In this document: piece by piece, positions 1-64,000 of the stretch
How positions within the stretch are numbered: the first letter of the stretch is position 1
Layout: each line of letters begins with the position of its first letter
NCBI GenBank assembly: GCA_963804955.1
Contig: CAWDSQ010000008.1
Location: 1-64,000, forward strand
Origin: an uncultured delta proteobacterium
GTDB taxonomy: Bacteria; Desulfobacterota; WTBG01; CAIYCZ01; CAIRTM01
Length of the DNA: 64,000 bases
Direction of reading: 5' to 3'
Notes under the pieces: model-generated
Told to the model about the DNA's origin: nothing
The model's database searches: none
Seen by the model: the letters and a program-made list of their open reading frames with translations, nothing else
Program-made: the position numbers and the translations under genes

Positions 1-1027
1 CGACCTGAGCCCGGAGGAGATTGAGGCAATACAGCGGGTGCATGGCATCATGGCCAAATACACCCCCCTGTACTCGGAAAACAGCTCCGTCTTTCAGCCC
101 CGCGACTTTCTCGACAATGCCCGGGCCATGGTGGTGCTGGGGTTCAACTTTTTTTTCGGCAGGCCTGATCTTCCGGGCCGGCCCCCCCGCGGCGAGATCA
201 TGAACTTTTATATAAACCCGGAATGCCTGAGCTATATTGCTGCAAAGACCGAGCTGGTCACGGGCTTTCTTGCAGAGCGCGGGTATATGGCAGTACAGGT
301 CGCAACGGGAATTTCGGTAAAGTCGCTGGCCGCCCGCTCCGGCATCGGCGCGTACGGCAAGAACGGCGTCATTCTGACTCCGGAGCTGGGAGCTGGCTCG
401 GGATCATGGTGATCGTGACCGATGCGCCGCTCGAGCCTGACACTCCCATGAGCGATCTATGCGGGGCATGCACGCTGTGCCTGAAGGCCTGCCCCACTGG
501 AGCGCTTGACACGCCCTATGTGTGCGACATCGAGAAGTGCCTTACGCTCCACCTGGTCAACAACAAGGGCGACCTTCCGTATGCAGATGCGCGAAAAAGC
601 GGGCACCAATATCGCCCAGTGCAACATCTGCGTTGACGCCTGCCCCAAAAACAAAAAGCTCACCGTGCAGACCGAAATGGACAATCCTGAAGAGCTTGCC
701 TATCCTGAGATTGCAGGCCTTGTGAATATGTCGCAGGAGCGCTATCAGCAGATGTTCGGCGACAAGTTTTTTGATTTTGTGTTCATGGATAAAAAGTATA
801 TACAGCGCAATGCCGCCGTAGCTCTGGGCAACTATGGCGATCCGGCCTATATCCCCGACCTCCGGCAGGCTCTTGCCGCAGACCCTGAGGAGATCGTGCG
901 CAGCCATGCTGCCTGGGCTCTTGGCAGGATAGGCACGGCAGAGGCACAGCAGGCGCTCGAGCAGCATCTGAGCGACCCTTCAGCGGCGGTGCAGGCAGAG
1001 ATTGCGCGCGCTCTCAAGCGGAGCTAA
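1..1027 (+). CDS. Epoxyqueuosine reductase (QueG)-like 4Fe-4S protein with C-terminal HEAT repeat; 5' end probably outside window; split by two indels (~400, ~590)
   Basis: Pieces 38..412, 223..636 and 506..1027 give SVKSLAARSGIGAYGKN, CGACTLCLKACPTGAL, CNICVDACP, RNAAVALGN and VRSHAAWALGRIG, the QueG-type layout. Confidence 0.75.
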
Positions 1028-1115
1028 AGCCCTCACACAGGCTGTTTTTTCTTTGCATGACCTGCTGCCTGCTGATATCATGGCGGCAACAAAAAAAGCA
1101 GCCTGCAGACCCGTC

Positions 1116-1718
1116 ATGATCATTCAAACCTATGAACAGAATCCGCAGCCGCGCGCCATCCGCACAGCCGTTGAGGTGCTGCGCGACGGCGGGCTTATCG
1201 TCTACCCGACAGATACCATCTACGGGCTTGGCTGCGACCTGCACAATAAGCGGGCACTCGAAAAGCTGTACCGCATCAAGGGGATGGATGAAAAAAGCCC
1301 GCTGAGCTTCATTTCGCCCGATCTGAGCAAAGTATCGCAGTACGCTCAGGTCGGCAATCGTGCCTATCGCATCATGAACAAATGCCTGCCCGGGCCTTTC
1401 ACCTTTATCCTGCCCGCCATGAAAGAAGTGAACCGCTACATGCTCTATAAGCGCAAGCAGATCGGCATCCGCGTGCCCCAAAGCAATGTGTGCCGCATGC
1501 TCACCCAGGAACTCGGCAACCCTATCATCAACACGAGCGTTCCGCTGTGGGGGGAAAAGGTGCTGAACTCCGGCGATGTCATCGACGAGCATTTTGGCCG
1601 GCAGATCGACCTGGTGTTTGATATCGGCGTGCTGGTAAGCGAACCATCGACAGTAGTTGATCTTTCGGGCGACGAGTTTGCCATTATGCGGCAGGGAAAG
1701 GGAGAGATAACGCTGTAG
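1116..1718 (+). CDS. Sua5/YciO/YrdC family threonylcarbamoyl-AMP synthase
   Basis: IVYPTDTIYGLGC, LPGPFTFIL, IGIRVP and PSTVVDL motifs; ATG at 1116. Confidence 0.9.
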   Translation: MIIQTYEQNPQPRAIRTAVEVLRDGGLIVYPTDTIYGLGCDLHNKRALEKLYRIKGMDEKSPLSFISPDLSKVSQYAQVGNRAYRIMNKCLPGPFTFILPAMKEVNRYMLYKRKQIGIRVPQSNVCRMLTQELGNPIINTSVPLWGEKVLNSGDVIDEHFGRQIDLVFDIGVLVSEPSTVVDLSGDEFAIMRQGKGEITL

Positions 1719-2062
1719 CGCGGCAAGGAAACATGTTATAATGCCTGTATGCATTGCCCATCCCCTTCAGTACAACAAATCTCGTTGCATTTCCCGTAAC
1801 AGGCATAACCGGCATGTACAATCAACATCAGAGTCATTCGTTTCACTCAGGAGCCGCATTGTAATTACGATCCTCCAAGGTGGAGAAGAATCTTTAAAGA
1901 TCTCGTCCTTGGGGGGATGACTAAAAAAACCATAGGTATTTCAGCAAAAACGAAAAATGCTTAAAAAAGATATGCCTGCGGTGATGCCGGGGAAAAAAAT
2001 GAGGGGCTGCATGTCTGTCATGCAGCCCCCTGTTTTTTCTTTTGTTTTGAATAGCGGTTAAT

Positions 2063-3542
2063 TTATTTTTCCGGTTTCAGCACAACCCAGATTGCATTAT
2101 CGCCACGCCGCAGGAGAAACAGGAGATTGTCGCCCGACTTGATTTTTCGCAGTGCGCCATTATAGTCAGCAAGGCTGCGTATAGCGACGCGATTGATTTC
2201 TTCAATAATGTCGCCGGGCCGCAGCCCCGCCTCGTCGGCTGCGCTGCCCGGCTCAATCTGTGGATATGACAACGCCGTCCTTTTTGGCAAGGCCCTGGCG
2301 CTGAGCCAGTTCGGGCGTAATCTCGCGCACCGCAATGCCGAAATTTTTCTCTGCTTCCTGAGTCTGCGCCAGCTCGGCTGTTTTTCCATCCTTAAGCTCG
2401 GCAATTTTTACCGGCATGGTTTTTTCTTTTCCATTGCGAAGGACCTGCACATCAATGGTTTTGCCGATTTCGGTCTGCGCGACAAGCATCGGCAGCTCAT
2501 CCATTTCCTTTATCTCTTTACCATTAAAGGCAATAATGATGTCGCCCGATGCAATGCCCGCTTTGGCAGCAGGCCCGTTCTTGTCCACATCGGCTACCAG
2601 TGCGCCTCTTCCCTCGCTGATGCCGAAGGATTTCGCAAGCTCGGGCGTGACTTTTTGCACCACAACGCCGAGCCAGCCGCGCACGACCTTGCCGCTGCCC
2701 TTGAGCTGGGGAATGATTGTTTTTGCGATATTGATCGGTATGGCAAAGCCGATGCCCACATTGCCGCCGCTGGGCGAAAAGATGGCCGTATTGATGCCCA
2801 CCACCTTGCCGCTCAGATTGAACAGCGGCCCGCCGCTGTTGCCGGGATTGATTGACGCGTCGGTCTGGATGAAGTCGTCATAGGGCCCCTGGCCGATTTT
2901 GCGCCATTTTGCGCTGACGATACCCTGTGTCACCGTTTCCTGCAGGCCGAACGGGTTCCCGATGGCCATGACCCACTCGCCGATTTCAAGCGTGTCTGAA
3001 TCGCCCAGTTCCGCAAAGGGCAGATCTCCCTTGGGTTCCTTGATCTTGATGAGCGCGATATCTGTTTTTTCGTCGCGACCGATCAGCTTGGCATCATACT
3101 GCTTTTCATCTTGCAGGGTCACCTTGATCTCATCGGCATCCGCTACCACATGGTTGTTGGTGAGCACATAGCCTTCCCGGTCAATGATGAAACCCGACCC
3201 GAGGCCCTGCTGCTTGCGCTGCTGCGGCATCTGGTCAAAAAAACGGCGCATAAAATCATCACCATAAAATTCCCGCTGGTCGTCCTCGCCAAACGGCCCC
3301 TGAAATCGATGCATGGCGCCTTTGGGGGGCTTGATCGTCCGCGAGGTGCTGATATGAACGGTCACGGGCATCAGCTTTTTGGCAAGCTCGGCAAAGCTCG
3401 GTATGGTGATGGTTTTTGCGGCATCGCCCGGCTGCACCTGGGCTGCTGCCGGGGCAGCAGCCAGTATGCACCAGAGACCGAGGGCCAGGAACAGCGCCGG
3501 CACCACAGGGGAAAACATGCGCGAACGAACGGGGTTGATCAT
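2063..3542 (-). CDS. degP: DegP/DegQ (Do) serine protease with two PDZ domains; one indel near 2255
   Basis: Signal peptide; TNNHVV, DIALIK and TDASINPGNSGGPL catalytic motifs; second PDZ continues in ORF 2063..2404. Confidence 0.9.
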
Positions 3543-3585
3543 CGGGGCTCCTTTAGAGATGGGTTGGGCACAGCAGGCATGCCGC

Positions 3586-3951
3586 CTATTGCTGAAGTTT
3601 TTTTATCGAGAGCGCTTCGGCAAGACCTTCGCCCGTAGTAATATACTTAACTTTTACGCTATCGTTTTTTCTCAGCACTTCAAGGCCTATCGGCTTCCAG
3701 ACGGGGTCATAGATTGTGGTGGTTGTCTTGACGATCAGCACATGGCGACGTCCGCTCGATCCCCCAATGACAATCTCGGAACGCAGGCCCTTTAAGCTAT
3801 CGGCAATGGATACCGAGTCAACGGTGCCCGTGACCGTCTGCACAGTGCTTGAATCAGGCGCCGAGACCAGCACGGGCATTGAGCAGTCAACAGCGTGGCA
3901 GACGGCAGCAGCACAAAGGCACGTGAGAAAAACAACAAGAGCTTTTTTCAT
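3586..3951 (-). CDS. Small exported hypothetical protein (OB-fold-like)
   Basis: MKKALVVFLTCLCAAAVCHA signal peptide; beta-rich mature part. Confidence 0.65.
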   Translation of the reverse strand: MKKALVVFLTCLCAAAVCHAVDCSMPVLVSAPDSSTVQTVTGTVDSVSIADSLKGLRSEIVIGGSSGRRHVLIVKTTTTIYDPVWKPIGLEVLRKNDSVKVKYITTGEGLAEALSIKKLQQ

Positions 3952-4220
3952 AGCCCAAACTTCCTTTACGATCAAGTTAAAAAGGGTACTACAGTGAACG
4001 CAGCGCCAGTTTCCCCTTTGCCAGCTGTTTGGTTCGGCCCTTATGCCTGCACGGAGTAATAGCCGGCATGATTAAGCCCTGAGCCCCGGCATAAACCCGC
4101 AAACATCTAAAGGCTTTCCCTGAGAGGCGGCATTCTGTACGGGGATGTTCGAAAAGAGTCTCAATGCCTTCAGCACAATCACAGTGTATACGAGTTTTCA
4201 TTAATTGTGAAGGAGGAGGC

Positions 4221-4368
4221 GTGCAGGAAGGATGAAAAGGGGGGGGAACACCCTCCCTGCACTGCCAGGAGGAACATTGTATTATCTGCAGCATGCAATA
4301 CTTTTTTCGTTTCATGTTTCTGATTCGTGCAGGCAGGATGAGAAGGGGGGGGAACACCCTGCCTGCAC
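4221..4368. repeat. Two near-identical 42-bp hairpins (4221-4262, 4327-4368) with a G-run loop on + (C-run on -); candidate sRNA or leader
   Basis: gtgcagg(a/c)aggatga(a/g)aag-G-run-aacaccct(c/g)cctgcac occurs twice. Confidence 0.75.
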
Positions 4369-4427
4369 TATCAGTACCAACTGTTTCTTATTGCTGTTTA
4401 CCTGTATCGTGCTTCTAATAGAGTTGT

Positions 4428-4468
4428 AGCATAGGAATAATTAAAGAAAGGTTAAAGCAGGATTAGAA
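4428..4468 (-). promoter_or_regulatory. Putative OmpR/CpxR-type direct-repeat operator and -10 box
   Basis: TTAAAG-N5-TTAAAG-N5-TTAGAA at 4441-4468 (11-bp period); TATGCT on - strand at 4428-4433. Confidence 0.45.
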
Positions 4469-4472
4469 AATT

Positions 4473-5945
4473 TTAATGGATAGGAAGGGTGATGATGAAG
4501 GTGCTGCCTTCACCCGGAGTGCTCTGGATGCTGATCGAGCCGCCGTGGGCTTCAACAATGGACTTGGCGATGCTCAGGCCCAGCCCGAAGCCGGCGCTGC
4601 TGCGGGATGCTTCAACGCGGTAAAAGCGGTCAAAAACAAACGGAATATCTTCGGCTTTAATGCCGATACCCGTGTCGCGCACGATTACGGAGACGCTCTC
4701 CCTGCCCGGCTGCACATCTACAGAAACGCTGCCTCCTTCAGGCGTATACTTAACGGCATTGCTGATAATATTTATAAGCACCTGACGCATGAACTGTTCG
4801 TCGGCCACAACGGTGAGCCCGCCGGCAGCCCTGCATTCCAGGCGTAGTGCTTTCTGGTCAGCCAGTATATGCATATCCTCCAGAACGCCGCAGGCAAGGG
4901 CTGCAAGGTCGATTTTTTGCCGCTGCAGCACTATCTCCCTGTCGTCAAGACGGGCAAGGGTCAGCAGGTTGTGTACGATCCGCGTAAGGCGTTCAATCTC
5001 CTCCAGGCCGCTGCGAAGAACCCCTTCATACTCCTCCGGCGACCGCTGCCGTTTTAAAGCTACGCTCATTTCCCCCTCCAGGATGGTCAGGGGAGTTTTC
5101 AGCTCATGCGATGCGTCCTGCAGAAAATGGCGCTGCGATGCGAACGAATGATCGAGCCGTGCCAGCATGTCGTTGAAGGTCACGGCCAGGCGCTGAATCT
5201 CGTCGCGCGTATCCGGTTCGGGGATGCGCTGCCGCAGGCTTTTGGCCGTTATCTGCTGCACGGCCTTTATCATGCGGTCGACCGGCCTGAGGGACAGTTT
5301 TGCCAGTATCATGCCGATAAGGCCGGTAAAGAGTATCATGAGCGGCAGCATGACAATCAGAAGCTGCTTGAGATCATCACGTGCATTTTCAATGGCCGTG
5401 AGAGGGCTTGCCACCTGCACAATATAGGTTGCCGCATTATCCTCAATTATCGGCTTGGTGAACACACGCAGAATTGTCATGCGGTCTGCGGCAAACGGTA
5501 CGGCCACGTTGTCAAAACGGGCATTCCCCAGAAGCGCTGTCTGGAAAAGATCATCCGGAAAAATAATGCTGCGGCCGATATTTTTTGAGGAAGCAATGAG
5601 TTTGCCCCGGGCATCAAATATCTGAACGATGATATTGAGCAGGTCCGGCTTGTTGGATTCCTCGTTGACCCAGCGCTGAGCAATTTTGATAAAGTTTATA
5701 TTGCCGGCTTTTTTAAAAGTCCGGGCATCTGCGCCCTCGCGGCTCGCTTCAAGCTTTTCAACCTCCCAGTAGGTGTTGATGGCGTCCGTTACCCCTGCGG
5801 CCCGCGACTCCAGCAGGCTGTCAAGCTGGCTGTAGAGATCGTGAAACAGGCGGGCGTACAGCACGAAGCAAAAGACCAGCATGATCAGGGTGACCAGCGC
5901 CATGGAGGAAAGTGCAATCTTTACCCGGAGAGAGCGTGGCAGCAT
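4473..5945 (-). CDS. HAMP sensor histidine kinase (CusS/CzcS-like)
   Basis: Two TM segments, HAMP, ASHELKTPL H-box, NAVKYT, DTGIGI and GFGLGLSI boxes. Confidence 0.92.
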   Translation of the reverse strand: MLPRSLRVKIALSSMALVTLIMLVFCFVLYARLFHDLYSQLDSLLESRAAGVTDAINTYWEVEKLEASREGADARTFKKAGNINFIKIAQRWVNEESNKPDLLNIIVQIFDARGKLIASSKNIGRSIIFPDDLFQTALLGNARFDNVAVPFAADRMTILRVFTKPIIEDNAATYIVQVASPLTAIENARDDLKQLLIVMLPLMILFTGLIGMILAKLSLRPVDRMIKAVQQITAKSLRQRIPEPDTRDEIQRLAVTFNDMLARLDHSFASQRHFLQDASHELKTPLTILEGEMSVALKRQRSPEEYEGVLRSGLEEIERLTRIVHNLLTLARLDDREIVLQRQKIDLAALACGVLEDMHILADQKALRLECRAAGGLTVVADEQFMRQVLINIISNAVKYTPEGGSVSVDVQPGRESVSVIVRDTGIGIKAEDIPFVFDRFYRVEASRSSAGFGLGLSIAKSIVEAHGGSISIQSTPGEGSTFIITLPIH

Positions 5946-5946
5946 A

Positions 5947-6612
5947 TCATTCCTTGATCATGTAGCCCCGGCCGCGGATGGTTTGTATGAGCTTTTGGTC
6001 GAAGTCGGCGTCGATTTTGTTGCGCAGGTAGTTGATGTAGACATCAATCACATTGGTGCTGGTATCAAAGTCGATGTCCCAGACATGCTCCGAGATCATG
6101 GTGCGCGTTACCACGGTGCCGGCATTGCGCATGAGGTATTCGAGCAGGGCGAATTCCCGGGAGGACAGAATGATGTCCCTGTCGGCGCGGGCAACCTTGT
6201 GCGAGAGCAGGTCCAGGGCAAGGTCTGCGACCTGCAGCCGCGTAGCGGGCTGAACGGCTCTGCGCAGCAGCACGCGCATGCGGGCCAGCAGCTCTTCGAA
6301 GGCGAAGGGCTTGGTGAGATAGTCATTGGCCCCGGCGTCCAGGCCCGTCACCTTGTCCTGTACCGAGGTCTTGGCCGTGAGCATGATGATGGGCGCTTCG
6401 AGCTTGTCTGCGCGCAGCTTTTTGCATAAGGTGACGCCGTCGCATTTCGGAAGCATGATATCAAGGATGATAAGATCATAGTCGCTGACCGAGGCCAGTT
6501 CATAGCCCTCGTCGCCGTCTGCGGCCACGTCAACGGCATAGCCCTCCTCTTTGAGCCCGCGTTTTATGAACCCGGCTATTTTTTTTTCATCCTCGACGAC
6601 AAGTATGCGCAT
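5947..6612 (-). CDS. OmpR-family response regulator (CusR/CzcR-like)
   Basis: Receiver (LDIMLP, KPF) plus winged helix ending TIRGRGY. Confidence 0.93.
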   Translation of the reverse strand: MRILVVEDEKKIAGFIKRGLKEEGYAVDVAADGDEGYELASVSDYDLIILDIMLPKCDGVTLCKKLRADKLEAPIIMLTAKTSVQDKVTGLDAGANDYLTKPFAFEELLARMRVLLRRAVQPATRLQVADLALDLLSHKVARADRDIILSSREFALLEYLMRNAGTVVTRTMISEHVWDIDFDTSTNVIDVYINYLRNKIDADFDQKLIQTIRGRGYMIKE

Positions 6613-6775
6613 AAATTAGACTCTGCACCCTGGATTTGCTGGGTTCGCCCTTTAGCAGGTATTTTTTTCAAGCATTTAATTGTGCGCAGGCCGGGTTGAG
6701 GTACGAACCCCCAACAATGTTTTCCGGGCTTAGCCCAACCTGAAAAAGGCTTTCCGTTCAGCCACGAATAAAAGT

Positions 6776-8487
6776 TTATTGCTCAGTCTGCTGGGCATCC
6801 TCGCGTTCATCATCGGCCTCGGCAAGCGCCGCGACTTCCTCCCGCAGCACCCGCCGCAGGTTCTTGCCCGCAAGGTTGCGCGGAATAGAATCCCGGAACA
6901 GCACCTTGCGCGGCACCTTGTAGCGCACAAGATGCTCCTTGCAGAACCGCACTATCTCCTCGGGGGTTGCGGCAACGCCCTCTTTCAGCACCACGAAGGC
7001 ATAGACCCGCTCACCCCTTATTTTATCGGGCATGCCGATGACGGATGCGTCGGCAACCTTGGGATGGGTCAGCAGAAATTCTTCGATCTCGCGGGGGTAG
7101 ATGTTGAACCCTTCGGAGATGATCATATCTTTCTTGCGCTCGACGATAAAGAAATAGCCTTCTTCGTCCATGCGGGCGATATCGCCGGTGTACAGCCAGC
7201 CGTCGCGCAGCGTGGCTGCCGTCTCTTCGGGCCGGTTCCAGTAGCCCTGCATCACCTGCGGCCCCCTGATGCACAACTCACCCGTGCTCCCGAGCGGAAG
7301 GTCTTCGCCGGTCTCCATGTCAACGATTTTGCAATCCGTGCCCGGCACCGGCATACCGATGCTGCCGTCCTTGCGGGCGCCATTGAGCGGGTTGCAGTGC
7401 GTGACCGGCGATGCCTCCGACAGTCCGTAGCCCTCAATGATGATGCCGCCGGTGAGCCGTTCAAAGTCCTTGAGCACCGTGCCGGGAAGAGGCGCTGCGC
7501 CCGAGATGCAGTAGCGGATTGTGGAAACATTGTACTTGCCGATATCACGAAAGGACCCGAGCACGCTGTAGATTGTGGGAATGCCGGGCAGAACCGTCGC
7601 CTTATGGGAATCGATTGCCTTGAGAATATCTTTGGCGACGAATTTGGGAAAAAGAATGATGCTTTCTCCGGCGGACAGGGGCAGATTCAGCGCCGTTGCC
7701 ATGCCGTAGGTATGAAAAAACGGCAGCACGGAGATGAAGATCTCTTGGCCGGGCCGCAGACCCGTGTACCAGTGGCGTATCATGGTGTTGTTGATAACAA
7801 TGTTCTTATGCGTGAGCATCGCGCCTTTGGCAGAGCCCGTGGTGCCGCCGGTGTACTGCAATATGGCAAGATCATCGCCGGAGAGCTTCGGAAGCCGGCA
7901 CTCGGGAGCCTTGCTTTTCATGAGCTTCTGATAAAACATGACGCCGTTTTTTTCCTCAAGCGGCACATTCTCTGTTCCCTTTTGGGCGATTATGGGGTAA
8001 ATAAACTTTTTTAATGGCGGCAGGTAATCCTGAATCTTGCCCGACGATTATGCGCTTCAGGCCAACCGAGGGCTGAACTTTATAGACTTTGGGGTAGAGC
8101 AGATCAAGGGTCACCAGCGTTTCAGCGCCGGAATCCCTGATTTGAAACGCAAGCTCCTTTTCGGTGTACAGCGGGTTGGTGGGCACGATGACCGCGCCCA
8201 GCCGCAACGCAGCATAGTAGGCGATGATGAAGTGGGGGCAATTGGGCAGAAAGAGCGCCACGCGCTCGCCTTTGCCAAGACCCAGGCTGTGCAGAACCCG
8301 GGTGAACTGCTCGATGGCCTCCCAGAGTTCGGCATAGGTCATGGTGAAGCCGAAGAAGTCTACGGCATTCTGCCTGGCCGAAAACAGCAATGCTTTTTTC
8401 AAGCAGCGAGGGGATGGTGCTTCCGTCATAGTCAACCTCAGGCGGGACTGCAGGATCGTAGAACTTGAGCCAGGGCTTCTCTGTCAC
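6776..8487 (-). CDS. Long-chain fatty-acid--CoA ligase; split by indels near 7960-8040 and 8430
   Basis: YTGGTTGSAKG, EGYGLSEASP and LYTGDIA AMP-binding motifs; GTG start at 8487 with AAGGAG RBS. Confidence 0.88.
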
Positions 8488-8580
8488 GGCACACTCCTTT
8501 ATTCGGAAGTTTTTCAGAATGTAAATTGTTAGCAACTGTATCCAAATCATTCCTTAAAAACAAGTTTTTTATAAAGCCAT

Positions 8581-10114
8581 ATGAAGCGAAATGACGCCTT
8601 TTTTGCAGCCCTGGCCGGAGCGCTGCTTGTCCTGATATTTCCCCGGCTGAACCTGTGGGTGCTTGCCTGGGTGAGCCTCGTGCCTCTGCTGGCCGCGGCA
8701 GACGGCAAACAGGGCGCTGCGGGCTTTAAGCTCGGCTGGCTTGCCGGAACAATCTTTCATGCCGGCCTGGTCTACTGGGTCACCGTTTCCATGACCATGT
8801 ACGGCAAGCTGCCCTTTGCCGTTTCGGTTCCCATTCTGCTGGTTTTTGCGGCTTTTCTGGGGCTGTTCACCGGCCTGCCGGTCTGGGGCGCCTGTTTCGT
8901 GCAGCAGCGCCGGGGCTGGAGCTTTGCCCTTACCTTTCCGTTTTTATGGGTTGCGGTTGAGCATCTCAAGTCATGGTTTCTGACCGGTTTCCCCTGGGAT
9001 ATTATCGGCTATTCGCAGTACCGCGTGCTGCCTTTGGTTCAGATAGCCGATATCACCGGTGTGTACGGCGTGAGCTTTCTGATTGTCTGCGTCAACTGCG
9101 CAGCGTATGGCTGTGTGCGGCGCCTCATGAAAAAGGGGCCGCTGCCCTTTGCCGAGATAGCGATTGCGGGTGCTGCTGCTGCTGGCTGCCTGGGCCTACG
9201 GAGTACAAAAAATAAGCGGCGTCAACGATGCCGCTCTCCGGCCGGCGAGGTACGCGTGGCGCTGGTGCAGCCCAATATTTCGCAGGATCTCAAATGGGAC
9301 CCTGCCTATCTTGAACAAACGCTCGAAAAATTCAAGCGACTTACGCTCCAGACCAGAAAGGATACGCCCGCGCTGGTTGTCTGGCCCGAGTCGGCAACGC
9401 CGTTCTTTTTTCAGTCCGAGGAAACCTATCAGGGCTTATGTGGCCGATATCGTCAAGGAGTTAAACGGCGCCTATCTCCTTTTTGGCAGCCCTTCGTGGG
9501 AGGAGGCAGCCGGCGGCAGCCTGCGCTACCACAACAGCGCCTTTCTTATCAATCCCGGGCAGGAAATTGCGGGCAGGTATGACAAGCTTCATCTTGTGCC
9601 CTATGGCGAGTATGTGCCCCTGGCGCGGTTTTTCCCGTTCATACAGAAAATGGTCGAGGGCATCGGCGATTTCAGCCCCGGCCAATCGCTCAGCATGACA
9701 AGCCTGCCGGGCTGCATGTTCGGCACGGTCATCTGCTATGAAATCATTTTTCCCGATCTGGTGCGGCAGTTTGCCCTGGGCGGTGCGCAATTCATCGTCA
9801 ATATAACCAATGACGCATGGTTCGGCACGACGAGCGCGCCCTATCAGCACCTTGCCATGACAGCACTGCGGGCGGTTGAGAACAGGCGCTTTATAGCCCG
9901 CTGCGCCAATACGGGCATCAGCGCGGTCATTGCTCCGACGGGCGCCATACAGCAGCAAACAGAGCTCTTTACGGAAGCCGTGCTTCCTGCTACCATATAC
10001 TGCCGCAGCGATGTAACCGTGTATGCCCGCTACGGCGACCTGTTTGCCTGGTGCTGCTGGGCCTTCAGCCTTTTTTGTTTATTGAGCGCCTGCCGCCGCA
10101 GGCAAAAAACATAA
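8581..10114 (+). CDS. lnt: Apolipoprotein N-acyltransferase; indels between ~9165 and ~9435
   Basis: GFPW, VQPNI, VVWPESA, YDKLHLVPYGEY, ICYE and NITNDAWFG motifs. Confidence 0.92.
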
Positions 10115-10130
10115 CCAAGGAGACACGAGC

Positions 10131-11223
10131 ATGCTCAACCTGTGGAAAGAAAAAATAAACTCGCTTGAGAAACGCATGGAAACCATTCGAGGTTATCTTT
10201 GACATACCCGGCAAGCAGTCCCGGATGGAAGAGCTTGAGAAGCTCAGCGCCGATCCCGATTTCTGGAAAGAGGCACAAGAGGCGCAGAAAATAAACAGGG
10301 AGCGCAAATCCATAGAAAACAGCCTTGCCGCATGGGCCGGGCTTCAAAAAAAAGCTGAGGACTGCGCCGTGCTTCTGGAGCTTGCCGCCGAGGTCGATGA
10401 GGACGCCGACCTTGAGGCGGAGATGCAGACAATGGCCGAGGATTTTGAGCGCACGGTGCAGGAAATGGAGTTTAAAAAGATGCTCAGCGGCGAAAGCGAT
10501 ATGAACAACGCTTTCGTGAGCATCCACGCCGGCGCCGGCGGCACCGAGGCCCAGGACTGGGCAAGCATGCTGCTGCGGATGTACCTGCGCTGGGCCGAGC
10601 GCCGCGGATTCAAAACCGCGCTGATCGATGAGCTGGAAGGCGAAGAGGCGGGCATTAAGAGCGCAACCATAACCGTGAGCGGCGACTATGCCTACGGCTA
10701 TCTCAAGGCCGAGGTGGGCATTCACCGCCTGGTGCGCATTTCGCCCTATGATGCCAATGCCCGCCGGCACACGTCATTTGCCTCGGTGTTTGTTTATCCC
10801 GAGGTTGATGATACTATCGAAATCACCATCGATGAAAAAGACCTGCGGGTCGACACCTACCGGGCAAGCGGCTCCGGCGGGCAGCATGTCAACAAGACCT
10901 CGTCCGCCATACGCATCACGCATATCCCCACCAATATCGTCGTTGCCTGCCAGAACGAACGCTCGCAGCACATGAACCGGGCAACGGCCATGAAGATGCT
11001 CAAGGCGCGCCTCTACGAGACGGAGCTGAAGGCGCGGGAAAAAGAGATGGACAAGCTGCATGCCGTTAAAAAGCAGATCGCCTGGGGCAGCCAGATCCGG
11101 TCCTATATCCTGCAGCCCTATCAGCTCGTGAAAGACCACCGAACGGATCTTGAAATCGGCAATGTCAATGCCGTGCTCGACGGCGACATCACCCGTTTCA
11201 TCGAAGCCTATCTTATGAGCTGA
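10131..11223 (+). CDS. prfB: Peptide chain release factor 2 with programmed +1 frameshift
   Basis: ATG 10131 reads to CTT TGA at 10197-10202, preceded by SD-like GAGG; the +1 frame has GGTEAQDW, SPY and GGQ; lnt-prfB synteny. Confidence 0.96.
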
Positions 11224-11235
11224 CGGAGACACGCC

Positions 11236-11832
11236 ATGAAAAATCTTGCCAATTTTTTGTTTGAAGTGGGCATGCTCAAACGCACGCCCCGCTCGGGCCA
11301 TCAGTTTCTGGGCTCGGGCAGCGAATCGGTTGCCGAGCATATCTGCCGCGTCATCTTTATCGGCTATACGCTGGCCAAGCTTGATGGCGGGGCCGATGAA
11401 ACAAAGCTGCTGAAAATGTGCTTTCTGCACGATCTGCACGAGGCGCGCACGGGCGACATGAATTATATGAACAAGAAGTACGTGAGCGTCGACGAGGACA
11501 AGGCCCTGCGGGACCTGTGCGATACGCTGCCCTTCGGCGAGGAGATTCTGCAGGTTACGGGAGAGTTCAACAGCCTGCAGACCCATGAGGCTCTGCTTGC
11601 CTATGACGCCGACCAGATCGAGCTGATCCTGATGCTCAAGGAGCACAGGGATCTCGGCAACAAGTATGCCGATGAATGGATCAGCTTTGCCCTCAAGCGG
11701 CTCAAAACCGATGCCGGGAAACAGCTGGCGCAGGAGGTCATTGAGACGGACTGGACTCTGTGGTGGTTCAAGGACAAAAGCGACTGGTGGGTCTCTGCGG
11801 GCAATCCCCGGCTTACGGATGATACTGAATAG
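11236..11832 (+). CDS. HD-domain hydrolase (YfbR/HDDC2-like 5'-deoxynucleotidase family)
   Basis: LKRTPRSG, ESVAEH, LHDLHEARTGD and DADQIE motifs. Confidence 0.85.
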   Translation: MKNLANFLFEVGMLKRTPRSGHQFLGSGSESVAEHICRVIFIGYTLAKLDGGADETKLLKMCFLHDLHEARTGDMNYMNKKYVSVDEDKALRDLCDTLPFGEEILQVTGEFNSLQTHEALLAYDADQIELILMLKEHRDLGNKYADEWISFALKRLKTDAGKQLAQEVIETDWTLWWFKDKSDWWVSAGNPRLTDDTE

Positions 11833-12063
11833 ATAAGCGGTTGGTGCGCAGCAGCAACCCGCTTCAGAACAGCCGGCTGTTGACTTTCGATTGCGTTGCG
11901 ACTATTCCCGGGGACATTGTCAAAGCATGGTGAATTTTGCCAGTATAGTATCCAAAAGCAATCTGTGTTGACTTATTAAGAAAAAGAAGTATTTATATAT
12001 ATTAAAACAAGCAGCCCGGACTGGGCCAAACCTTTTTTTCTTTACTGTAATGCCGAAGCCACA

Positions 12064-12981
12064 ATGAAATCGAAAAAAACTTCAATTCTTGTTGTTGATG
12101 ATGACCCTGCAGCGCTTGAGACGCTGGCGGAGCTGCTTGTCGAGGCAGGCTACAGGGTCTTAACTGCGACGGGAGGTCAAAAAGCCCTGGAGATTCTGAA
12201 ACAGCAGACAGGCGTTGACCTGATCGTGTCGGATCTCATGATGCCGCAGATTAACGGCATTGCTTTGACAAAAGAGATTCACAGCATGGAGTTAAACATA
12301 CCCATTATCGTCATAACGGGTTTTGCCACCATCGAACTTGCCGTGGAAACCATGAAGGCCGGGGCTGCGGACTTTATTACCAGGCCCTTTAATAATGAGC
12401 AGATAAAAATCACGATAAAAAAAGTTCTGGAAACCAAACGGCTGCAAAAGCTTGCGGGCGAGCGGGAGTTTTACAAGCAGCTCTCCAACAGCGATGAGAT
12501 GACCGGCCTTGCAAACTATCGCTCATGCCATGAGACCCTGGAAAAGGAAACCGAGCGAGCCAAGCGCTACAACCGCCCGCTGACCATCATGATGATCGAT
12601 ATCGATGATTTCAAGGGCTGCAATGACACCTACGGCCACCTTGCGGGCGATGCGGCAATGGTGCAGATATCCGGCCTCATCAAGGCGCAGACCCGCACGA
12701 GCGATGTCGTCGCGCGCTACGGCGGGGAAGAATTCATGGTCATCGTTCCCGAGACCACCATTGAGGAAGCCAGTTTTGTTGCCGAGCGCATCCGTCAGGC
12801 GATAGAGAAGCACCCGTTTGTATCCGAAGAGGGCACCCCTATGGCGTCTTTGACCGTCACCATAGGCCTTTCATCCCTGCCCGACCGCGCTTCCACCAAG
12901 AAAGATCTTATTCGCACGGCTGATATCGCCATGTACAAGGGCAAAACTTCCGGCAAAAACAAAGTTGTTATTTTTGAATAA
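12064..12981 (+). CDS. Response regulator-diguanylate cyclase (REC-GGDEF)
   Basis: N-terminal receiver; DIDDFK, RTSD I-site and GGEEF. Confidence 0.92.
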   Translation: MKSKKTSILVVDDDPAALETLAELLVEAGYRVLTATGGQKALEILKQQTGVDLIVSDLMMPQINGIALTKEIHSMELNIPIIVITGFATIELAVETMKAGAADFITRPFNNEQIKITIKKVLETKRLQKLAGEREFYKQLSNSDEMTGLANYRSCHETLEKETERAKRYNRPLTIMMIDIDDFKGCNDTYGHLAGDAAMVQISGLIKAQTRTSDVVARYGGEEFMVIVPETTIEEASFVAERIRQAIEKHPFVSEEGTPMASLTVTIGLSSLPDRASTKKDLIRTADIAMYKGKTSGKNKVVIFE

Positions 12982-13124
12982 ACCCCCCCGGCCCTGCGCG
13001 GACGGGCAACTGCGCAGGGGGGATTAATGCCCTGCCGGCGCTCTCATTTCCAGAACACCCGCAAAAAAAACGGACAGGTTTCTTAACCTGCCCGTTTTTG
13101 CTTTTGATAGAGTGAGCCCCGCAG

Positions 13125-13835
13125 CTACTGGATGTTTGTGCCCCGCGCATGGGTCATTTCGTCGATGATTTCTTCGACCTTGTTGTTGGCAAACATTTTT
13201 TCAATGGCTATGGACAGGGCATTGTTTATTTCCTGCTCCATGCGCGACTGGCTGAAGTAGAAATGCTTATAGGATGAAGAGCTTTCAAGCGTCGTGGTAT
13301 AGACAATGCGCTTGCGCTGCACGTCGGCAAATACGACGCGAAGTTTTACTTTTGTCACATACTCGGCGCTCAAAAAACCCGTGCTGCTGACCACGTCAAG
13401 CTCTTCAATGAAACCGCCGACCACCAGGTTGCCCCACTCCTTCTGGATGGTGCGCTCGGTGCCGTCCCAGTCCGGCGTGCCGCCGAACACGCGTATAGCC
13501 GTTTTTCTGAAAGGCCTCCTTAATGGCAAGGCCCACACACTCCGTGGGCTGGCATTGTCTGGGAAACGGCCTTAAGCTCGCTGCCGTCGGCCTGAACCCG
13601 CTTGCCGATGATAGATTTATCGCAGCACGCTGCGCTCATCATTGAATTGCGCCGCCGTAATCATGTACTGCTGCATGCTGGAGTCGGCAGTCTGCGGCAC
13701 TGCCTGCGGCACATACTGCATATTAAGACGATAATATCCCGACATGGCGCAGGATACCAGGGCCGGCGCCAGCGCAAGCACGCAGCACAGCATGATCAGA
13801 TTTTTACAGGTGAGTCGGCCAGCATGTTTTTTCAT
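13125..13835 (-). CDS. Putative lipoprotein (YajG-like); split by indels
   Basis: Lipobox LVSC in ORF 13617..13868; QFNDER segment; C-terminal part in ORF 13125..13538. Confidence 0.55.
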
Positions 13836-13964
13836 CTTTTTCTCCTTTGTGGAAAGTTGTTCATTCATAATATATAAATAATAGGGGTTGTGTCAAGCAC
13901 GACGGTCTGTTCTGACGCGCAGCATGTGCTTTTTAACAATGCAGGCAACAATGAGTTTCAGCTT

Positions 13965-15119
13965 ATGGATTTTTTCAGCCATCTTGAGAAGGCAGTCTTT
14001 ATAGACCGGCCCAACCGTTTTCTGGTCAGATGCCGTGTGGGGAAGCGCACGGTTCTTGCCCATATGCCCAATCCGGGGCGCATGTGGGAGCTGCTGCTGC
14101 CGGGGGCTGTGTTATATATAACGCCGCATGAGGCCTCGCCGGACCGGCGCACGGCCTTCAGTGTCGTGGCTGTAGAACGGGAGGGCAGGCCGGTGCTGCT
14201 GCATACGCAGCGCACCAATGATGTGGCGCGGCATCTTATCGACAGCGGCCAGGTGCCGGCACTGCGCGGCTGGCATGTTGTGCGGCAGGAATACACTCTG
14301 GGGCGCAGCAGGTTCGATTTTCTGCTGGACGGGCCGCAGGGGCCCCTGGTGCTTGAAGTGAAATCCTGCACCCTGTTCAGCCACGGCCTGGCCATGTTTC
14401 CCGATGCAATCACCGAACGGGGCAGGCGGCATCTGGAGCATCTGGCAGAGCTCGCCGATCAAGGAACAGCCACAGGAGTGCTTTTTGTGGTGCACTATCC
14501 GCAGGTGACGCATTTTATGCCCGACTATCATACCGATCCGGCCTTCGCCCGGACATTTCTCAACGTGCGCGACCGCGTGAAGCTTATGGCCGTGGCCGCA
14601 GGCTGGGACCACAACCTCAGGCTTCAGCCCGGGCCGGTGCGGCCTCTGGCCATACCCTGGCTGCTTACGGAGCAGCAGGCAATCGACAGCGGCGTGTATA
14701 TCATCGTGCTCAGGCTCACCGGCAGCAGCACGCTCAGCGTGGGCGCTCTTGGCGCTGTCACCTTTAAAAAAGGGTATTATCTCTATGTCGGGTCGGCGCA
14801 GAAAAATTTGCATGCCCGCATGCAGCGCCACCGCAGGCTTGAAAAAAAACTCTTCTGGCATATCGACTATCTGCGGCAGAAGGCAGAGTTCTGCGCCGCC
14901 CTACCCGTGCGGGGCACGCTGGTGGGCGAATGCGATCTTGCGCGGGCAGTGGCTGCCGTGGCGCGCTGGCATATACCGGGCTTCGGAAGTTCGGACTGCG
15001 CCTGCCCGTCGCACCTGTTCGGCATGCCCGGTAACCCCCTTGAAGAGCCGGCATTTATCGATATGCTGCTTGCCCTGCGCATGGGCCGCCTTGCACCGCT
15101 GCTGCACAGCCCGGATTGA
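13965..15119 (+). CDS. sfsA: SfsA DNA/RNA nuclease fused to a C-terminal GIY-YIG/DUF123 domain
   Basis: RPNRF, HMPNPGRM, SRFDF, LEVKSCTL and FPDAITERGRRHL (SfsA); then GVY...YVGSA, WHIDYL and GFGSSDCACPSHL (DUF123). Confidence 0.88.
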   Translation: MDFFSHLEKAVFIDRPNRFLVRCRVGKRTVLAHMPNPGRMWELLLPGAVLYITPHEASPDRRTAFSVVAVEREGRPVLLHTQRTNDVARHLIDSGQVPALRGWHVVRQEYTLGRSRFDFLLDGPQGPLVLEVKSCTLFSHGLAMFPDAITERGRRHLEHLAELADQGTATGVLFVVHYPQVTHFMPDYHTDPAFARTFLNVRDRVKLMAVAAGWDHNLRLQPGPVRPLAIPWLLTEQQAIDSGVYIIVLRLTGSSTLSVGALGAVTFKKGYYLYVGSAQKNLHARMQRHRRLEKKLFWHIDYLRQKAEFCAALPVRGTLVGECDLARAVAAVARWHIPGFGSSDCACPSHLFGMPGNPLEEPAFIDMLLALRMGRLAPLLHSPD

Positions 15120-15285
15120 AGGGTCGGCTGAACTATAAAGCCCAGCCGGGAAATGCCCGGGCGGCGCGGTTCAGTATGATCGGCTCGGGAAAAAGTATCT
15201 TGCGCGAAAGGGCTTTTTGCAGTAGTTTGCTTGCGCACCGGGCGCAACAATTTCGTACGATAAATTTTTGGGAGGTTTTTTCGGC

Positions 15286-16971
15286 ATGGCTACAGAAGGC
15301 AATAAAATCATCTATTCCATGATCGGCGTGAGCAAATTTTATCACCAGAAGCCGATCCTTAAAAATATCTATCTTTCCTATTTCTACGGAGCAAAGATCG
15401 GCGTGCTCGGCCTGAACGGATCGGGCAAAAGCACGCTGCTGAAAATTCTTGCCGGTGTCGATAAAGAGTATAACGGTGAAATCACCCTGTCCGCAGGCTA
15501 CACTATCGGCTATCTCGAGCAGGAGCCTCTTGTCGACAATGAAAAAACCGTGCGCGAGGTGGTGGAGGAAGGCGTGCAGGAGGCTGTCGATTGCGTCAAA
15601 GAATACAACGAAATCAGCGAAAAATTCGCAGAGCCCATGAGCGATGATGAGATGAACAGGCTCATCGAGCGCCAGGGCGTGGTGCAGGAAAAGATCGACG
15701 CGCTTAATGCCTGGGACCTTGATTCGCGCCTGGAAATGGCCATGGATGCGCTGCGGTGCCCTGCGGGCGATATGCCCGTAAAAATCCTTTCAGGCGGCGA
15801 GCGGCGGCGCGTGGCCCTGTGCAGGCTGCTGCTGCAGAAGCCCGATATTCTGCTGCTGGACGAGCCCACCAACCATCTCGATGCCGAAACCGTGGCCTGG
15901 CTCGAGCATCACCTGCAGCGCTACGAGGGCACCATTATCGCCGTTACCCATGACCGCTATTTTCTGGACAATGTGGCCGAATGGATACTGGAGCTTGACC
16001 GGGGCCAGGGCATTCCCTGGAAAGGCAATTATTCCTCATGGCTCGATCAGAAGCAGAAGCGGCTTGCGCAGGAGGAAAAAAGCGAGAGCAGCCGGCAGAA
16101 GACCCTTGAGCGCGAGCTTGAATGGATACGCATGAGCCCCAAGGGCAGGCATGCCAAGTCCAAGGCGCGCATTCAATCGTATGAAAATCTGCTCAGCCAG
16201 GATGCTGAAAAGCAGGGCCGCGACCTTGAAATCTATATCCCGCCCGGGCCGCGCCTTGGCGATGTGGTCATCGATTGCAAGGATGTGAGCAAAGGCTACG
16301 GCGACCGTCTGCTGGTTGAAAATGTGTCGTTCCTGCTGCCGCCGGGCGCCACCGTCGGCATCATCGGGCCCAACGGCGCGGGCAAGACAACGCTGTTTCG
16401 CATGATAACTGGCCAGGAGCAGCCCGACTCGGGAACTATCCGGCTGGGCGATACGGTGAAGCTTGCCTATGTCGACCAGAGCCGCGACGTGCTCGATCCG
16501 GATAAAACGATCTGGGAGATGATATCAGAGGGCTATGACATGATAAAGCTCGGCACGCGCGAGGTCAATTCGCGGGCCTATGTCGCCAAGTTTAATTTTT
16601 CCGGCACGGACCAGCAGAAAAAGGTGGGCCTGCTGTCGGGCGGCGAGCGCAACCGCGTGCACATGGCGCGCATGATGAAAGAAGAAGCCAATGTGCTGCT
16701 GCTGGATGAGCCCACCAATGATCTTGATGTGAACACCATGCGCGCGCTTGAGGAGGCGCTTGAAAATTTCGCCGGCTGCGTGCTGGTCATCAGCCATGAC
16801 CGCTGGTTTCTCGACCGCATTGCCACGCATATCCTGGCTTTTGAAGGCGAAAGCCAGGTCTATTTCTACGACGGCAATTACACCGAATACGAGGAGCATA
16901 AAAAGCAGCGCCTGGGCGCTGCAGCTTCAGATCCGCACCGCATCAAGTACCGGCAGCTGACGCGGGCATAA
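15286..16971 (+). CDS. ettA: Energy-dependent translational throttle protein EttA (ABC-F)
   Basis: Two ABC domains; GAKIGVLGLNGSGKS, LSGGERRRVAL, ELEWIRMSPKGR and RIKYRQL. Confidence 0.95.
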   Translation: MATEGNKIIYSMIGVSKFYHQKPILKNIYLSYFYGAKIGVLGLNGSGKSTLLKILAGVDKEYNGEITLSAGYTIGYLEQEPLVDNEKTVREVVEEGVQEAVDCVKEYNEISEKFAEPMSDDEMNRLIERQGVVQEKIDALNAWDLDSRLEMAMDALRCPAGDMPVKILSGGERRRVALCRLLLQKPDILLLDEPTNHLDAETVAWLEHHLQRYEGTIIAVTHDRYFLDNVAEWILELDRGQGIPWKGNYSSWLDQKQKRLAQEEKSESSRQKTLERELEWIRMSPKGRHAKSKARIQSYENLLSQDAEKQGRDLEIYIPPGPRLGDVVIDCKDVSKGYGDRLLVENVSFLLPPGATVGIIGPNGAGKTTLFRMITGQEQPDSGTIRLGDTVKLAYVDQSRDVLDPDKTIWEMISEGYDMIKLGTREVNSRAYVAKFNFSGTDQQKKVGLLSGGERNRVHMARMMKEEANVLLLDEPTNDLDVNTMRALEEALENFAGCVLVISHDRWFLDRIATHILAFEGESQVYFYDGNYTEYEEHKKQRLGAAASDPHRIKYRQLTRA

Positions 16972-17189
16972 ACCTGAGGGATCCAGCCGAAGGGTTCTCA
17001 GAGCGATCTATGTTGCGACGTCAAGAGACTTTCGGACAGCTCACCACGAACGGGATTGCTTGAGTTGTCGAATAAAGAGCGAATACGCGCTAACTCTGTC
17101 TTGCTCTGCTTAGATATCTGACGGCTAAAAATAAATTGAAAAATGCTCTAACGCCGTTGAAAATTAGGGTCCGGAAAAATCCATGCCTC

Positions 17190-18263
17190 TTAGAACTGGA
17201 TGCCGGCATCGCCGGCATGACGATAAAGAGATTTTTTTGGATTTTTTGTGCTTTGTTGGTTGGGGCTCCGGGAATCAGAATAATGCGCTACAGGCAGCGT
17301 ATTGATTCCCAGGGTGTACATTTCCTCGATTACCTTCCATGACGAAGATCCTTTTTGCACCTGCCGCTCGGAAACATCCCGGTACTCCTGATTCATGGCG
17401 GACACAATGACCGGGAGCGGGCGGGCCTGGAAGATTTCAGCAAGCATGCGCATAAAAATATTCATGCCCGTATCCAGGCAGGCTGCGCGCCTGGTGAAAA
17501 TGGCGGTGGTCGGGTAGATGGAGCGAAAAGCCCGTATCTCGTCGCGGAAATGTTTCTGGCTCGTACAGGTGGAAAGAACCATCAGCTGATAGCTGTGCAG
17601 CGGCCGTGCTGTATCGAGATCGGAGCCGTCGGGCTCAAAAACGGTGTAGTTTTTGTTTTTGCCTTTATTGTAAAACTGCCGCTTGACCCTGCCCTGATAG
17701 CCGCAAATTTCATCATCGGGCATGATGATTTCATAGCCCGGCGTTGTCTGCATCAGAAACGGGTATGCCTTGCCGTCGAGCAGGAAAACGGGGCCGGCGC
17801 CGAAGCGCGAATGGGATGTGACGAAAAGGATTTCGCACTCCGCAAGCCCCTGCTTGAATTCTTCCCGCGTCAGGATGAGCCGCGCCTCCACAAGGACCTG
17901 CCTGCCGCTGATACGCAGCATCTGTTTGACCGTTCGCTGTTCAGGCTCTGCGGGCAAGCGTACTGAGCCGAGGTCTTCCGTGCCGATGCCAAGGCCGATG
18001 GAAAGCCTGCCGTCGGCAAGCAAAGCCTCAACATAGTCAGGCTCAGGCCCGGAGGCTCCCTGCCGGCGGGAACTTCCCGCGCGGGCCATGCTCGCGGCCT
18101 GGGCAAGTATCTCATCCATGCGCAGTATGTGAGGAAAATGCGCCCCGGGATTACGTGAGGGCGACATGTCCGGGGCGGCGACGGCAGCTCCCCCGCCGCA
18201 CACCAGCAGCGCAAGCGCTGCGCAGCAGGGCATGATAAAACTTGCTTTGAATGAAAAAATCAT
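17190..18263 (-). CDS. Exported hypothetical protein
   Basis: 357-aa ORF with a signal-like N-terminus; no motif recognised. Confidence 0.6.
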   Translation of the reverse strand: MIFSFKASFIMPCCAALALLVCGGGAAVAAPDMSPSRNPGAHFPHILRMDEILAQAASMARAGSSRRQGASGPEPDYVEALLADGRLSIGLGIGTEDLGSVRLPAEPEQRTVKQMLRISGRQVLVEARLILTREEFKQGLAECEILFVTSHSRFGAGPVFLLDGKAYPFLMQTTPGYEIIMPDDEICGYQGRVKRQFYNKGKNKNYTVFEPDGSDLDTARPLHSYQLMVLSTCTSQKHFRDEIRAFRSIYPTTAIFTRRAACLDTGMNIFMRMLAEIFQARPLPVIVSAMNQEYRDVSERQVQKGSSSWKVIEEMYTLGINTLPVAHYSDSRSPNQQSTKNPKKSLYRHAGDAGIQF

Positions 18264-18315
18264 TTATCTATCATGCAGGTGTTTATTAAAGTAACTTTTT
18301 AAGGAGAAAAAGTTC

Positions 18316-19170
18316 ATGAAAAAACAAATCCGGTTTCTGTGTGCAATGCTCTGCGCTCTGTGCGCCATGATCTCCAGCGCTTCGCTGGCAGAGGCAAAAA
18401 TTCAGTTTGAACCGCCTAAGGACATTCAGCTTGAGGATACACCTAAGGATATCATATTTTCCCGCGACGGCTCAACGGCATTTATTCTCGGCCAGAAAAG
18501 TATTCTGATCTACTCGGTGACCGAGGCAAAAGTAACCGACAGCATTCCACTGACGAAAGCCTATTCACAGATTGCCCTGTCGCCCGATGAATCGACCTTT
18601 TATCTCACCTCTCAGGATTCGCCGCAGATAGCAGCAATTCAGTTTGCCTTCATTAATAATATAGCAGTCGGCAAATCACCTGTTATCGGCAATGCCAAGG
18701 CTCCGGTAACAGTAGCGGCATTCCTTGATTATCAGTGCCCCTACTGCGCCAAGATCTATCCCCTGCTGCAGGAGGTGCTGAAAAAGTATCCCAATGATGT
18801 GAAGCTTGTGATCAAGCACTTCCCGCTTGCCATGCATAAATTCGCTGACAAGGCAGCGCGAGCTGCACTTGCAGCTGCCCTGCAGAACAAGTATGAAAAG
18901 GTTACCGAACTTTTTTTCACCAACTTTACCACGCTTAATGACGAGACCATTCGCAAGTATGTGCAGGAGGCTGGCGTGGATATGCAGAAGTTCGATAAAG
19001 ATATAGAAAGCGCCGAGGTGAAGGACCTCCTGCAGCAGGATATCCAGTCTGGCAAAGAGGCCCGGGTCCGGGCGGTGCCGACCATACTCATAAACGGCAT
19101 TGCCCCAAAAGGCCGGTCAATAGAGGTGTTCTCGCAAATAGTTGATGAAGAGCTTAAGAAGAAAAAGTAA
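18316..19170 (+). CDS. DsbA/thioredoxin-like oxidoreductase with N-terminal beta-propeller-like segment
   Basis: Signal peptide, DYQCPYC, KHFPL and VPT cis-Pro loop. Confidence 0.88.
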   Translation: MKKQIRFLCAMLCALCAMISSASLAEAKIQFEPPKDIQLEDTPKDIIFSRDGSTAFILGQKSILIYSVTEAKVTDSIPLTKAYSQIALSPDESTFYLTSQDSPQIAAIQFAFINNIAVGKSPVIGNAKAPVTVAAFLDYQCPYCAKIYPLLQEVLKKYPNDVKLVIKHFPLAMHKFADKAARAALAAALQNKYEKVTELFFTNFTTLNDETIRKYVQEAGVDMQKFDKDIESAEVKDLLQQDIQSGKEARVRAVPTILINGIAPKGRSIEVFSQIVDEELKKKK

Positions 19171-19458
19171 CCTTCTCAAATACCTTGAAAAACCCCCTTT
19201 TTGCCCAAAAAAGGGGGTTTTCTTTTCCTTTTTTTCACCATGAAGAGGGGGCTTTTGAATTTTTTTTCGTATAATGCAAATTTTTTATTTGCTTTCCCCT
19301 CATTTTGTTGTAAAGTTACGCAAAAAGTAGCCGAATAGAAGAATAAAAGGAAGATCTTTGACAGAGTTATAAATAAGCAACATTCTCCCTTTTTTTTACA
19401 CCTCCGGCAATCCGGAGGAAAACCACCAAACCCAATATTAATAGGAAAGGGGAAAACG

Positions 19459-19542
19459 ATGCCAACAGCAAAAAAAGCTCCTGCAAAGAAAGCAGCTCCT
19501 GCAAAAAAGGCTGCCCCGAAGAAAGCAGCAAAGAAAAAATAA
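19459..19542 (+). CDS. 27-aa Lys/Ala/Pro-rich histone H1-like peptide (below ORF-track cutoff)
   Basis: MPTAKKAPAKKAAPAKKAAPKKAAKKK*; purine-rich RBS; terminator hairpin at 19559-19597. Confidence 0.7.
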   Translation: MPTAKKAPAKKAAPAKKAAPKKAAKKK

Positions 19543-19702
19543 CTGAATCTGGTTTTTCAAAAAAGGCAGGGTCGCTTGATCGATCCTGCCTTTTTTGAGT
19601 ACGCCGGAAAACAACAGAAGGCCTTAGAGTATCAGGCATTCTTCTTTACATACCTGACAAAAGTCAGACAAATAAACGCAACCAAACGGATAGGAGAATA
19701 TT

Positions 19703-19898
19703 ATGGCGACAGCGAAGAAAGCAGCCCCGAAGAAAGCAGCACCTGCAAAGAAGGCAGCCCCGAAGAAGGCAGCCCCTGCGAAGAAGGCCCCTGCGAAGAA
19801 GGCAGCCCCTGCGAAGAAGGCACCCTGCGAAGAAGGCAGCCCCTGCGAAGAAGGCCCCTGCGAAGAAGGCCGGCTGCTGCGCAGCAAAAAAGAAGTAA
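19703..19898 (+). CDS. Histone H1-like PAKK-repeat protein; one indel near 19822; ends AGCCAAKKK
   Basis: GGAG RBS, tandem KKAAPA codon repeats, terminator 19915-19950. Confidence 0.78.
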
Positions 19899-19986
19899 AC
19901 GCCTCACGTTCATAAAAAAAGGCAGTGCCCGTATCGGCACTGCCTTTTTTATTTATTGTTTCCCGGTTGATCTGTATTTCTTTGCT

Positions 19987-20280
19987 CTAAATGATGGCGT
20001 CTTTGCAGGCTTTGGCCACTCTGAACTTTACAACGGTCTTGGCCTTGATTTTGATCTCTTCGCCCGTAGCGGGATTACGACCGATGCGGGCCTTGCGCTT
20101 GGCAACAACCAGTTTGCCAAAACCGGGCAAGGTGAATTCCCCCTTTTTCTTTGTTTCTTTGCAGGCTACTTCCGCCAGCGTGTCAAAAAAAACGCCCACA
20201 TCTTTTTTGGTCGCCCCGAGCTTTTCTGCAAGTTCACCAACCAGCTGGGCCTTGGTAATGGGTTTTGCCTTGTCTGCCAT
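19987..20280 (-). CDS. HU family DNA-binding protein
   Basis: FTLPGFGKL, RKARIGRNPATGEEIKI and VKFR. Confidence 0.95.
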   Translation of the reverse strand: MADKAKPITKAQLVGELAEKLGATKKDVGVFFDTLAEVACKETKKKGEFTLPGFGKLVVAKRKARIGRNPATGEEIKIKAKTVVKFRVAKACKDAII

Positions 20281-20413
20281 AGCAATGCTCCTTTATGAGA
20301 TTAGTATTATGATACGTGTGCCGAATGCGTAAAGTCTTGAGTCCGGTTTATATCCAAAAAAAAATTTTTTCAAGAAAATAATGCTGCGGAAAATTTTTGC
20401 AGCCCCCCTGCTT

Positions 20414-23131
20414 TCAGAGCATCTCCTGACTGTTGCCCGGGACAGGTGCTTGATTTCTATGGCCTGCAGGTGTCAGGACCGGCAGATGAATAATGACCGA
20501 GGTGCCGCAGGGTTCATGCCGAACAACATTCATGGAGCCTCCGTGGCTGCTGATGATCTGCACGGCGAGCGTGAGCCCGAGCCCCGAGCCCGTGGCTTTG
20601 CTGGTATAGAAAGGCTCGAATATTTTGTCCATATCCTCCTCGGCTATGCCCTGTCCCGTATCGGAGGTTTCAATCCGCACCCACTGTCCCTGCAGCGTGC
20701 TGGTTGCGGTAATAATGCCGCCGTCGGGCATGGCCTCAAGGGAGTTTTTTATCAGATTGATCAGAACCCGTTCGATCTGGTCCCGGTCAAGCATTATGGG
20801 CGGAATATCGGGGGCGAGCTGCTTGACGACCTGCACCTGCTGCCGCTCCAGCTCAGGGCTCATCAGAGCATAGGTTTCATTGATGATCCGGTTAATGTCA
20901 TCGGCTCTGAACTGCGGCGCAGACGGTTTGCTGAAGCTTAAAATATCCCCCAGTATTTTTTCCAGGCGGTCAACCTCCTGGACAATGATCTGCAGATAAT
21001 TGCCGCTGATGCCCTCGCCCATGCCTTTTTTCAGCATGCGCCGCGCGAAACCGCCGATGGCGGTCATGGGGTTGCGGATATCATGGGCTATTTTTGCAGC
21101 CATTTCGCCAACTACCGACAGCCGTTCATAGCGTATCAGCTTGTCGCGGTTGGCGCTCAATTCTTCATTGGCAAGGCTGAGCTCAGTGACTTTTTCTTTC
21201 AGGCGTTCATACAGGCGCGAGTTTTCAATGGCCAGGCTGGCGTGATTGGCAAAAGCTCCCAGCCGGACCACATCATCCTGCCCGATAGGGTTGCCCGTGA
21301 CGAAATTATCGGCGATGAGCACCCCCAGCGTGCGGCCACGGGAGATGAGCGGCACGAGTACGAACGGCACGCCCCCCAGGCAACCGATCACGCTGCGGTC
21401 AAAAACGGACAGATCCCCGGTGTTGAGCATATTGAAGGACTGCTGCCGGAACACGGCGCGGGTGAAGATGCTGCCCTGGTCGGTGAGCGGAATTTTTATC
21501 TGCTGCACAAGGCTCGTGATGGCGGCATCATGGCCTGAAATATCGCGCTTGTGGGACTGAAAAAGTTCGGGAAGCGTCTGCGGCTCCTCGGCCATGCGCG
21601 CCCAGGTCTGGTAGGCCTCGTCACGGGTAAGAGCGCCGGTGGCCACGATGCCGTGCAGAAAATTTTTATTCTCCTTCATGAGAAACAAAAACGCGCGATT
21701 AAATCCGAGCGCCTCCTTGGCCGTTGCGGCAACAAGTATCATATGCAGTGTTTCGTGCAGGTCGCGGGTGCTCAGCAGCAACTCGCTGATTTCATTTTTC
21801 AGATTGATCTCGGCCTGACTGCACTGCAGGGTCGATTCGACCAGCATTTTTTCACGCTCCATGAGCTTGCGCTGGGTGATGTCGCGAAAAATGCCCAGTA
21901 TGCCGATGCGCCTGCCGCTTTCATCGCAGACGGGGGTTTTGATGGTATGAATCGTGATCTCGCTGCCGTCGCGCATGCTTGTTTCTTCCATGTCGAGCAT
22001 ATTGCCCGTTTCGATAACGCGGCGGTCGTCCTGCCGGTACTTGTCGGCGAGTTCTTCGGGATAGAAATCATAGTCGGTCTTGCCTGCAATGGCATCGGGA
22101 GCTATGCCCAGGTCGGCGGCATACTTGCTGTTGCAGGAGATGTAAACAGCATCGGCATCCTTGTAAAATATTTTCTGCGGCAGGCTTTCAAAAAGCGTTT
22201 TATATTTGAGCTCGCTTTGCCGGAGCGCCTCCGCGGTTTCCCACCGAACGACAAAATGCCCGACCATATCGGCAATGATGCCGATAAGATTTTTTTCCTC
22301 TTTCGGGAAAAGCTCCTCTTCGTTTTTAAGAAATATTTTCTGCCTGTAGCAGATCGCAATGAACCCCCGGCGCAAGCCGCCTGCGGTAATGGGGCTGGCA
22401 AAACGCCAGGCGGTATCCTGGTAGCCGGCGGAGATAAATTCCCGGGCTCCCAGCGTCATTTTGGCGCAGGCCATATCGGCATGGGTGAAGCCGCCGGGGA
22501 GCATTTCGACCACAGCCTGCATGACGTGCTGGAGGTCGGCATCGGTCTGGCTCAGAAACCGTGAAATATCATACAGGCAGTTGAGCTCCTTGACGCGCTC
22601 GCCAAGCTCCCTTGTGCGCTGCTCAAGGGCTTTTTCCGCCTCGCGCTTGACCGTGATATCGTTGCCGACGCAGAGTATCTCCCGCAGCTCGCCTTCGGGG
22701 GTATACACGGCTTTATTGGTCCAGGACACCCAGACACGGCGGCCGTCGCGGCAGATGTTTTCATTTTCATTTCTCACATACTGTTCGGGGTGCCGGCCGA
22801 TGTCGCTGATCATGGCCGCAAGATCGCGGCCCGCAGTGTCGGTTTGAGGAACGATGGCGCCGACAACATTTTTCCCCAGCAGTTCATCTGCCTGGAAGCC
22901 GAAAAAATCAAGGCCGAAATCGTTCATGAACAGGACGATTCCGTTCATGTCCATGCACAGGATAATGCTGTTGACGCTTTGCACGATAGCGCGGTAATCG
23001 GGGTCAGTCTTCTGCGGGAGCGGCGCCAGCGGCAGCTGATTGTCGTGCGCACCAAGCCCGGCTGCGCTGCTGCGGAGGGACGCAATGTGTTCCGTCAGGC
23101 GGTCTTCCGGATTTGTATGATCCTGCGTCAT
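20414..23131 (-). CDS. Multi-PAS/GAF sensor histidine kinase
   Basis: PAS domains, GAF, AHDIRNPMT H-box, DTGQGI and GSGLGL. Confidence 0.9.
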   Translation of the reverse strand: MTQDHTNPEDRLTEHIASLRSSAAGLGAHDNQLPLAPLPQKTDPDYRAIVQSVNSIILCMDMNGIVLFMNDFGLDFFGFQADELLGKNVVGAIVPQTDTAGRDLAAMISDIGRHPEQYVRNENENICRDGRRVWVSWTNKAVYTPEGELREILCVGNDITVKREAEKALEQRTRELGERVKELNCLYDISRFLSQTDADLQHVMQAVVEMLPGGFTHADMACAKMTLGAREFISAGYQDTAWRFASPITAGGLRRGFIAICYRQKIFLKNEEELFPKEEKNLIGIIADMVGHFVVRWETAEALRQSELKYKTLFESLPQKIFYKDADAVYISCNSKYAADLGIAPDAIAGKTDYDFYPEELADKYRQDDRRVIETGNMLDMEETSMRDGSEITIHTIKTPVCDESGRRIGILGIFRDITQRKLMEREKMLVESTLQCSQAEINLKNEISELLLSTRDLHETLHMILVAATAKEALGFNRAFLFLMKENKNFLHGIVATGALTRDEAYQTWARMAEEPQTLPELFQSHKRDISGHDAAITSLVQQIKIPLTDQGSIFTRAVFRQQSFNMLNTGDLSVFDRSVIGCLGGVPFVLVPLISRGRTLGVLIADNFVTGNPIGQDDVVRLGAFANHASLAIENSRLYERLKEKVTELSLANEELSANRDKLIRYERLSVVGEMAAKIAHDIRNPMTAIGGFARRMLKKGMGEGISGNYLQIIVQEVDRLEKILGDILSFSKPSAPQFRADDINRIINETYALMSPELERQQVQVVKQLAPDIPPIMLDRDQIERVLINLIKNSLEAMPDGGIITATSTLQGQWVRIETSDTGQGIAEEDMDKIFEPFYTSKATGSGLGLTLAVQIISSHGGSMNVVRHEPCGTSVIIHLPVLTPAGHRNQAPVPGNSQEML

Positions 23132-23305
23132 AGCCCCTGTTTCCCTGTGTTGTCTTTAGAAAACCATCGCCTGTGGCGACGGTTCCTGAAGAAGGCAACT
23201 CAACTCTGCGTGTTTTTGATTACGCCCTTTCAGGGCCAAATCAAGCCACCCGCTATGCGGGTGATTGCTGACTTCGTGCAGGCCCTGCGCGCGTACTGCC
23301 GCGCA

Positions 23306-23722
23306 TTATACATCAATCACTACGGTTGCCTGCCAGATGCCGTTTTTCTGCCTGATCGACAGGCCGTGATAGGTTACCGCTTTTACCGCGGTTTTCAGCT
23401 CGTGGCAGCCCGGCTGAAACTGCTCGCCATACGCGCTCGCCGCAAGCGACAGGCCGTCGATATGCTCTACGGTAAACCGGCTGAACAAAAGCCCTCGCGT
23501 ATCAAATTCATACAGCAGGGCGCCCAGCCACTCCACCAGCAACTCTTCCTCATTGTCGCGCCGCAGCTCGAAGCGTTGCATTTGCAGGGGCTTTACGCGG
23601 CCCGTATCGGTCAGCACGTCAAACAGGGCGCAGCCGGCATTCTCAAAAAGTCCGGCCAGGCTCGGCCCGTATATGCGCAAACCCATGTCTGCGGTGTGGT
23701 CAAAGAACTCGTATTTTTTCAT
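23306..23722 (-). CDS. Archease
   Basis: FDHTADMG at N-terminus, KAVTYH and C-terminal IDV. Confidence 0.93.
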   Translation of the reverse strand: MKKYEFFDHTADMGLRIYGPSLAGLFENAGCALFDVLTDTGRVKPLQMQRFELRRDNEEELLVEWLGALLYEFDTRGLLFSRFTVEHIDGLSLAASAYGEQFQPGCHELKTAVKAVTYHGLSIRQKNGIWQATVVIDV

Positions 23723-23887
23723 GATGGTGCAGCGGATTAGCGCCCCTTCTCTGATGCATTATAGGTCAACGTGCGCGGTCATGTCAAAAGCAACCTTGCG
23801 CCAGGGGCCATATTTTCAATTGTAAATGCAGCGCTACTTGTTTATTGTAGCAGGTGTTTTAAAAGATAGCAGCCATAAAGGAGCCAT

Positions 23888-24250
23888 ATGGATATCAGCA
23901 AAACAATTGCACAGCTGAAGCAGGAGCCCGGATTTTCAGAAAAAGTGGGCATGATACTGGTGCATAACGGCGTGGTGCGCGGCTGGTCGCGCAAAGACGG
24001 CGCTGCCGTGGGTGAGATCGAGGTGCGGCCCGACCGCAGCCGCATCGAGCAGCTCCGCGCCGAGTATGAAAAAAAGCCGGGAATTCACCGCGTGCTGATT
24101 GAAGCATGCGAGGGCCGCCTGAAGCCGGGCGATGATCTGCTGTTCATAGTCGTTGCCGGCGATATACGGGAGAATGTCAAGCCCGTGCTTGCCGAGCTGC
24201 TTGACCGCGTCAAGTCCGAAGCAGTCGCCAAGACCGAGTTTGCGCCATGA
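23888..24250 (+). CDS. MoaE-like molybdopterin synthase large-subunit family protein
   Basis: GMILVHNGVVR, LKPGDDLLFIVVAGDIR and VK...KTE. Confidence 0.8.
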   Translation: MDISKTIAQLKQEPGFSEKVGMILVHNGVVRGWSRKDGAAVGEIEVRPDRSRIEQLRAEYEKKPGIHRVLIEACEGRLKPGDDLLFIVVAGDIRENVKPVLAELLDRVKSEAVAKTEFAP

Positions 24251-24257
24251 GGCTGCT

Positions 24258-25388
24258 ATGAAGCAGGGCCGCAACCCCCTGCCGGCAGTGCTGCTTGCCA
24301 CCTTTATTTCGGGTTTCGGTTTCAGCGTGGTCGTGCCTGTCTCTTCGGTGGTTCTGGAAGAGATGCATGTGGCCACACCGATCATCGGCCTTGTTGCCAC
24401 CATCATGTTTGCGGGCTTTGCCGTGGGCGGGCCGCTTTCGGGCCGGTGCATCCGGCTCTACGGCATCAGGAGCACGGTGGCGGCAGGGCTTGCCGTAACG
24501 GGCATTATGCTGGTGCTTATCGGCCTGAAGGTATGGCTGCCGCTCTGGTTTGCCCTGCGCTTTATTCTGGGCATTGCAGCCGCAACCGCGTTTACCTCCG
24601 CCGAAATTCTTATCAACCGCGTCAGCACCGATGCCAACCGCGGCCGCAATCTGGGGCTGTACGGCTTTGCTTTTTCCCTGAGCATGATGATCGGGCCTTT
24701 TGCCCTGTGGCTGCTGCGCTTCGGCGTGTGGCTGCCCTTTCTGCTCGCCGGTTTTTTCTGTTGCGCCATGGCGCCGGTGGTGTACGCGGCCATCCCCGAG
24801 TACAAAGAGGAGCCGGAACAGTTCAAAATCGATTTTCATTTTGTTCGCCGCGTCCGCGTTTCCATGGTCGCCATGCTCATGGCAGGTTTTATGGAAGGCG
24901 CGCTCATCGCCCTCATCCCCATTTACGCCCTGCGCGAAGGGTTCACCGAGCCGCAGACCGGCCTGCTGCTGTCAGCCTTCATGATCGGGCACGGGTCCTT
25001 CCCGCCGCTTATCGGCATACTGGGCGACCGCATCGGCCTGCGCCGCGTGCTTTTAATAACCTACGGCCTTGGCGCCGTAAGCTTCAGCACCGTCATGTTT
25101 ATGCCTGTCAGCATGGCCCTTGCCGTGGTGTTTGCCTTCGGCGGCGCCGCAGTCGGGGCACTGTATCCCCTTGCTGTGGGCCTGCTTGCCGGGGTTCTGT
25201 CTTTTGATGAACTGCCCCGGGGCAATGCGCTCACAACATTCTGCTACGGCACGGGCAGCATTGCCGGCCCCTTCATCCCCGCGGTCATTATGCATGTGAG
25301 CATGCCGGCTAGCCTTTTTATCGTGGCGGCAGTGCTCTACGGCGCAGTGTTTGCCTTCACGCGCCGGTCGCTTGTCAGAAAAGCCTGA
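24258..25388 (+). CDS. MFS transporter
   Basis: Many TM helices; GDRIGLRR motif. Confidence 0.88.
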   Translation: MKQGRNPLPAVLLATFISGFGFSVVVPVSSVVLEEMHVATPIIGLVATIMFAGFAVGGPLSGRCIRLYGIRSTVAAGLAVTGIMLVLIGLKVWLPLWFALRFILGIAAATAFTSAEILINRVSTDANRGRNLGLYGFAFSLSMMIGPFALWLLRFGVWLPFLLAGFFCCAMAPVVYAAIPEYKEEPEQFKIDFHFVRRVRVSMVAMLMAGFMEGALIALIPIYALREGFTEPQTGLLLSAFMIGHGSFPPLIGILGDRIGLRRVLLITYGLGAVSFSTVMFMPVSMALAVVFAFGGAAVGALYPLAVGLLAGVLSFDELPRGNALTTFCYGTGSIAGPFIPAVIMHVSMPASLFIVAAVLYGAVFAFTRRSLVRKA

Positions 25389-25849
25389 CCGGATTGTGCT
25401 GCGTGGTCTGGCCGGGTTAGCGCTATCGCGGTACGTATCAAAAAATTAGTGTTATCTATTGGAATGCCCCGTCCTGCAAGTCGGAGCGGCTCATTGCACT
25501 ATGGGTTTTATTCGTAAGCGCCGGCGGCATTTGGCCCTCTTTTTTCCGGTGTGTTATACGAGGGCGCAGAGCTGAAGAAGGAGAAAGTATAAAAAAGGCC
25601 TGTTTTGCTAAGTGGTCGGCAATCGGCGATGCATACAGCAGGGTGGAGAAAATTATAAAGGAGTATGCACATGGCCGCAGCCGGGGTTTTGGCTCCAGCT
25701 CTGCCAAGCAGCGGCCTGTCGCCAAGCCCAGAATCATGGCGATATTGATAAGGGCAATGAGCACGTCAATGCCGTATGGTCCCTTTTTCTAGTAAAAAAA
25801 AGAGGCCCGAAGGCCTCCTTTTTTTTAAAAAAACATTGAAACGGACAGA

Positions 25850-26842
25850 TCACTTTCCGGTAAACAGATATTTCAGGCGCGGCTGCGCGGTCACGGTTGA
25901 ATACAAGGTTTCCTCAGTGGCGTTGTCAAGTGAAGCCAGCGCGTAGGTGTATGTGTGCCAGTTTCTCAAGCCCGAGTCGGTGTAGGAGTACGCGCCGCCT
26001 GCTGCTCCCTTGGAAGCGATCAGGGCGGGGTTGATCTTTTCATAGGGTGAGCCCTTCTCGGAGCGGTAGATGTTAAAACCGGTCACGTCGCTTGCTTCGC
26101 TTGTTGTTGTCCACTCGATGGTTACGCTTCTGCTGCCCGGTTTTGCCGTGAGCGATGCAAGGGCAATGCTGCCCGTCCAGCGCTGATAGGTTCTGTAGCC
26201 GTCGGCTTTGAAATCCGTGTTACAGATCGTGACTCTGTTCATGGTTATTTTCGTGATTTCCATCATCGAGGCAAGAAGTGCCCGAACGGCGGGCAGGGGA
26301 ATCCCGCCCATCATCGCCTGATACTCCTCGTAGGGGATGTAATTGATGAGAATGGCGTCGAAATCAGGATTGTCACCTGTGATAACTTCAGCTTTGCCGT
26401 TCATTTGAGCGCCGCGCATGTTGGAGAAGCCCTCGAAATGCCCTTCATTCCAGCTCAGGGAGACATCGGGATTTTCTTTCATGTGAATAAGCTTTTCGGT
26501 GTTTTTCTCGTGTATGCCGTAGAAGGTCATGGTCTCGTTATCCAGAGTCCATTCCGCTGTTGTGGTGACCGGCACATTGTTGTAGCTCGTGCCGAGCACA
26601 TAGAGCTTGAAGTTTTTGCGGCCGCCCAGAAGCTCGGCAATTTTAGCTTTTATGTCCGCATTTTCCATGATGCCCTGACCGGCTTCATATGCGCCGAATT
26701 TGCCGGTGAGGTAGGTTTCAGTTGCCGATGTGTAGGCATCGGCAGCCGCCGCGCTTTTTTCTGCGGCATAGACCGTTGCTGCAGCCAAAACCATGGCGCA
26801 GGCACATGCTGTCGCAAACAGTTTCCCGATCGTTTTCTTCAT
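25850..26842 (-). CDS. Exported protein: pyridoxamine-5'-phosphate-oxidase-like (FMN split barrel) domain plus FN3-like C-terminal domain
   Basis: Signal peptide; TEKLIHMKENPDVSL and GAQMNGKAE; GFNIYRS...YSYTD...YTY. Confidence 0.7.
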   Translation of the reverse strand: MKKTIGKLFATACACAMVLAAATVYAAEKSAAAADAYTSATETYLTGKFGAYEAGQGIMENADIKAKIAELLGGRKNFKLYVLGTSYNNVPVTTTAEWTLDNETMTFYGIHEKNTEKLIHMKENPDVSLSWNEGHFEGFSNMRGAQMNGKAEVITGDNPDFDAILINYIPYEEYQAMMGGIPLPAVRALLASMMEITKITMNRVTICNTDFKADGYRTYQRWTGSIALASLTAKPGSRSVTIEWTTTSEASDVTGFNIYRSEKGSPYEKINPALIASKGAAGGAYSYTDSGLRNWHTYTYALASLDNATEETLYSTVTAQPRLKYLFTGK

Positions 26843-27042
26843 CCTGGTCCTCCTTGTGCGTTACGGGTTTAATGGTCATAAGGCATAAGCTTCTTTATTA
26901 AAGAATATGCCTTGGAAAAACATGTTTTTATTGCTTAAAGCTTCATCTGGCACCAGCCTTTTTCCGGCCTTATAGTAAGGTTTTAGGCTGTGCTGACGGG
27001 CAGCTTAGGGGCTTGTAATTTTCAATAAATGAAAAATAATTA

Positions 27043-27202
27043 TGCACAAAACATGCCCGATCCTCCTCCCTGGGAGGGTGGTCATAAAAAGCATGATTAT
27101 GCAGGTTGTTAACGTGATAACTCGTATAACACGCCCAGGATGTTGCGGCAGAAGGTGTATTTTTTGTTGTGCAAAAATGCACAGCCTGTGCATTTTTGCA
27201 CA
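27043..27202 (-). promoter_or_regulatory. Sigma54 promoter (27043-27058) with tandem palindromic enhancer sites (27168-27202)
   Basis: Minus strand GGGCATGTTTTGTGCA is GG-N10-GC; TGTGCAAAAATGCACA and TGTGCATTTTTGCACA lie 110-145 bp upstream. Confidence 0.65.
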
Positions 27203-27300
27203 GCCTGTCACCAGACAGAAGCGCTGGGTGGCTTTCTCAAGCAAAAAGGCCTGATGCTGCAGCGCATCAGGCCTTGATAGGGGGGTGCTATCGGCAGAGG

Positions 27301-27900
27301 TTACATGAACAGTTCCGCAATGGGAATAAATAATGTCAAAGCCCTATACGAAAAGGATTTCAGCTTCGGGTTATTTTCAAGAGCAGCATTGACAGACTCA
27401 GCATTGTCGTAATATATGCGGATGAATTTTCTGCCCAGAGCGTTTTTTGCCAGTACTGTATCGCGGAGCCGGGTCAGAGTTTCAAGGCGCGAATCCTCCT
27501 CCCCGAGCAACCGGGCGGCAGGGCAGGCGCTCGTGCAGTCGGTATGGCATGACGTGCAGGAAGGGCCTGCCGTTGCAATGCCGATGCCTGTAGCTGAGGC
27601 TGTCCGAGCATGGCATGAGGCGCAGTTTTTCATGACCCTGACATGCAGTTTCACCAGACTGCATTCGCCGGGATTGCCTGCAGGGTGACAAGCAGCGCAT
27701 TTGGCCGGGGCAACATCCTGCGCGCCGGCAGGGTCTACATGACAGCCGGTGCAGGGAGTATGGCCCGAGACATCGTGCAGCTCCTTTTTTATATGGCAGG
27801 TTGTACACCCCTCATGCACAGTGCTGTAGGCGAAACCGTTTTGGGTCTGCACAAAAAAAGCATATGCCAGGATTCCGCAGGCTAAAAGGTATTTTTTCAA
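27301..27900 (-). CDS. Pentaheme c-type cytochrome with CFI-box-CTERM-like tail
   Basis: Five CxxCH (CTTCH, CTGCH, CAACH, CASCH, CTSCH); tail LRDTVL...GRKFIRIYY. Confidence 0.82.
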   Translation of the reverse strand: MKKYLLACGILAYAFFVQTQNGFAYSTVHEGCTTCHIKKELHDVSGHTPCTGCHVDPAGAQDVAPAKCAACHPAGNPGECSLVKLHVRVMKNCASCHARTASATGIGIATAGPSCTSCHTDCTSACPAARLLGEEDSRLETLTRLRDTVLAKNALGRKFIRIYYDNAESVNAALENNPKLKSFSYRALTLFIPIAELFM

Positions 27901-28141
27901 TATTCAGATCCTTTCCCGTGAAACTATATATTTGTCACGCGTCTGTGATTTTTGCAGGGGATATGTAAAAGAACTGTTTAATAGTAGAGAAAATAAAGAC
28001 CTTTGTCAAATTGCGGTAAGTCTTTTTGCAGGAAATTATTCGATTGTGTACTGCCATGTCGGTTCGTCTGTATTGGCAGGCATGGCCGATGCCGCAGACA
28101 GCAGGTGGGGGCGCTGAGCGGATACGGGGCAGCAGCACCCT

Positions 28142-29350
28142 CTACGGCTCAAGCTCAGGGATGCCGGTGCCCGCGGGCGGAGCCTTTGACCGTGTGGCAT
28201 GCAGCAGCCGCCCGATATAGACAGTGCCGATGATTCCAAAAATTGCCGAGAAGTAGAATACTTCACCCGTTCCGAATGTATCATGAATAAAACCGCACAC
28301 CAGCGGGCCGCCACCCAGGCCCAAGCTCATGGCGACATTGAACAGCGCTATGAGCGAGCCCATGCCATACTTTTTGCCTTCCTCCACAATGAGGGCTGTT
28401 GCAGCCGGTAAAGGAATGGCTGCAAGCACGCCGGAGAAAAAGCTTATGGCCAGAAGCAGCCAGAAATTCGGCGCCAGCGGAAACAGCGCAATTGCGCAGG
28501 CATAGAGCAGGTTGCCCGTCAGGAGCAGGGTTTTGCGGTTGAACCGGTCGGCAAGCCTGCCGCAGGGATACTGCAGAAATGAGGTGACCAGCACGCCGGT
28601 TGACACCGCCATGCCTATCTGGAATCCATTCAGCCCGAGCATGGAACTGCCCATGATGGGCAGAAATGTCATAACCGAGCCGCGTAGAAATGCATTGATG
28701 AACCGGAACCAGAGTATGCCTTGAACCTGCCGCAGCTTTAAAAGCGCCCGGTAGGAAAGAGGCTCAGCTTTTTTCAGGATGGTTTCACTTTTTGTGGCCG
28801 GCAGGAACATGACCACGAGCAGGAATGAAACTGCGCACAGCAGACCCATAAGTATGAAGTCGGCGTCAAGGCCGAACAGGTCATTGATGCTGCCGCCGAT
28901 GAACGGGCCGAACCCCATGCCGCAAAAAATAGCAACGTTGAACTGCCCCATATAGCTGCCCACCCTTTCCGGAGGGGAAATTTCGCCAACATAGGCCTGG
29001 GCGATGGGCACGATCATGGCCGAGCAGAAGCCCTGCAGAATGCGCACGCAGAAAAGCGTCATATAGTCGTTGGCGAAAATGAAACCGAGGCAGGAAAGCC
29101 CGTAAAGGAACAGGCCTGTGGAGATAAAAGTTTTGCGGCCGGTTTTATCCGAGAGCCTGCCGACAAAGGGCATGAAGACCGAGCGCGAGATAGCAAAGCC
29201 GGCGAATATGGCTCCAACCCAGACGCCGTTGGCGCCAAGGGTTTTGGCATAGAGGGGCAGCACGGGCACAATGATCCCGAGGCCCAGCATGGAAACAAAG
29301 ATGGCAAATGAAAGAACAGAGAAAATTCTTAATCGGAGGGCGGCATCCAT
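28142..29350 (-). CDS. MFS transporter (DHA1/TetA-like)
   Basis: GLGIIVPVLP, GRLSDKTGRK and GRLADRFNRK. Confidence 0.9.
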   Translation of the reverse strand: MDAALRLRIFSVLSFAIFVSMLGLGIIVPVLPLYAKTLGANGVWVGAIFAGFAISRSVFMPFVGRLSDKTGRKTFISTGLFLYGLSCLGFIFANDYMTLFCVRILQGFCSAMIVPIAQAYVGEISPPERVGSYMGQFNVAIFCGMGFGPFIGGSINDLFGLDADFILMGLLCAVSFLLVVMFLPATKSETILKKAEPLSYRALLKLRQVQGILWFRFINAFLRGSVMTFLPIMGSSMLGLNGFQIGMAVSTGVLVTSFLQYPCGRLADRFNRKTLLLTGNLLYACAIALFPLAPNFWLLLAISFFSGVLAAIPLPAATALIVEEGKKYGMGSLIALFNVAMSLGLGGGPLVCGFIHDTFGTGEVFYFSAIFGIIGTVYIGRLLHATRSKAPPAGTGIPELEP

Positions 29351-29353
29351 GGC

Positions 29354-30094
29354 TTATCCGGTCATGCGCTGCCGCATGGCTTCAAACAGCACGACAGCGC
29401 CGGCAGTGGATGCATTGAGAGAGTCAAAGCCTGCCTGCAGGGGAATGGAAACGCACATATCGCATGTTTTTTCCACGAGCGGTCGCATGCCCTTTCCTTC
29501 GCTGCCGATGACCAGCGCCAGGGGCCGTTTGAAATCAAAACGGTATATGGTTGTATCGGCCCGGGGCGACGTGCCCACAACCCAGATATTCTCCTGCTTC
29601 AGCTGAGCAAGCGTTGCAGCGATATTGGTGACGCGGCACAGGGGTATATGCTCGACTGCGCCGGCAGATGCTTTGCCGACTGTTGCGGTGAGGGCGACTG
29701 ACCGGTCCTTGGGAAAAATGACAGCCTGCACGCCCGCGCATACGGCGCTGCGGATCAGGGCGCCGAAGTTGTGCGGGTCCTGTATGGAGTCAAGCACCAG
29801 CAGCAGCGGAAGAGGGGAATCTTTCCTGCATTTTGCCAGGGCCGCGTCAAGGTCCCAGACCGGATACGGCTCTGCCTCAGCCAGCACGCCCTGATGCTGT
29901 TCGGAGCCTGCAAGCCGGTCGAGGCCTGCAGTCTGCTCATGGTCTATTTTTATATGCCCTTGTTGTGCAAGCTCGATAATCGGGCGCACGGCCGACTCAT
30001 CGCGCTGCCGCGCAAGGATTATGCGGTGCACGGCGCGGGGCCGCTGCTTCAGCGCTTCAAGTACCGGGTGAATGCCGTAGATGATGAATGCCAT
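29354..30094 (-). CDS. rlmB: 23S rRNA (Gm2251) methyltransferase RlmB
   Basis: YGIHPV, HQGV, LDSIQDPHNFGALIRSA, GSEGKG and SLNAS. Confidence 0.93.
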   Translation of the reverse strand: MAFIIYGIHPVLEALKQRPRAVHRIILARQRDESAVRPIIELAQQGHIKIDHEQTAGLDRLAGSEQHQGVLAEAEPYPVWDLDAALAKCRKDSPLPLLLVLDSIQDPHNFGALIRSAVCAGVQAVIFPKDRSVALTATVGKASAGAVEHIPLCRVTNIAATLAQLKQENIWVVGTSPRADTTIYRFDFKRPLALVIGSEGKGMRPLVEKTCDMCVSIPLQAGFDSLNASTAGAVVLFEAMRQRMTG

Positions 30095-30121
30095 AAGCTA
30101 AAGAGCCGGTTTCCTATGATT

Positions 30122-30149
30122 GTAGGGGCTCAAAATTTTGAGCCCCTGC
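30122..30149. repeat. GTAG-type REP-like palindrome
   Basis: gtaggggctcaaaattttgagcccctgc; similar elements at 32576-32604 and 62209-62234. Confidence 0.6.
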
Positions 30150-30194
30150 AGAATAAAATAGAATTGCCACGGCGTTCCGCTTCTACAGATCGGT

Positions 30195-30919
30195 TCACCG
30201 TGCTGCTGCTATTTCCTCTGCAATGTTTCTGGCCGCTGCCTGCGGATCGGTGGCATGGGTTATGGGCCGTCCCACGACGATAAAGTCGGCACCGGCCAGC
30301 ACAGCTTCGCCGGGCGTCATGGCCCGCTTTTGGTCGTTGTGCATCGGCGCCGTGCCGGCCGTATGCCGGGCGTGACCACCAGAAAGTCAGGGCCGCAGGC
30401 TTTTTTTATGAGCCCGATTTCCCGGGGCGATGCCACCACGCCGCTCATGCCCGCATCGCGGGCAAGCAGGGCAAGCCGCACCACAAGCTCATCAACCGGG
30501 AGAGTAATGCCCAGAGGCTGCAGGTCGTCGGGGCCCATGCTGGTGAGCACGGTAACGGCAATCATGAGGGGCTGCTCGCATACCGGGTTCTGCCCGCACC
30601 GCCTGCACTGACTCACGCATCATGGCGGCGCCGCCAAGGGCGTGCATATTGAACATGAAAACGCCGTGACGTGCCGCCTCAACAGAGGCCTTGGCCACGG
30701 TGGTGGGAATATCGTGAAACTTGAGATCAAGAAAAACCCTGCCGCCAAGCCCGTGAATCCGGCGCACGGCATCGGGACCGGTTGCCGTAAACAGCTGCTT
30801 GCCTATTTTAAAAGCGCCCACGTCATCATGCAGAAGCTCAACAAGCTTCAGGGCTGCGGGCATGGTCTCAACATCAAGTGCGACGATGATTTTATCCTTT
30901 GCAGATGTCGTGCTTCATT
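30195..30919 (-). CDS. pyrF: Orotidine-5'-phosphate decarboxylase; several indels; start approximate
   Basis: [41 protein letters not shown] and VVGRPI across frames. Confidence 0.9.
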
Positions 30920-31526
30920 CAGCAGTTCCTCGATAATGCCATGATTGTGCCTGCAGCGCTCGGCCGTTATGATCGCCATGAGCTGCCCGACGGCATCCTC
31001 AAAGCGGTCGTTCACGATAATATACTTGTACCAGCGCATCTGCGCCATCTCTTCTTTTGCCCGCGTAAGCCTGCGCTGAAGCGATTGCTCGTCCTCGGTG
31101 CCGCGGCCGCTCAGGCGGCGGCGAAGCTCGGCAAGGGAGGGCGGCAATACCAGTATGGTCACGACATCTTCGTAGGTATCGGTGAGCTGGCGGCCGCCGC
31201 GCTCATCGATGTCAAACAGCAGGTCATAGCCTCCGGCGAAAGCCTCTGCAATGGTCTGCTTTGCCGTGCCGTAGCGATTGCCGTAAATCTCGGTCCATTC
31301 GGCAATTTTGTTCTGCTGCAGCATTGTGTCAAACTCAGAGGGCGAGACAAAGAAGTAATTTTTGCCATGCTCCTCGCCGTTTCTCACAGGCCGTGTTGTG
31401 TGGGAAACGGAAAAACGGATAGCCTGCAGCCGGTTCACTGCTTCGATACACAGCGATGTCTTGCCCGCACCTGATGGGGCTGAAACGACGAAGAGAAGAT
31501 GTTTTGCAGGGGTGGTATTGCGACAT
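30915..31526 (-). CDS. gmk: Guanylate kinase; indels; ends approximate
   Basis: VSAPSGAGKTS, SVSHTTR, YGNRYGT and YIIVND. Confidence 0.9.
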
Positions 31527-31666
31527 ATTTGTTTAAGGTCCTTTAAAAGAAGCAGTTCAGGAGTTAGAATTCGGAATAAAAGACTATAGCCTAAGAATTT
31601 GCAGTTCTATATTTGAATGTCTGTATTCTGGATTCTGGCTCCTGAAGTCTGAATTCTTCTTTTCTC

Positions 31667-32549
31667 CTACATCACGTTCTGCACCTGCTCACGGATTTTT
31701 TCAAGCTCGTTTTTTGCCCCCACAACCTTCATGGCTATGTCGGCATCGGAGGCCTTGGAACCGATGGTGTTGACCTCGCGGTTGAGCTCCTGCAGGAGAA
31801 AGTCGAGCTTCTTGCCGACGGCCTCGGATGAGCCGAGCCACTTGCGGAACTGGCTGATATGGCTTTTGGCGCGAATGAGTTCTTCGGTGACATCGCTGCG
31901 GTCGGCAAGCAGGGCTATTTCCTGCACCATGCGCTGCTCATCCACCGCCACGCCGTCGCACAGCTGACGCACGCGTTCTTTGAGCGTCAGGAGCCGCGCT
32001 GCCAGCGCTTCGGGCGCCCGCTGCGCAACTTCAGCAAGCACGGTTTCAACATGGCTCATGCGGGTGGCGAGGTCATCGGTAAGGGCCGCGCCCTCGGCGT
32101 CCTGCATGTGCCGCAGCTGCCCGAGGGCCTGCTCAAGCACCGGTTTGATAAAGGCCCACAGCAGCTCTTTATCATGCTGGTTGTCCGGCTCTTTGAAAAA
32201 GATGTCGCGCAAGGGAAGCAGGCTGGCCATATCAATGGCGCCGGGGATGCCCGCCTCTTGCTGTATTTTGCTGAGCTGGCCGTACAGGTTCTTTACCTTG
32301 GCCGCCATCGATTTGCATTTCAACGTCCCCGTTCTGCTGGGACGAGTACTGCAGGTTGATATCGACTTTCCCCCGCGAAACATGCGCCGATATGAGCTTG
32401 CGGATGTCGCTTTCAAGGGGGTAAAAGATTTTCGGTATCCGCAGGGATATGTCCAGAAAGCGGTGATTGACCGAGCGCGCTTCGGCGCTTATTTTGCGCT
32501 CATCGGTTGCCTGTTCGCTGCGGCCGTAGCCGGTCATGCTTCGAAGCAT
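31667..32549 (-). CDS. yicC: YicC/YloC family endoribonuclease; indel near 32310
   Basis: MLRSMTGYG, RSVNHRF, RGKV, GKKLDFLLQELNREVNTIGSK and EKIREQVQN. Confidence 0.92.
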
Positions 32550-32605
32550 GGGGTTTCTCCATATAAGGGTTCAATGCAGGGGCGTATGGACCATACGCCC
32601 TTACT

Positions 32606-33127
32606 TTAGTTGCTGATAGTATCTTGTCGCGCAATGCCGTTTAAAAGAGCGATAAGCTCCGGCGACCGGTAGTCGGGAAAGGTCCAGGCAAGGGCCGTGA
32701 ACGTGCCGCCTTTATACAGCAGGGTCAGGTCGGCAAAAACCCCGTCGCGCAGATACGGCCGGTGCGCAAAATTTTTGCAGGTGGCCAGTATCAAATGATG
32801 CAGGGTTATATATCCCGGGTCGATATTCACCCGGCGGGTGCCGTCGGGCCGCGCACAGGCCGCTTCAAGGCCGTTTGTAAAGAGCTTGATGCCGGGCAGG
32901 CTCTCGGGAGCGATCAGGTCGCCAAAGGTTATGAAATGACGAAAAAGCCCCGGGCCGATCTCAGCCTCATAATAGTCGGTATAGTCGAAGGACAAACGGT
33001 CGCTTCGGTAGTCAATCGGGCCATACTGCTCTGCAAGGCGGAGGCATACCGCATCTATGAGTTCCGGCTCGCCGGTGATGATGCTTGCGAGGAGCTTGAC
33101 GGGCTGCGGCTGTCGGGGTGCGCTCAC
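32606..33127 (-). CDS. DUF4416 family protein
   Basis: FDYTDYYEAE, RRVNIDPGY, ATCKNFAHRPYL and WTFPDY; GTG start at 33127. Confidence 0.8.
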   Translation of the reverse strand: MSAPRQPQPVKLLASIITGEPELIDAVCLRLAEQYGPIDYRSDRLSFDYTDYYEAEIGPGLFRHFITFGDLIAPESLPGIKLFTNGLEAACARPDGTRRVNIDPGYITLHHLILATCKNFAHRPYLRDGVFADLTLLYKGGTFTALAWTFPDYRSPELIALLNGIARQDTISN

Positions 33128-34135
33128 GGTTCGGTAAATGTATTGTGAAGAATTGCACTGTCTCAGCTGATCGACCGTCAGGGTCGATGTGCCGATATAA
33201 TGGATCACCACGCCTGCTGCCACATTGGCAATGCGCGCAGCCTCCTCCCATGTGGCGCCAGCCGTGCGGGCAAGCACCAGTGTGCTGATGACCGTGTCGC
33301 CGGCGCCGGTGACGTCGTAGACCTGTTCGGCCGCAGTTTGTATTTTTACGTCAAGGCCGGCGCTGTCAACAAGGCGCATGCCCAGTTCCCCGAGCTTGAC
33401 CAGCACGCAGCTGCAGCCGAGATTGTTCATGATATCATGGGCTGCTGAAAGCGCTTCGTCGTCGCCCGTTATTTCGTGGCGCATGAAGCCGCTTGCTTCC
33501 TTGCGGTTGGGCACCACGATGGTGATGTTTTTGAAATGCTTGAAGTTGCTGAACTTGGGATCAACGGCAACGATCAGATTCGGCCGGCCTGTCACCTGCG
33601 GCAGCACCTCATGCAGAAGCTGCGGCGTGATGAGCCCCTTTTCATAGTCTGAAAAGATGATGGCATCCAGGCTGCCGGCATGGGAAATAATGCGCTCGGC
33701 AAGCTGCTTTCTGCACGAAGAGGGCACCGGTGATCGATCCTCACGGTCAAGCCGTATGACCTGCTGGTTGTGGGCGATGATGCGCGTCTTTATGGTCGTC
33801 GGCCGCGACGGTTCGGTTATAAGGCAGCACGGGTCGGCGCCCGCAGAGGTGATGCGCTCGCGCACCAGCGCGCCGTCGGCGTCATCGCCCACGACGCCGC
33901 ACAGCAGCACATTGCGGTTGCCCAGCGCAGCAATATTATTGAACACATTGGCCGCTCCGCCCAGGCGCACGTCGCGGGCAGTGCCGTTAGAGAGGTTTAC
34001 CACAGGTATGGGCGCCTCGGGCGAAATGCGCTCCACCGAGCCCTTCACATATTCATCAAGCATCACGTCCCCGACGACCATGATGCGGCCAGCCGGAAAT
34101 GCGCTCAGTATCTGTTGGAGCCGTTCTTTTTGCAT
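33124..34135 (-). CDS. rfaE1: D-glycero-beta-D-manno-heptose-7-phosphate kinase (RfaE1/HldA, PfkB family); 3' end approximate
   Basis: GDVMLDEY, RISPEAPIPVV, GGAANV, SDYEKG and DVTGAGDTV. Confidence 0.9.
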
Positions 34136-34140
34136 ACGAA

Positions 34141-34653
34141 TCAATATGTCAGCAGTGAAAAAATATTTTTCCCGGCCAGGGCGTCCCTGCCCTTCAGGCC
34201 GGCAAGCTCTATGATGAAGCAGCACTCGGCCACAACCCCGCCGGTTTTTTCAACAAGTTCACAGGCCGCCTGCATGGTGCCGCCGGTTGCCAGCAGGTCG
34301 TCGATGAGCAGCACGCGCATGCCCGGGGTGACGGCATCAACATGCATTTCGATTTTGTCCGTGCCGTATTCAAGGCTGTACCGGGCAGACACGGTTTTTG
34401 CCGGCAGCTTGCCCGGCTTGCGTATGGGGATGAACCCCAGGCCCAGTTTTGCCGCCAGGGCGGCGCCGAAAATAAAGCCGCGTGATTCGATGCCAATGAT
34501 AGCGTCAAGGCTGCCGGCCGGGTAGCGCTGCGCAAGCTCATTAATGACACAGGAAAAAGCCGCTCCGTCTTTCAGCATGGTGGTGATATCGCGGAAGAGT
34601 ATGCCCGGCTTGGGGAAATCGGGTATGCTGCGTATGGTGCTTTTGAGATCCAT
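34141..34653 (-). CDS. apt: Adenine phosphoribosyltransferase
   Basis: PDFPKPGILFRDIT, ESRGF and IDDLLATGGT. Confidence 0.96.
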   Translation of the reverse strand: MDLKSTIRSIPDFPKPGILFRDITTMLKDGAAFSCVINELAQRYPAGSLDAIIGIESRGFIFGAALAAKLGLGFIPIRKPGKLPAKTVSARYSLEYGTDKIEMHVDAVTPGMRVLLIDDLLATGGTMQAACELVEKTGGVVAECCFIIELAGLKGRDALAGKNIFSLLTY

Positions 34654-34664
34654 GAATGCTCCTT

Positions 34665-35450
34665 CTACAGTATGGATGATGCTGCCGCCAGGCGGCAGGT
34701 ACAGTCGGTGAAATCAACCTGCTTAATGGCCGCGCGCAGCAGCAGCTTAACGTTTTCAGAGTTTTTCTGCATGGTTTTCTGGATAAGCTCCCAGGAGACG
34801 GGCTCCTCGCTTGCATGCCAGCAGTCATAATCGGTGCTCATGGCGATGGCGGCATAGCAGATGCCCGCCTCCCGCGCCAGCACGACTTCGGGCACGGTGC
34901 TCATATTGATGACGTCGGCGCCCCACATGCGAAACATTTTGCTCTCGGCGCGGGTGGAGAAGCGGGGGCCTTCTATGGTGATAACCGTTCCGCAGCCATG
35001 GGAGTCAAGGCCGAGAGTTCCTGCTGTTTTTGAAAGGATGGCGCGCAGTTTGTCGCAAAAGGGGTCTGCCATGGGAATGTGACAGACCTCCTGCCCTTCA
35101 TAGAACGTGGCGATGCGACGCGTGGTGCGGTCGATGAACTGGTCGGGAAATATAAGATGCCCGGGCTTGATTTCCTCCCGCAGGGACCCGACGGCCGTGA
35201 CGGCAAAGATATGCGTCACGCCCACTTGTTTCATGGCCCAGATATTGGCCCTGAAATTGACTGCCGACGGGTATATGCTGTGGCTGTCTCCGTGGCGCGG
35301 CAGCGTTGCGATCTCGATGCCGTCAAGCCTCCCCGTGGTCACAAGTCCAGACGGTGCGCCATAGGGCGTATGCACCTTCTGCATGGCCGCGTTTTCCAGC
35401 AGCCCCGGATTGCCGAATCCCGTGCCGCCGATGATGCCGATTTTGATCAT
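34665..35450 (-). CDS. mtnP: S-methyl-5'-thioadenosine phosphorylase
   Basis: IGIIGGTG, RHG, NFRANIWA, EGPRFSTRAES and TDYDCW. Confidence 0.93.
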   Translation of the reverse strand: MIKIGIIGGTGFGNPGLLENAAMQKVHTPYGAPSGLVTTGRLDGIEIATLPRHGDSHSIYPSAVNFRANIWAMKQVGVTHIFAVTAVGSLREEIKPGHLIFPDQFIDRTTRRIATFYEGQEVCHIPMADPFCDKLRAILSKTAGTLGLDSHGCGTVITIEGPRFSTRAESKMFRMWGADVINMSTVPEVVLAREAGICYAAIAMSTDYDCWHASEEPVSWELIQKTMQKNSENVKLLLRAAIKQVDFTDCTCRLAAASSIL

Positions 35451-35690
35451 GCGGTGCTCCTTTTTCTGCCCGGAAGAGGTGAAAAAACGTTTTAAACAAT
35501 AGCAGAAGGCCCGGCAGCGGGCAAGCATTAAATCGGCGGCGGCATATCGCGAGTTTGCGGGGGTAGCCCATGAGTGGTCCGGCAGCGCTTGTGCTGGCTG
35601 CGTGCGCATTGCGGGAAGCCGGTCGGCAGGGAGCATCAGCTGCAGCCCCGCCCTGCGCGTGAGCAACAGGATGCCTTATGGGACAGGTTT

Positions 35691-36524
35691 TTAATGCAGG
35701 ACGCGCTTGCGCTCGGCGCTGAGATATTTCACCATCGTGATGCTGGTGCCCTTTTCATTGAAAAAGACCTCATCCATCAGGTATTTGACGATGAATATTC
35801 CCCGCTTGTCAGGCAGTGTTGACGTGGTTTCCGCAAACTCGCCGGTAAGGGCTGTGCAGTCAAACCCCTCTCCTTCGTCTTCAATGGTTATGGACAGCTT
35901 TTCGCTGTCAAATACGGCCCGGAGCAGTATCTTTTTTGATTCATCCATTTGATTGCCGTGGGCAAAGGCGTTATTGAGCAGCTCGTCAAGGCAGATGGAG
36001 ATATTGCTTAAGAACATTTCGTCTTCAATGCCCCGCCACTGACATTCCCGCACGACATACAGGGCCGCCGAGGCAAGCAGGTGCGAGTAGTTCGGAATTT
36101 CTATTTCCGTGATATTTTTGATGCCTTCCTGCAGGCGGTGCGTACCCAGAGAAAATTCCCGCAGCCGCAGGCCGCGCTTGATGACGTTTTCAATTTCCTT
36201 AATAGTGAAGGGCTTTGTGATGAAGTTGTAGGCGCCGTGACTCAGCGCGCTCACCACATTGTTGACATCGCCATGACCGGAAATGACCGCCACGGGGATA
36301 TTTGCATTGATCTGGCGGATTTTTTTTATGAACTCGAATCCATCCATGTTCGGCATCATGAGGTCGGTGATAATAAGGTCAACCTTGCTGGTTTTGACTT
36401 TTTCCAGCCCGTCAGTGCCATCAACAGCGGTGAGGGGATTAAGGTGCAGCCCTTTGAGCATGTTGGCCAGCATGGCAAGCATGGCCTGATCATCGTCGAC
36501 TATAAGAACATTGACTTCTTTCAT
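35691..36524 (-). CDS. Response regulator fused to RsbW-like HATPase (anti-sigma kinase) domain
   Basis: Receiver plus ELLNNAFAHGN, EDEGEGFD and RGIFIV. Confidence 0.85.
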   Translation of the reverse strand: MKEVNVLIVDDDQAMLAMLANMLKGLHLNPLTAVDGTDGLEKVKTSKVDLIITDLMMPNMDGFEFIKKIRQINANIPVAVISGHGDVNNVVSALSHGAYNFITKPFTIKEIENVIKRGLRLREFSLGTHRLQEGIKNITEIEIPNYSHLLASAALYVVRECQWRGIEDEMFLSNISICLDELLNNAFAHGNQMDESKKILLRAVFDSEKLSITIEDEGEGFDCTALTGEFAETTSTLPDKRGIFIVKYLMDEVFFNEKGTSITMVKYLSAERKRVLH

Positions 36525-36785
36525 GGCTCACCCCGTTATTTGTGATTGCGTAGCGTTCATGGTCGGTTTATTCATTTTATATAATACCCGCATAATATAT
36601 AATCAAGTAAATAAGTTAAAAAATCGATTTGCCGTATGCTGACTCCGAAGGATTCCTGCCGGGAATGCGCAGTAAAAGCTTGCTTTTTTCGAAGATATTG
36701 GCTACTAATTCTCCAAAAATATAAATAGTTGGTTGTCGATTTCAATCTCTGTAAGAAGGGGGTCTCTGCATGGCTGAATCTCAAT

Positions 36786-37112
36786 ATGCCAAAATGCGCA
36801 GCAAGGTTCGTATCAAAACAGACCTCAAGGCACACTGTTTCATACAAAACGAGGAAGCTCAGCCCATTGAATGCACTGATCATTGATTTGAGCACCGCCG
36901 GAGCCGGGGTGGTCTTCCAGCATAATGGAAAGATTGCCATCGGAGATATTGTTGCGATTAATATTTTTTTACCGAATACTATTTTGCATGTTGCGGTTCG
37001 CGCCGAAATCCGGTGGTTGCGGCGCAGGGCTAAAGACATGATTTGCGGCACCCAATTTCAGGAAGTGCTCAGCGAAAGAATGTTTAACCAGCTTATTAAA
37101 AAAAACCCCTGA
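36786..37112 (+). CDS. PilZ-domain protein
   Basis: IIDLSTAGAG (DxSxxG), AEIRW and CGTQF; RxxxR motif degenerate. Confidence 0.65.
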   Translation: MPKCAARFVSKQTSRHTVSYKTRKLSPLNALIIDLSTAGAGVVFQHNGKIAIGDIVAINIFLPNTILHVAVRAEIRWLRRRAKDMICGTQFQEVLSERMFNQLIKKNP

Positions 37113-37213
37113 AGCCTGCTTTTCTTCTGCCAATAGAAGCGCCTTGTTTTTTTAAACCCCATCCCTGCCGATACAGGGCTGAAGGGTTTGCCGATTGTGC
37201 CGGGAAAAAGCGA

Positions 37214-37242
37214 TTGACAAAACAGGCAATTTTGGTTATTTT
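37214..37242 (+). promoter_or_regulatory. Sigma70 promoter of tRNA-Asn
   Basis: TTGACA-17 bp-TATTTT about 30 bp upstream of the tRNA. Confidence 0.65.
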
Positions 37243-37272
37243 ACTACTTTGCTTTTGTATCGATAATTCTGT

Positions 37273-37348
37273 TCCCCAGTAGCTCAGTCGGTAGAGCGGG
37301 TGGCTGTTAACCACCATGTCCGTGGTTCGAGTCCGCGCTGGGGAGCCA
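37273..37348 (+). tRNA. tRNA-Asn (GTT)
   Basis: 76 nt; acceptor TCCCCAG/CTGGGGA, anticodon arm GGTGG-CTGTTAA-CCACC, GGTTCGAGTCC T-arm, encoded CCA. Confidence 0.98.
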
Positions 37349-37353
37349 ACTTT

Positions 37354-37389
37354 AAAAGCCCGGTTCCGTTAAGGAGCCGGGCTTTTCTT
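37354..37389. terminator. Bidirectional rho-independent terminator after tRNA; same family as the terminators in repeats R1-R5
   Basis: aaaagcccggttcc-gttaa-ggagccgggctttt. Confidence 0.85.
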
Positions 37390-37417
37390 GATTCCAGAGT
37401 CAGTGTGAGCAAAGAAC

Positions 37418-37756
37418 TTAGAGGAATTCTATTTGGTTTTTGATAGCGTTTTTTGAAGAGCGTTGTAAAAAAGTTAACAGCCTGCGAAGGGTTTCTCCAA
37501 TCGGAAGGTGTTTTGAAACAATAATACCAAAATGCTCCCTGCCGCTACCAAGGTATTCGTTATGCAGCAGAACGAAATCTTTCACATTATAGGTAACCAG
37601 GCATCTTCCTTGCTTTGCCGAAAATTGTAGTTGCTCATCATCCGACTTGCCTTTTTGGCTTAGTTCTTGAGCGTGATACGCATCGTAGCCTCTCTGGCGA
37701 AGAGCATGTGCTACAGCAAGCTGCACATCTTCATCCAGCAGCAGTTTTATCTTCAT
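37418..37756 (-). CDS. DUF5615 family PIN-like toxin
   Basis: KLLLDED, GKSDDEQL, LVTYNVKDF and HFGII. Confidence 0.85.
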   Translation of the reverse strand: MKIKLLLDEDVQLAVAHALRQRGYDAYHAQELSQKGKSDDEQLQFSAKQGRCLVTYNVKDFVLLHNEYLGSGREHFGIIVSKHLPIGETLRRLLTFLQRSSKNAIKNQIEFL

Positions 37757-38064
37757 GCGCGCGCTTTCCGTTTTGCCGGGCTGCGCCCTCCTTGTTTTTT
37801 CCAGAAAGCAATATCTGAAGATTCTTTTATTTCACTATCCAGTTCTTTTTGATGGTCAAAATAATATGCAAGAGCGGAATGCACTTGTGCGGAAGTAAGA
37901 TGAGATAGATTTATAAGAATCTCATCAACGCTCATCCCCATCTGGTAATACTCGGCAATACATCTAACGGTAATTCTTGTCCCCTCAATTACAGGTTCAC
38001 CATGAGCAATATCATGCCGGAATATAATGTAAGGATATGTTATTTTTGCAAGAGCTTTACCCAT
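37753..38064 (-). CDS. DUF433 family antitoxin
   Basis: GEPVIEGTRITV and LTSAQVHSALAYY; 4-bp overlap with DUF5615 gene. Confidence 0.9.
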   Translation of the reverse strand: MGKALAKITYPYIIFRHDIAHGEPVIEGTRITVRCIAEYYQMGMSVDEILINLSHLTSAQVHSALAYYFDHQKELDSEIKESSDIAFWKKQGGRSPAKRKARA

Positions 38065-38077
38065 AACAAATATCTCC

Positions 38078-38128
38078 TTAATAATTTATCAAATCCGTTG
38101 AATTGCTGACGACTATTTTTTTTGCCAC
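38078..38128 (-). pseudogene. Truncated N-terminus of a DUF3368-like PIN toxin
   Basis: GTG overlapping the UPF0175 3' end reads (M)AKKIVVSNSTDLINY*. Confidence 0.55.
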
Positions 38129-38379
38129 TGAGCTATGTTCTCCATGTCGGCACGATAGTCCTGAAGGTCATACTGCCGTTCGATCTGCTTATTGCCGAGA
38201 AAAAAATGGAAATCGGTCTTGGTCATATTGGCCAGTTTCCGCGCACTGCCCAGTGACAGCATCCCTTCTTTGTAAAGAGCAGCCGCCAACTCTTTCCTTA
38301 TGGTATTTTTGAGTTTATGTTTTGGAATTTTTGCTTCCAGCAAAATCTCATAAGGTACATCTATTACAATACTGCTCAC
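38113..38379 (-). CDS. UPF0175 family antitoxin-like protein
   Basis: LAAALYKEGMLSLGSARKLA and YDLQDYRAD; GTG start with AGGAG RBS. Confidence 0.85.
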   Translation of the reverse strand: MSSIVIDVPYEILLEAKIPKHKLKNTIRKELAAALYKEGMLSLGSARKLANMTKTDFHFFLGNKQIERQYDLQDYRADMENIAQWQKK

Positions 38380-38467
38380 GGTGAGTCTCCTTTCAATCGA
38401 ACCGGCAGGGCACTGTTGAAATAAACCTTGATTTTTCCGGCTATTACATCCCAAAGACCTATAATGC

Positions 38468-38496
38468 AGTATAGAAAGCAGCGGCTTATGTGTCAA
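38468..38496 (-). promoter_or_regulatory. Sigma70 promoter of module 1
   Basis: Minus strand TTGACA-17 bp-TATACT. Confidence 0.7.
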
Positions 38497-38546
38497 TCAA
38501 AAGATGTGCAACGCTCCAGAGCTACTTTGAAAAACGATGTTGGGAA

Positions 38547-38642
38547 AATTAAAGCGTTACTGTAATCTCCCCGTGCCTAGACATGTCCGGGTTGGGGAGG
38601 CAAAAGTAAAAGCCCGATTCCTTTTGGAGCCGGGTTTTTTTT
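38547..38642 (+). repeat. att-like repeat R1
   Basis: aattaaagcgtta-ctgt-aatctccccgtgcctagacatgtccgggttggggaggca...aaaagcccgattccttttggagccgggtttt. Confidence 0.9.
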
Positions 38643-38665
38643 ATGATTAAGAAAAAGGTGCAGTT

Positions 38666-38995
38666 CTAAAGAAGTGTGTGGAGCTTTGCCATGACTTCAG
38701 CAAGGATATCCTCTGAAACCCGGGCAACCAATTTTGCTTCCCGCGTCTGCCAATCGAGACTCTTGACCTGATCGCTTAAGATAACGCCCTTGATACCTTT
38801 AACATTAACGGAGACCTCAAATGGATAGCCCTTGACCTTGCTGGTAATCGGGCAGAACAAGGCAAGACCAACTCGACGATTATACTCGCGGGGAGAGAGA
38901 ACCAGTGCGGGACGATGGCCGGTTTGTTCATGTCCGCTTTGAGGATTAAACTGAAGCCAGACAATGTCGCCCCTATCCGGCACAAAGGCCGGCAT
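38666..38995 (-). CDS. mazF: MazF/PemK endoribonuclease toxin
   Basis: PDRGDIVWLQFNPQSGHEQTGHRPALVLSP and CPITSKVKGYPFEV. Confidence 0.95.
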   Translation of the reverse strand: MPAFVPDRGDIVWLQFNPQSGHEQTGHRPALVLSPREYNRRVGLALFCPITSKVKGYPFEVSVNVKGIKGVILSDQVKSLDWQTREAKLVARVSEDILAEVMAKLHTLL

Positions 38996-39237
38996 TACCA
39001 GACCTCCTTGCCCTGGGCCGAACCAAAATCAACTTCGCCGTGGATATTTCCTTTTTTAATTTTTTTAAGCATATCTTCAAGCGCAAAGACGGGCTTCTCA
39101 ACGGGCACTATCACCAGGCGGTTGCCTTCCTCAAGTATCTCAACCTGGGATCCTTCATATAGCTTAATATCTTTGGCTACCGGGCTTGGAATCCGCACAC
39201 CCAGGCTATTACCCCATTTTTGCACAGTTGTAATCAT
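38995..39237 (-). CDS. mazE: MazE/AbrB antitoxin
   Basis: VQKWGNSLGVRIP and C-terminal GKEVW; palindromic operator 39257-39279 and TTGACG -35 at 39294-39299. Confidence 0.95.
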   Translation of the reverse strand: MITTVQKWGNSLGVRIPSPVAKDIKLYEGSQVEILEEGNRLVIVPVEKPVFALEDMLKKIKKGNIHGEVDFGSAQGKEVW

Positions 39238-39432
39238 GACAAGCCTCTATGAATAGATGTTTATACATAGTATATACATTCAAAAAGATTATTCGTCAAT
39301 AGTGTTTTATTTAGTACCCCTCTTAGCTCTCCGGTCACAAGTTCAAATTCTTATTTGAAATTGCGTTTAGACGCTACGTTTAGTTTGCATCAGTAATGCG
39401 GAAGGGTTTTTTCAAAGTTGTCCGCAAAGAAA

Positions 39433-39528
39433 AATGAAAGCCTTACAGTAATCTCCCCGTGCCCAGATGGGGTCGTGATGGGGTGCCAATTTTAAAAGCC
39501 CGATTCCTTTTGGAGCCGGGCTTTTTTT
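39433..39528 (+). repeat. att-like repeat R2
   Basis: aatgaaagcctta-cagt-aatctccccgtgcccagatggggtcgtgatggggtgcca...aaaagcccgattccttttggagccgggctttt. Confidence 0.88.
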
Positions 39529-39793
39529 CAAGCAGAATCAGTCTGCCGGATTTAATATCCCGGCAGGCTTTGTACATAAGTCTGTTGGGGTAACGGTCAC
39601 GTTCCTTTCCGGCGGTTTTGACAGCCCGGCCACGAGCCTGCAGCGTGTACAGATACCAGATCTATTTTTGCCTGTATGAAGTGCTTCCCGATGGCGCAGG
39701 CAGCATATACCTGTTTCAGCGAAATCCTCGCGCGGCTGCGTCCTGCGCGCATGCTGGCGAAATCGTTCGGCGCAAGCCAGGCCTCGCTTGAGC

Positions 39794-40594
39794 TTATCGC
39801 ATCATGGATTCAGCTTTTACTCCTGCATCGAGAATTATGATGTCAACCCGCCGGTTCTGCTGCCTGCCCGCCTCGCTGTCATTGCCGGCAACAGGGTAGC
39901 TTTTGCCGTATCCTTTTGAAACAATCCGATAAAATGGGACCTGCCTGCTCAGCAGTGCATTGCGCACAGCCTCTGCCCGGCGCTGCGACAGCTCAAGGTT
40001 ATAGGACTCAGAGCCGATGCTGTCGGTATGGCCTTCGATCAGCACCGAACGGTCTGTGTGCTCGCTTAAAAAAGCCGCCAGCTGGTCGATGGTGCGATTC
40101 GCGCCGGGAAGCAACTGCGCCTTATCAAACTCGAACAACACATCGCCCAGCGTCAGCACCATGCCGCGGTCGCTTTTTTTGGCATTCAGCTCCGCAAGCT
40201 CTGCCGAAAGCTTGTCTGAGCGTTTGCGCTCAAGATCGATTTCCGCATCGCGTGCTTCCAGCAGTACCTGGTTCTTTTCCCTGCCCAGCTCGGTAATGGT
40301 CGCGCCGGAGAGCTTTCGGTCTGCCACGGCCACGGCAATTTGAGCTTTGCGCTCGGCAAGATAGGCCAGGTATTTTACATCCTCGATATTTTCCGCCTTT
40401 TCGGCCTGCTCCAGGGCAAGCTCCGCGTCATACATCTCAACCTGCGCATATTCATTCACCCAGGTTTTTGCTTTTGCTGCAGTGTAGGCGCTGCGCGCCC
40501 GCAGCAGATCAGGCTGATTGGCAGGTATGCTGCTGCAGCCTGCAAGCATGGCGATAAGGATGCAGTATAAGAGATACTCAAATGGTCGCTTCAT
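39794..40594 (-). CDS. OmpA-family lipoprotein with N-terminal DUF4398-like helix
   Basis: Lipobox LAGC; DVLFEFDKA, IEGHTDSIG, NLELSQRRA and NRRV. Confidence 0.9.
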   Translation of the reverse strand: MKRPFEYLLYCILIAMLAGCSSIPANQPDLLRARSAYTAAKAKTWVNEYAQVEMYDAELALEQAEKAENIEDVKYLAYLAERKAQIAVAVADRKLSGATITELGREKNQVLLEARDAEIDLERKRSDKLSAELAELNAKKSDRGMVLTLGDVLFEFDKAQLLPGANRTIDQLAAFLSEHTDRSVLIEGHTDSIGSESYNLELSQRRAEAVRNALLSRQVPFYRIVSKGYGKSYPVAGNDSEAGRQQNRRVDIIILDAGVKAESMMR

Positions 40595-40607
40595 GGCGAG
40601 CCTCCTT

Positions 40608-40997
40608 TTAGGGCTGTTGTCTTTTTTTTATCCGTTCAGCTTCACCTTGAAGCGCCTCGATGCTCTGCCGCATTTCAAAGGCATCCTTTTCCGCCTTGGC
40701 CGAAAGGGCTTTCTCCTGGGCAAGCTGCGCATCAAGCAGTGCTTGATCTATAAGCCGCTCGGCCTGTTCATACTCCTCGTCGGCGATTGCTTTTTTCGCC
40801 GCCTGGTACTTGTCTTCAGCAAACCGCAGCTCCAGTGGCGCATACGTGGAAGCATCAGCCTTGAGCGCATCATTGATGGCATATTCAAGGTTGGCCATTT
40901 TGCCTGTCGGCGCAATCCCGGCGCAGGCTCCGCTGAGCATGACCAGAATAAGGAGAACGCAACACCTCAAGTTTTTTTGCTGTACCAGCAGATTCAT
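40608..40997 (-). CDS. DUF4398 lipoprotein
   Basis: Lipobox GAC; YAPLEL...A; typical pairing with an OmpA-family gene. Confidence 0.8.
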   Translation of the reverse strand: MNLLVQQKNLRCCVLLILVMLSGACAGIAPTGKMANLEYAINDALKADASTYAPLELRFAEDKYQAAKKAIADEEYEQAERLIDQALLDAQLAQEKALSAKAEKDAFEMRQSIEALQGEAERIKKRQQP

Positions 40998-41103
40998 ACG
41001 GACCTCATCGCAAAATAGTTTTGGATTGCTTGATTCAGATTCAGCGCCAGAAAATTATAATTTTTTTTAATGACAGTTGCAAACACTGAGTTTTCCGCGG
41101 GTG

Positions 41104-42971
41104 CTACTTGAAGCAATCTGCGATATCTACCGTATTACTCTCCCTGACTGCCGTATACTTGCTCCACCAGAGGGCATCGATTTGTTTCAGATAGGGCTTT
41201 GTGCCGGGCGTACGGTAACGGGCGAGATGGCCGGGGCCGCCATTATAAACAGCATAGGTTGCCCGGGCAAGGTTGTCGGAGCCCCCGGTCTGAAGGTGCT
41301 CTTTTTTTGCAATCGCATAATCCCGCAGATAATGGAGCAAAATCTCGCAGCCTGCCCGACCATTGTACACGATATCTCCGGAGAGACCGGCGGGATCATA
41401 GATGCCGCGCCAGACTTTATGATTTATCTGCATAATGCCCACCGATGTGCCATTTGAGGACATGAGGGGGGTGAGCTTATTGTTTTTCCGGATAAACTGC
41501 TGCCAGCAGCTCTCCTGCCAGGCAGTGGCAAACACCATGTCGTGGAACAGGGTATGGTAGTGCGGGTCGAGCTTCTTTTTCTCAAGGGCCTCTGTTGCCA
41601 GGTTATCCAGCAGCTGCTGCACCAGGGGGAGATATATGTCAATATCCTTTTTCTCCGGCGCCCAGTTTTTCAACTTTGCATACGCATCGGTTTCTGCCCA
41701 GGCTTCCTGAAGAGACAGGCAGGCTAAAAAACCTGACGGCGCAGCGTTCTGCACGCTCATGCCGGCATCAAAATCAGGGGGAATTGACGGCGCAGGCAGG
41801 GGGGCTCCCAGGCCCAGCAGAGTGCGCAGCTCAGGATCTATGTCGGTTGAGTAGCTGACTGGGTCCTCGGCTGCCTTCGAATCAAGCTTGCGGGAAATAA
41901 TGCGCAGGCTGTCATCAGAGAGTTCAATGCCGCTGTCCCGGCCCCCCTGGCTCAGGGATATGGCTGCATCGGCGGTGGTAATAAAGCTGGTGGCATCCTG
42001 CAGCTCCCGGCCTGGCTGGGCGCCTGCGGTCATACCCATGGCTGCCGAGCGCACCTGGTCCCAGGTCAGCGCGAACAGATTCGGCAGCTGCTCCCGGGCC
42101 CCTGCGTCTACGGCACATTGTAGTTCGGCAATTGCATAGCGCGCATCAAGAAGTGCTGCCAGGCATTTTTCGCGCTCCGGCCCCGTATTCCTGCGGGCCA
42201 TGCGCTTGACAGCAAAGGTGAGAAAGGCATCCCAGCTCTCCAGCCTGCGCCGCTGTTGCTGCTGCCACATCTTTTCAATCCGCTGCTCACGTGTCGGCTT
42301 TGTGAAAGTCGGCGGAACCCTCACCTCGATCAAAACGCCACGGCCGTCAGGCGCCATTTTGAGTTTTTGTACGGTAATGGATTCGGCCAGGGCTTGTGCC
42401 TCCTCGGGTCTGCTGGGCAGCATGGTTGGCAGCAGCGCGCGCAGCTCGGCCATCGGGCTGGAGAAATCAACCCTGAGCGCTTCGATGCGGGGATACAGGT
42501 TGTTTTTGATGATGCTGTAGAGTTTCAGGTCCGGATGACCTGGAGTGCGGTTTTCATCAAGCAGCCTGTAGCCCGTAATTTTTAAGGCCGCTGAGCTGGT
42601 GGCGGGATCAAGCCACGGCTCGAGCAGATATTTCCACAAATCCTTTCCATTCACGGGAGCCCGTGCAGAGCGCCGTCCTGTATTTCGCCAAGATGAGCGC
42701 TGCCCGGCATGGTGATTTTCAGGCAGCTTTTCTGTACGTCAACATACGGCCTCGCAAGGATAAAGCGGCTGCAGCCGCCGTCTTCGTCAAGAATTGTACA
42801 CTGCTCATCGGGCTCTTTGAAAATCTGCTCCAGCAGGGGGGCTCTGATAAGGCCGGAATCAAAATAGAGCGGCACCTTAAGCAGTGTGGCGGGGCAGGCC
42901 TCAGGCGCAAACCCGAACAGGATCAGCGCCACGAGTGCACTAATTGCTGCGCAGGGAATGGTGATTTTCAT
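41104..42971 (-). CDS. Large exported protein with C-terminal lytic transglycosylase (SLT)-like domain; indel near 42655
   Basis: ATAWQESCW (catalytic ES), GIMQIN and AVYNGGPG; signal peptide in ORF 42651..42986. Confidence 0.78.
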
Positions 42972-43378
42972 GGCCGGTTCTTTCATAATGAATCAGCAAA
43001 CGGTGCATGTATGCGGGATCGGCAATGACAAAAGCCGGATTCCTTATCGATACTACATTGTTGAAGAGATGGATTCTCTCAGCAGCTTTAATAATTCCCT
43101 GAGGATGCCCTGCAAAGCTTTCTTTTATGCTAATCCTTGCGGCTAAAGGCAAGCAGCTGCTGTGTAAGGTGCTAGATGCCTGCTTTGGAATAGTGCAAAT
43201 ATAGGCCGATGGTTGTTATGAGTCAAGGTAAATGCCTGATCAGAATAACCTCGCGGGGGTGGGGTGAGGTGTGCGCTGAATATCATGTATCACAATGTGT
43301 TATGCTCTTTCTGAATCGCCAAAATTCCACAGTGCGGCTACTTGCCAAAACAATTTGCGGAATATTTCGATATGAAAA

Positions 43379-43474
43379 GATCAAAGACTTAAAGTAATCT
43401 CCCAGTGTCCAAACGGATCCGAGCTGGGGAGCCCCATTTAAAAGCCTGATTCCGCGAAGGAGCCGGGCTTTTTT
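43379..43474 (+). repeat. att-like repeat R3
   Basis: gatcaaagactta-aagt-aatctcccagtgtccaaacggatccgagctggggagcc...aaaagcctgattccgcgaaggagccgggctttt. Confidence 0.88.
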
Positions 43475-43897
43475 GGTGTCTGCATGGTTTATTAACGTGT
43501 TTGTTTTGCGTTATAGCGGAACAGGGAGATACTATGTCAGCCGACAAGCGCTCGGACATTTAGCTACCCGTTCTTATTGTGTCGGCGACATAATTAACGG
43601 TTGTATGCTTGCTAAAATAAGAGAAGATCGGGTTAGGCTTGAGTGCGATGGAGAAAAGGTAAGACTTTATCTGCATTGATACAGTAACAGCGTATTTTGA
43701 TATCGAGAAGCCTTCAGGTCATGTGCCTGCGCTCGGGGAATTTGGATATATCCCCCGCAGGTGAGCCGCCCTGAGGCCTAAAGATGCATGCAACCCAAAA
43801 TTTTGATATTCCCCCCAAGGTAGTAAGATAAACTGAACGGACAGCTGTTATAAAGAAAATTTGAATGTACTTTATCAGCGTTTCTGTACTCCATAGT

Positions 43898-44425
43898 TTA
43901 CAGCCGTTTTTTTTCTAACCAGTAAAACAGAAAAAGTCCGCCGGCGATAAAAAAGAGAATAATTATCCAGGGGCTCACACCCAGCATCTGGGGAAGCGTG
44001 ATCTTTCCAAAATCCCCCCATGTTAGAAGTGTTTTTTTAAGTGCAGGATAGGCCTCAGCAAAAAGGGCTGCCCCTGCAAGCATGCCAAGCACCCCCCATA
44101 GACCATCAAGCCGACCTTCTGCAAGCGCACCCACCGATGTTCCGGGACAATAGCCAAGTATACCCCAGCCGATGCCAAAAATAAGGCCTCCAGGAATAAC
44201 AGCGCCCAGAATTGTCGGCTTAACAGAGAGTGTGGCAAGGCCGAAATCCAGTAATGCATACACGCCGATCATGCCCACCATCACGGTTGAAAACATAAAT
44301 TTTACAATGGTCATGTCCATGAAGCGCAGTGCCCCAAGCTGCCGGTCATACCGAAGCACGCTGCCGCGCTGCAGAAGAAAACCAAACAGCACGCCGGTTA
44401 CCAATCCGTAGAGGAGTGTATTCAT
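43898..44425 (-). CDS. YeeE/YedE (sulfur/thiosulfate transport) family protein
   Basis: FGFLLQRG and GGLIFGIGWGILGYCPGT. Confidence 0.88.
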   Translation of the reverse strand: MNTLLYGLVTGVLFGFLLQRGSVLRYDRQLGALRFMDMTIVKFMFSTVMVGMIGVYALLDFGLATLSVKPTILGAVIPGGLIFGIGWGILGYCPGTSVGALAEGRLDGLWGVLGMLAGAALFAEAYPALKKTLLTWGDFGKITLPQMLGVSPWIIILFFIAGGLFLFYWLEKKRL

Positions 44426-44955
44426 TGTTCATCCCTCCCTCTGTACAGAATTCTGGCCGTAATAACTCCTCCGATAAAAAAACAAATGAGGGCTATAAAG
44501 CCGCTGACCGCCAGCTGTGCTGAACCACTTAGGCCATGTCCCGACGGGCAGCCATCGGCAAGGCGTGCGCCGAACATTGCAATAACGCCGCCAACAAAAG
44601 CAACTCCTGCCCGTTTGAGAATGCTACCGCCAAATCGCTTGCGCCACATATCGGGAAGAGCCTGAAGTTTATACGTGCTCGAAATTTTGGACGCAATTGA
44701 AGCGCCGAAGAAAATACCGATAACAAACATCCACTGCCAGTCGACGATAGGCGCTTCCTTCATAAAATAGTCCATCGAAGCGACTCGTTCGGGGGTGAAA
44801 ATTTTTTCTATCATACCGGTTGACCGCACGAAGGTGGTTGATGTGCCGAAAAATTTTCCAGAAAGCGCAACCGATCCGACAAGAACAAGTCCGGCGAGAG
44901 CGCCTGCAAGATAAGGATTCCAGAAGCTTTCACCCTGTGTTGTCCTCATGCTCAT
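44422..44955 (-). CDS. YeeE/YedE family protein
   Basis: WNPYLAG and FGARLADGCPSGHGLSG. Confidence 0.88.
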   Translation of the reverse strand: MSMRTTQGESFWNPYLAGALAGLVLVGSVALSGKFFGTSTTFVRSTGMIEKIFTPERVASMDYFMKEAPIVDWQWMFVIGIFFGASIASKISSTYKLQALPDMWRKRFGGSILKRAGVAFVGGVIAMFGARLADGCPSGHGLSGSAQLAVSGFIALICFFIGGVITARILYRGRDEQ

Positions 44956-45169
44956 TATGGCCTCCCTTCAAAATAGTATTTTGTTTCCGGCCTCCCCGCC
45001 TCATAAAATTCCCTGCAGCCCGTATGGCGGTTGCATCCTGACAGGTACCGGCTTCGTGGGAGACTGTCCATACATATACGGTTTTGTAATGTGCAAAACA
45101 TTTGCCCTGTAATGACCATGCTGCCTGTTCGGTCAGAATCAAAACCGGCAATCCGTTCACAGGTAAGTA

Positions 45170-46516
45170 TCAGGAACCGCTTTTTTTTATTGGGGCTGCA
45201 AGACCGTGCTTTTTCATTTTATACCTCAGGACCCGCTCGCTAATCCCCAGCGCTTCGGCTGCCCGTGTCTGTACCCAGCCGGTTTGTTCAAGCGCGGCAC
45301 ACAGCAGTTCCTTTTCCATGGCCTCAAGGCTTTGCTCAAGCGTGCCCTGCGTCGAGGCCTGATACTGACGCACTTCAAAGGGCAGAACGGAGGCGTCGAT
45401 CAGGGTACCCCGGGCCAGGGTGATGCTGCGCTGCACGATATGCTCCAGCTCCCGGACATTGCCGGGATAGGGATATTTGATCAGGGCATCCAGCGCTTCG
45501 GGGGCAAGGCGATAGGGCCGGTCGGCATAGCGCTGCAGGAAAAACTCTATCAGCGGGGGGATGTCTTCCCGCCGCGATCGCAGGGGCGGAATTTCCAGTT
45601 CAAGCACCTTGATGCGGTAGTAGAGGTCCTGCCGGAACAGACCGTCTGCGGCAAGCCGGCTGATGTCGCGGTTGGTAGCAGCGATCAGCCGGGCGTCGAC
45701 ATTGATCTGCTGTTCGCCACCGATTCGGGCGAAATGTTTTTCCTGAATGGCCCGCAGCAGTTTGGGCTGCATCGGCAGCGGCAGCTCGGTGATTTCATCC
45801 AGAAACAGCGTGCCTCCATCGGCCAGCTCAAAATGACCGCGGCGCCTGCCGGCAGCGCCGGTGAAAGAGCCCTTTTCATGGCCGAACAGCTCGCTTTCAA
45901 AAAGATTTTCGGGAATAGCCGCGCAGTTGAGTGCAATAAAGCCACCGTCTTTTCTGGTGCTGAGCAGGTGTATGAGATGGGCAAGAAGCTCCTTGCCCGT
46001 GCCGGTTTCGCCCTGAATCAGGACGGGCCAGGGGCTGCCGGCCAGCCTGCCGGCCAGCGACAGCACGCGCTTCATGGCCTGGCTTTTGGCGATGATGTTC
46101 AGAGGCAGATCCCGGTTCTCGATTGCTGCTTCAATATCGGTCACATCGCCGTCAATAGCCGCCTGCTGCTCGATGGTCTGAATTTTTACAAGCAGCTCGT
46201 CCAGGTCGACAGGTTTTTCAAGAAACTCATCGGCGCCCAGCTTCATGACCGCAACGGCCGTATGCACGCTGCTGAAGGCCGTTATCATGATGGCGCGCAC
46301 CAGCGGATTAACCTCCTTCAGGTGCTGTAAAAGCTCTTCACCGCTTTCGCCGGGCATGCGCTGATCAAGCAGCACGAGCTGCACGGGCTCTCGCTGAAAA
46401 ACGGCCCGGGCCTCCTGCCCGCTGGCAGCGGTGAGAACGTCATGGCCCTGGTGCCTGAGAAAGCCGCTGAGCATGTCGCGCTGGCTGGCTTCGTCGTCCA
46501 CAACAAGTATGTTCAT
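45170..46516 (-). CDS. Sigma54-dependent response regulator (NtrC/ZraR family)
   Basis: Receiver, GETGTGKE, ESELFGHEKGSFTGA and Fis-type HTH. Confidence 0.93.
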   Translation of the reverse strand: MNILVVDDEASQRDMLSGFLRHQGHDVLTAASGQEARAVFQREPVQLVLLDQRMPGESGEELLQHLKEVNPLVRAIMITAFSSVHTAVAVMKLGADEFLEKPVDLDELLVKIQTIEQQAAIDGDVTDIEAAIENRDLPLNIIAKSQAMKRVLSLAGRLAGSPWPVLIQGETGTGKELLAHLIHLLSTRKDGGFIALNCAAIPENLFESELFGHEKGSFTGAAGRRRGHFELADGGTLFLDEITELPLPMQPKLLRAIQEKHFARIGGEQQINVDARLIAATNRDISRLAADGLFRQDLYYRIKVLELEIPPLRSRREDIPPLIEFFLQRYADRPYRLAPEALDALIKYPYPGNVRELEHIVQRSITLARGTLIDASVLPFEVRQYQASTQGTLEQSLEAMEKELLCAALEQTGWVQTRAAEALGISERVLRYKMKKHGLAAPIKKSGS

Positions 46517-48078
46517 GCCGGTTGATCTCCTGTTGGCTTGGCCGGGAATAGTATAGTGATTAAAAGAATGCCGCCGTCCGCCGGCTGTATGGCAAGAGTC
46601 CCGCCGTGCTCCTGAACAATGCGCCGCACGATGGCAAGGCCAAGGCCCGTGCCGTCCGGCCTGCCGGTAAAATAGGGCTCGGTGATCCGTGCGACTGCTT
46701 CCCCGGGCAGGGAAAAGCCGCCGTTGGTCATCGCCAGGCGAATGTCACGGCCCAGGTCGTCTATGACTATCTTTATAAATCCGCCACGGGGCTGGGCTTC
46801 CATTGCGTTTTTGAGGAGGTTTTCAATGACCTGCTCGATCAGATCCTGATCTCCGGAAACAGGCCGTGCCGAATCAGCCACAAGCTCCACGCTGATGCCC
46901 TGCTGCCGGCAGCGAGCCTCGTAGAGCCGCAGCACTTTTTCAACGCTGCGGTCAAGCCGCACGGCATGCCGCACCAGGGCGCGAGGCACAGCATAGCTCA
47001 GCAGATCGCTTACAATGCCGTTGGTCCTGCGAACGGCGTCACGCATGATCTCAAGCAGGGCCAGGTTCTCACCACTCAGTGCCGGCGCTTCTTTCTGCAG
47101 GCGCTGCAGTCCCATGCTCAGGGCGTTCAAGGGGTTTCGTATCTCATGCGCGATTGCGGCCGCGGCTTTTCCCAGTGCCGCATCCTGCCGTTCGTCAGCG
47201 ATCTTTTTTTCATATGCGCTGATCTGCGCCAGATGCTTTGCCTGCTGCCGGTACAGCACAAGCGACAGCACCAGCCCCAGGCAGGCAACCGCTGCGCTGA
47301 AGCCGATAAAATCGCGCCACAGCCGCTGCATGGCCGTTTCAAGATGCGCGGCATCAAGGCCTACCGTCATGCCGGTTTCGCCCACGGTCATGTTCACTTC
47401 AGCAACCGCCGCAGGGCCGCTGCCCATAAGTTCGACCTGCTGCTCACGCCCCGTCTGCGCAGAGTTGTTTCCGGCAGGCATCGTTCTGATGTACCGAATA
47501 CCCGGAAGCCGCGTGATGGTAGCTATAACCGCTTCAAGGCCGAGCTCTTTTTGGAGCTTTTCTATCCGGGCCGCTTCAACCCCTACCAGCACCCATCCTC
47601 CCTTGTTCGAGTCGGGCCAGCGCAGCACATATAAGTGGGATGCAGCATTATACTGGAGCAACGGCGTTTTTTCAGGATGCAGAGACAGAGCTTTAGTCCA
47701 GCCTGGAGGACCTTCCACAACAGCCCCGCCGGGTCGCGCTATATATATGCCGGCCAGGCTCGCTTCACGGGCAAACCCCGACAGTTCGCCTGCGGTAAAC
47801 GGCTCGATAGCATCAAGATAGAGGATAAAGCGGGCAGTATTGCCCAGAAAGGTCTGCAGCAGTTCCTCGGACACCTGCTGCGACAGCAGCGCACCTTTTG
47901 CGCTTAACTCAATGACATTGGCGACAAGCCCTGAGGCCTCCTTGATTCTTGCGATAAAGGCATCACGCGTCACCTGCGCCTGCCATAGAAAATAGCCGAC
48001 AATGGCTGCAAACATACAGCCGAAGGCCAGCAGGTTGCTGACCCAAAGCGGCAGCGACCTACCGGCCGCCCTGGCCAC
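46513..48078 (-). CDS. Membrane sensor histidine kinase (ZraS-like)
   Basis: GTG 48078 with GGAGG RBS; two TMs; AHEIRNPL and GTGLGL. Confidence 0.85.
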   Translation of the reverse strand: MARAAGRSLPLWVSNLLAFGCMFAAIVGYFLWQAQVTRDAFIARIKEASGLVANVIELSAKGALLSQQVSEELLQTFLGNTARFILYLDAIEPFTAGELSGFAREASLAGIYIARPGGAVVEGPPGWTKALSLHPEKTPLLQYNAASHLYVLRWPDSNKGGWVLVGVEAARIEKLQKELGLEAVIATITRLPGIRYIRTMPAGNNSAQTGREQQVELMGSGPAAVAEVNMTVGETGMTVGLDAAHLETAMQRLWRDFIGFSAAVACLGLVLSLVLYRQQAKHLAQISAYEKKIADERQDAALGKAAAAIAHEIRNPLNALSMGLQRLQKEAPALSGENLALLEIMRDAVRRTNGIVSDLLSYAVPRALVRHAVRLDRSVEKVLRLYEARCRQQGISVELVADSARPVSGDQDLIEQVIENLLKNAMEAQPRGGFIKIVIDDLGRDIRLAMTNGGFSLPGEAVARITEPYFTGRPDGTGLGLAIVRRIVQEHGGTLAIQPADGGILLITILFPAKPTGDQPA

Positions 48079-48658
48079 CCCGGCCTCCTCCGCTCCCGCC
48101 TGCGCCGCCTCCACCACCACCGCCTGAGCCTCCACCACCACCGCCTGAGCCACTTCCTCCGCCGAACCCGCCACCACCACCGCTTGAGCCACTTCCCCCG
48201 CCGAACCCTCCTCGGCCACCACCTCCACCGGCCCCTCCTCCGAAGCCGCTACCGTGGTTGCCGCCGCCTGCCGAACCCTTGCCCAGGCGCTGCCGAACCC
48301 CGGTCGAGTCTTGCGGGCCGGCGCCCCGTTCACCTGGCTGGCCTGCTGGCCCTTTGCCCCTGCGGTCATTGAAATATGAGTTTGATGCGGAAAAACGACC
48401 GGTGCTTTTATCCATAGAACCCCATACCCGGACAAGCGCGTTCTGCTGAGTATTTTTCGGCAGGGCCGTTCGTTCGATCGTAATGACCTTAGGTTTCTGG
48501 CCGGCATCATCACGTAAGTCGGCAGGGCCGTCGACTACTTCCATCTGAACTGTACCCTTGTCCTGATCAATGGAGATGACCCGGCCGAGTATCAGCTCTT
48601 CGGCGCTGCAGTACGAGATGCACAGCAGTGAAATTAAAAATACCAGGAAAAACCGCAT
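48059..48658 (-). CDS. Exported protein with Gly-rich C-terminal tail
   Basis: Signal peptide; DSTGVRQRL followed by poly-Gly. Confidence 0.7.
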   Translation of the reverse strand: MRFFLVFLISLLCISYCSAEELILGRVISIDQDKGTVQMEVVDGPADLRDDAGQKPKVITIERTALPKNTQQNALVRVWGSMDKSTGRFSASNSYFNDRRGKGPAGQPGERGAGPQDSTGVRQRLGKGSAGGGNHGSGFGGGAGGGGGRGGFGGGSGSSGGGGGFGGGSGSGGGGGGSGGGGGGGAGGSGGGRGGQGGR

Positions 48659-49683
48659 TGCGTCACCATCTGATGATAGAACTCAGAATTTACTTTTGAA
48701 TTGTTTTTAAGCCACGTCATTTTGCCGTAGACCTCCACCGGGCCGAAAAACCGGCTGACCTGCGCTCCCGCGAAAAACGTTTTATCAGTGCGATTCGTGT
48801 GCAGCGGGCTTTCATCATAGGCCGTGCGCCACAGCCCCGACTCAAGCTGCAGCCGCCAGACTTCGGTCATATCCCAGGTGAGACGGGTGCTTGCATGCAC
48901 CTGCCGGTAGGTTTCAAAGTCGTCGGTAGAATGAAGCCGCGAGTAGCCAGTGAGGATACTGCCGTATACTGTCGGCGTCAGAAACAGGTCGCAGATAAAG
49001 TCGCCGTTTGTCAGATGATCATTGCGCGAGGTTTTCACGACCGACAGCTCCTGCAGATCAGCCTCGGCCCCGCTGCCGCTGCCAGCCAGAGAAAGAAGCC
49101 CCGCGGCAGATGCTTCCTGGCCTTGCGGCTCGGCATAGCTGTAGGAGGAGTTTTTGTAGTTCAGGCGGCTGTAGGTCCCTTCAAGGGACAGTGTCATAAA
49201 ACGGGAATATATCCAGCTCAGCCGCAGGCCGGCAAGATACTGGTCCCGATCGTCCTCCGGCATGTAATCATCGCGGTAAGAATTCGCCTCCACAAGCAGC
49301 GCCGGCACCAGCCGGCTTCCCAATACCGGACGGGCCAGCTCGCCGCGGGCTCTTAAAAAATAATTGTCGCCCACGCGCGTATAGTTTTGATAACTGCCCT
49401 CCAGCAGACCCATAAAACTTGCGCCACCCCCAAGCTGCCAGGTATCGGACATGCCGGCCCGATGGAATATAAAGCCGGAGCCTTTCCGGTTATTGGTCTG
49501 CGCGGGGTTGTCATTATATCCCGCAGACGTCTCCAGGCTGAAATCTGCGCAATCAGCGACTGATGGCCATGCATACGACATAAACACCAAGCTCCCGCAG
49601 ATGAGCACAAGCAGCCTCTCCCGCCAAATGCCTTTTTCTATCTGCTCAGATACTCCGGAAATTTTTTTCGTAAGGCTCGCCAA
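48634..49683 (-). CDS. Putative outer-membrane beta-barrel protein
   Basis: AGYNDN start of mature part, alternating strands, C-terminal FSWYF. Confidence 0.7.
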   Translation of the reverse strand: MASLTKKISGVSEQIEKGIWRERLLVLICGSLVFMSYAWPSVADCADFSLETSAGYNDNPAQTNNRKGSGFIFHRAGMSDTWQLGGGASFMGLLEGSYQNYTRVGDNYFLRARGELARPVLGSRLVPALLVEANSYRDDYMPEDDRDQYLAGLRLSWIYSRFMTLSLEGTYSRLNYKNSSYSYAEPQGQEASAAGLLSLAGSGSGAEADLQELSVVKTSRNDHLTNGDFICDLFLTPTVYGSILTGYSRLHSTDDFETYRQVHASTRLTWDMTEVWRLQLESGLWRTAYDESPLHTNRTDKTFFAGAQVSRFFGPVEVYGKMTWLKNNSKVNSEFYHQMVTQCGFSWYF

Positions 49684-49922
49684 AACCTGCTTGCTCCGGG
49701 GGTTCGCTTTTGTTGGCTAAAAAAGCTCTGCTCAAGGCCAGTACCGCACTCGCAAGATCCAGCCCAAAATTGTTTCTACTTTTACTTTACTGCACATGCA
49801 TTGTATTGCAATAATTATTTTCTATTGTGCAGGCGGGCGGCAAGCACGGCTTGCGAACCCCAAAACCGTGGTTGCCGCTGCCCTCTGGAACTGCACATCC
49901 GCCCGCATAGCATGCTTACTGC

Positions 49923-50444
49923 TTACTTTTTCCCGCCGTACCGGCCACCCCTCCACAGGGGTTTTCCCGTATCGGGATCGCGCAGCTGCACCTCCGTGCC
50001 GTTCACGGTGATCGTCATGGCTATATTGCGCTCAACGCCGGAAAAGTTCACCGTATAGCCGCTGGCCGACACTTCGTCGCCAACCTCCGGCCGGTCAACA
50101 TCAAGCTTGTCCCAGTAGCGCACAGGGCCGATGCCGTACACGGTAGCATTGTCTTCTGCCGTTGCAATCACCATGCCCTGGCCGTAGCCTATGCTGATAA
50201 CAGTTCCTTCATACACAAAAGGCGTTCCTTCAAGAATACCCTGGGCTATTCCGCTGTAGTTTGCCTGCGTGCAGGTGCCGTTGCCCTGTCCGCCATTTGT
50301 GCCATTATACTGCTGGCCGCCCTTGGTGCCGTTACCATTGCCGTCGCTGCCATTGCCACCATTACCATTGCCGGCATAGCCTGAACCTGCTCCGATCAGC
50401 ACCGCCAGAGCAATAATAAAAGCTGTATATAAGGTCTTTTTCAT
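49923..50444 (-). CDS. Exported Gly/Asn-rich OB-fold-like protein
   Basis: Signal peptide; GIGPVRYW and LRDPDTGKPLWRGG. Confidence 0.75.
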   Translation of the reverse strand: MKKTLYTAFIIALAVLIGAGSGYAGNGNGGNGSDGNGNGTKGGQQYNGTNGGQGNGTCTQANYSGIAQGILEGTPFVYEGTVISIGYGQGMVIATAEDNATVYGIGPVRYWDKLDVDRPEVGDEVSASGYTVNFSGVERNIAMTITVNGTEVQLRDPDTGKPLWRGGRYGGKK

Positions 50445-50570
50445 TTTATCTCTCCTGTTTTTTTGTTTTTCATTCACCGATTATTAAACTCTTTCTGGCT
50501 TTTTCACTATTCATCTTCCGGGGGGCATCACCGTCCTTTCTCACAGTCAACGATTCTGCCCATTTGTCAT

Positions 50571-50673
50571 TACACGAATAATGCCAAAACATTTTTCATG
50601 TTTTTTCAGCAAGTTGCAATAATCGGCACTAAGCCTTTTCGACAATCATTGTTTTCACCCGACAAAATTGTCG
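50571..50673 (-). promoter_or_regulatory. Possible sigma54 promoter with CGACA-type enhancer sites
   Basis: Minus strand TGGCATTATTCGTGTA (GG-N10-GT, variant -12); palindrome cgacaaaattgtcg 50660-50673 and a partial copy at 50640. Confidence 0.4.
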
Positions 50674-50845
50674 AACAGTAGGATTTTGACTTCTCACTAC
50701 AGTAAAGGTTCAGCATACTTCTTTTGGAGAATACTTTTCAACTTGCCAGTTATGTATGGTGGTTCGATCAACCCCCAGCTTTTCAGCTGAGTGACAGTTG
50801 ATGGTATCCTTTATTTGAAGGGGTTTTTTAAAGGCGAAGAAGGCA

Positions 50846-50940
50846 AATTAAAGGGTTACGGCAATCTCCCCGTGCCCGGATGTGTCCGGGGTGGAGAGCC
50901 AAATTTAAAAGCCCGATTCCGCAAGGAGTCGGGCTTTTTT
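50846..50940 (+). repeat. att-like repeat R4
   Basis: aattaaagggtta-cggc-aatctccccgtgcccggatgtgtccggggtggagagcca...aaaagcccgattccgcaaggagtcgggctttt. Confidence 0.92.
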
Positions 50941-51155
50941 ATTCATAATGCCGCTGTTTTTAAGCTCGTAAGAATGGAAAAGCAGACCGATTATATATTT
51001 GTCAATTTATTTCCTTTCTTCCCCGCGCCTGAAGGGCTGCTTTCCTCGGAGGTTGTGAGAAGGGGGGCGCCATGCTATATTAACAGCAATTGGGTGGTTG
51101 ACCCGTAACGCAACAAATTGCGAAATGCGCATATCAACAGAGAAAGGAATAAGGC

Positions 51156-51432
51156 ATGAAAAAAGTACAAGAATTGATCATTCTTTGCGTTGCCGCTATC
51201 TTTATAGCGGCTGCAGGATTCAGCAGTGAAGGCAGATGTGACGAGCATCCAAAAGCAGACCATCCGGCTGTCGAAGCACCAAAGGCTGCTCCTCCACAGG
51301 CTGAACAGCCTGTTGCGGACCAACCAAAGGCCGACCAACCAAGGCCGACCACAAAGCTGAGCACCCCAAAGCTGAACATCCACAGGCAGAACCTCCCAAG
51401 GCCGACCATCCGTCATCGGAACATCCGCGATG
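51156..51432 (+). CDS. Small exported protein of (K/Q)A(D/E)(H/Q)P pentapeptide repeats; one indel near 51350
   Basis: Signal peptide, then DEHP KADHP...AEQP ADQP KADQP KAEHP KAEHP KADHP SEHPR. Confidence 0.65.
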
Positions 51433-52819
51433 ATGGTAAGGTCTGTGAAGCGTCAGTTGACATGCCTCTCGGCATGCGGCTGCCTGTTTGCACTGCTGGC
51501 GGCCCTTGTTGTAGCTCAAGGCTCTATCCGGGAGGCATGGGCGGTCACGGAGAGCAAGCCTGCCGCCTCCGCTCTGCCGGCCGTTGTGACCGCTGATATT
51601 CAGGCCGGCATCGAGCGCCACATCGAGCAGCAAGCGCGCCTGGGTGAGGGCTACTTTCGCCTGCAGTTCAAGGATCGTGAGCTGCGGCTGAAACTGGTGC
51701 GGGTACACACCGAGTATCTTGCAAACCTGGGTCCCCGGCGGCATTTCGCCTGCGTTGACCTGGCGGATGTGAGCGGCGACGTGTACGACGTTGATTTTTT
51801 CCTTTCGGGCGATCCCGGCTCCATGACCGTTACCGAGACGACCGTCCACAAGATAAACGGTCAGCCTTACTACGCGTGGGAGCAGAAAAAGGACGGGACC
51901 TGGCACCGGATACCCATCGAGCGCGCATCGGAAGGGCATTTCGGCGTTATCCGTGAGCGAGACAACTTTGAGTTCAAGTATTGGGCGAGGCTGCCGGAGC
52001 TGACAGCCCCGGCGCGCATGTGGCTTCCACTGCCTGAAACGGACCGGTTCCAGACGATTGAAATTGTCTCTATGCTGGTTCCCGGCAGGCAGCGCATTGT
52101 TCATGACCGCAAGCACGGCAACCGCGTGCTGATTTTGGACCTGGCTCCTGACGACAGCGGACGGGACAATCGATATCCGTTTTGCAGTGCGGCGCAGCGA
52201 GAAATCCGCCTATGCAGCGCCGAAACCCGAGGAAATGCACCTGGCGCCTGACAGGCTCGTGCCTATCACCGACGAGTTTCAGGCAACGGCGCGCACGGTC
52301 GTCGCCGGCAAAAAGGAAGACCTCGTGCGGGCCCGTGCGCTCTACGATCATGTGATAGACCGCATGCGCTACATGAAATATGGCGATGGCTGGGGCAAGG
52401 GGGACGCCGTCTACGCCTGCAGCATTCGAACCGGCAATTGCACGGATTTTCATGCCTATTTCATCGCGCTGGCCCGGTCGATCGGCCTGCCGGCGCGTTT
52501 CGCGATAGGAGCAGGCATCCCCTCCGAGAGAAACGACGGCGGAATAGACGGCTATCACTGCTGGGTAGAGTTTTATGCCGATGGCAAGTGGTGGCCTGTG
52601 GACATCAGCGAAGCAGATAAGTATACAGCCCTTTCAACATATTATTTCGGCCATCATCCGGCCAACCGTTTCGAATTTAGCCGGGGCCGTGATTTGGAAG
52701 TTGACCCGCTTCCGGCATCGGGACCGATCAATTTTCTTGCTTACCCTCTGCTGGAAGTTGCAGGACAACCGGTCAGGGCCGACGTCGCGTTTTCGTTCAA
52801 GAGAACGGTTCAGCATTAA
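51430..52819 (+). CDS. Exported transglutaminase-like domain protein; indel near 52165
   Basis: GNCTDFH, YHCWVEFY and WWPVD give the Cys-His-Asp triad. Confidence 0.85.
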
Positions 52820-52840
52820 TGGGGGCTTAATTTAATCGAA

Positions 52841-52923
52841 CAGCAATCTCCCCGTGCCCGGATGTGTCCGGGTTGGAGACCCAAAATTAAAAGCCCGACT
52901 CCTTGCGGAATCGGGCCTTTTTT
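52841..52923 (+). repeat. att-like repeat R5
   Basis: cagcaatctccccgtgcccggatgtgtccgggttggagaccca...aaaagcccgactccttgcggaatcgggcctttt. Confidence 0.92.
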
Positions 52924-53165
52924 CTTTTAAAGCCACGGACAAAACAGGGGGAACATTGTTGCATGTGTCGAATTACCAGCATTGCAGCCAATGCCTTGAA
53001 AATTGCCGGGGCATAACCGGGGCAGCCCTGGTGCTGCAAAAGCGCGCACAAAGTTGGGCGGTAAACGAGGTGGATACAGGTAATCAAACAGACCCTGTCA
53101 AAAATTTTACTGCAGCCTTAAAAAATTCCTCACGAGATGCTGCATAAAATCAAACAGGGCACAGG

Positions 53166-53826
53166 TCAATCCATGACACAACGCACACTAATGCCGTAGT
53201 CCTTGGTTACGCCTGTATAGTCCCTTAAAATTCCGCTCTGGGTCATATCCAGCATCATGGTCCAGGCGTGGGTGTCGTCGTACTCAGTAGAGGTCCAGAT
53301 CATGATGTGGTACCCCAGCATTTTAAAAGTGCCCGCAGGATTACGGTTACCGCTTGGCAGAGCGGAAAACCCGCTTGAGTTTGTGGCTCCCGTATTAGGG
53401 CTGTGCCACAGGCCGGTTCCGGCTTCAATTGTTCCGGTTGCTTTCAGCCTCCCACCGGCAATTTTGCTTATTTCAAATCCATCGTTTGGCTCCGAGCGAG
53501 GGTCCAAATATTTTACAAGGGTTGACCACTCCTCGTCACTTCCCAGGTGCCAGCCGGCAGGGCAGGCAGTCAATGCTGTTTCCCAGTCATAAAGCCTGCC
53601 ATAGGTTTCGCAATTTTCAGGATCATCATCATAACACCAGCTGTTCCCGGTCTCGTAGTTAAGGTCCTGCGCAAGCCAGGTCTGATCTCCGAGCTTCACC
53701 GTTTTGTATGTCTGCCCATCACGTGCATCCGTCATTTCACCCAAAACGGGTTTTATTGCAACCACCGGTACATAAAAACAGAATTGCCATCATGATTAGT
53801 AAAAATGGTTTAATTGTTTTTTTCAT
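53166..53826 (-). CDS. FISUMP (Fibrobacter succinogenes major paralogous)-like domain lipoprotein; indel near 53750
   Basis: DARDGQTYKTVKLGDQTWLAQDL, YGRLYDW, CPAGWHL and SVRC. Confidence 0.85.
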
Positions 53827-53897
53827 TTTACTCCTCCCTGTTACGGCATTTTACTGAAGCCCGGCTAAATACCACACAACGTCAATCAGGGTGTATT

Positions 53898-54593
53898 TTA
53901 GTCCTTAAGGCAACGCACGGAAAGGCTTGTGGCCCTTTCCATGCTCCACTGACCTTCCTCCGCCCGGTAAATGGACTTGAGGCCGTAATCAAGGACACGG
54001 AACCAAACTTTGCTGTTGGCGTTTTCAGTAGAGGTCCAGTAGATGGCATGCCTGCCCATAACATCGCAAGAGCCATCGTCGTAACAGACACCGGCAGGCA
54101 CAGCGGAAAATTTGCTTGAGTTTGTGGCTCCTACATTAGGGTAGTTCCATAACCCGGTTTCGTCTCGTAAGTTGCCGGTTGCTTTCAGCATACCACCAGC
54201 CCATATGCTTTCTTCCACAACGCTGGAACCCGCTTGAGGGTCCGCCTTGGGATCCAGATATTTTATAAGGGTTGACCACTCCTCGTCACTTCCCAGATGC
54301 CAGCCGGCAGGGCAGGCTGTTTTCGATGCTTCCCAGTCGTATAGCCTGCCATAAATTTCGCAATTTGCAGTGTCGTCATCATAGCACTTACTTTCATCGC
54401 TCGCGTAGTTAAGGTCCCGCGCAAGCCAGGTCTGCTCTCCAAGGGTTACTGTTTGATAGGTCTGTGCATCGCGAGCATCTGTCATTTCTCCCAAAACAGG
54501 TGTAGGATCAGGAGGTGGGGTTTTTTTGCAACCACCTGCAAATAAAAATAACAAGGCCATCATTATTAGTGAAAATGTTTTAATTCCCTTCAT
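53898..54593 (-). CDS. FISUMP-like domain lipoprotein (tandem paralog)
   Basis: Lipobox AGGC; same motifs; TTGACG-17-TATTTT promoter at 54652-54680. Confidence 0.87.
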   Translation of the reverse strand: MKGIKTFSLIMMALLFLFAGGCKKTPPPDPTPVLGEMTDARDAQTYQTVTLGEQTWLARDLNYASDESKCYDDDTANCEIYGRLYDWEASKTACPAGWHLGSDEEWSTLIKYLDPKADPQAGSSVVEESIWAGGMLKATGNLRDETGLWNYPNVGATNSSKFSAVPAGVCYDDGSCDVMGRHAIYWTSTENANSKVWFRVLDYGLKSIYRAEEGQWSMERATSLSVRCLKD

Positions 54594-54934
54594 ATGCTTT
54601 CTCCTTGTTAAGGGTTTTATTTGCCTTGGCAGGCGTCTTTGCACTAGATTTAAAATATCAAAAATATAAATTTACGTCAATATGTTTTATGGACTCATAG
54701 AGGCTCTTTGATCTTAAATCGTAAATCTAACCTTAAATCGTAAATCGTGTCTTCGACCGTAAAACTGACCACTCAAATGACCTGACTTACAGGATTTCGG
54801 CCAGAAGCCTGGCGTTCAAACTATAGGAAAAATTTAATTTTTAAGATGTCGTGTTCAGCAAAGGGCCCAAATCAAAAGGCTTCTGAAGATTCGGAGGGCC
54901 GGTGAGAACGGGGCAATAAACAATGGCGTGGTCC

Positions 54935-54974
54935 GTAATTTCCCGTGCCCGGATGTGTCCGCGCCGGGGAGCCA
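54935..54974 (+). repeat. Terminal att-like repeat R6 with near-exact tRNA-Asn 3' end
   Basis: gtaatttcccgtgcccggatgt-gtccgcgccggggagcca versus tRNA gtccgcgctggggagcca (one mismatch in 18). Confidence 0.9.
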
Positions 54975-54981
54975 TATATAT

Positions 54982-55015
54982 ACTGCCGCAGCTGTAAACG
55001 AAAGCGGCAGTTTTG
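54982..55015 (+). terminator. Distinct terminator after R6
   Basis: actgccgc...gcggcagt-tttg. Confidence 0.65.
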
Positions 55016-55036
55016 TTGTGGCGCTTGATTCTGCCG

Positions 55037-55270
55037 GGCTATGTCTATGTTTTGAAATACAAGCCTATCAGGCCGATTCTTTGTCGCCAGACAACCGCGT
55101 ATCGTTCAGCCTGCAGGCACACAATGATAAAGAGCGGGAGAGGACAAGGCATATCCGCAAGCAGCAGGGCTCATGGCTGCTTATATATCAGGAGCAGTGC
55201 ATCAGCCGGCCAGAGGCAATGCAGCGGGAGGAGTTTTAAAACGGGTTGTGTCGTGAAAAAATAAAAGAGA
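55037..55270 (+). pseudogene. Degenerate small GIY-YIG nuclease (UPF0213-like)
   Basis: GYVYVLK in one frame; LQAHN...WLLIYQE...SRPEAMQRE in another, followed by a stop. Confidence 0.6.
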
Positions 55271-55533
55271 TTATGGTGGATGCTCAGTCGGTAGGGGCTG
55301 CCGCGACGAATATGATGCGCCGAAAGCTTTCCATGCCTCTGCCGGTGAGCCATGGCGCAGAGTGTGCCGTTATGGTTTGTGCCATATCAGGTGCAAAGCA
55401 TTTTGTCTGTCCTCCCAGCGTTGCACCTGGCGTAAAACAGCTTGCATATACGGCTTGTTTTGTTTTTGCGTATTTCTATACATTGGCACGCAACTTGAAG
55501 TTAATAAAGATATATCCAACACAAGAGGCGAGC

Positions 55534-56124
55534 ATGAATATACTCATTGCAGACGACGATGCTGATTCAAGGACTTTACTTGAAGTTCTTCTCCAAAAAA
55601 TGGGGTACGGTGTTATAACCGCACAAGACGGCACTGAAGCATTAGAAAAGATGCAATTACCCGGCTCTCCCACCCTTGTTATTCTGGACTGGATGATGCC
55701 GGGTATGGAGGGCATTGAGGTCTGCCGCCGTTACCGTGAGCACTGTAGAGATGAAACAAAATATATCATCTTGCTGACAGCAAAGGATTCCATAGACAGC
55801 ATTGTGGATGGGTTGGCTGCGGGAGCAAACGATTATATCTCGAAGCCGTTCAATAAACGCGAGCTTTTTGCCCGATTGAATGTCGGCAGGCGCTTTATCG
55901 AACTTCAGCAAAAACTGGCTGATCACATAGCAGAACTCAAGGATTCACTTGAACACGTTAAAAAACTTCAGGGGATATTGCCGATCTGCATGTACTGCCA
56001 TAATATCCGCAACGATCAGGAAAGCTGGGAGCGTATCGACAACTATATCGCGGATCACTCAGATGCCGAGTTCAGCCACGGCATCTGTCCCGAGTGCTTT
56101 GCAAAGCATCATTCGAGTGCTTAG
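55534..56124 (+). CDS. Response regulator with C-terminal ICxxC...SHGICPEC domain
   Basis: LDWMMPG and KPF; LPICMYCHNIR and FSHGICPEC. Confidence 0.88.
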   Translation: MNILIADDDADSRTLLEVLLQKMGYGVITAQDGTEALEKMQLPGSPTLVILDWMMPGMEGIEVCRRYREHCRDETKYIILLTAKDSIDSIVDGLAAGANDYISKPFNKRELFARLNVGRRFIELQQKLADHIAELKDSLEHVKKLQGILPICMYCHNIRNDQESWERIDNYIADHSDAEFSHGICPECFAKHHSSA

Positions 56125-56362
56125 TAGTGCCGCCTGCCTCAACATCTGAAAGCAGAGACCCTGCCCCTTCGCCCTGAGCCGGGGTCAAAGGGTTGAACGG
56201 TTCAATGCCCGACCGGAGGCTTTTGCAGTATTGCAATGGAATAAACAGGCCTCGGCATAGAAGGTTGGGTTGATTCGCGAGGCGGAAAAACTCAGCGGGT
56301 TCTTCCTGAATGCCGGCTTTTATGCCGCACCTGTTTTGGATAGAGAGGATTTTTTTTATACA

Positions 56363-58061
56363 TCATGATTCAGGGCAGGGAAGCTTTATCGTAAAGGTGG
56401 TTCCCGCGCCCACTTCACTTGTGACCGTGAGCCTGCCATGATGCTTTTTGGTGACTATATCATAGGCAATGCTGAGCCCCAGGCCGCTGCCGACCCCCAC
56501 TTCCTTTGTGGTAAAAAAAGGCTCAAATATTCTTGCGATGTTATTTTCGGATATCCCGCAGCCCGTATCAGCTATTGAAATGCAAACCGAACCGTCACGC
56601 GCCCGGGTTTTTATTGTTATGACGCCTTCTTTTTCTATGGAATGGGCAGCGTTGACAAGCAGGTTCATGAAAACCTGGCCTATCTGATGAGAATGTCCTT
56701 TTATAGGCGGTATGTCGCCATAGTCCTTATTGATCGTGGTTTTGTATTTAAGCTCATTCCAGACTATATTAAGCGTTTTTTCCATGCACTCATGCACATC
56801 AAAAAGCTCCGGTTCATCGTTGCCCTGATGGGTAAAAAGCTTCAAATCATGCACTATTTTCTTAACGCGTTCAGCGCCGCTTGCCGACTCGGCAATCAGG
56901 TCTGAGGCGTCATTGAGCAGATAATCAATTTTCTGCTCCCTTTTTATTTCGTTCATTTTCATTATAGACGCCGCAGACCCCTCCGCCTCAAGCACCTGAG
57001 GAATCCCGGCTATGTAGTGCGCTAGCCGCTTTATGTATTTATCCATGGTGGAAAGATTACTCGCTATGAAGGCCATCGGGTTATTTATCTCATGGGCTAT
57101 GCCTGCCGCCAGGATGCCCAGGGCCGCCATTTTTTCTGTCTGCATAAGATGCGCCTGCAAATGTGTCTTTTCTTCCTCCTGAAGAATTTTATCGGTAATA
57201 TCGCGCATGGAGAGAAAAACATGCTCCCTGCCGTTAAATTTTATTATTCTTCCCCGGCATGAAACAGGCACGGGCGTGCCGTCTTTTTTGAAATGTTCCA
57301 CACGCAGCAGGATAAATGCCGGGCCTTCCCCGGTCTTCGTGAATCCCTCGCACAAACTTTTATAATTGTCTTCATTCATAAGCAGCAGCAGATCCTTGCC
57401 CACCACCTCGTTTTTTTCATATCCGTACAAGTTTTGAGCCGCCATATTAATGTCAGAAATAATTCTGGATGCTGTATCAAATATGATAATAGCATCGGAT
57501 TCCTTCTCAAACAAAAGGCGAAACCGCTCCTCGCTTTCCTGCAGTTTTTTCTGAAGCTCATACCGGTAGAGCGCCATCTTCATCGTGGAGATAAGCTCCT
57601 TGGGGACAAAGGGCTTTATAATGTAGCCATACGGCTCCGATATTTTCGATTCTTCCATGGTCCATTCATCTGAACATGCGGTTATGAAAACGACGGGAAT
57701 ATTCAGCTGCTTTTTTATCTCATGCGCCGCCTGAACACCATTCATGTCACCCTGCAGCATGTATATCCATCAATATCAGGTCAGGGCGGTGCTCTATCGC
57801 CTTTGCAATGGCCCCCTCACCCGTCAGAGCCATATCGACAACTTCATACGCATTGTTCACAAGGAGCGTTTTAATAAAAAGAGCGGTCAGCTGTTCGTCT
57901 TCAACAATTAAAACCCTGATCGCGCGTTTGGGCATGCCCTCACCGGACTCGATGCACTGCTGTTGAGCGCAGGCTGAACTATCCTGACCGTTATCGCAGC
58001 AGCCGGTCATGCTTCGGCCGCAGGCGCCAGCCGCTTCTCTGTTTACTTCCGGATTTACCAT
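56363..58061 (-). CDS. REC-PAS-histidine kinase; indel near 57755; start uncertain
   Basis: LIVEDE...LILMDI / KPF receiver, PAS, AHEINNP and GSGLGL. Confidence 0.85.
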
Positions 58062-58063
58062 GG

Positions 58064-58654
58064 TTACCCCACCTGACATTTACACCAGTTTTTGATTTCT
58101 TCGATGTCACCTTTTGACATTTCATCAATTACCACAGCATCGGAAGTGTCCCGCTTAACGGAGCCGATGCCGGGGAACTCCTCCTCGATCCGCGCAAGCT
58201 CATTGCGCTGTATCAGAACGGTGCGCAGCAGCAGATTCCGTTCCTCCTCAATGTCGTATTTTTCAAGGCCAAGCTTTACTGAAAGCTTCAGTTCGTCAGG
58301 ATCCCACGGCTTGGTAAAAAAGCGGTAGATTTCACCATCATTGACGGCTTTCATGACGGTTTTTACATCAGCCCTGCCCGTAAACAGCGTGCGTATAATC
58401 TGGGGGTGTTCTGCGCGCACCCAGGCCAGCAGTTCATGGCCCGACATTCCGGGCATCATCGCATCGGAAATGACAAGATGCACCTGCTCTTTTTCAATGA
58501 CCTCGCGCGCCTTAAAAGCCGAGTCTGCGGTGAGGACGGTATAGTCTTCATCCTCAAACAGACGAACCATCGACCGCAGCACATTGGGGTCATCATCGAC
58601 GACAAGAATGCAATTTCTTTTCATGGCTTGCTCCATTATTCTTTGGATTTCCAC
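58064..58654 (-). CDS. Response regulator (receiver plus short tail)
   Basis: LVVDDD, ISDAMMPG and FTKPW. Confidence 0.85.
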   Translation of the reverse strand: MEIQRIMEQAMKRNCILVVDDDPNVLRSMVRLFEDEDYTVLTADSAFKAREVIEKEQVHLVISDAMMPGMSGHELLAWVRAEHPQIIRTLFTGRADVKTVMKAVNDGEIYRFFTKPWDPDELKLSVKLGLEKYDIEEERNLLLRTVLIQRNELARIEEEFPGIGSVKRDTSDAVVIDEMSKGDIEEIKNWCKCQVG

Positions 58655-59955
58655 ACAAAAACGTTTTGAGCAGGGGGATCGATTTCACGAATACGGTTCA
58701 GCGTCTCAATGTTTTCTTCGGTCAGTTCGGTCCCCGCAGACATAAAGAGCAGGCCTGTCCCGGTTCGCATGAAGCGCGAGAGGCGCATGCCGGGGTGCAG
58801 CTCCTCCGGCGGGCACTGATTTTCCGGAACGTCCAGGAAACAGGAAAAACTCTTTTCAATGCCCTCAATAACCGGCTTGACACCCAGGATAATCGATCTA
58901 TCGTACTTTTTGCCGGCATCCTGCTCGACCACAGAAAGGGCTGCGGTAAAGTCATACCGGCCGCCGTTCGGCCCCGGATTCGCGAAACGATCTATAGCGT
59001 CGGCCACGGCAATAATGCGCGCGCCCAGGGGAATATCGGTTCCGCCAATGCCATCAGGATAGCCTGCCCCGTTCATCCATTCATGGTGGTGGCGGATGAG
59101 CCGTCCGGCCTCGCGCAGGCATTCTATGGGTTCTACAGCAGCCTGCCCTCTGACCGGGTGCTGCTCATACTCTTTGCGCTCAGAAAACGTCAGGCCACGG
59201 GAATCTTTTTTCAGCACAGCTTCGGAGATACCGATTTTTCCTATATCATGCAGCAGCGCGCCGGCCCGCACAGTGGCTGTTTCATGTTCGGAAATATCCA
59301 GGGCTTCAGCTATGCGTACAGAAAGCTCGGCAACCATCCTGGCATGGTTGCTTTTCTGAGTGTCGCAGAGCTCAATGAGGCCGGAAAAAGCTTCAAGAGA
59401 GTTTTGGAAGTTTTTCTCAAGCTTTTCATTAAGAACCTGCAAATTCTGATTGCTTCGCTGTATGTCGAGCGTCTGCTCCTGAACCCGCTGCTCCAGCTGC
59501 GTATTCCATACACTCAACTCATGGGTGAGCCGCTTGTTTTCCTTAACAAGAGCATACCGCTCCACTGCCTCTGCAACCGTCCGTTTAAGTATGCTCTCGT
59601 CCCAGGGCTTGCTGAGATATTTATAAATTTCTCCCTGATTAATGGCGTCCACGGTATCCTTCAAGTCGGAATATGCTGTGAGCAGCATGCGGATAGTGTC
59701 CGGCTGCTTTTTTTTTGCCATGGATAAAAATTGTGTGCCGCTCATTCCCGGCATGCGCTGATCTGATATAATGACGGCTACTTCCCTTTCATCAAGCAGC
59801 TCAAGCCCCTGCAGGCCTGATGGAGCGATTTCAATGTCATACTCCAGTTCCGCCAGCTGCCGTTTGAGCGATCGAAGGATATTTTCTTCATCATCGACAA
59901 GCAAAATCGTATAATCTTCGTTTTGAATATTCATAGTCCGTTTCTCTTTCGACAT
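58636..59955 (-). CDS. Response regulator with HD-GYP c-di-GMP phosphodiesterase domain
   Basis: Receiver; LLHDIGK, HHHEWMNGAGYP and ARIIAVAD. Confidence 0.92.
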   Translation of the reverse strand: MSKEKRTMNIQNEDYTILLVDDEENILRSLKRQLAELEYDIEIAPSGLQGLELLDEREVAVIISDQRMPGMSGTQFLSMAKKKQPDTIRMLLTAYSDLKDTVDAINQGEIYKYLSKPWDESILKRTVAEAVERYALVKENKRLTHELSVWNTQLEQRVQEQTLDIQRSNQNLQVLNEKLEKNFQNSLEAFSGLIELCDTQKSNHARMVAELSVRIAEALDISEHETATVRAGALLHDIGKIGISEAVLKKDSRGLTFSERKEYEQHPVRGQAAVEPIECLREAGRLIRHHHEWMNGAGYPDGIGGTDIPLGARIIAVADAIDRFANPGPNGGRYDFTAALSVVEQDAGKKYDRSIILGVKPVIEGIEKSFSCFLDVPENQCPPEELHPGMRLSRFMRTGTGLLFMSAGTELTEENIETLNRIREIDPPAQNVFVWKSKE

Positions 59956-60021
59956 GCCATTCGGTTGTGTTCGGAAATGCGCAGGGTTTGATTTCCTTCA
60001 TGAGCCGGATCAAAAAGCCGG

Positions 60022-60399
60022 CTAGTGGTTTTTATAATCGGCTTGCCTGCCTGTCCCGCCCCGGAAGTCTGATCCCGCTTCGCATTCAGGCAGATTGTTT
60101 TGAATGAATTTTATTAATCTGCCCTTATCCGTTTCGCCCAGAAGCCTTGATTCTTCTTCTCCATCCCTCAGCAGCATAAAGGTCGGTGTGCCGGCAATAG
60201 CAGGAGGATTGCCACCGGCTTTAAGAGACATCTCGCGCGTAACATAGATTTTTAATGAGTCGCTGAATAGTTCAGACACTTCAATGAGAGTTTTGAGCTG
60301 TTTTTTGTAGGTTCCATTGTAGTTCAGATACGCTACCAGGACAGCACCGGCCTTCTGGCTGAGCTGCTCGCAGTTGTCAACGCCAATTTCAATTATCAT
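60022..60399 (-). CDS. Thioredoxin-fold-like protein lacking CxxC
   Basis: IAGTPTFMLLRDGEE..RLLG segment typical of thioredoxin C-terminal half. Confidence 0.55.
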   Translation of the reverse strand: MIIEIGVDNCEQLSQKAGAVLVAYLNYNGTYKKQLKTLIEVSELFSDSLKIYVTREMSLKAGGNPPAIAGTPTFMLLRDGEEESRLLGETDKGRLIKFIQNNLPECEAGSDFRGGTGRQADYKNH

Positions 60400-60452
60400 G
60401 TTTCAATCCTTTCATAGGTGCCATTAAGCATATAAAAAAAGCGCCGGGGCAC

Positions 60453-61955
60453 TTAGCCACCGTTCTGATGATGAACCGCCTGCCCCGCAGGGGCAAGAGG
60501 CAGGGTAACGATAAATGTTGTTCCCTGACCGGGCCGGCTTTCAACCCTAATGCCGCCTCCGTGACGCTCAACAATTTGTTTCACAACCGGAAGGCCAAGA
60601 CCGTTGCCGGAACCTTTTTCTTTCGTGGTAAAAAACGGGTCGAAGATTCTATCCATGTCTTCCCGCGCAATGCCGCAGCCGGTATCCTCAACAGACAGAT
60701 GTATAAGCTCTTTCTCCGGATCACAGGCTGTTGTAAGACGTATTATTTTCTTCTCTGTATTTTTTATTGCCTGTGCGGCGTTGATTATGAGATTCATAAA
60801 AACCTGCTCAAGCTGGTTAAAGTCACCTTGTATGAGTTTTGTCTCGCATGCGTATTCCTTGCATACCTTCACGTACTTTGTCTCACCTATCCCTAAAAGA
60901 AAATCGGCGGCTTTTTCCAATGGTTGTTCAATACAGAAGGTGGATATACGCAGGGGTTTCGGCCGTGCAACCTCCATGAGGTCGCGGGTAAGGCCGCTAA
61001 TGAGGAGGGCCGCATCAGACATTAATGAAATTTTGCATTTCGCATCAGCGCTGAGTGGCTCCTGCTGCAAAAGCTCGCCGTACCCTGTTATGACCTGCAC
61101 GGGATTTTTGATTTCATGGGCCAGTTTTGCCGCAAGCTGACCTAAAAGGGCAAGCTTTTCTGATTGCAAAAGCTGCGCCTGCATTTTTTTCTCTTCAGTG
61201 ATGTCACGGATGATGACAAGAATAGCGCCCCCCCCGCCCTGAAGATATGAGCAGAGAGATATTATTCTGCTTGTATCCAGGATTTTACCGCTGCGGCAGA
61301 GCATTTTCTGCTCGCGCTCGCTGAGGGTCTCTCCCTGCAGAAGCCTTTGAAATTCCTCCTGTATTGCGGGCATTTCCTGCTCAGGTGCAAACAGCATGGG
61401 TTGACCCAGAACATCATCACGGGAATATTCAAAAAGTTCGACAAAGGCCGGATTGACAAACTGCACATTCAATAACGAATCGTATACGATTATCGGGTTT
61501 GGAGAAGAATCAAAAAAAGCCTGGAGTATCGATGCATAACGGGCATGTTCTTTTTTCAGCCGGCTTTTTGTGACGGCAAATGAAACGACCCTGCAGATTT
61601 CCTCCTGCTGTACCGGCTTTGTGAGATAGGCGACTGTTTCATGCTTCATGAGCATAGCCGCAGTTTCAAACGAAGGATAGGCTGACATCAGAATGGTTTC
61701 ACAAAACGGGAGCAGCCTTTTAATATCTCCAATAACCTCAATGCCGCTCTTGTTGTCGGGAAGAATACGGTCAACCACAGCCACATCAAAATCCTGCTGC
61801 CCGGCGCTCTTCAGCGCGCTGGGCCCGTCCGGTACGATTACGACGTTATAGCCCGCGTCCGTCAGGAAAACATTAAACGTATCACGTATGCTCTCTTCAT
61901 CATCCACCACGAGAATCCGGGGTTTTATCTCGTTTATTTCATCCTGCTGCTTCAT
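60453..61955 (-). CDS. REC-PAS-histidine kinase
   Basis: Receiver, PAS, AHEIKNP and GNGLGL. Confidence 0.9.
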   Translation of the reverse strand: MKQQDEINEIKPRILVVDDEESIRDTFNVFLTDAGYNVVIVPDGPSALKSAGQQDFDVAVVDRILPDNKSGIEVIGDIKRLLPFCETILMSAYPSFETAAMLMKHETVAYLTKPVQQEEICRVVSFAVTKSRLKKEHARYASILQAFFDSSPNPIIVYDSLLNVQFVNPAFVELFEYSRDDVLGQPMLFAPEQEMPAIQEEFQRLLQGETLSEREQKMLCRSGKILDTSRIISLCSYLQGGGGAILVIIRDITEEKKMQAQLLQSEKLALLGQLAAKLAHEIKNPVQVITGYGELLQQEPLSADAKCKISLMSDAALLISGLTRDLMEVARPKPLRISTFCIEQPLEKAADFLLGIGETKYVKVCKEYACETKLIQGDFNQLEQVFMNLIINAAQAIKNTEKKIIRLTTACDPEKELIHLSVEDTGCGIAREDMDRIFDPFFTTKEKGSGNGLGLPVVKQIVERHGGGIRVESRPGQGTTFIVTLPLAPAGQAVHHQNGG

Positions 61956-62334
61956 GATTGCATTTGCACCCACCAGAGATTTGCTGTGTCCGCTAACACT
62001 CAATTCAACATTGATGCCATAGTGCAGGAAATGTTTTTAATAAATAAGTGAAGGAATTCAGAGTGAGTAAGAACAGGGGACATGTGGATGGGTGTGCAAA
62101 AGCAGTGGGTTACCTGTTCAGTGACACAAAATGAGCGCTACAATCTGTGCCATAAAGGAAAGGCGCCCGTATCCTTCAGGTGGGAGTCGTGAGTTCGGAG
62201 TTGGGTGCGTAGGGGCAGGTTTCAAACCTGCCCTGAGTTCGTCTTTAATTTTCCTCCCACCAGGGGAGGGAAGATGTGAAAGCGGCAGTTCGATGTTTTT
62301 GATACTCCGAACTCCGAACCTAAACCTCAACTCC

Positions 62335-62408
62335 TGAACTAGAAGGCGAACTTTGAACCATTCGAACCTTTGAACTTGAACCTTGAACTTTGAACTTTAA
62401 CTTTGAAC
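62335..62408. repeat. Degenerate (t/c)ttgaac heptamer-like tandem repeat
   Basis: ctttgaacttgaaccttgaactttgaactttaactttgaac. Confidence 0.6.
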
Positions 62409-62447
62409 AATTTTCCCCAAAGGCAAGGCCCCCGGCAAAGCCCGATT

Positions 62448-64000
62448 TCATTTATTGTCAAGCAGGTGCAGGTCTTTGAGCTTGCGGTAAAAAGTCCTGC
62501 GGCTTATGCCCAGCAATTCAGCCGCTTTTGACCTGTTCCACCTTGTCTGCTTGAGTGCATTGAGAATCTGATCATAGTCCAGGGCGCATTCTGATTCTTC
62601 CCCTCCGTTTTCAAGACCTGAAGCATCCTTGAGCTGAAGGGAAATATGATCGGTTGTTATGGTATCGGTGTTGCAAAGAATAAATGCCCGTTCAAGCACA
62701 TTTTCAAGCTCGCGGACATTGCCCGGCCACTGATAGTTTACAAAAAGCCGCATTACCTGATCGGAAACCCCCTTGATGTCTTTTTTTAACTTTTTGTTGA
62801 ATTTGGCGCAGAAGTGGCTCACCAGCAGGGGGATATCCTCAATGCGCTTCGAAAGAGCCGGAAGATTCATTTCCATGACATTCAGGCGATAATACAGGTC
62901 CTCGCGGAAAGAGCCCTGCCGCATTTTTTCAAGAAGGTCGCAGTTTGTGGCGGCAATGACCCGGATATCAACCTTGATGGGGCGGTTATCCCCGACCCTT
63001 TCAAACTCATGCTCCTGGAGCACCCGCAGGAGCTTGAGTTGCAGAGAAGGGGCCATGTCGCCGATTTCATCAAGAAAAATAGTTCCTTCGTGAGCCATTT
63101 GAAACCTGCCGATCTTGTCTTTGATCGCTCCGGTAAAAGCCCCGGCCACATGGCCGAACAGCTCGCTTTCCAGAAGATTCTCCGCAAAAGCCGTGCAGTT
63201 GAACTTGACCAGCGGTTTTAAAGCCCGTGAGCCGCTGTAGTGTATGGCCTCGGCGACAAGCTCCTTGCCGGTTCCGCTTCCTCCGGTAATAAGGACCGTG
63301 GTGCTGGTTTCTGCAAGAGCCTCTATGCGCGTATAGATATCCTGCATGATGGCGCTTTTACCTATGATTTTATGAAAAAACTGCCTTTCCTGCAGCTCCC
63401 TTTCGAGAGTGGTAATTCTGCTGATATCGCGCAGTACGAGCACTGAGCCCAGAAATGTTCCATCGCGGTCGATAAGCGGCGAACAGTTGATGACCACAAC
63501 CATCGGTTTGCCGTCATTGCCCGTGGCCTCCGTACGGAACTCTCTGACCGGCTCCCGCGTTTGTATGGTTTTTTCAAGCACCTCAATGCAGGAACTGAAA
63601 GACGGCCTGACCACTTCCCGCATTGTTTTGCCGGGCAGCTGTTCGGAATTAAAAAGGGAAAAATGCTCGATGGCTTCATTTGCATGTGTAATAACCATGG
63701 TATCGTCAACGGATACAACGCCATCCTGCACGCTGGCAAAAATGGCTTCAAGATTGCGGAGATACCGCTCCCGCTCATCATCAATGGCCTTGTGGCGCAG
63801 TGCAAGGGCGACAATCCTGAGCAGAATTTCCTGTGTCACGGGCTTGGATATATAGTCAAAGGCGCCGAGCCGCACCGCAGACGTTGCAGTTTCTATGTTC
63901 GGGACGCCGGTAATCATGACAACCGGGCACCGCAATCCTTTCTGCTTAATCTCGCGCAACAGGTCTATACCTGTTTTTTCTCCCATAATTATATCGCTCA
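62448..64000 (-). CDS. Sigma54-dependent regulator (REC-PAS-AAA+-Fis HTH); 5' end outside window
   Basis: GGSGTGKE, ESELFGHVAGAFTGA, WPGNVREL and HTH. Confidence 0.92.
   Translation of the reverse strand, partial: SDIIMGEKTGIDLLREIKQKGLRCPVVMITGVPNIETATSAVRLGAFDYISKPVTQEILLRIVALALRHKAIDDERERYLRNLEAIFASVQDGVVSVDDTMVITHANEAIEHFSLFNSEQLPGKTMREVVRPSFSSCIEVLEKTIQTREPVREFRTEATGNDGKPMVVVINCSPLIDRDGTFLGSVLVLRDISRITTLERELQERQFFHKIIGKSAIMQDIYTRIEALAETSTTVLITGGSGTGKELVAEAIHYSGSRALKPLVKFNCTAFAENLLESELFGHVAGAFTGAIKDKIGRFQMAHEGTIFLDEIGDMAPSLQLKLLRVLQEHEFERVGDNRPIKVDIRVIAATNCDLLEKMRQGSFREDLYYRLNVMEMNLPALSKRIEDIPLLVSHFCAKFNKKLKKDIKGVSDQVMRLFVNYQWPGNVRELENVLERAFILCNTDTITTDHISLQLKDASGLENGGEESECALDYDQILNALKQTRWNRSKAAELLGISRRTFYRKLKDLHLLDNK

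Follow-up and report, generated by a model that had tools for sequence, protein, structure and literature searches.

The locus lies in a 64,000-nt stretch of DNA (hereafter the window) and is anchored by a tRNA-Asn(GTT) gene, which is the single tRNA gene of the window and the one tRNA-Asn among the 49 tRNAs of the 36-contig assembly. Behind it, 17.7 kb of DNA is cut into six unrelated modules (M1 to M6) by six repeats of ~100 nt (R1 to R6), all on the plus strand (Table 1). The repeat search thus bore out the initial annotation, which had placed six same-orientation repeats behind tRNA-Asn, and the repeat-to-repeat spacings of 1254, 886, 3946, 7467, 1982 and 2091 nt match the module sizes that it had listed. 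The gene content it had given also agrees for the domains nameable by Pfam.

Table 1. Features of the tRNA-Asn locus in their order along the window.
Feature	Position	Strand	Content	Support
tRNA-Asn(GTT)	37273–37348	+	anchor	ARAGORN; Rfam tRNA score 65 bits
Terminator T1	37349–37392	+	bidirectional hairpin of type T1 behind the tRNA; left arm of cassette M1	
Cassette M1	37393–38544	-	DUF5615 (PIN-like) 37418–37756; DUF433 37753–38064; UPF0175 38113–38496; GC 0.418	Pfam
Repeat R1	38545–38645	+	site arm, tRNA-like pieces, CCA, terminator	E 2e-26; covariance model 112 bits
Cassette M2	38646–39430	-	MazF 38666–38995; MazE 38995–39237	Pfam
Repeat R2	39431–39531	+		E 8e-27
Cassette M3	39532–43376	-	OmpA+DUF4398 39794–40594; DUF4398 40608–40997; 516-aa protein with weak SLT match 41104–42654; 111-aa ORF 42651–42986	Pfam
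Repeat R3	43377–43478	+		E 7e-24
Cassette M4	43479–50843	-	split YeeE/Sulf_transp pair 43898–44955; sigma-54 response regulator 45170–46516; histidine kinase 46513–48513; porin-like 48634–49683; 184-aa ORF 49923–50477	Pfam
Repeat R4	50844–50944	+		E 1e-28
Cassette M5	50945–52825	.	transglutaminase-core protein 52187–52819 (+); unassigned overlapping ORFs 51220–52116 (-) and 51430–52251 (+)	Pfam, NCBIfam
Repeat R5	52826–52926	+		E 1e-24
Cassette M6	52927–54915	-	two Fib_succ_major paralogues 53166–53765 and 53898–54644	Pfam
Repeat R6	54916–55018	+	site arm and core nearest to tRNA end, then different (T2-like) terminator	E 5e-19

A 98-nt unit recurs five times, at the starts of R1 to R5, with 67–83% identity to the first copy, and a 55-nt repeat family also takes in the end of the tRNA gene (37332) and the sixth copy at 54958. 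The repeat is composed of a conserved non-tRNA arm of ~20 nt, a segment resembling the 5' end of tRNA-Asn, a copy of the tRNA-Asn 3' end (~17–21 nt, with the CCA), and a bidirectional terminator hairpin resembling the one behind the real tRNA-Asn. Its right half had been described as resembling the tRNA 3' end plus the terminator of the intact tRNA; the tRNA end is present in every repeat, while the terminator of R6 is a different one. The right-hand arm alone stands behind the tRNA, both arms are found in the five inner repeats, and the last repeat consists of the left arm, the core and the other terminator. Such an order of parts is the one that site-specific integration in tandem leaves. 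A T1-type terminator also directly follows tRNA-Asn in G002, G003, G020, G015 and G016.

A sequence profile made from R1 to R6 was run against the entire 4.26-Mb assembly. The six repeats scored E 1e-28 to 5e-19 and the tRNA-Asn end 2e-12; the next-ranking matches (E 7e-5, 5e-4 and 1e-3) are three degenerate copies elsewhere in the assembly, and a match at E 2e-3 is the terminator alone. Because the profile confines the repeat to the tRNA-Asn locus, bar these three copies, it is not a dispersed REP/MITE, a genome-wide scatter that the initial annotation had named as evidence against its reading.

The repeats hold pieces of both tRNA-Asn ends together with the terminator, and covariation gave no support for a selected fold. 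Both observations would fit locus-specific terminator/tRNA-pseudogene repeats that arose by local duplication of tRNA-Asn and have no part in gene movement. The comparative data already contradict such an origin, which is exceedingly improbable: one and the same repeat borders unrelated cargo in several genera and in another family, reordered cassettes break at the repeat, and the sequence directly behind tRNA-Asn differs among nearly all genomes of the order. A covariance-model scan, which the initial annotation had proposed, detected the element in 13 of 61 genomes, the window's own (G000) and all four congeners among them, as well as G013, G034 and G020; the last, a member of another family, carries it at 97 bits. 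Ten of the 21 genomes of the whole order contain the element, and beyond the congeners, arrays with other cassettes occur in two more genomes of the order and one of the class; all genomes compared are incomplete MAGs. In metagenomes, the element was found at 23 loci on 20 contigs, one of which (48 kb) has at least nine sites. The 32 complete intervals in 14 arrays measure 353–7467 nt with a median of about 2.0 kb.

The module order is not fixed in relatives. M1, which has copies at 94% nucleotide identity in G003 and L031, is the first cassette in G000 and the fifth in G003. M2 (mazEF) also has copies in G003 and L031, there flanked by other neighbours; in G003 it lies between a cassette A and an RND cassette, and it is missing between the same pair in G002. 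The start of M3 is 91% identical to the metagenome contig L035, and a copy of M6 is present in G003 (88% nucleotide identity), the homology ending at 54940, within R6. In G003, L037 and L005, the last 110 nt of cassette A before ...GAGCCA are identical, and three different next cassettes follow at once; the RND cassette gives the same picture of identity and then divergence between G003 and L006. As had been predicted, the breakpoints thus fall in the repeat, with the identity of shared cassettes ending exactly at the tRNA-derived ...GAGCCA end. The left ends of the shared cassettes begin 4–17 nt before the CCA end and the right ends lie at −1 to +1, some at +9, but since all arms are alike these BLAST end points bound the exchange point without mapping it. 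In Logan contigs from four metagenome runs, 10 of 10 joints lay in or beside the repeats, a count of limited weight in that flank lengths are not given; examples are the tRNA followed by M2 and R2 followed by a tRNA-type arm. No circular cassette form was seen. The comparison shows that the cassette unit consists of a terminator arm, the cargo and a conserved right arm closing with the copy of the tRNA-Asn 3' end (...GAGCCA), and that the exchange point lies within or at the end of this copy. In relatives, other cassettes or a serine-recombinase element occupy the exact same joint, indicating that the end of tRNA-Asn is a gene-swapping hotspot.

The initial annotation had recognised no integrase or transposase, and for recombinases this agrees with our six-frame searches, which gave no tyrosine or serine recombinase match in the window. 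Neither class was found by Pfam among the 204 ORFs (31, 55 and 118) of array-bearing stretches, a six-frame PF00589 search of six genomes gave no match on any array contig, and tblastn of G000's own recombinases against 308.5 kb of array loci returned nothing at E ≤ 1. These searches bear on the possibility that the modules are ordinary eroded tandem islands, each of which lost its own recombinase by deletion and cannot move without one. Decay to att-flanked remnants is common, as in the CIME model (PMC5704250) and the tycheposon islands (bioRxiv 10.1101/2020.12.28.424599) as those sources describe them, and the sites of G000 are degenerate. We nevertheless regard erosion as very unlikely, considering that no recombinase remnant appeared in any of these searches, that units of 353–890 nt with complete sites on both sides recur between different neighbours, and that G003 and G002 differ by the presence or absence of a single cassette.

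A candidate for an enzyme acting from outside the cassettes was found at this very joint in the congener G004. Among the order's 21 genomes, PF00239 picked out frames of large serine recombinase (LSR) size solely in G001, G004 and G013, all array-bearing, so that LSR-size genes are present in three of the order's seven array-bearing genomes. The genes of G001 and G013 belong to a different subfamily and have no adjoining tRNA-Asn core. In G004, the same upstream genes as in the window (PNP, RR-HATPase_c_2 and PilZ) are followed by tRNA-Asn, a new terminator and a convergent, intact 540-aa Resolvase+Recombinase+Zn_ribbon_recom protein, whose final 13 codons overlap tRNA-Asn in antisense; the element continues with four small ORFs and a Prim-Pol protein of 854 aa. 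The joint is ...GAGCCA|, the identical point to the cassette boundaries. The contig stops short of the far end of the element, and no overlap links it to the array contig of G004. LSR homologues were found in 9 of the 401 genomes searched from the phylum, and at 8 of the 10 homologue loci scanned a tRNA gene abuts the C-terminal end of the LSR (tRNA-Asn at four loci, tRNA-Arg at two, tRNA-Glu and tRNA-Met at one each); among the four Asn cases is a 49%-identical LSR remnant adjoining tRNA-Asn in G009, of the same family. The G004 LSR is therefore a plausible candidate for the trans-acting enzyme of the cassettes.

Alternatively, the mover of the same cassettes might be a tyrosine integrase of lambda type, aided by IHF and encoded on an unbinned tRNA-Asn-specific phage or integrative element. 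Such enzymes classically integrate at tRNA 3' ends and displace a tRNA fragment, as the sources cited present it (Islander; bioRxiv 10.1101/2020.12.28.424599), and mobile elements are often missing from MAGs. The left arm is an exact match to the IHF consensus at 18 of the 34 sites outside G000 (against 35 of 20,000 shuffles), and this consensus is commoner at tyrosine-integrase sites. However, no tyrosine integrase adjoins any of ~60 sites, and the joint in G004 is occupied by an LSR instead. Across the order (21 genomes), the distribution of the arrays is followed neither by the two non-Xer integrases of G000 nor by its integron-integrase-like gene, which is interrupted and on another contig. 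Conservation left of the core extends over only ~60 nt, leaving no space for arm-type sites, and three pattern scans of viral_contigs for a carrier of the site found none, giving one chance match within a gene and one unrelated tRNA-Asn. A tyrosine integrase as the mover is, on balance, unlikely.

The sites themselves have features that may point to an LSR. The cassette arm contains the 8-mer GTGCCCAG, which is placed symmetrically with its inverse CTGGGCAC about a point 4–5 nt inside the CCA end; the inverse is found in the arm behind tRNA-Asn of G004 and G009 and at one L042 array junction with a standard left arm, and a second lineage (G349) has another inverted hexamer around the same centre. 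From this we infer an LSR-type symmetry of the cassette sites. Most junctions are not symmetric LSR sites, because the common terminator arms T1 and T2 do not contain the inverse 8-mer. Both conserved motifs are intact at none of the six sites in the window and at 25 of 34 elsewhere (Fisher p 0.0013, with sites of related genomes not being independent), and the G000 assembly contains no LSR. We therefore suspect that the array of G000 is probably an inactive, decaying copy.

Small GIY-YIG/hairpin cassettes are recurrent members of tRNA-Asn arrays and the only tRNA-Asn insert in three other genera; they are absent from the window, and the arm of their sites is unlike the one in the cargo cassettes. 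They raise the possibility of nuclease-stimulated homologous exchange, in which a YhbQ/Ssn-like small GIY-YIG nuclease located at tRNA-Asn cuts the tRNA-like sites and repair via the ~20–60-nt repeats, with other arrays as template, copies cassettes in or out, with no need of a site-specific recombinase. A GIY-YIG gene of 86–92 aa lies directly behind tRNA-Asn in G007, G008 and G015 and inside the arrays of G004 and L034/L039, with a pseudogene in G003. The gene is always co-oriented with the tRNA and always followed by a partial tRNA-Asn copy with a hairpin, of which type G008 has four empty 62-nt tandem units. Precedents are SegB, described as a tRNA gene-associated GIY-YIG homing endonuclease that drives segmental amplification (PMC13096335), and the Ssn proteins, described as GIY-YIG proteins that cleave single-stranded DNA at their own hairpin repeats (PMC11893778). 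Yet the arrays in G000, G002, G013 and G020 have no GIY-YIG gene at the locus, and since every one of the order's 21 genomes has small GIY-YIG genes, their presence does not discriminate. In addition, the GIY cassettes have a different left arm (an anticodon-loop piece plus hairpin), and a non-tRNA arm conserved across unrelated cassettes, with a break sharp to one base, favours site-specific exchange over homology-driven repair. We consider the nuclease route quite unlikely.

Taken together, we favour, with moderate confidence, an array of non-autonomous cassettes that a site-specific recombinase moves in trans, probably a G004-like LSR, in keeping with the trans-acting recombinase that had been proposed at the outset. 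Cassettes would accrete by site-specific exchange at the final bases of tRNA-Asn, with the recombinase coming from an autonomous element that shares their site specificity. The likeliest supplier would be a tRNA-end-targeting LSR akin to that of G004, sitting with a Prim-Pol replication gene at this joint. Gain, loss and reordering could occur by travel of cassettes as small circles, or by excision and integration together with the helper (cis-mobilisation); SCC/pseudo-SCC islands and CIME accretion show both routes. By analogy, our best reading is that the system works like SCC/pseudo-SCC islands or CIME accretion and not like an integron.

Integrons hold small, mostly promoter-carrying or single-operon cassettes between sites of one recombination-site family, toxin-antitoxin cassettes being common, and arrays without an adjacent recombinase exist as CALINs, clusters of attC sites without an integrase. 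The present arrays resemble them in their small cassettes split by one site family, their toxin-antitoxin cassettes and the lack of an adjacent recombinase. In contrast to integrons, no intI adjoins the anchor, the sites are tRNA-derived and not attC, and the exchange point is the tRNA CCA end. The integron-like label of the initial annotation thus holds as an analogy only, the defining features of integrons being absent.

As described in the sources cited, the staphylococcal SCC and pseudo-SCC composite islands lie at the 3' end of rlmH, with CcrAB/CcrC as their large serine recombinases (PMC13739063; bioRxiv 10.1101/336396). Shared with them are a tandem arrangement at the 3' end of a single conserved gene, with one short site bounding every element; elements without a recombinase that rely on a neighbour-encoded one; sites of two half-sites about a central dinucleotide; and, as a likeness at the class level, an LSR as the sole recombinase at the joint (G004). 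The differences are that the target here is a tRNA gene and not rlmH, the cassettes, with a median of 2 kb and a minimum of 0.35 kb, are far smaller, the site has pieces of both tRNA ends and a terminator, no recombinase lies on the array-bearing stretches examined, and the hosts belong to a different phylum, being uncultured and of Desulfobacterota type. CIMEs, in the account of the ICESt1/ICESt3 model, are likewise att-flanked elements without integration or transfer genes, arranged in tandem at a tRNA 3' end, and they cannot be mobilised unless a helper of matching site specificity is present (PMC5704250). That account regards them as decayed ICEs/IMEs that mostly occur singly or in pairs at a site, whereas the arrays here have up to nine or more small units without a trace of decay products, and an LSR/Prim-Pol element is the candidate helper in place of a conjugative element that carries a tyrosine integrase.

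The tycheposons of Prochlorococcus (bioRxiv 10.1101/2020.12.28.424599) are similar in forming tRNA-anchored islands of tandem elements divided by partial tRNAs, in a plan of site-specific recombinase, replication module and cargo that the G004 element fits, and in that the bulk of island DNA lies outside autonomous elements. In that source, tyrosine recombinases are given for 910 of 937 elements and the remnants are described as having no clear boundaries, whereas the recombinase-less units here have sharp, conserved boundaries of ~100 nt and recur as units. The additive flexible genomic islands of Alteromonas also occupy tRNA hotspots with varying cassette sets, with a cassette order independent of phylogeny and near-identical cassettes in distant relatives (PMC4898812). 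While that report describes those islands without a common composite site or enzyme, the arrays studied here have one conserved site per cassette and a candidate enzyme.

Six copies of a ~100-nt repeat (R1-R6) lie downstream of the tRNA-Asn gene, all on the same strand, an arrangement proposed in the initial annotation and borne out by ARAGORN, the repeat search and a profile search. The tRNA-Asn is single-copy, with no second tRNA-Asn among the 49 tRNAs of the assembly (36 contigs, 4.26 Mb, 87% complete). In an nhmmer search of the whole assembly with a profile built from the six repeats, the repeats had E values of 1e-28 to 5e-19 and the tRNA end 2e-12, and the other matches were three degenerate copies (E 7e-5 to 1e-3) and one bare terminator. 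The six strong copies are thus all at the tRNA-Asn locus, which rules out a dispersed repeat of the REP or MITE type and leaves the earlier claim of a repeat bound to tRNA-Asn standing. No recombinase was found beside any of the three degenerate copies. The one on the window's own contig (C8) has FMN_red and ATC_hydrolase genes beside it that resemble those which cassette A, a cassette of relatives, has in the congener G002; this copy could be the old distal end of a much longer array. An Rfam search of positions 36000-57000 at E<=1 returned the tRNA only, with three other matches far below gathering scores.

Coordinates of features in the window, in the rest of its genome (G000) and in related genomes
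Feature	Location	Strand	Remarks
tRNA-Asn(GTT)	37273-37348	+	ARAGORN; sole tRNA in the window
~100-nt repeats, six copies	38545, 39431, 43377, 50844, 52826, 54916	all the same	downstream of tRNA-Asn
Degenerate copy	C8:114873; L047:6841-6990 = C8:114840-114990	same as array	same contig as array, 60 kb downstream
Degenerate copy	C14:223331; L045:6301-6451 = C14:223300-223450	minus	whole T-arm of tRNA-Asn kept
Degenerate copy	C7:423913; L046:5891-6021 = C7:423890-424020	minus	
Split integron-integrase-like gene	L049:4792-6288 = C32:99791-101287	minus	~0.66-kb insert; features on to L049:10610
G004, order after PilZ			hairpin-bearing pseudo-tRNA-Asn, tRNA-Asn, T3 (new terminator), convergent large serine recombinase (LSR)
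G004, beyond the LSR gene			four small ORFs, 854-aa Prim-Pol protein, contig end
tRNA-Asn look-alike (G004)	L083:2690-2767		78 nt; 27 nt upstream of the true tRNA-Asn; called as tRNA by ARAGORN
GIY-YIG gene directly behind tRNA-Asn	G008 L056:850-1673; G007 L065:1200-2100; G015 L068:150-760		
GIY-YIG gene in arrays	G004 L002:813-1073; L034/L039		pseudogene in G003

The repeat-to-repeat intervals in the window are 1254, 886, 3946, 7467, 1982 and 2091 nt. Pfam confirmed the gene content named earlier for the modules (M1-M6) wherever domains could be named, and assigned PfkB-DUF4416, PNP, RR-HATPase_c_2 and a 159-aa ORF to the genes upstream of the array. Two modules also contain internal repetition. 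In M4, imperfect short repeats with periods of 9-39 nt occupy positions 48066-48233, within the sequence for the N-terminal region of the histidine kinase (666 aa); they are C-rich on the plus strand, hence Gly-rich on the coding minus strand, and related strains in the metagenome run X3 have several small deletions there. In M6, the two Fib_succ_major genes and their upstream regions (53500-53815 and 54250-54585) form a tandem duplication with repeats of 252 nt and 68 nt at 82% identity, and the pair is kept in the congener G003.

The anatomy of the repeat was read from 43 aligned copies of G000 and other genomes. The leftmost part is a conserved arm of ~20 nt, which in 18 of the 34 copies outside G000 is an exact match to the IHF-site consensus, compared with 35 of 20000 shuffles. 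The second part, ~16 nt long and >90% conserved, resembles the first bases of tRNA-Asn (12/16 with one gap, counted by eye), and the third, a variable stretch of ~11-14 nt followed by TGGGGAGCCA, amounts to a copy of the last 17-21 nt of tRNA-Asn. The fourth is a bidirectional terminator hairpin of at least three types (T1, T2 and T3), of which T1 also stands behind the real tRNA-Asn in the window and T2 is the type behind R6. Only the right-hand arm is present at the tRNA, the inner repeats have both, and in R6 the left arm and core are joined to a different terminator, which is the layout left by tandem site-specific integration. The two tRNA-like pieces are able to pair like an acceptor stem. 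Covariation of this acceptor-like helix and of the inner hairpin was absent in 40 sites, where 155 of 500 shuffles reached the observed number of double changes, because most pairs never vary; a selected single-stranded DNA or RNA fold is thus neither supported nor excluded.

A covariance model built from R1-R5 found the element in 13 of 61 related genomes, G000 included. The carriers comprise all four other genomes of the genus, G013 of another genus, G020 of another family (97 bits) and G034 of another family of the class; within the order, 10 of 21 genomes matched at E<=1e-4. Metagenome contigs yielded at least 23 loci on at least 20 contigs in an exact-pattern scan, with at least nine sites on one contig of 48 kb. 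The 32 complete intervals in 14 arrays range from 353 to 7467 nt (median ~2.0 kb), and their cargo is very mixed, including toxin-antitoxin pairs, a lipocalin, glutathione peroxidase, aldo-keto reductases, an RND pump, ETF, cytochrome bd, a molybdo-hydroxylase and an RHS protein. A pattern scan of genome contigs with the G000 spelling of the site gave no match, and a second one gave five contigs only, all of them from MAGs titled uncultured delta-proteobacterium, Thermodesulfobacteriota or Proteobacteria. Pattern scans of viral contigs revealed no carrier of the site; they returned nothing, one chance match inside a gene, or an unrelated tRNA-Asn at a provirus end. The DNA directly behind tRNA-Asn is different in nearly every genome of the order.

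Comparison of shared cassettes gives evidence that they move. G003 has the same genes upstream of its array as the window (87-96% aa identity), followed by cassette A, mazEF (M2, 93% aa), the RND cassette, a broken GIY-YIG gene and M1 (94% nt), with M6 (88% nt) further along; M1 is therefore fifth there and first in the window. The mazEF cassette that separates cassette A from the RND cassette in G003 is missing between the same two in G002. G003, L037 and L005 share the last 110 nt of cassette A, up to ...GAGCCA, without a difference, and diverge at once beyond that point into three different next cassettes; the RND cassette shows the same sharp divergence at its end between G003 and L006. 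Module order therefore varies among relatives with breaks at the repeat, as had been anticipated. The tRNA-derived ...GAGCCA closes the 43 aligned sites, and it is there that identity is lost. Shared cassettes become homologous 4-17 nt ahead of the left repeat's CCA end and remain so as far as -1 to +1 of the right one (+9 in some pairs); the likeness of all arms means that these limits bracket the exchange point without mapping it. In the closest pairs (>=94%), the left arm and the variable stretch travel with the cargo to their left and the terminator with the cargo to its right, indicating that exchange takes place within the last ~10 nt of the tRNA copy.

Logan contigs of four metagenome runs were also placed on the region. 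They derive from related strains with 90% likeness, and their depth and gaps are uninformative. All 10 tabulated joints lie in or beside repeats, for example the tRNA joined to M2 without M1, or R2 joined to the tRNA-type arm, which lends weak support to cassette movement. Joints around 45.2-46.0 kb stem from other organisms and fall within the sequence for the conserved sigma-54 ATPase domain. No joint of a cassette circle was recognisable among the contigs of the four runs.

We found no enzyme for these exchanges within the arrays. None of the 204 ORFs of array-bearing stretches (31+55+118) is a tyrosine or serine recombinase or belongs to a conjugation or relaxase family, and the only transposition genes among them are a DDE_3 transposase in L041 and an rve match below threshold in L042. 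A six-frame PF00589 search of G002, G003, G004, G013 and G020 had no match on any array contig, and tblastn with six recombinase pieces of G000 against 308.5 kb of array loci had nothing at E<=1. The decayed integrases expected of eroded tandem islands were thus looked for by three routes and not found. In G000 itself, six-frame searches agree with the initial annotation that the window encodes neither a tyrosine nor a serine recombinase. The PF00589 match nearest to the window on its contig is at C8:165317, and the whole assembly has no serine recombinase, LSR or LSR remnant.

Several enzymes encoded elsewhere were considered and rejected. Of the two non-Xer tyrosine recombinases of G000, one is a 228-aa integrase present in G000, G003, G011 and G014, a distribution that does not track the arrays. 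Homologues of the other, an interrupted integron-integrase-like gene on contig C32, were not found in the array-bearing G001, G003, G004, G013 and G020. The N-terminal half of this gene matches TIGR02249 (185 bits) and its C-terminal piece PF00589; the insert between them carries a small CopG-antitoxin-type pair on the opposite strand. Behind the gene come several consecutive small ORFs and an Mrr nuclease gene; the locus may be a chromosomal integron with a disrupted integrase. Y1 transposases (20 of the 21 genomes of the order) and small GIY-YIG genes (all 21) are too near-universal in the order to discriminate. A retroelement mechanism, primed by the tRNA or using a tRNA-like 3' end, would explain the break at CCA; this idea was abandoned, as the arrays showed no reverse transcriptase and their cargo varies in orientation.

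The most likely candidate is an LSR. PF00239 frames of LSR size occur in the order only in G001, G004 and G013, all three of which bear arrays. In G004, the contig with the LSR has the same upstream genes as the array in the window (PNP, RR-HATPase_c_2 and PilZ). The LSR itself has 540 aa with Resolvase, Recombinase and Zn_ribbon_recom domains, and its last 13 codons run antisense through the 3' half of the tRNA, with the stop in the anticodon loop. The joint reads ...GAGCCA, the same point as the cassette boundaries. This contig stops short of the element's far end, and its end shows no overlap with the start of the G004 array contig. In the tRNA look-alike of G004, the 3' strand of the anticodon stem, the variable loop and the 5' strand of the T-stem are replaced by the hairpin found behind the GIY-YIG gene.

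LSR homologues were present in 9 of 401 sampled genomes of the phylum. Of 10 loci scanned, eight have a tRNA gene directly adjoining the LSR gene at its C-terminal end (Asn 4, Arg 2, Glu 1, Met 1); of the other two, one is at a contig edge and one is without a tRNA. Together with the G004 joint, this indicates that a tRNA-end-targeting LSR family exists, with one member at this site in the genus. One of the four Asn cases, in the genome G009 of the same taxonomic family, is a 49%-identical LSR remnant beside tRNA-Asn with a T3-like terminator. In G349, of a distant family with the LSR at tRNA-Asn, the probable far end of the element lies 16.3 kb away (L098:16400-16520) and comprises an incomplete copy of the tRNA 3' end with a terminator behind it. 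The G004 LSR as query found no related locus among viral contigs.

Some of the joints show a symmetry of sequence. Counted back from the CCA end, the conserved 8-mer GTGCCCAG of the cassette arm occupies positions 22-29. Counted forward from that end, the inverse 8-mer CTGGGCAC occupies positions 14-21 in the T3 arms of both G004 and G009, and positions 15-22 in a single L042 array junction whose left arm is the standard one. The pair has its centre of symmetry 4-5 nt inside the CCA end, where the bases are GA, and the G349 lineage has a different inverted hexamer symmetric about the same place. SCC sites are described as two half-sites around a central GA (PMC13739063). The symmetry would fit an LSR site of ~50 bp. 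Most junctions have the common T1 or T2 arm, in which the right-hand 8-mer is missing, and are therefore not symmetric.

Nuclease-stimulated homologous exchange is retained as an alternative mechanism for cassette exchange. Several genomes have at the tRNA-Asn locus a small YhbQ/UPF0213-like GIY-YIG gene (86-92 aa; nearest solved relative 1ZG2, E 6e-5), which reads in the same direction as the tRNA. The stop codon of this gene lies inside the anticodon-loop copy of a downstream partial tRNA-Asn in G004, G003 and G007, and in G008 and G015 such a copy follows a short way past the stop; in these copies a perfect hairpin replaces part of the anticodon arm. G008 also has four empty 62-nt tandem units of this partial-tRNA/hairpin kind. 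This cassette recalls SegB as outlined in PMC13096335 and the Ssn nucleases as outlined in PMC11893778. The gene is absent from the window. In G007, two 119-nt tandem copies of the promoter and tRNA 5' half are located upstream. Another small GIY-YIG gene, outside the window at C30:16850-17700 of G000, has no tRNA nearby and is flanked on both sides by ~200-nt direct repeats with short tandem motifs and hairpins.

The cassette comparison and the LSR at the G004 joint support the core of the earlier proposal, a trans-acting recombinase at a serially used tRNA site. Judging from the position of an LSR in a relative, the recombinase is probably an LSR acting in trans. In G000, none of the six sites has both motifs GTGCCCAG and GGGGAGCCA intact, compared with 25 of 34 elsewhere (Fisher p 0.0013, where the relatives counted are kin and not independent), and M1, M2 and M6 have a lower G+C (0.418, 0.450 and 0.475) than the genome (0.524). 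From these sequences, we read the G000 array as a copy that appears to have lost its enzyme and to be drifting now. The window would thus present an end state, an array without enzyme and with all six sites mutated.

A further step, which we consider possible but rather unlikely, is a serine-recombinase-based counterpart of the integron in which each cassette is mobile on its own. A single LSR, supplied by a separate Prim-Pol element, would then excise and insert single cassettes as small circles, acting at the tRNA-Asn end and at every internal site, and the tRNA-like site, with both acceptor-stem strands kept, would serve as the recognition module. 

If an LSR does shuffle kilobase-size cassettes in trans, uncultured sediment and freshwater Desulfobacterota would have a compact gene-capture site that works like an integron with other parts; among the cargo seen are toxin-antitoxin pairs, efflux pumps, redox enzymes, stress proteins and regulators. 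This would help to explain 'additive' tRNA-proximal islands built without a visible integrase, and its short defined site with a matching recombinase might become an integration tool.

The array is not an integron. An integron requires an integrase beside attI, whereas the anchor in the window is without intI and the genome's own interrupted intI-like gene is unlinked; attC sites are imperfect palindromes with conserved 7-nt core sites, whereas the array sites have the tRNA-derived ...GAGCCA at their end, and nothing matching the integron core-site consensus was seen at the cassette boundary. Like the units of CIMEs formed by tandem accretion, the cassettes are att-flanked and without recombination or transfer genes. 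CIMEs originate by ICE or IME decay, whereas the 204 ORFs hold no conjugation, relaxase or recombinase family; they need an autonomous element of the same site specificity, and the candidate LSR/Prim-Pol element of G004 occupies the same tRNA-Asn joint. As in SCC-like islands, units stand in tandem, some without a recombinase, with the same short site bounding each. Such islands are marked by an LSR that integrates at the 3' end of a conserved gene; a putative counterpart lies at the joint in G004 and, as a remnant, in G009, and is absent in G000. Their sites are two half-sites around a central dinucleotide, to which the inverted 8-mer at the G004, G009 and single L042 junctions may correspond; most junctions are without the right half. 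The behaviour of the array is like that of SCC/pseudo-SCC composite islands (PMC13739063) and of CIME accretion (PMC5704250). It also fits the 'additive' tRNA islands of Alteromonas, as outlined in PMC4898812, and tycheposon islands (bioRxiv 10.1101/2020.12.28.424599); the plan of the G004 element, a site-specific recombinase with a replication module, is tycheposon-like, and no cassette of the window has it. The open-access literature searched gave no description of tRNA-Asn arrays with this type of site. What is new relative to the known systems is the one conserved ~100-nt composite site on every cassette, the very small units, the lack of a recombinase from all array stretches examined, the association with an LSR/Prim-Pol element, and the lineage.

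Follow-up and report, generated by a model that had tools for sequence, protein, structure and literature searches.

Streptococcal cis-mobilizable elements (CIMEs) are described as inserts stacked behind tRNA genes, some members of which have no integration genes (PMC5704250). The locus analyzed here shares with this tandem accretion the co-oriented repeats of a tRNA 3' end, the intact tRNA and att sites kept without integration genes. It differs from the elements as described in that report in that all of its units are without an integrase, no ICE or IME of the same att specificity, such as mobilizes a CIME, adjoins the arrays in the loci compared (where contigs often end at the arrays), units come down to one gene, the same cassettes are reordered between genomes and the units have in common a conserved left module of ~50 nt that is not tRNA.

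The ssrA islands of Dehalococcoides, as described in PMC3146451, likewise form a row behind a single-copy tRNA-like gene, with a 20-bp repeat of its 3' end, and some members are without an integration module, as here. Just upstream of the repeat, that report places a conserved motif that finds no alignment in ssrA, and this motif is comparable to the left block found here. The Dehalococcoides islands are given there as 10-30 kb long, 16 of them with a CcrB-like serine recombinase, whereas no serine recombinase was found in the present arrays or, with PF00239, in the three incomplete genomes G000 (the source of our sequence), G002 and G003. The picture drawn of Prochlorococcus tycheposons is also similar, with cargo entering at a tRNA, older units pushed outward, and partial tRNAs and remnants left behind; as described, a tycheposon encodes its own recombinase, of the tyrosine or large serine type, and in many cases replication genes, whereas the units here have neither (10.1101/2020.12.28.424599).

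P4-type integrases acting at the asn tRNA genes of Enterobacteriaceae (ICEKp, HPI-type) have the same target, the last bases of tRNA-Asn, with an asymmetric 3'-end sublocation, but their islands are large, each with its own integrase, and show no sequence relation to the module found here. The asn repeat of the HPI is 17 bp long. Islands at asn1 and three sublocations of tDNA integration have been described (10.1101/2020.11.02.365908).

A further comparison is with integrons. Both have a fixed entry site, small cassettes with an imperfect palindrome at the end of each, a far-arm crossover, toxin-antitoxin cassettes and cassettes without a recombinase. In contrast to integrons, there is here no intI at the entry site, there are no GTTRRRY or R/L boxes and there is no conserved folding; the entry site is the end of a tRNA, each cassette brings a terminator, and the genes, which have promoters of their own, point either way. 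The array is integron-like in layout, yet the defining features of integrons that were tested are absent from it. What sets it apart from the known stacks is scale and uniformity, that is, recombinase-free units, one ~100-bp module and reordering. Word searches of open-access full texts returned no account of a minihelix-like att site, nor of arrays of this kind in Desulfobacterota, although this does not prove that none exists.

Layout of the array at tRNA-Asn

The window, the whole stretch of 64,000 nucleotides that was analyzed, comes from the genome of an uncultured delta proteobacterium (G000; 4.26 Mb, 36 contigs, 87% complete). Its only tRNA gene is a tRNA-Asn, present in a single copy among the 49 tRNAs of the genome, and 3' of this gene six co-oriented repeats of ~100 nt, R1 to R6, split 18 kb into six units, which are toxin-antitoxin pairs and small operons (Table 1). 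The repeats are composed of a ~22-nt leader, the block CTCCC(C/A)GTGCC(C/T)(A/G)GA, a variable stretch of ~10 nt and (T/C)GGGGAGCCA, after which come a spacer rich in AT, a GC-rich hairpin and a T-run. They are confined to the tRNA-Asn locus: an nhmmer search of the 4.26-Mb genome recovered the six copies and the tRNA end at E 1e-13 to 1e-29 and nothing else better than E 7e-5, and the family elsewhere in the genome comes down to one divergent copy (C14:223327-223423) and two marginal matches. In that divergent copy, as in one copy from the related genome G001, the true T-arm of the tRNA is joined straight to the family leader and CTCCCAGTA, which corresponds to how tRNA-Asn begins.

Table 1. 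Features of the tRNA-Asn locus and of repeat R4 (positions in the window; cassette contents from Pfam)
Feature	Position	Strand	Details
tRNA-Asn (GTT), array anchor	37273-37348	+	ARAGORN; Rfam tRNA, 65.1 bits; intact
Shared crossover core, last 10 nt of tRNA-Asn	37339-37348	+	TGGGGAGCCA
AT-rich spacer and intrinsic terminator now 3' of tRNA	37349-37390	+	Travel with cassette 1
Cassette 1	Between tRNA-Asn and R1		DUF5615 (PIN-like)/DUF433 and UPF0175 toxin-antitoxin genes
R1	38545-38642	+	Core 38593-38602, TGGGGAGGCA, 1 substitution
Cassette 2	Between R1 and R2		MazF/MazE
R2	39431-39528	+	Core 39479-39488, TGGGGTGCCA, 1 substitution
Cassette 3	Between R2 and R3		OmpA, two DUF4398 proteins, SLT-like protein
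R3	43377-43474	+	Core 43425-43434, TGGGGAGCCC, 1 substitution
Cassette 4	43475-50843	- (all genes)	Two sulfur-transport halves, sigma-54 response regulator, histidine kinase, porin-like protein, Gly-rich secreted protein
R4, whole repeat	50844-50941	+	Separates cassette 4 from cassette 5
R4 leader	50844-50865	+	Contains the IHF-like box
IHF-like box in R4 leader	50846-50858		AATTAAAGGGTTA, 1 mismatch to the IHF-type consensus WATCAANNNNTTR
R4 left block	50866-50880	+	CTCCCCGTGCCCGGA (family consensus CTCCCAGTGCCCAGA); cassette-borne
R4 variable center	50881-50891	+	TGTGTCCGGGG, includes TCCGGG
R4 crossover core	50892-50901	+	TGGAGAGCCA, 1 substitution versus tRNA TGGGGAGCCA; junction mapping
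R4 palindrome letters	50866-50901		CTCCCC 50866-71, GTG 50872-74, CCCGGA 50875-80, TGTG 50881-84, TCCGGG 50885-90, GT 50891-92, GGAGAG 50893-98, CCA 50899-901
R4 spacer and two-way terminator hairpin	50902-50941	+	Stem 50911-50920/50925-50934, then T-run to 50940
Cassette 5	Between R4 and R5		Three unnamed ORFs, transglutaminase-like gene
R5	52826-52923	+	Core 52874-52883, TGGAGACCCA, 2 substitutions
Cassette 6	Between R5 and R6		Two Fib_succ_major genes
R6, last repeat	54917-55014	+	Core 54965-54974, CGGGGAGCCA; differing terminator 54983-55010

Cassette content was read from Pfam searches of 28 ORFs chosen by hand from 141. In five of the six units the genes are on the minus strand, and R5 is the only repeat at which a co-oriented gene ends. 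GC content per kb across the cassettes runs from 0.445 to 0.60, that of cassette 4 (0.45-0.60) being unlike that of its neighbors, and these differences give the array a mosaic composition. On the 5' side of the tRNA lie PNP, RR-HATPase and a 159-aa ORF. PNP and RR-HATPase are syntenic in the relatives G003 and G013 (tblastn); the insert content is variable between relatives, and the 5' flank of the tRNA is conserved.

The R4 palindrome reads exactly as it had been quoted in the sequence-only reading, and TCCGGG does occur in R1, R4 and R5 where the tRNA has TCCGCG. The left block of R4 is an inverted copy of the CTGGGGAG of the core. The outer stem of R4 has a single C.A mismatch, reading GGAGAG, which is one of the core substitutions, instead of GGGGAG. 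The 16-mer CCCGGATGTGTCCGGG has two exact occurrences and one with a single mismatch; at up to three mismatches it has 5 matches versus 0.42 expected, a number reached by 0 of 100 shuffles, and a 20-mer of CCA plus terminator has 6 versus 0.06 expected. A sigma-54 promoter on the reverse strand of R4 and R5 (GGGCAC...TTGC) was also considered and was rejected by eye on its GG-to-GC spacing of 12, not 10.

Distribution of the repeats and reassortment of cassettes

A covariance model built from the six window copies was used to search 61 related genomes. Full-length repeats were found in all four other genomes of the genus (G001-G004) and in one further genome each of the same family (G013), the same order (G020) and the same class (G034), which, with G000, makes 8 of the 42 genomes of the class. 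At E <= 1e-8 nine of the 42 matched, the ninth (G016) with its tRNA plus terminator alone, and the order- and class-wide searches with the model returned no further array genomes. In G003, G013 and G002 the tRNA-Asn is followed by repeats in the same orientation, as in the window. A metagenome search with a 21-mer of the left block yielded 10 contigs, all with true copies and several with arrays. The looser pattern CTCCCMGTGCCCRGAYG, searched in genome contigs, matched 119 stretches, nearly all of them chance matches in unrelated phyla, with true repeats in two loci only, in records titled "uncultured delta proteobacterium" and "uncultured Thermodesulfobacteriota bacterium." Two pattern loci in viral contigs were matched by the covariance model in neither case, and blastn of plasmids and phages with a near-consensus copy gave no match.

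The smallest units, of ~0.3-0.9 kb, contain one gene (L062, 805-1101; R1-R2 of the window). Identity of the repeats to the tRNA-Asn end spans 10-18 nt. Outside G000, 17 of 26 copies have the 10-nt core TGGGGAGCCA unchanged; none of the six window copies does, each having 1-2 substitutions.

Leader and core were aligned for 32 copies, which come from 8 genomes and from 8 metagenome contigs; tRNA genes, seven variant forms, two copies with the true T-arm and duplicates of included copies were set aside. Mean column conservation is 0.92 in the left block and 0.93 in the tRNA-constrained core, compared with 0.72 in the center and 0.71 in the leader. CCCAG stands twice, in direct order, in the left block, and its inverse, CTGGG, is found in the core, an arrangement that looks like repeated binding sites for one protein; the left block of R4 is likely to be the protein-binding part. 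The IHF-type consensus, WATCAANNNNTTR, occurs at the same leader position, exactly in 12 of the 32 copies and with one mismatch in 8 more; the six leaders of the window are all inexact, and the genome background is 0.036 matches per kb.

Variant forms also occur within the arrays. One metagenome copy (L203:2204) is a tRNA-Asn-like 3' half, starting at the anticodon loop and running to the end, and another (L203:408) is a tRNA-Asn fragment from the T-loop to the end. These tRNA-Asn variants imply that several crossover sublocations were used at the locus, which would therefore have served elements of more than one kind of sublocation; such multiplicity is on record for tDNA integration (10.1101/2020.11.02.365908). 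At L062:1101, L061:2606 and L196:7552 a different hairpin precedes CTGGAGAGCCA.

The flanks were compared over 400 nt on each side of 50 sites, 8 of them tRNA ends and the other 42 repeats or variants. A common left flank was found in 15 pairs, 14 of which had no common right flank, and a common right flank in 17, of which 16 had no common left flank. The same exchange of neighbors is seen at the level of whole cassettes. The MazEF cassette, between R1 and R2 in G000, lies between two repeats in G003 as well, and the DUF5615/DUF433/UPF0175 cassette, first after the tRNA in G000, is the fifth unit in G003. Protein identity between the two genomes is 89-96% for MazEF and 56-96% for the DUF5615/DUF433/UPF0175 set (by tblastn, 89-96% for MazEF and DUF5615/DUF433). 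Since the DUF5615/DUF433/UPF0175 and MazEF cassettes occupy positions 1 and 2, respectively, in G000 and positions 5 and 2 in G003, excision and reinsertion are needed, beyond mere stacking. The OmpA cassette recurs in the metagenome contig L201, and cassettes with TetR-PNPOx-aldo/keto-reductase and TetR-RND efflux genes recur with differing neighbors in G002, G003, G034 and metagenome contigs.

The point of exchange was mapped from close comparisons. Two trios of sites have the same left cassette (L061_10874, L065_1350 and L202_5637; L061_2990, L069_3963 and L198_434). In both, the flanks are 97-99% identical, the right neighbors are three different ones, and identity stops after the GAGCCA(A) of GGGGAGCCA(A). 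On the other side, the right flank of the window tRNA matches the flank after an internal repeat of G003 (L061_2606) with 94% identity over 395 nt; the left sides of these two sites are unrelated, and identity starts at CTGG. The trio ends and this start together place the crossover within the 11 nt of CTGGGGAGCCA(A), which corresponds to the acceptor 3' strand of the tRNA, the discriminator base and CCA. Because cassettes recur in another order and the switch falls within CTGGGGAGCCA(A) in every close comparison, the repeats are junctions of site-specific recombination. By the same mapping, the leader, left block and center go with the left cassette, and the first cassette in the row supplies the tRNA with its terminator. 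The spacer and terminator of R4 belong to its right-hand cassette, as, on sequence comparison, those of the other repeats do to theirs.

A single crossover point does not account for one comparison. In G000 (R2) and G003 (L061_10032) the MazEF cassettes have leader and left block alike and wholly different 10-nt centers, and the center, core and terminator of R2 are the ones found before the OmpA cassette in L201. This calls for a second exchange, after CCCAGAT, at the center's left edge. Gene conversion between repeats, or a recombinase with two cleavage points flanking the center, would account for it.

Reassortment at the repeat agrees with the earlier proposal that the repeats are not randomly decayed tRNA ends. 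The change on which that proposal was based, TCCGGG in place of TCCGCG, with its mismatch in a tRNA T-stem, lies to the left of the mapped crossover; it is therefore in the cassette's own arm and need never have belonged to a working tRNA.

Recombinase search and a model of stacking

Pfam searches found no recombinase family among the 28 chosen ORFs (of 141) of the window array, among 69 of 108 ORFs of the loci in relatives, ORFs far from the arrays or overlapping repeats being left out, or among 33 of 38 ORFs of the metagenome loci, where five duplicates of G002/G003 cassette ORFs were left out. G000 has tyrosine recombinase matches (PF00589) on contigs C20, C32, C35 and C22 and, at a distance of 110 kb from the array, at C8:165 kb; throughout G000-G004 and G013 such matches are on other contigs or >100 kb from the arrays, and the only tyrosine recombinases common to these six genomes are Xer-like. 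Dif-type sites are 28 bp long, with an 11-6-11 layout and an ATAA-N6-TTAT center. This motif is not in the repeat sequences, so that the junction site is unlike dif, and a very loose dif-like pattern applied to the whole genome gave far too many matches to discriminate. Two Y1 transposase loci in G000 are distant from the array.

Two candidates were rejected on their distribution. An integron-integrase relic on contig C32 of G000 is split by ~670 nt (TIGR02249 positions 1-156 and 232-314), and no repeat array was seen in its surroundings; IntI-like genes were matched in 23 of the 61 genomes but not in G001, G003, G004, G013, G020 or G034. The small tyrosine recombinase at C8:165095-165781 has close homologues only in G003, G036, G030, G040, G011 and G014 and does not track the arrays. 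No array recombinase was thus found in these incomplete MAGs (G000, 87%), and both a recombinase encoded in trans and one that has been lost are compatible with this. The array of G000 itself is probably frozen and no longer recombined, because its six cores are all substituted and no cognate recombinase was found.

We consider it moderately likely that R4 is one of six att-type junctions of small mobile cassettes stacked at the 3' end of tRNA-Asn. A cassette, presumably circular, would bear one ~100-bp module consisting, in order, of an IHF-like box, the conserved block ATCTCCCAGTGCCCAGA, the variable center of ~10 nt, the core TGGGGAGCCA, the AT-rich spacer and the intrinsic terminator. A recombinase encoded elsewhere, probably a tyrosine integrase using the asymmetric 3' end of the tRNA gene, would exchange strands inside the core, which is the last bases of the tRNA. 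The exchange would regenerate the tRNA, which would take over the spacer and terminator of the cassette, and the left block of the cassette would land before the displaced old tRNA end, creating a repeat. Recombination between any two repeats would then excise or reorder cassettes. The same protein most likely binds the left block as a second site; the IHF-like box may be bound as well, and the substrate would be double stranded.

Of the two arms of the palindrome, the right one is the crossover core derived from the tRNA and the left one, ATCTCCCAGTGCCCAGA, a conserved block that comes with the cassette; the left block repeats the acceptor 3' strand of the tRNA in inverted form, and this produces the minihelix appearance. 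It had been suggested that the palindrome provides inverted core sites for a recombinase. A recombination site is what the mapping points to, but not one with a simple pair of sites around an overlap, given that the crossover is in the outer right arm and not at the dyad center. A point against the model is that no obvious inverted pair of core sites, such as classical tyrosine recombinases have, immediately flanks the mapped core.

A tRNA-anchored analogue of the integron is a possible but rather unlikely reading. The 3' end of tRNA-Asn would then be a fixed capture site at which self-contained cassettes are shuffled by a recombinase encoded elsewhere or by a transient helper, with exchange that may start on either side of the center and is completed by replication. 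Each cassette, in this reading, has its own promoter and terminator and a ~100-bp module.

That the array is the ordinary decay of separate integrase-carrying islands that lost their integrase, with the ~100-bp repeats later shuffled through gene conversion or homologous recombination and no dedicated cassette system, is unlikely. Partial tRNAs and tandem islands of which some members have decayed (CIMEs) are well known, the tRNA-Asn fragments L203:2204 and L203:408 show that the locus served several integrase types, the exceptional MazEF comparison implies that exchange took place in the left block and the six G000 cores are all mutated, all of which this explanation would accommodate. It is opposed by the size of the one-gene units, by the lack of any integrase fragment among the 28, 69 and 33 ORFs searched and by the 50-nt left module, kept in every unit at the high conservation given above in three families of the class. 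Moreover, the switch points are co-located in all close comparisons, whereas homologous recombination would scatter them.

Pairing and folding of the repeat core

The nested palindrome had been put forward as the core of the repeat. It holds for R4 and R5, the only copies with perfect TCCGGG/CCCGGA pairing, and not as a property of the repeat core: the inner arms of R2 and R3 are unpaired in the register of R4, and the inner pairs that make R4 and R5 perfect are held in 6 and 5 of the 32 copies. The inner hexamer in the window is TCCGGG in R1, R4 and R5, TCCGCG in R6 as in the tRNA, GTCGTG in R2 and TCCGAG in R3; among the 32 copies it is TCCGCG in 10, GTCGTG in 9, TCCGGG in 6 and another in 7. 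Folding the homologues together, the check that had been called for, gave pairing no higher than in shuffles for the R4 register. In it 74.8% of cells are paired versus 74.6% after shuffling, 201 of 500 shuffles being as high, and double changes occur at two pairs versus 1.6 expected. An alternative register, which is frequent among relatives and has a bulged G in its outer stem and CCC/GGG inside, reaches 80.0% versus 78.6% (7/500), with a covariation score that is not significant (45/500). As single-stranded DNA, the 33-34-nt cores have a median dG of -4.6 kcal/mol and a median z of -0.6, and z falls below -2 in 3 of 32, namely, R4, R5 and R6 of the window (-2.4 to -2.7). The nested palindrome is not a family feature, R4 and R5 with their perfect inner pairing represent a local variant, and what is conserved is sequence, not structure. 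Between the arms there is a weak association, in that 20 copies combine a left CCCAG with a right CTGGG and 4 copies a left CCCCG with a right CGGGG (Fisher p 0.013, overstated as the copies are related), which hints that complementarity may be kept.

These data weigh on the idea that the site folds as single-stranded DNA like integron attC, which the sequence-only reading also raised, or like CTX phage attP, with exchange of one strand and a junction resolved by replication, the outer stem CTCCCAG/CTGGGGAG recreating the duplex of the tRNA gene end and exchange taking place within this stem. Several features agree with it: the crossover is in the distal (right) arm, as in attC R'; the arrays lack their own recombinase, include one-gene and toxin-antitoxin cassettes and were reordered by what would be excision and reinsertion; the arms are weakly associated; and exchange points on both sides of the variable center fit single-strand exchange starting on either side. 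Yet neither register shows significant pairing and covariation together, the median fold is weak, and the duplex, at ~16 bp, would not be long enough for two recombinase monomers. A GTTRRRY box is absent, the integron-integrase relic of G000 is split and was not found, with this query, in six of the seven other array genomes, and cassette genes in the window are co-oriented with the site in only one of six cases. A folded single-strand site is quite improbable on this evidence, and an integron-style hairpin, like a conserved folded RNA, is not supported.

An RNA reading fares worst. As RNA, stretches of 80 nt fold with z of -2.6 to -6.3, to which the terminator contributes much. A scan of 36000-56500 against Rfam, at E up to 5, found the tRNA only, the subthreshold matches at the repeats (PyrR, Thr-leader and ncr1175; E 0.085 to 3.4) being terminator driven, and ARAGORN found no tRNA at the repeats. 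Although the 80-nt folds and the copies at C14:223327-223423 and in G001, which have the genuine outline of an acceptor/T-arm minihelix (CTCCCAGTA plus true T-arm), would suit it, a plus-strand acceptor-like minihelix that ends in CCA before a terminator and serves RNase P/Z or the CCA-adding enzyme in defining or protecting RNA ends is very improbable, since there is no covariation, a 4-nt loop takes the place of the T-loop, no Rfam family but tRNA at the tRNA itself is found, the two halves have different histories, which is unexpected of a single RNA gene, and five of the six window repeats follow opposite-strand genes, so that no mRNA would end there. The earlier suggestion of an RNase P/Z processing signal sits poorly with the same orientation of the genes.

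Stacked att-type cassettes, the reading that we favor, carry a lesson for annotation: "tRNA-like" palindromes 3' of tRNA genes can be by-products of att sites and are not necessarily RNAs. The ~100-bp module with its 11-nt crossover window would make a directly testable system once a candidate recombinase is known. If the cassettes truly move without a recombinase of their own, the locus would be an integron-like gene-capture site built on a tRNA gene and, if so, a further route by which uncultured anaerobes may exchange toxin-antitoxin, efflux and envelope genes.

Repeat copies and an integrase relic away from tRNA-Asn

A solitary copy of the junction-repeat family was found beyond the tRNA-Asn locus, on contig C14 of the genome that holds the window (G000), and it has a counterpart in G001, another genome of the same genus. 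The left flank is common to the two copies, whereas the right flank differs. The IHF-like box is exact in the C14 copy, and in copies of this type a genuine tRNA T-arm (TCCGTGGTTCGAGTCCGCG) directly abuts CTCCCAGTA, which in outline makes a true acceptor/T-arm minihelix. A degenerate, weak look-alike (nhmmer E 7e-5) lies on C8, the contig of the window, 60 kb downstream of the array, and contains GTACAGTAC-CCTCCCCGGG and a terminator.

The same genome carries an integron-integrase gene in two pieces with approximately 670 nt between them. One piece matches TIGR02249 at positions 1-156 with 184.8 bits and the other at 232-314 with 119.6 bits, and the IntI-specific insert region is thus absent. 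Over 9 kb to each side of this gene, no array of attC-like repeats was seen.

Locations of the features described (L numbers, fetched loci)
Feature	Location	Strand	Locus
Solitary repeat copy	G000:C14:223327-223423	-	L075:7328-7424
G001 counterpart			L071:5087-5187
Repeat look-alike	G000:C8:114873-114962
Integron-integrase gene	G000:C32, ~99.8-101.3 kb	-	L207:7792-9288
Hairpin no. 2	window 39540-39574
C-rich repeats	window 48066-48233, 50316-50373	+
Imperfect repeat run	window 51230-51420
ORF with this run	window 51156-51596
Following ORF	window 51430-52251
Fib_succ_major duplication	window 53500-53815 / 54250-54585
GIY-YIG cassette			L062:732-1073; L197:143-394; L061:2698-2990
RHS-repeat cassette			L203:3376-7575

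Hairpin and coding repeats in the window

Immediately past the terminator of repeat R2 is a second GC-rich hairpin (CAGTCTGCCGG...CCGGCAGGCT), which in metagenome contig L201 is likewise conserved alongside the OmpA cassette; its weak ncr1175-like Rfam match (29.7 bits) is below threshold. Inside the cassettes, two neighboring Fib_succ_major genes, each with its upstream region, make up a tandem duplication of ~82% identity (families D3 and D7 of the window repeat search). The C-rich short-period repeats, read on the minus strand, are Gly-rich coding repeats located in the N-terminal part of a histidine-kinase ORF or a 199-aa ORF, and in a 184-aa secreted-looking ORF. The imperfect run of CCAAAGGC(T/C)GA(C/A)CA(T/A)CC would, on translation, encode His-Pro-Lys-Ala-type repeats, and its ORF overlaps the following one.

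Cargo in arrays of relatives and metagenomes

In one metagenome array, a cassette encodes a 1399-aa RHS-repeat protein. A ~0.3-kb cassette for a small protein with a GIY-YIG nuclease domain recurs in two genomes of the genus (G003 and G004) and in metagenome contigs, and this cassette ends in a different tRNA-Asn-derived site, namely either a 3' half that begins at the anticodon loop or else a derived hairpin. A cassette that holds nothing but a nuclease gene is an odd one, and it may have a bearing on mobility.
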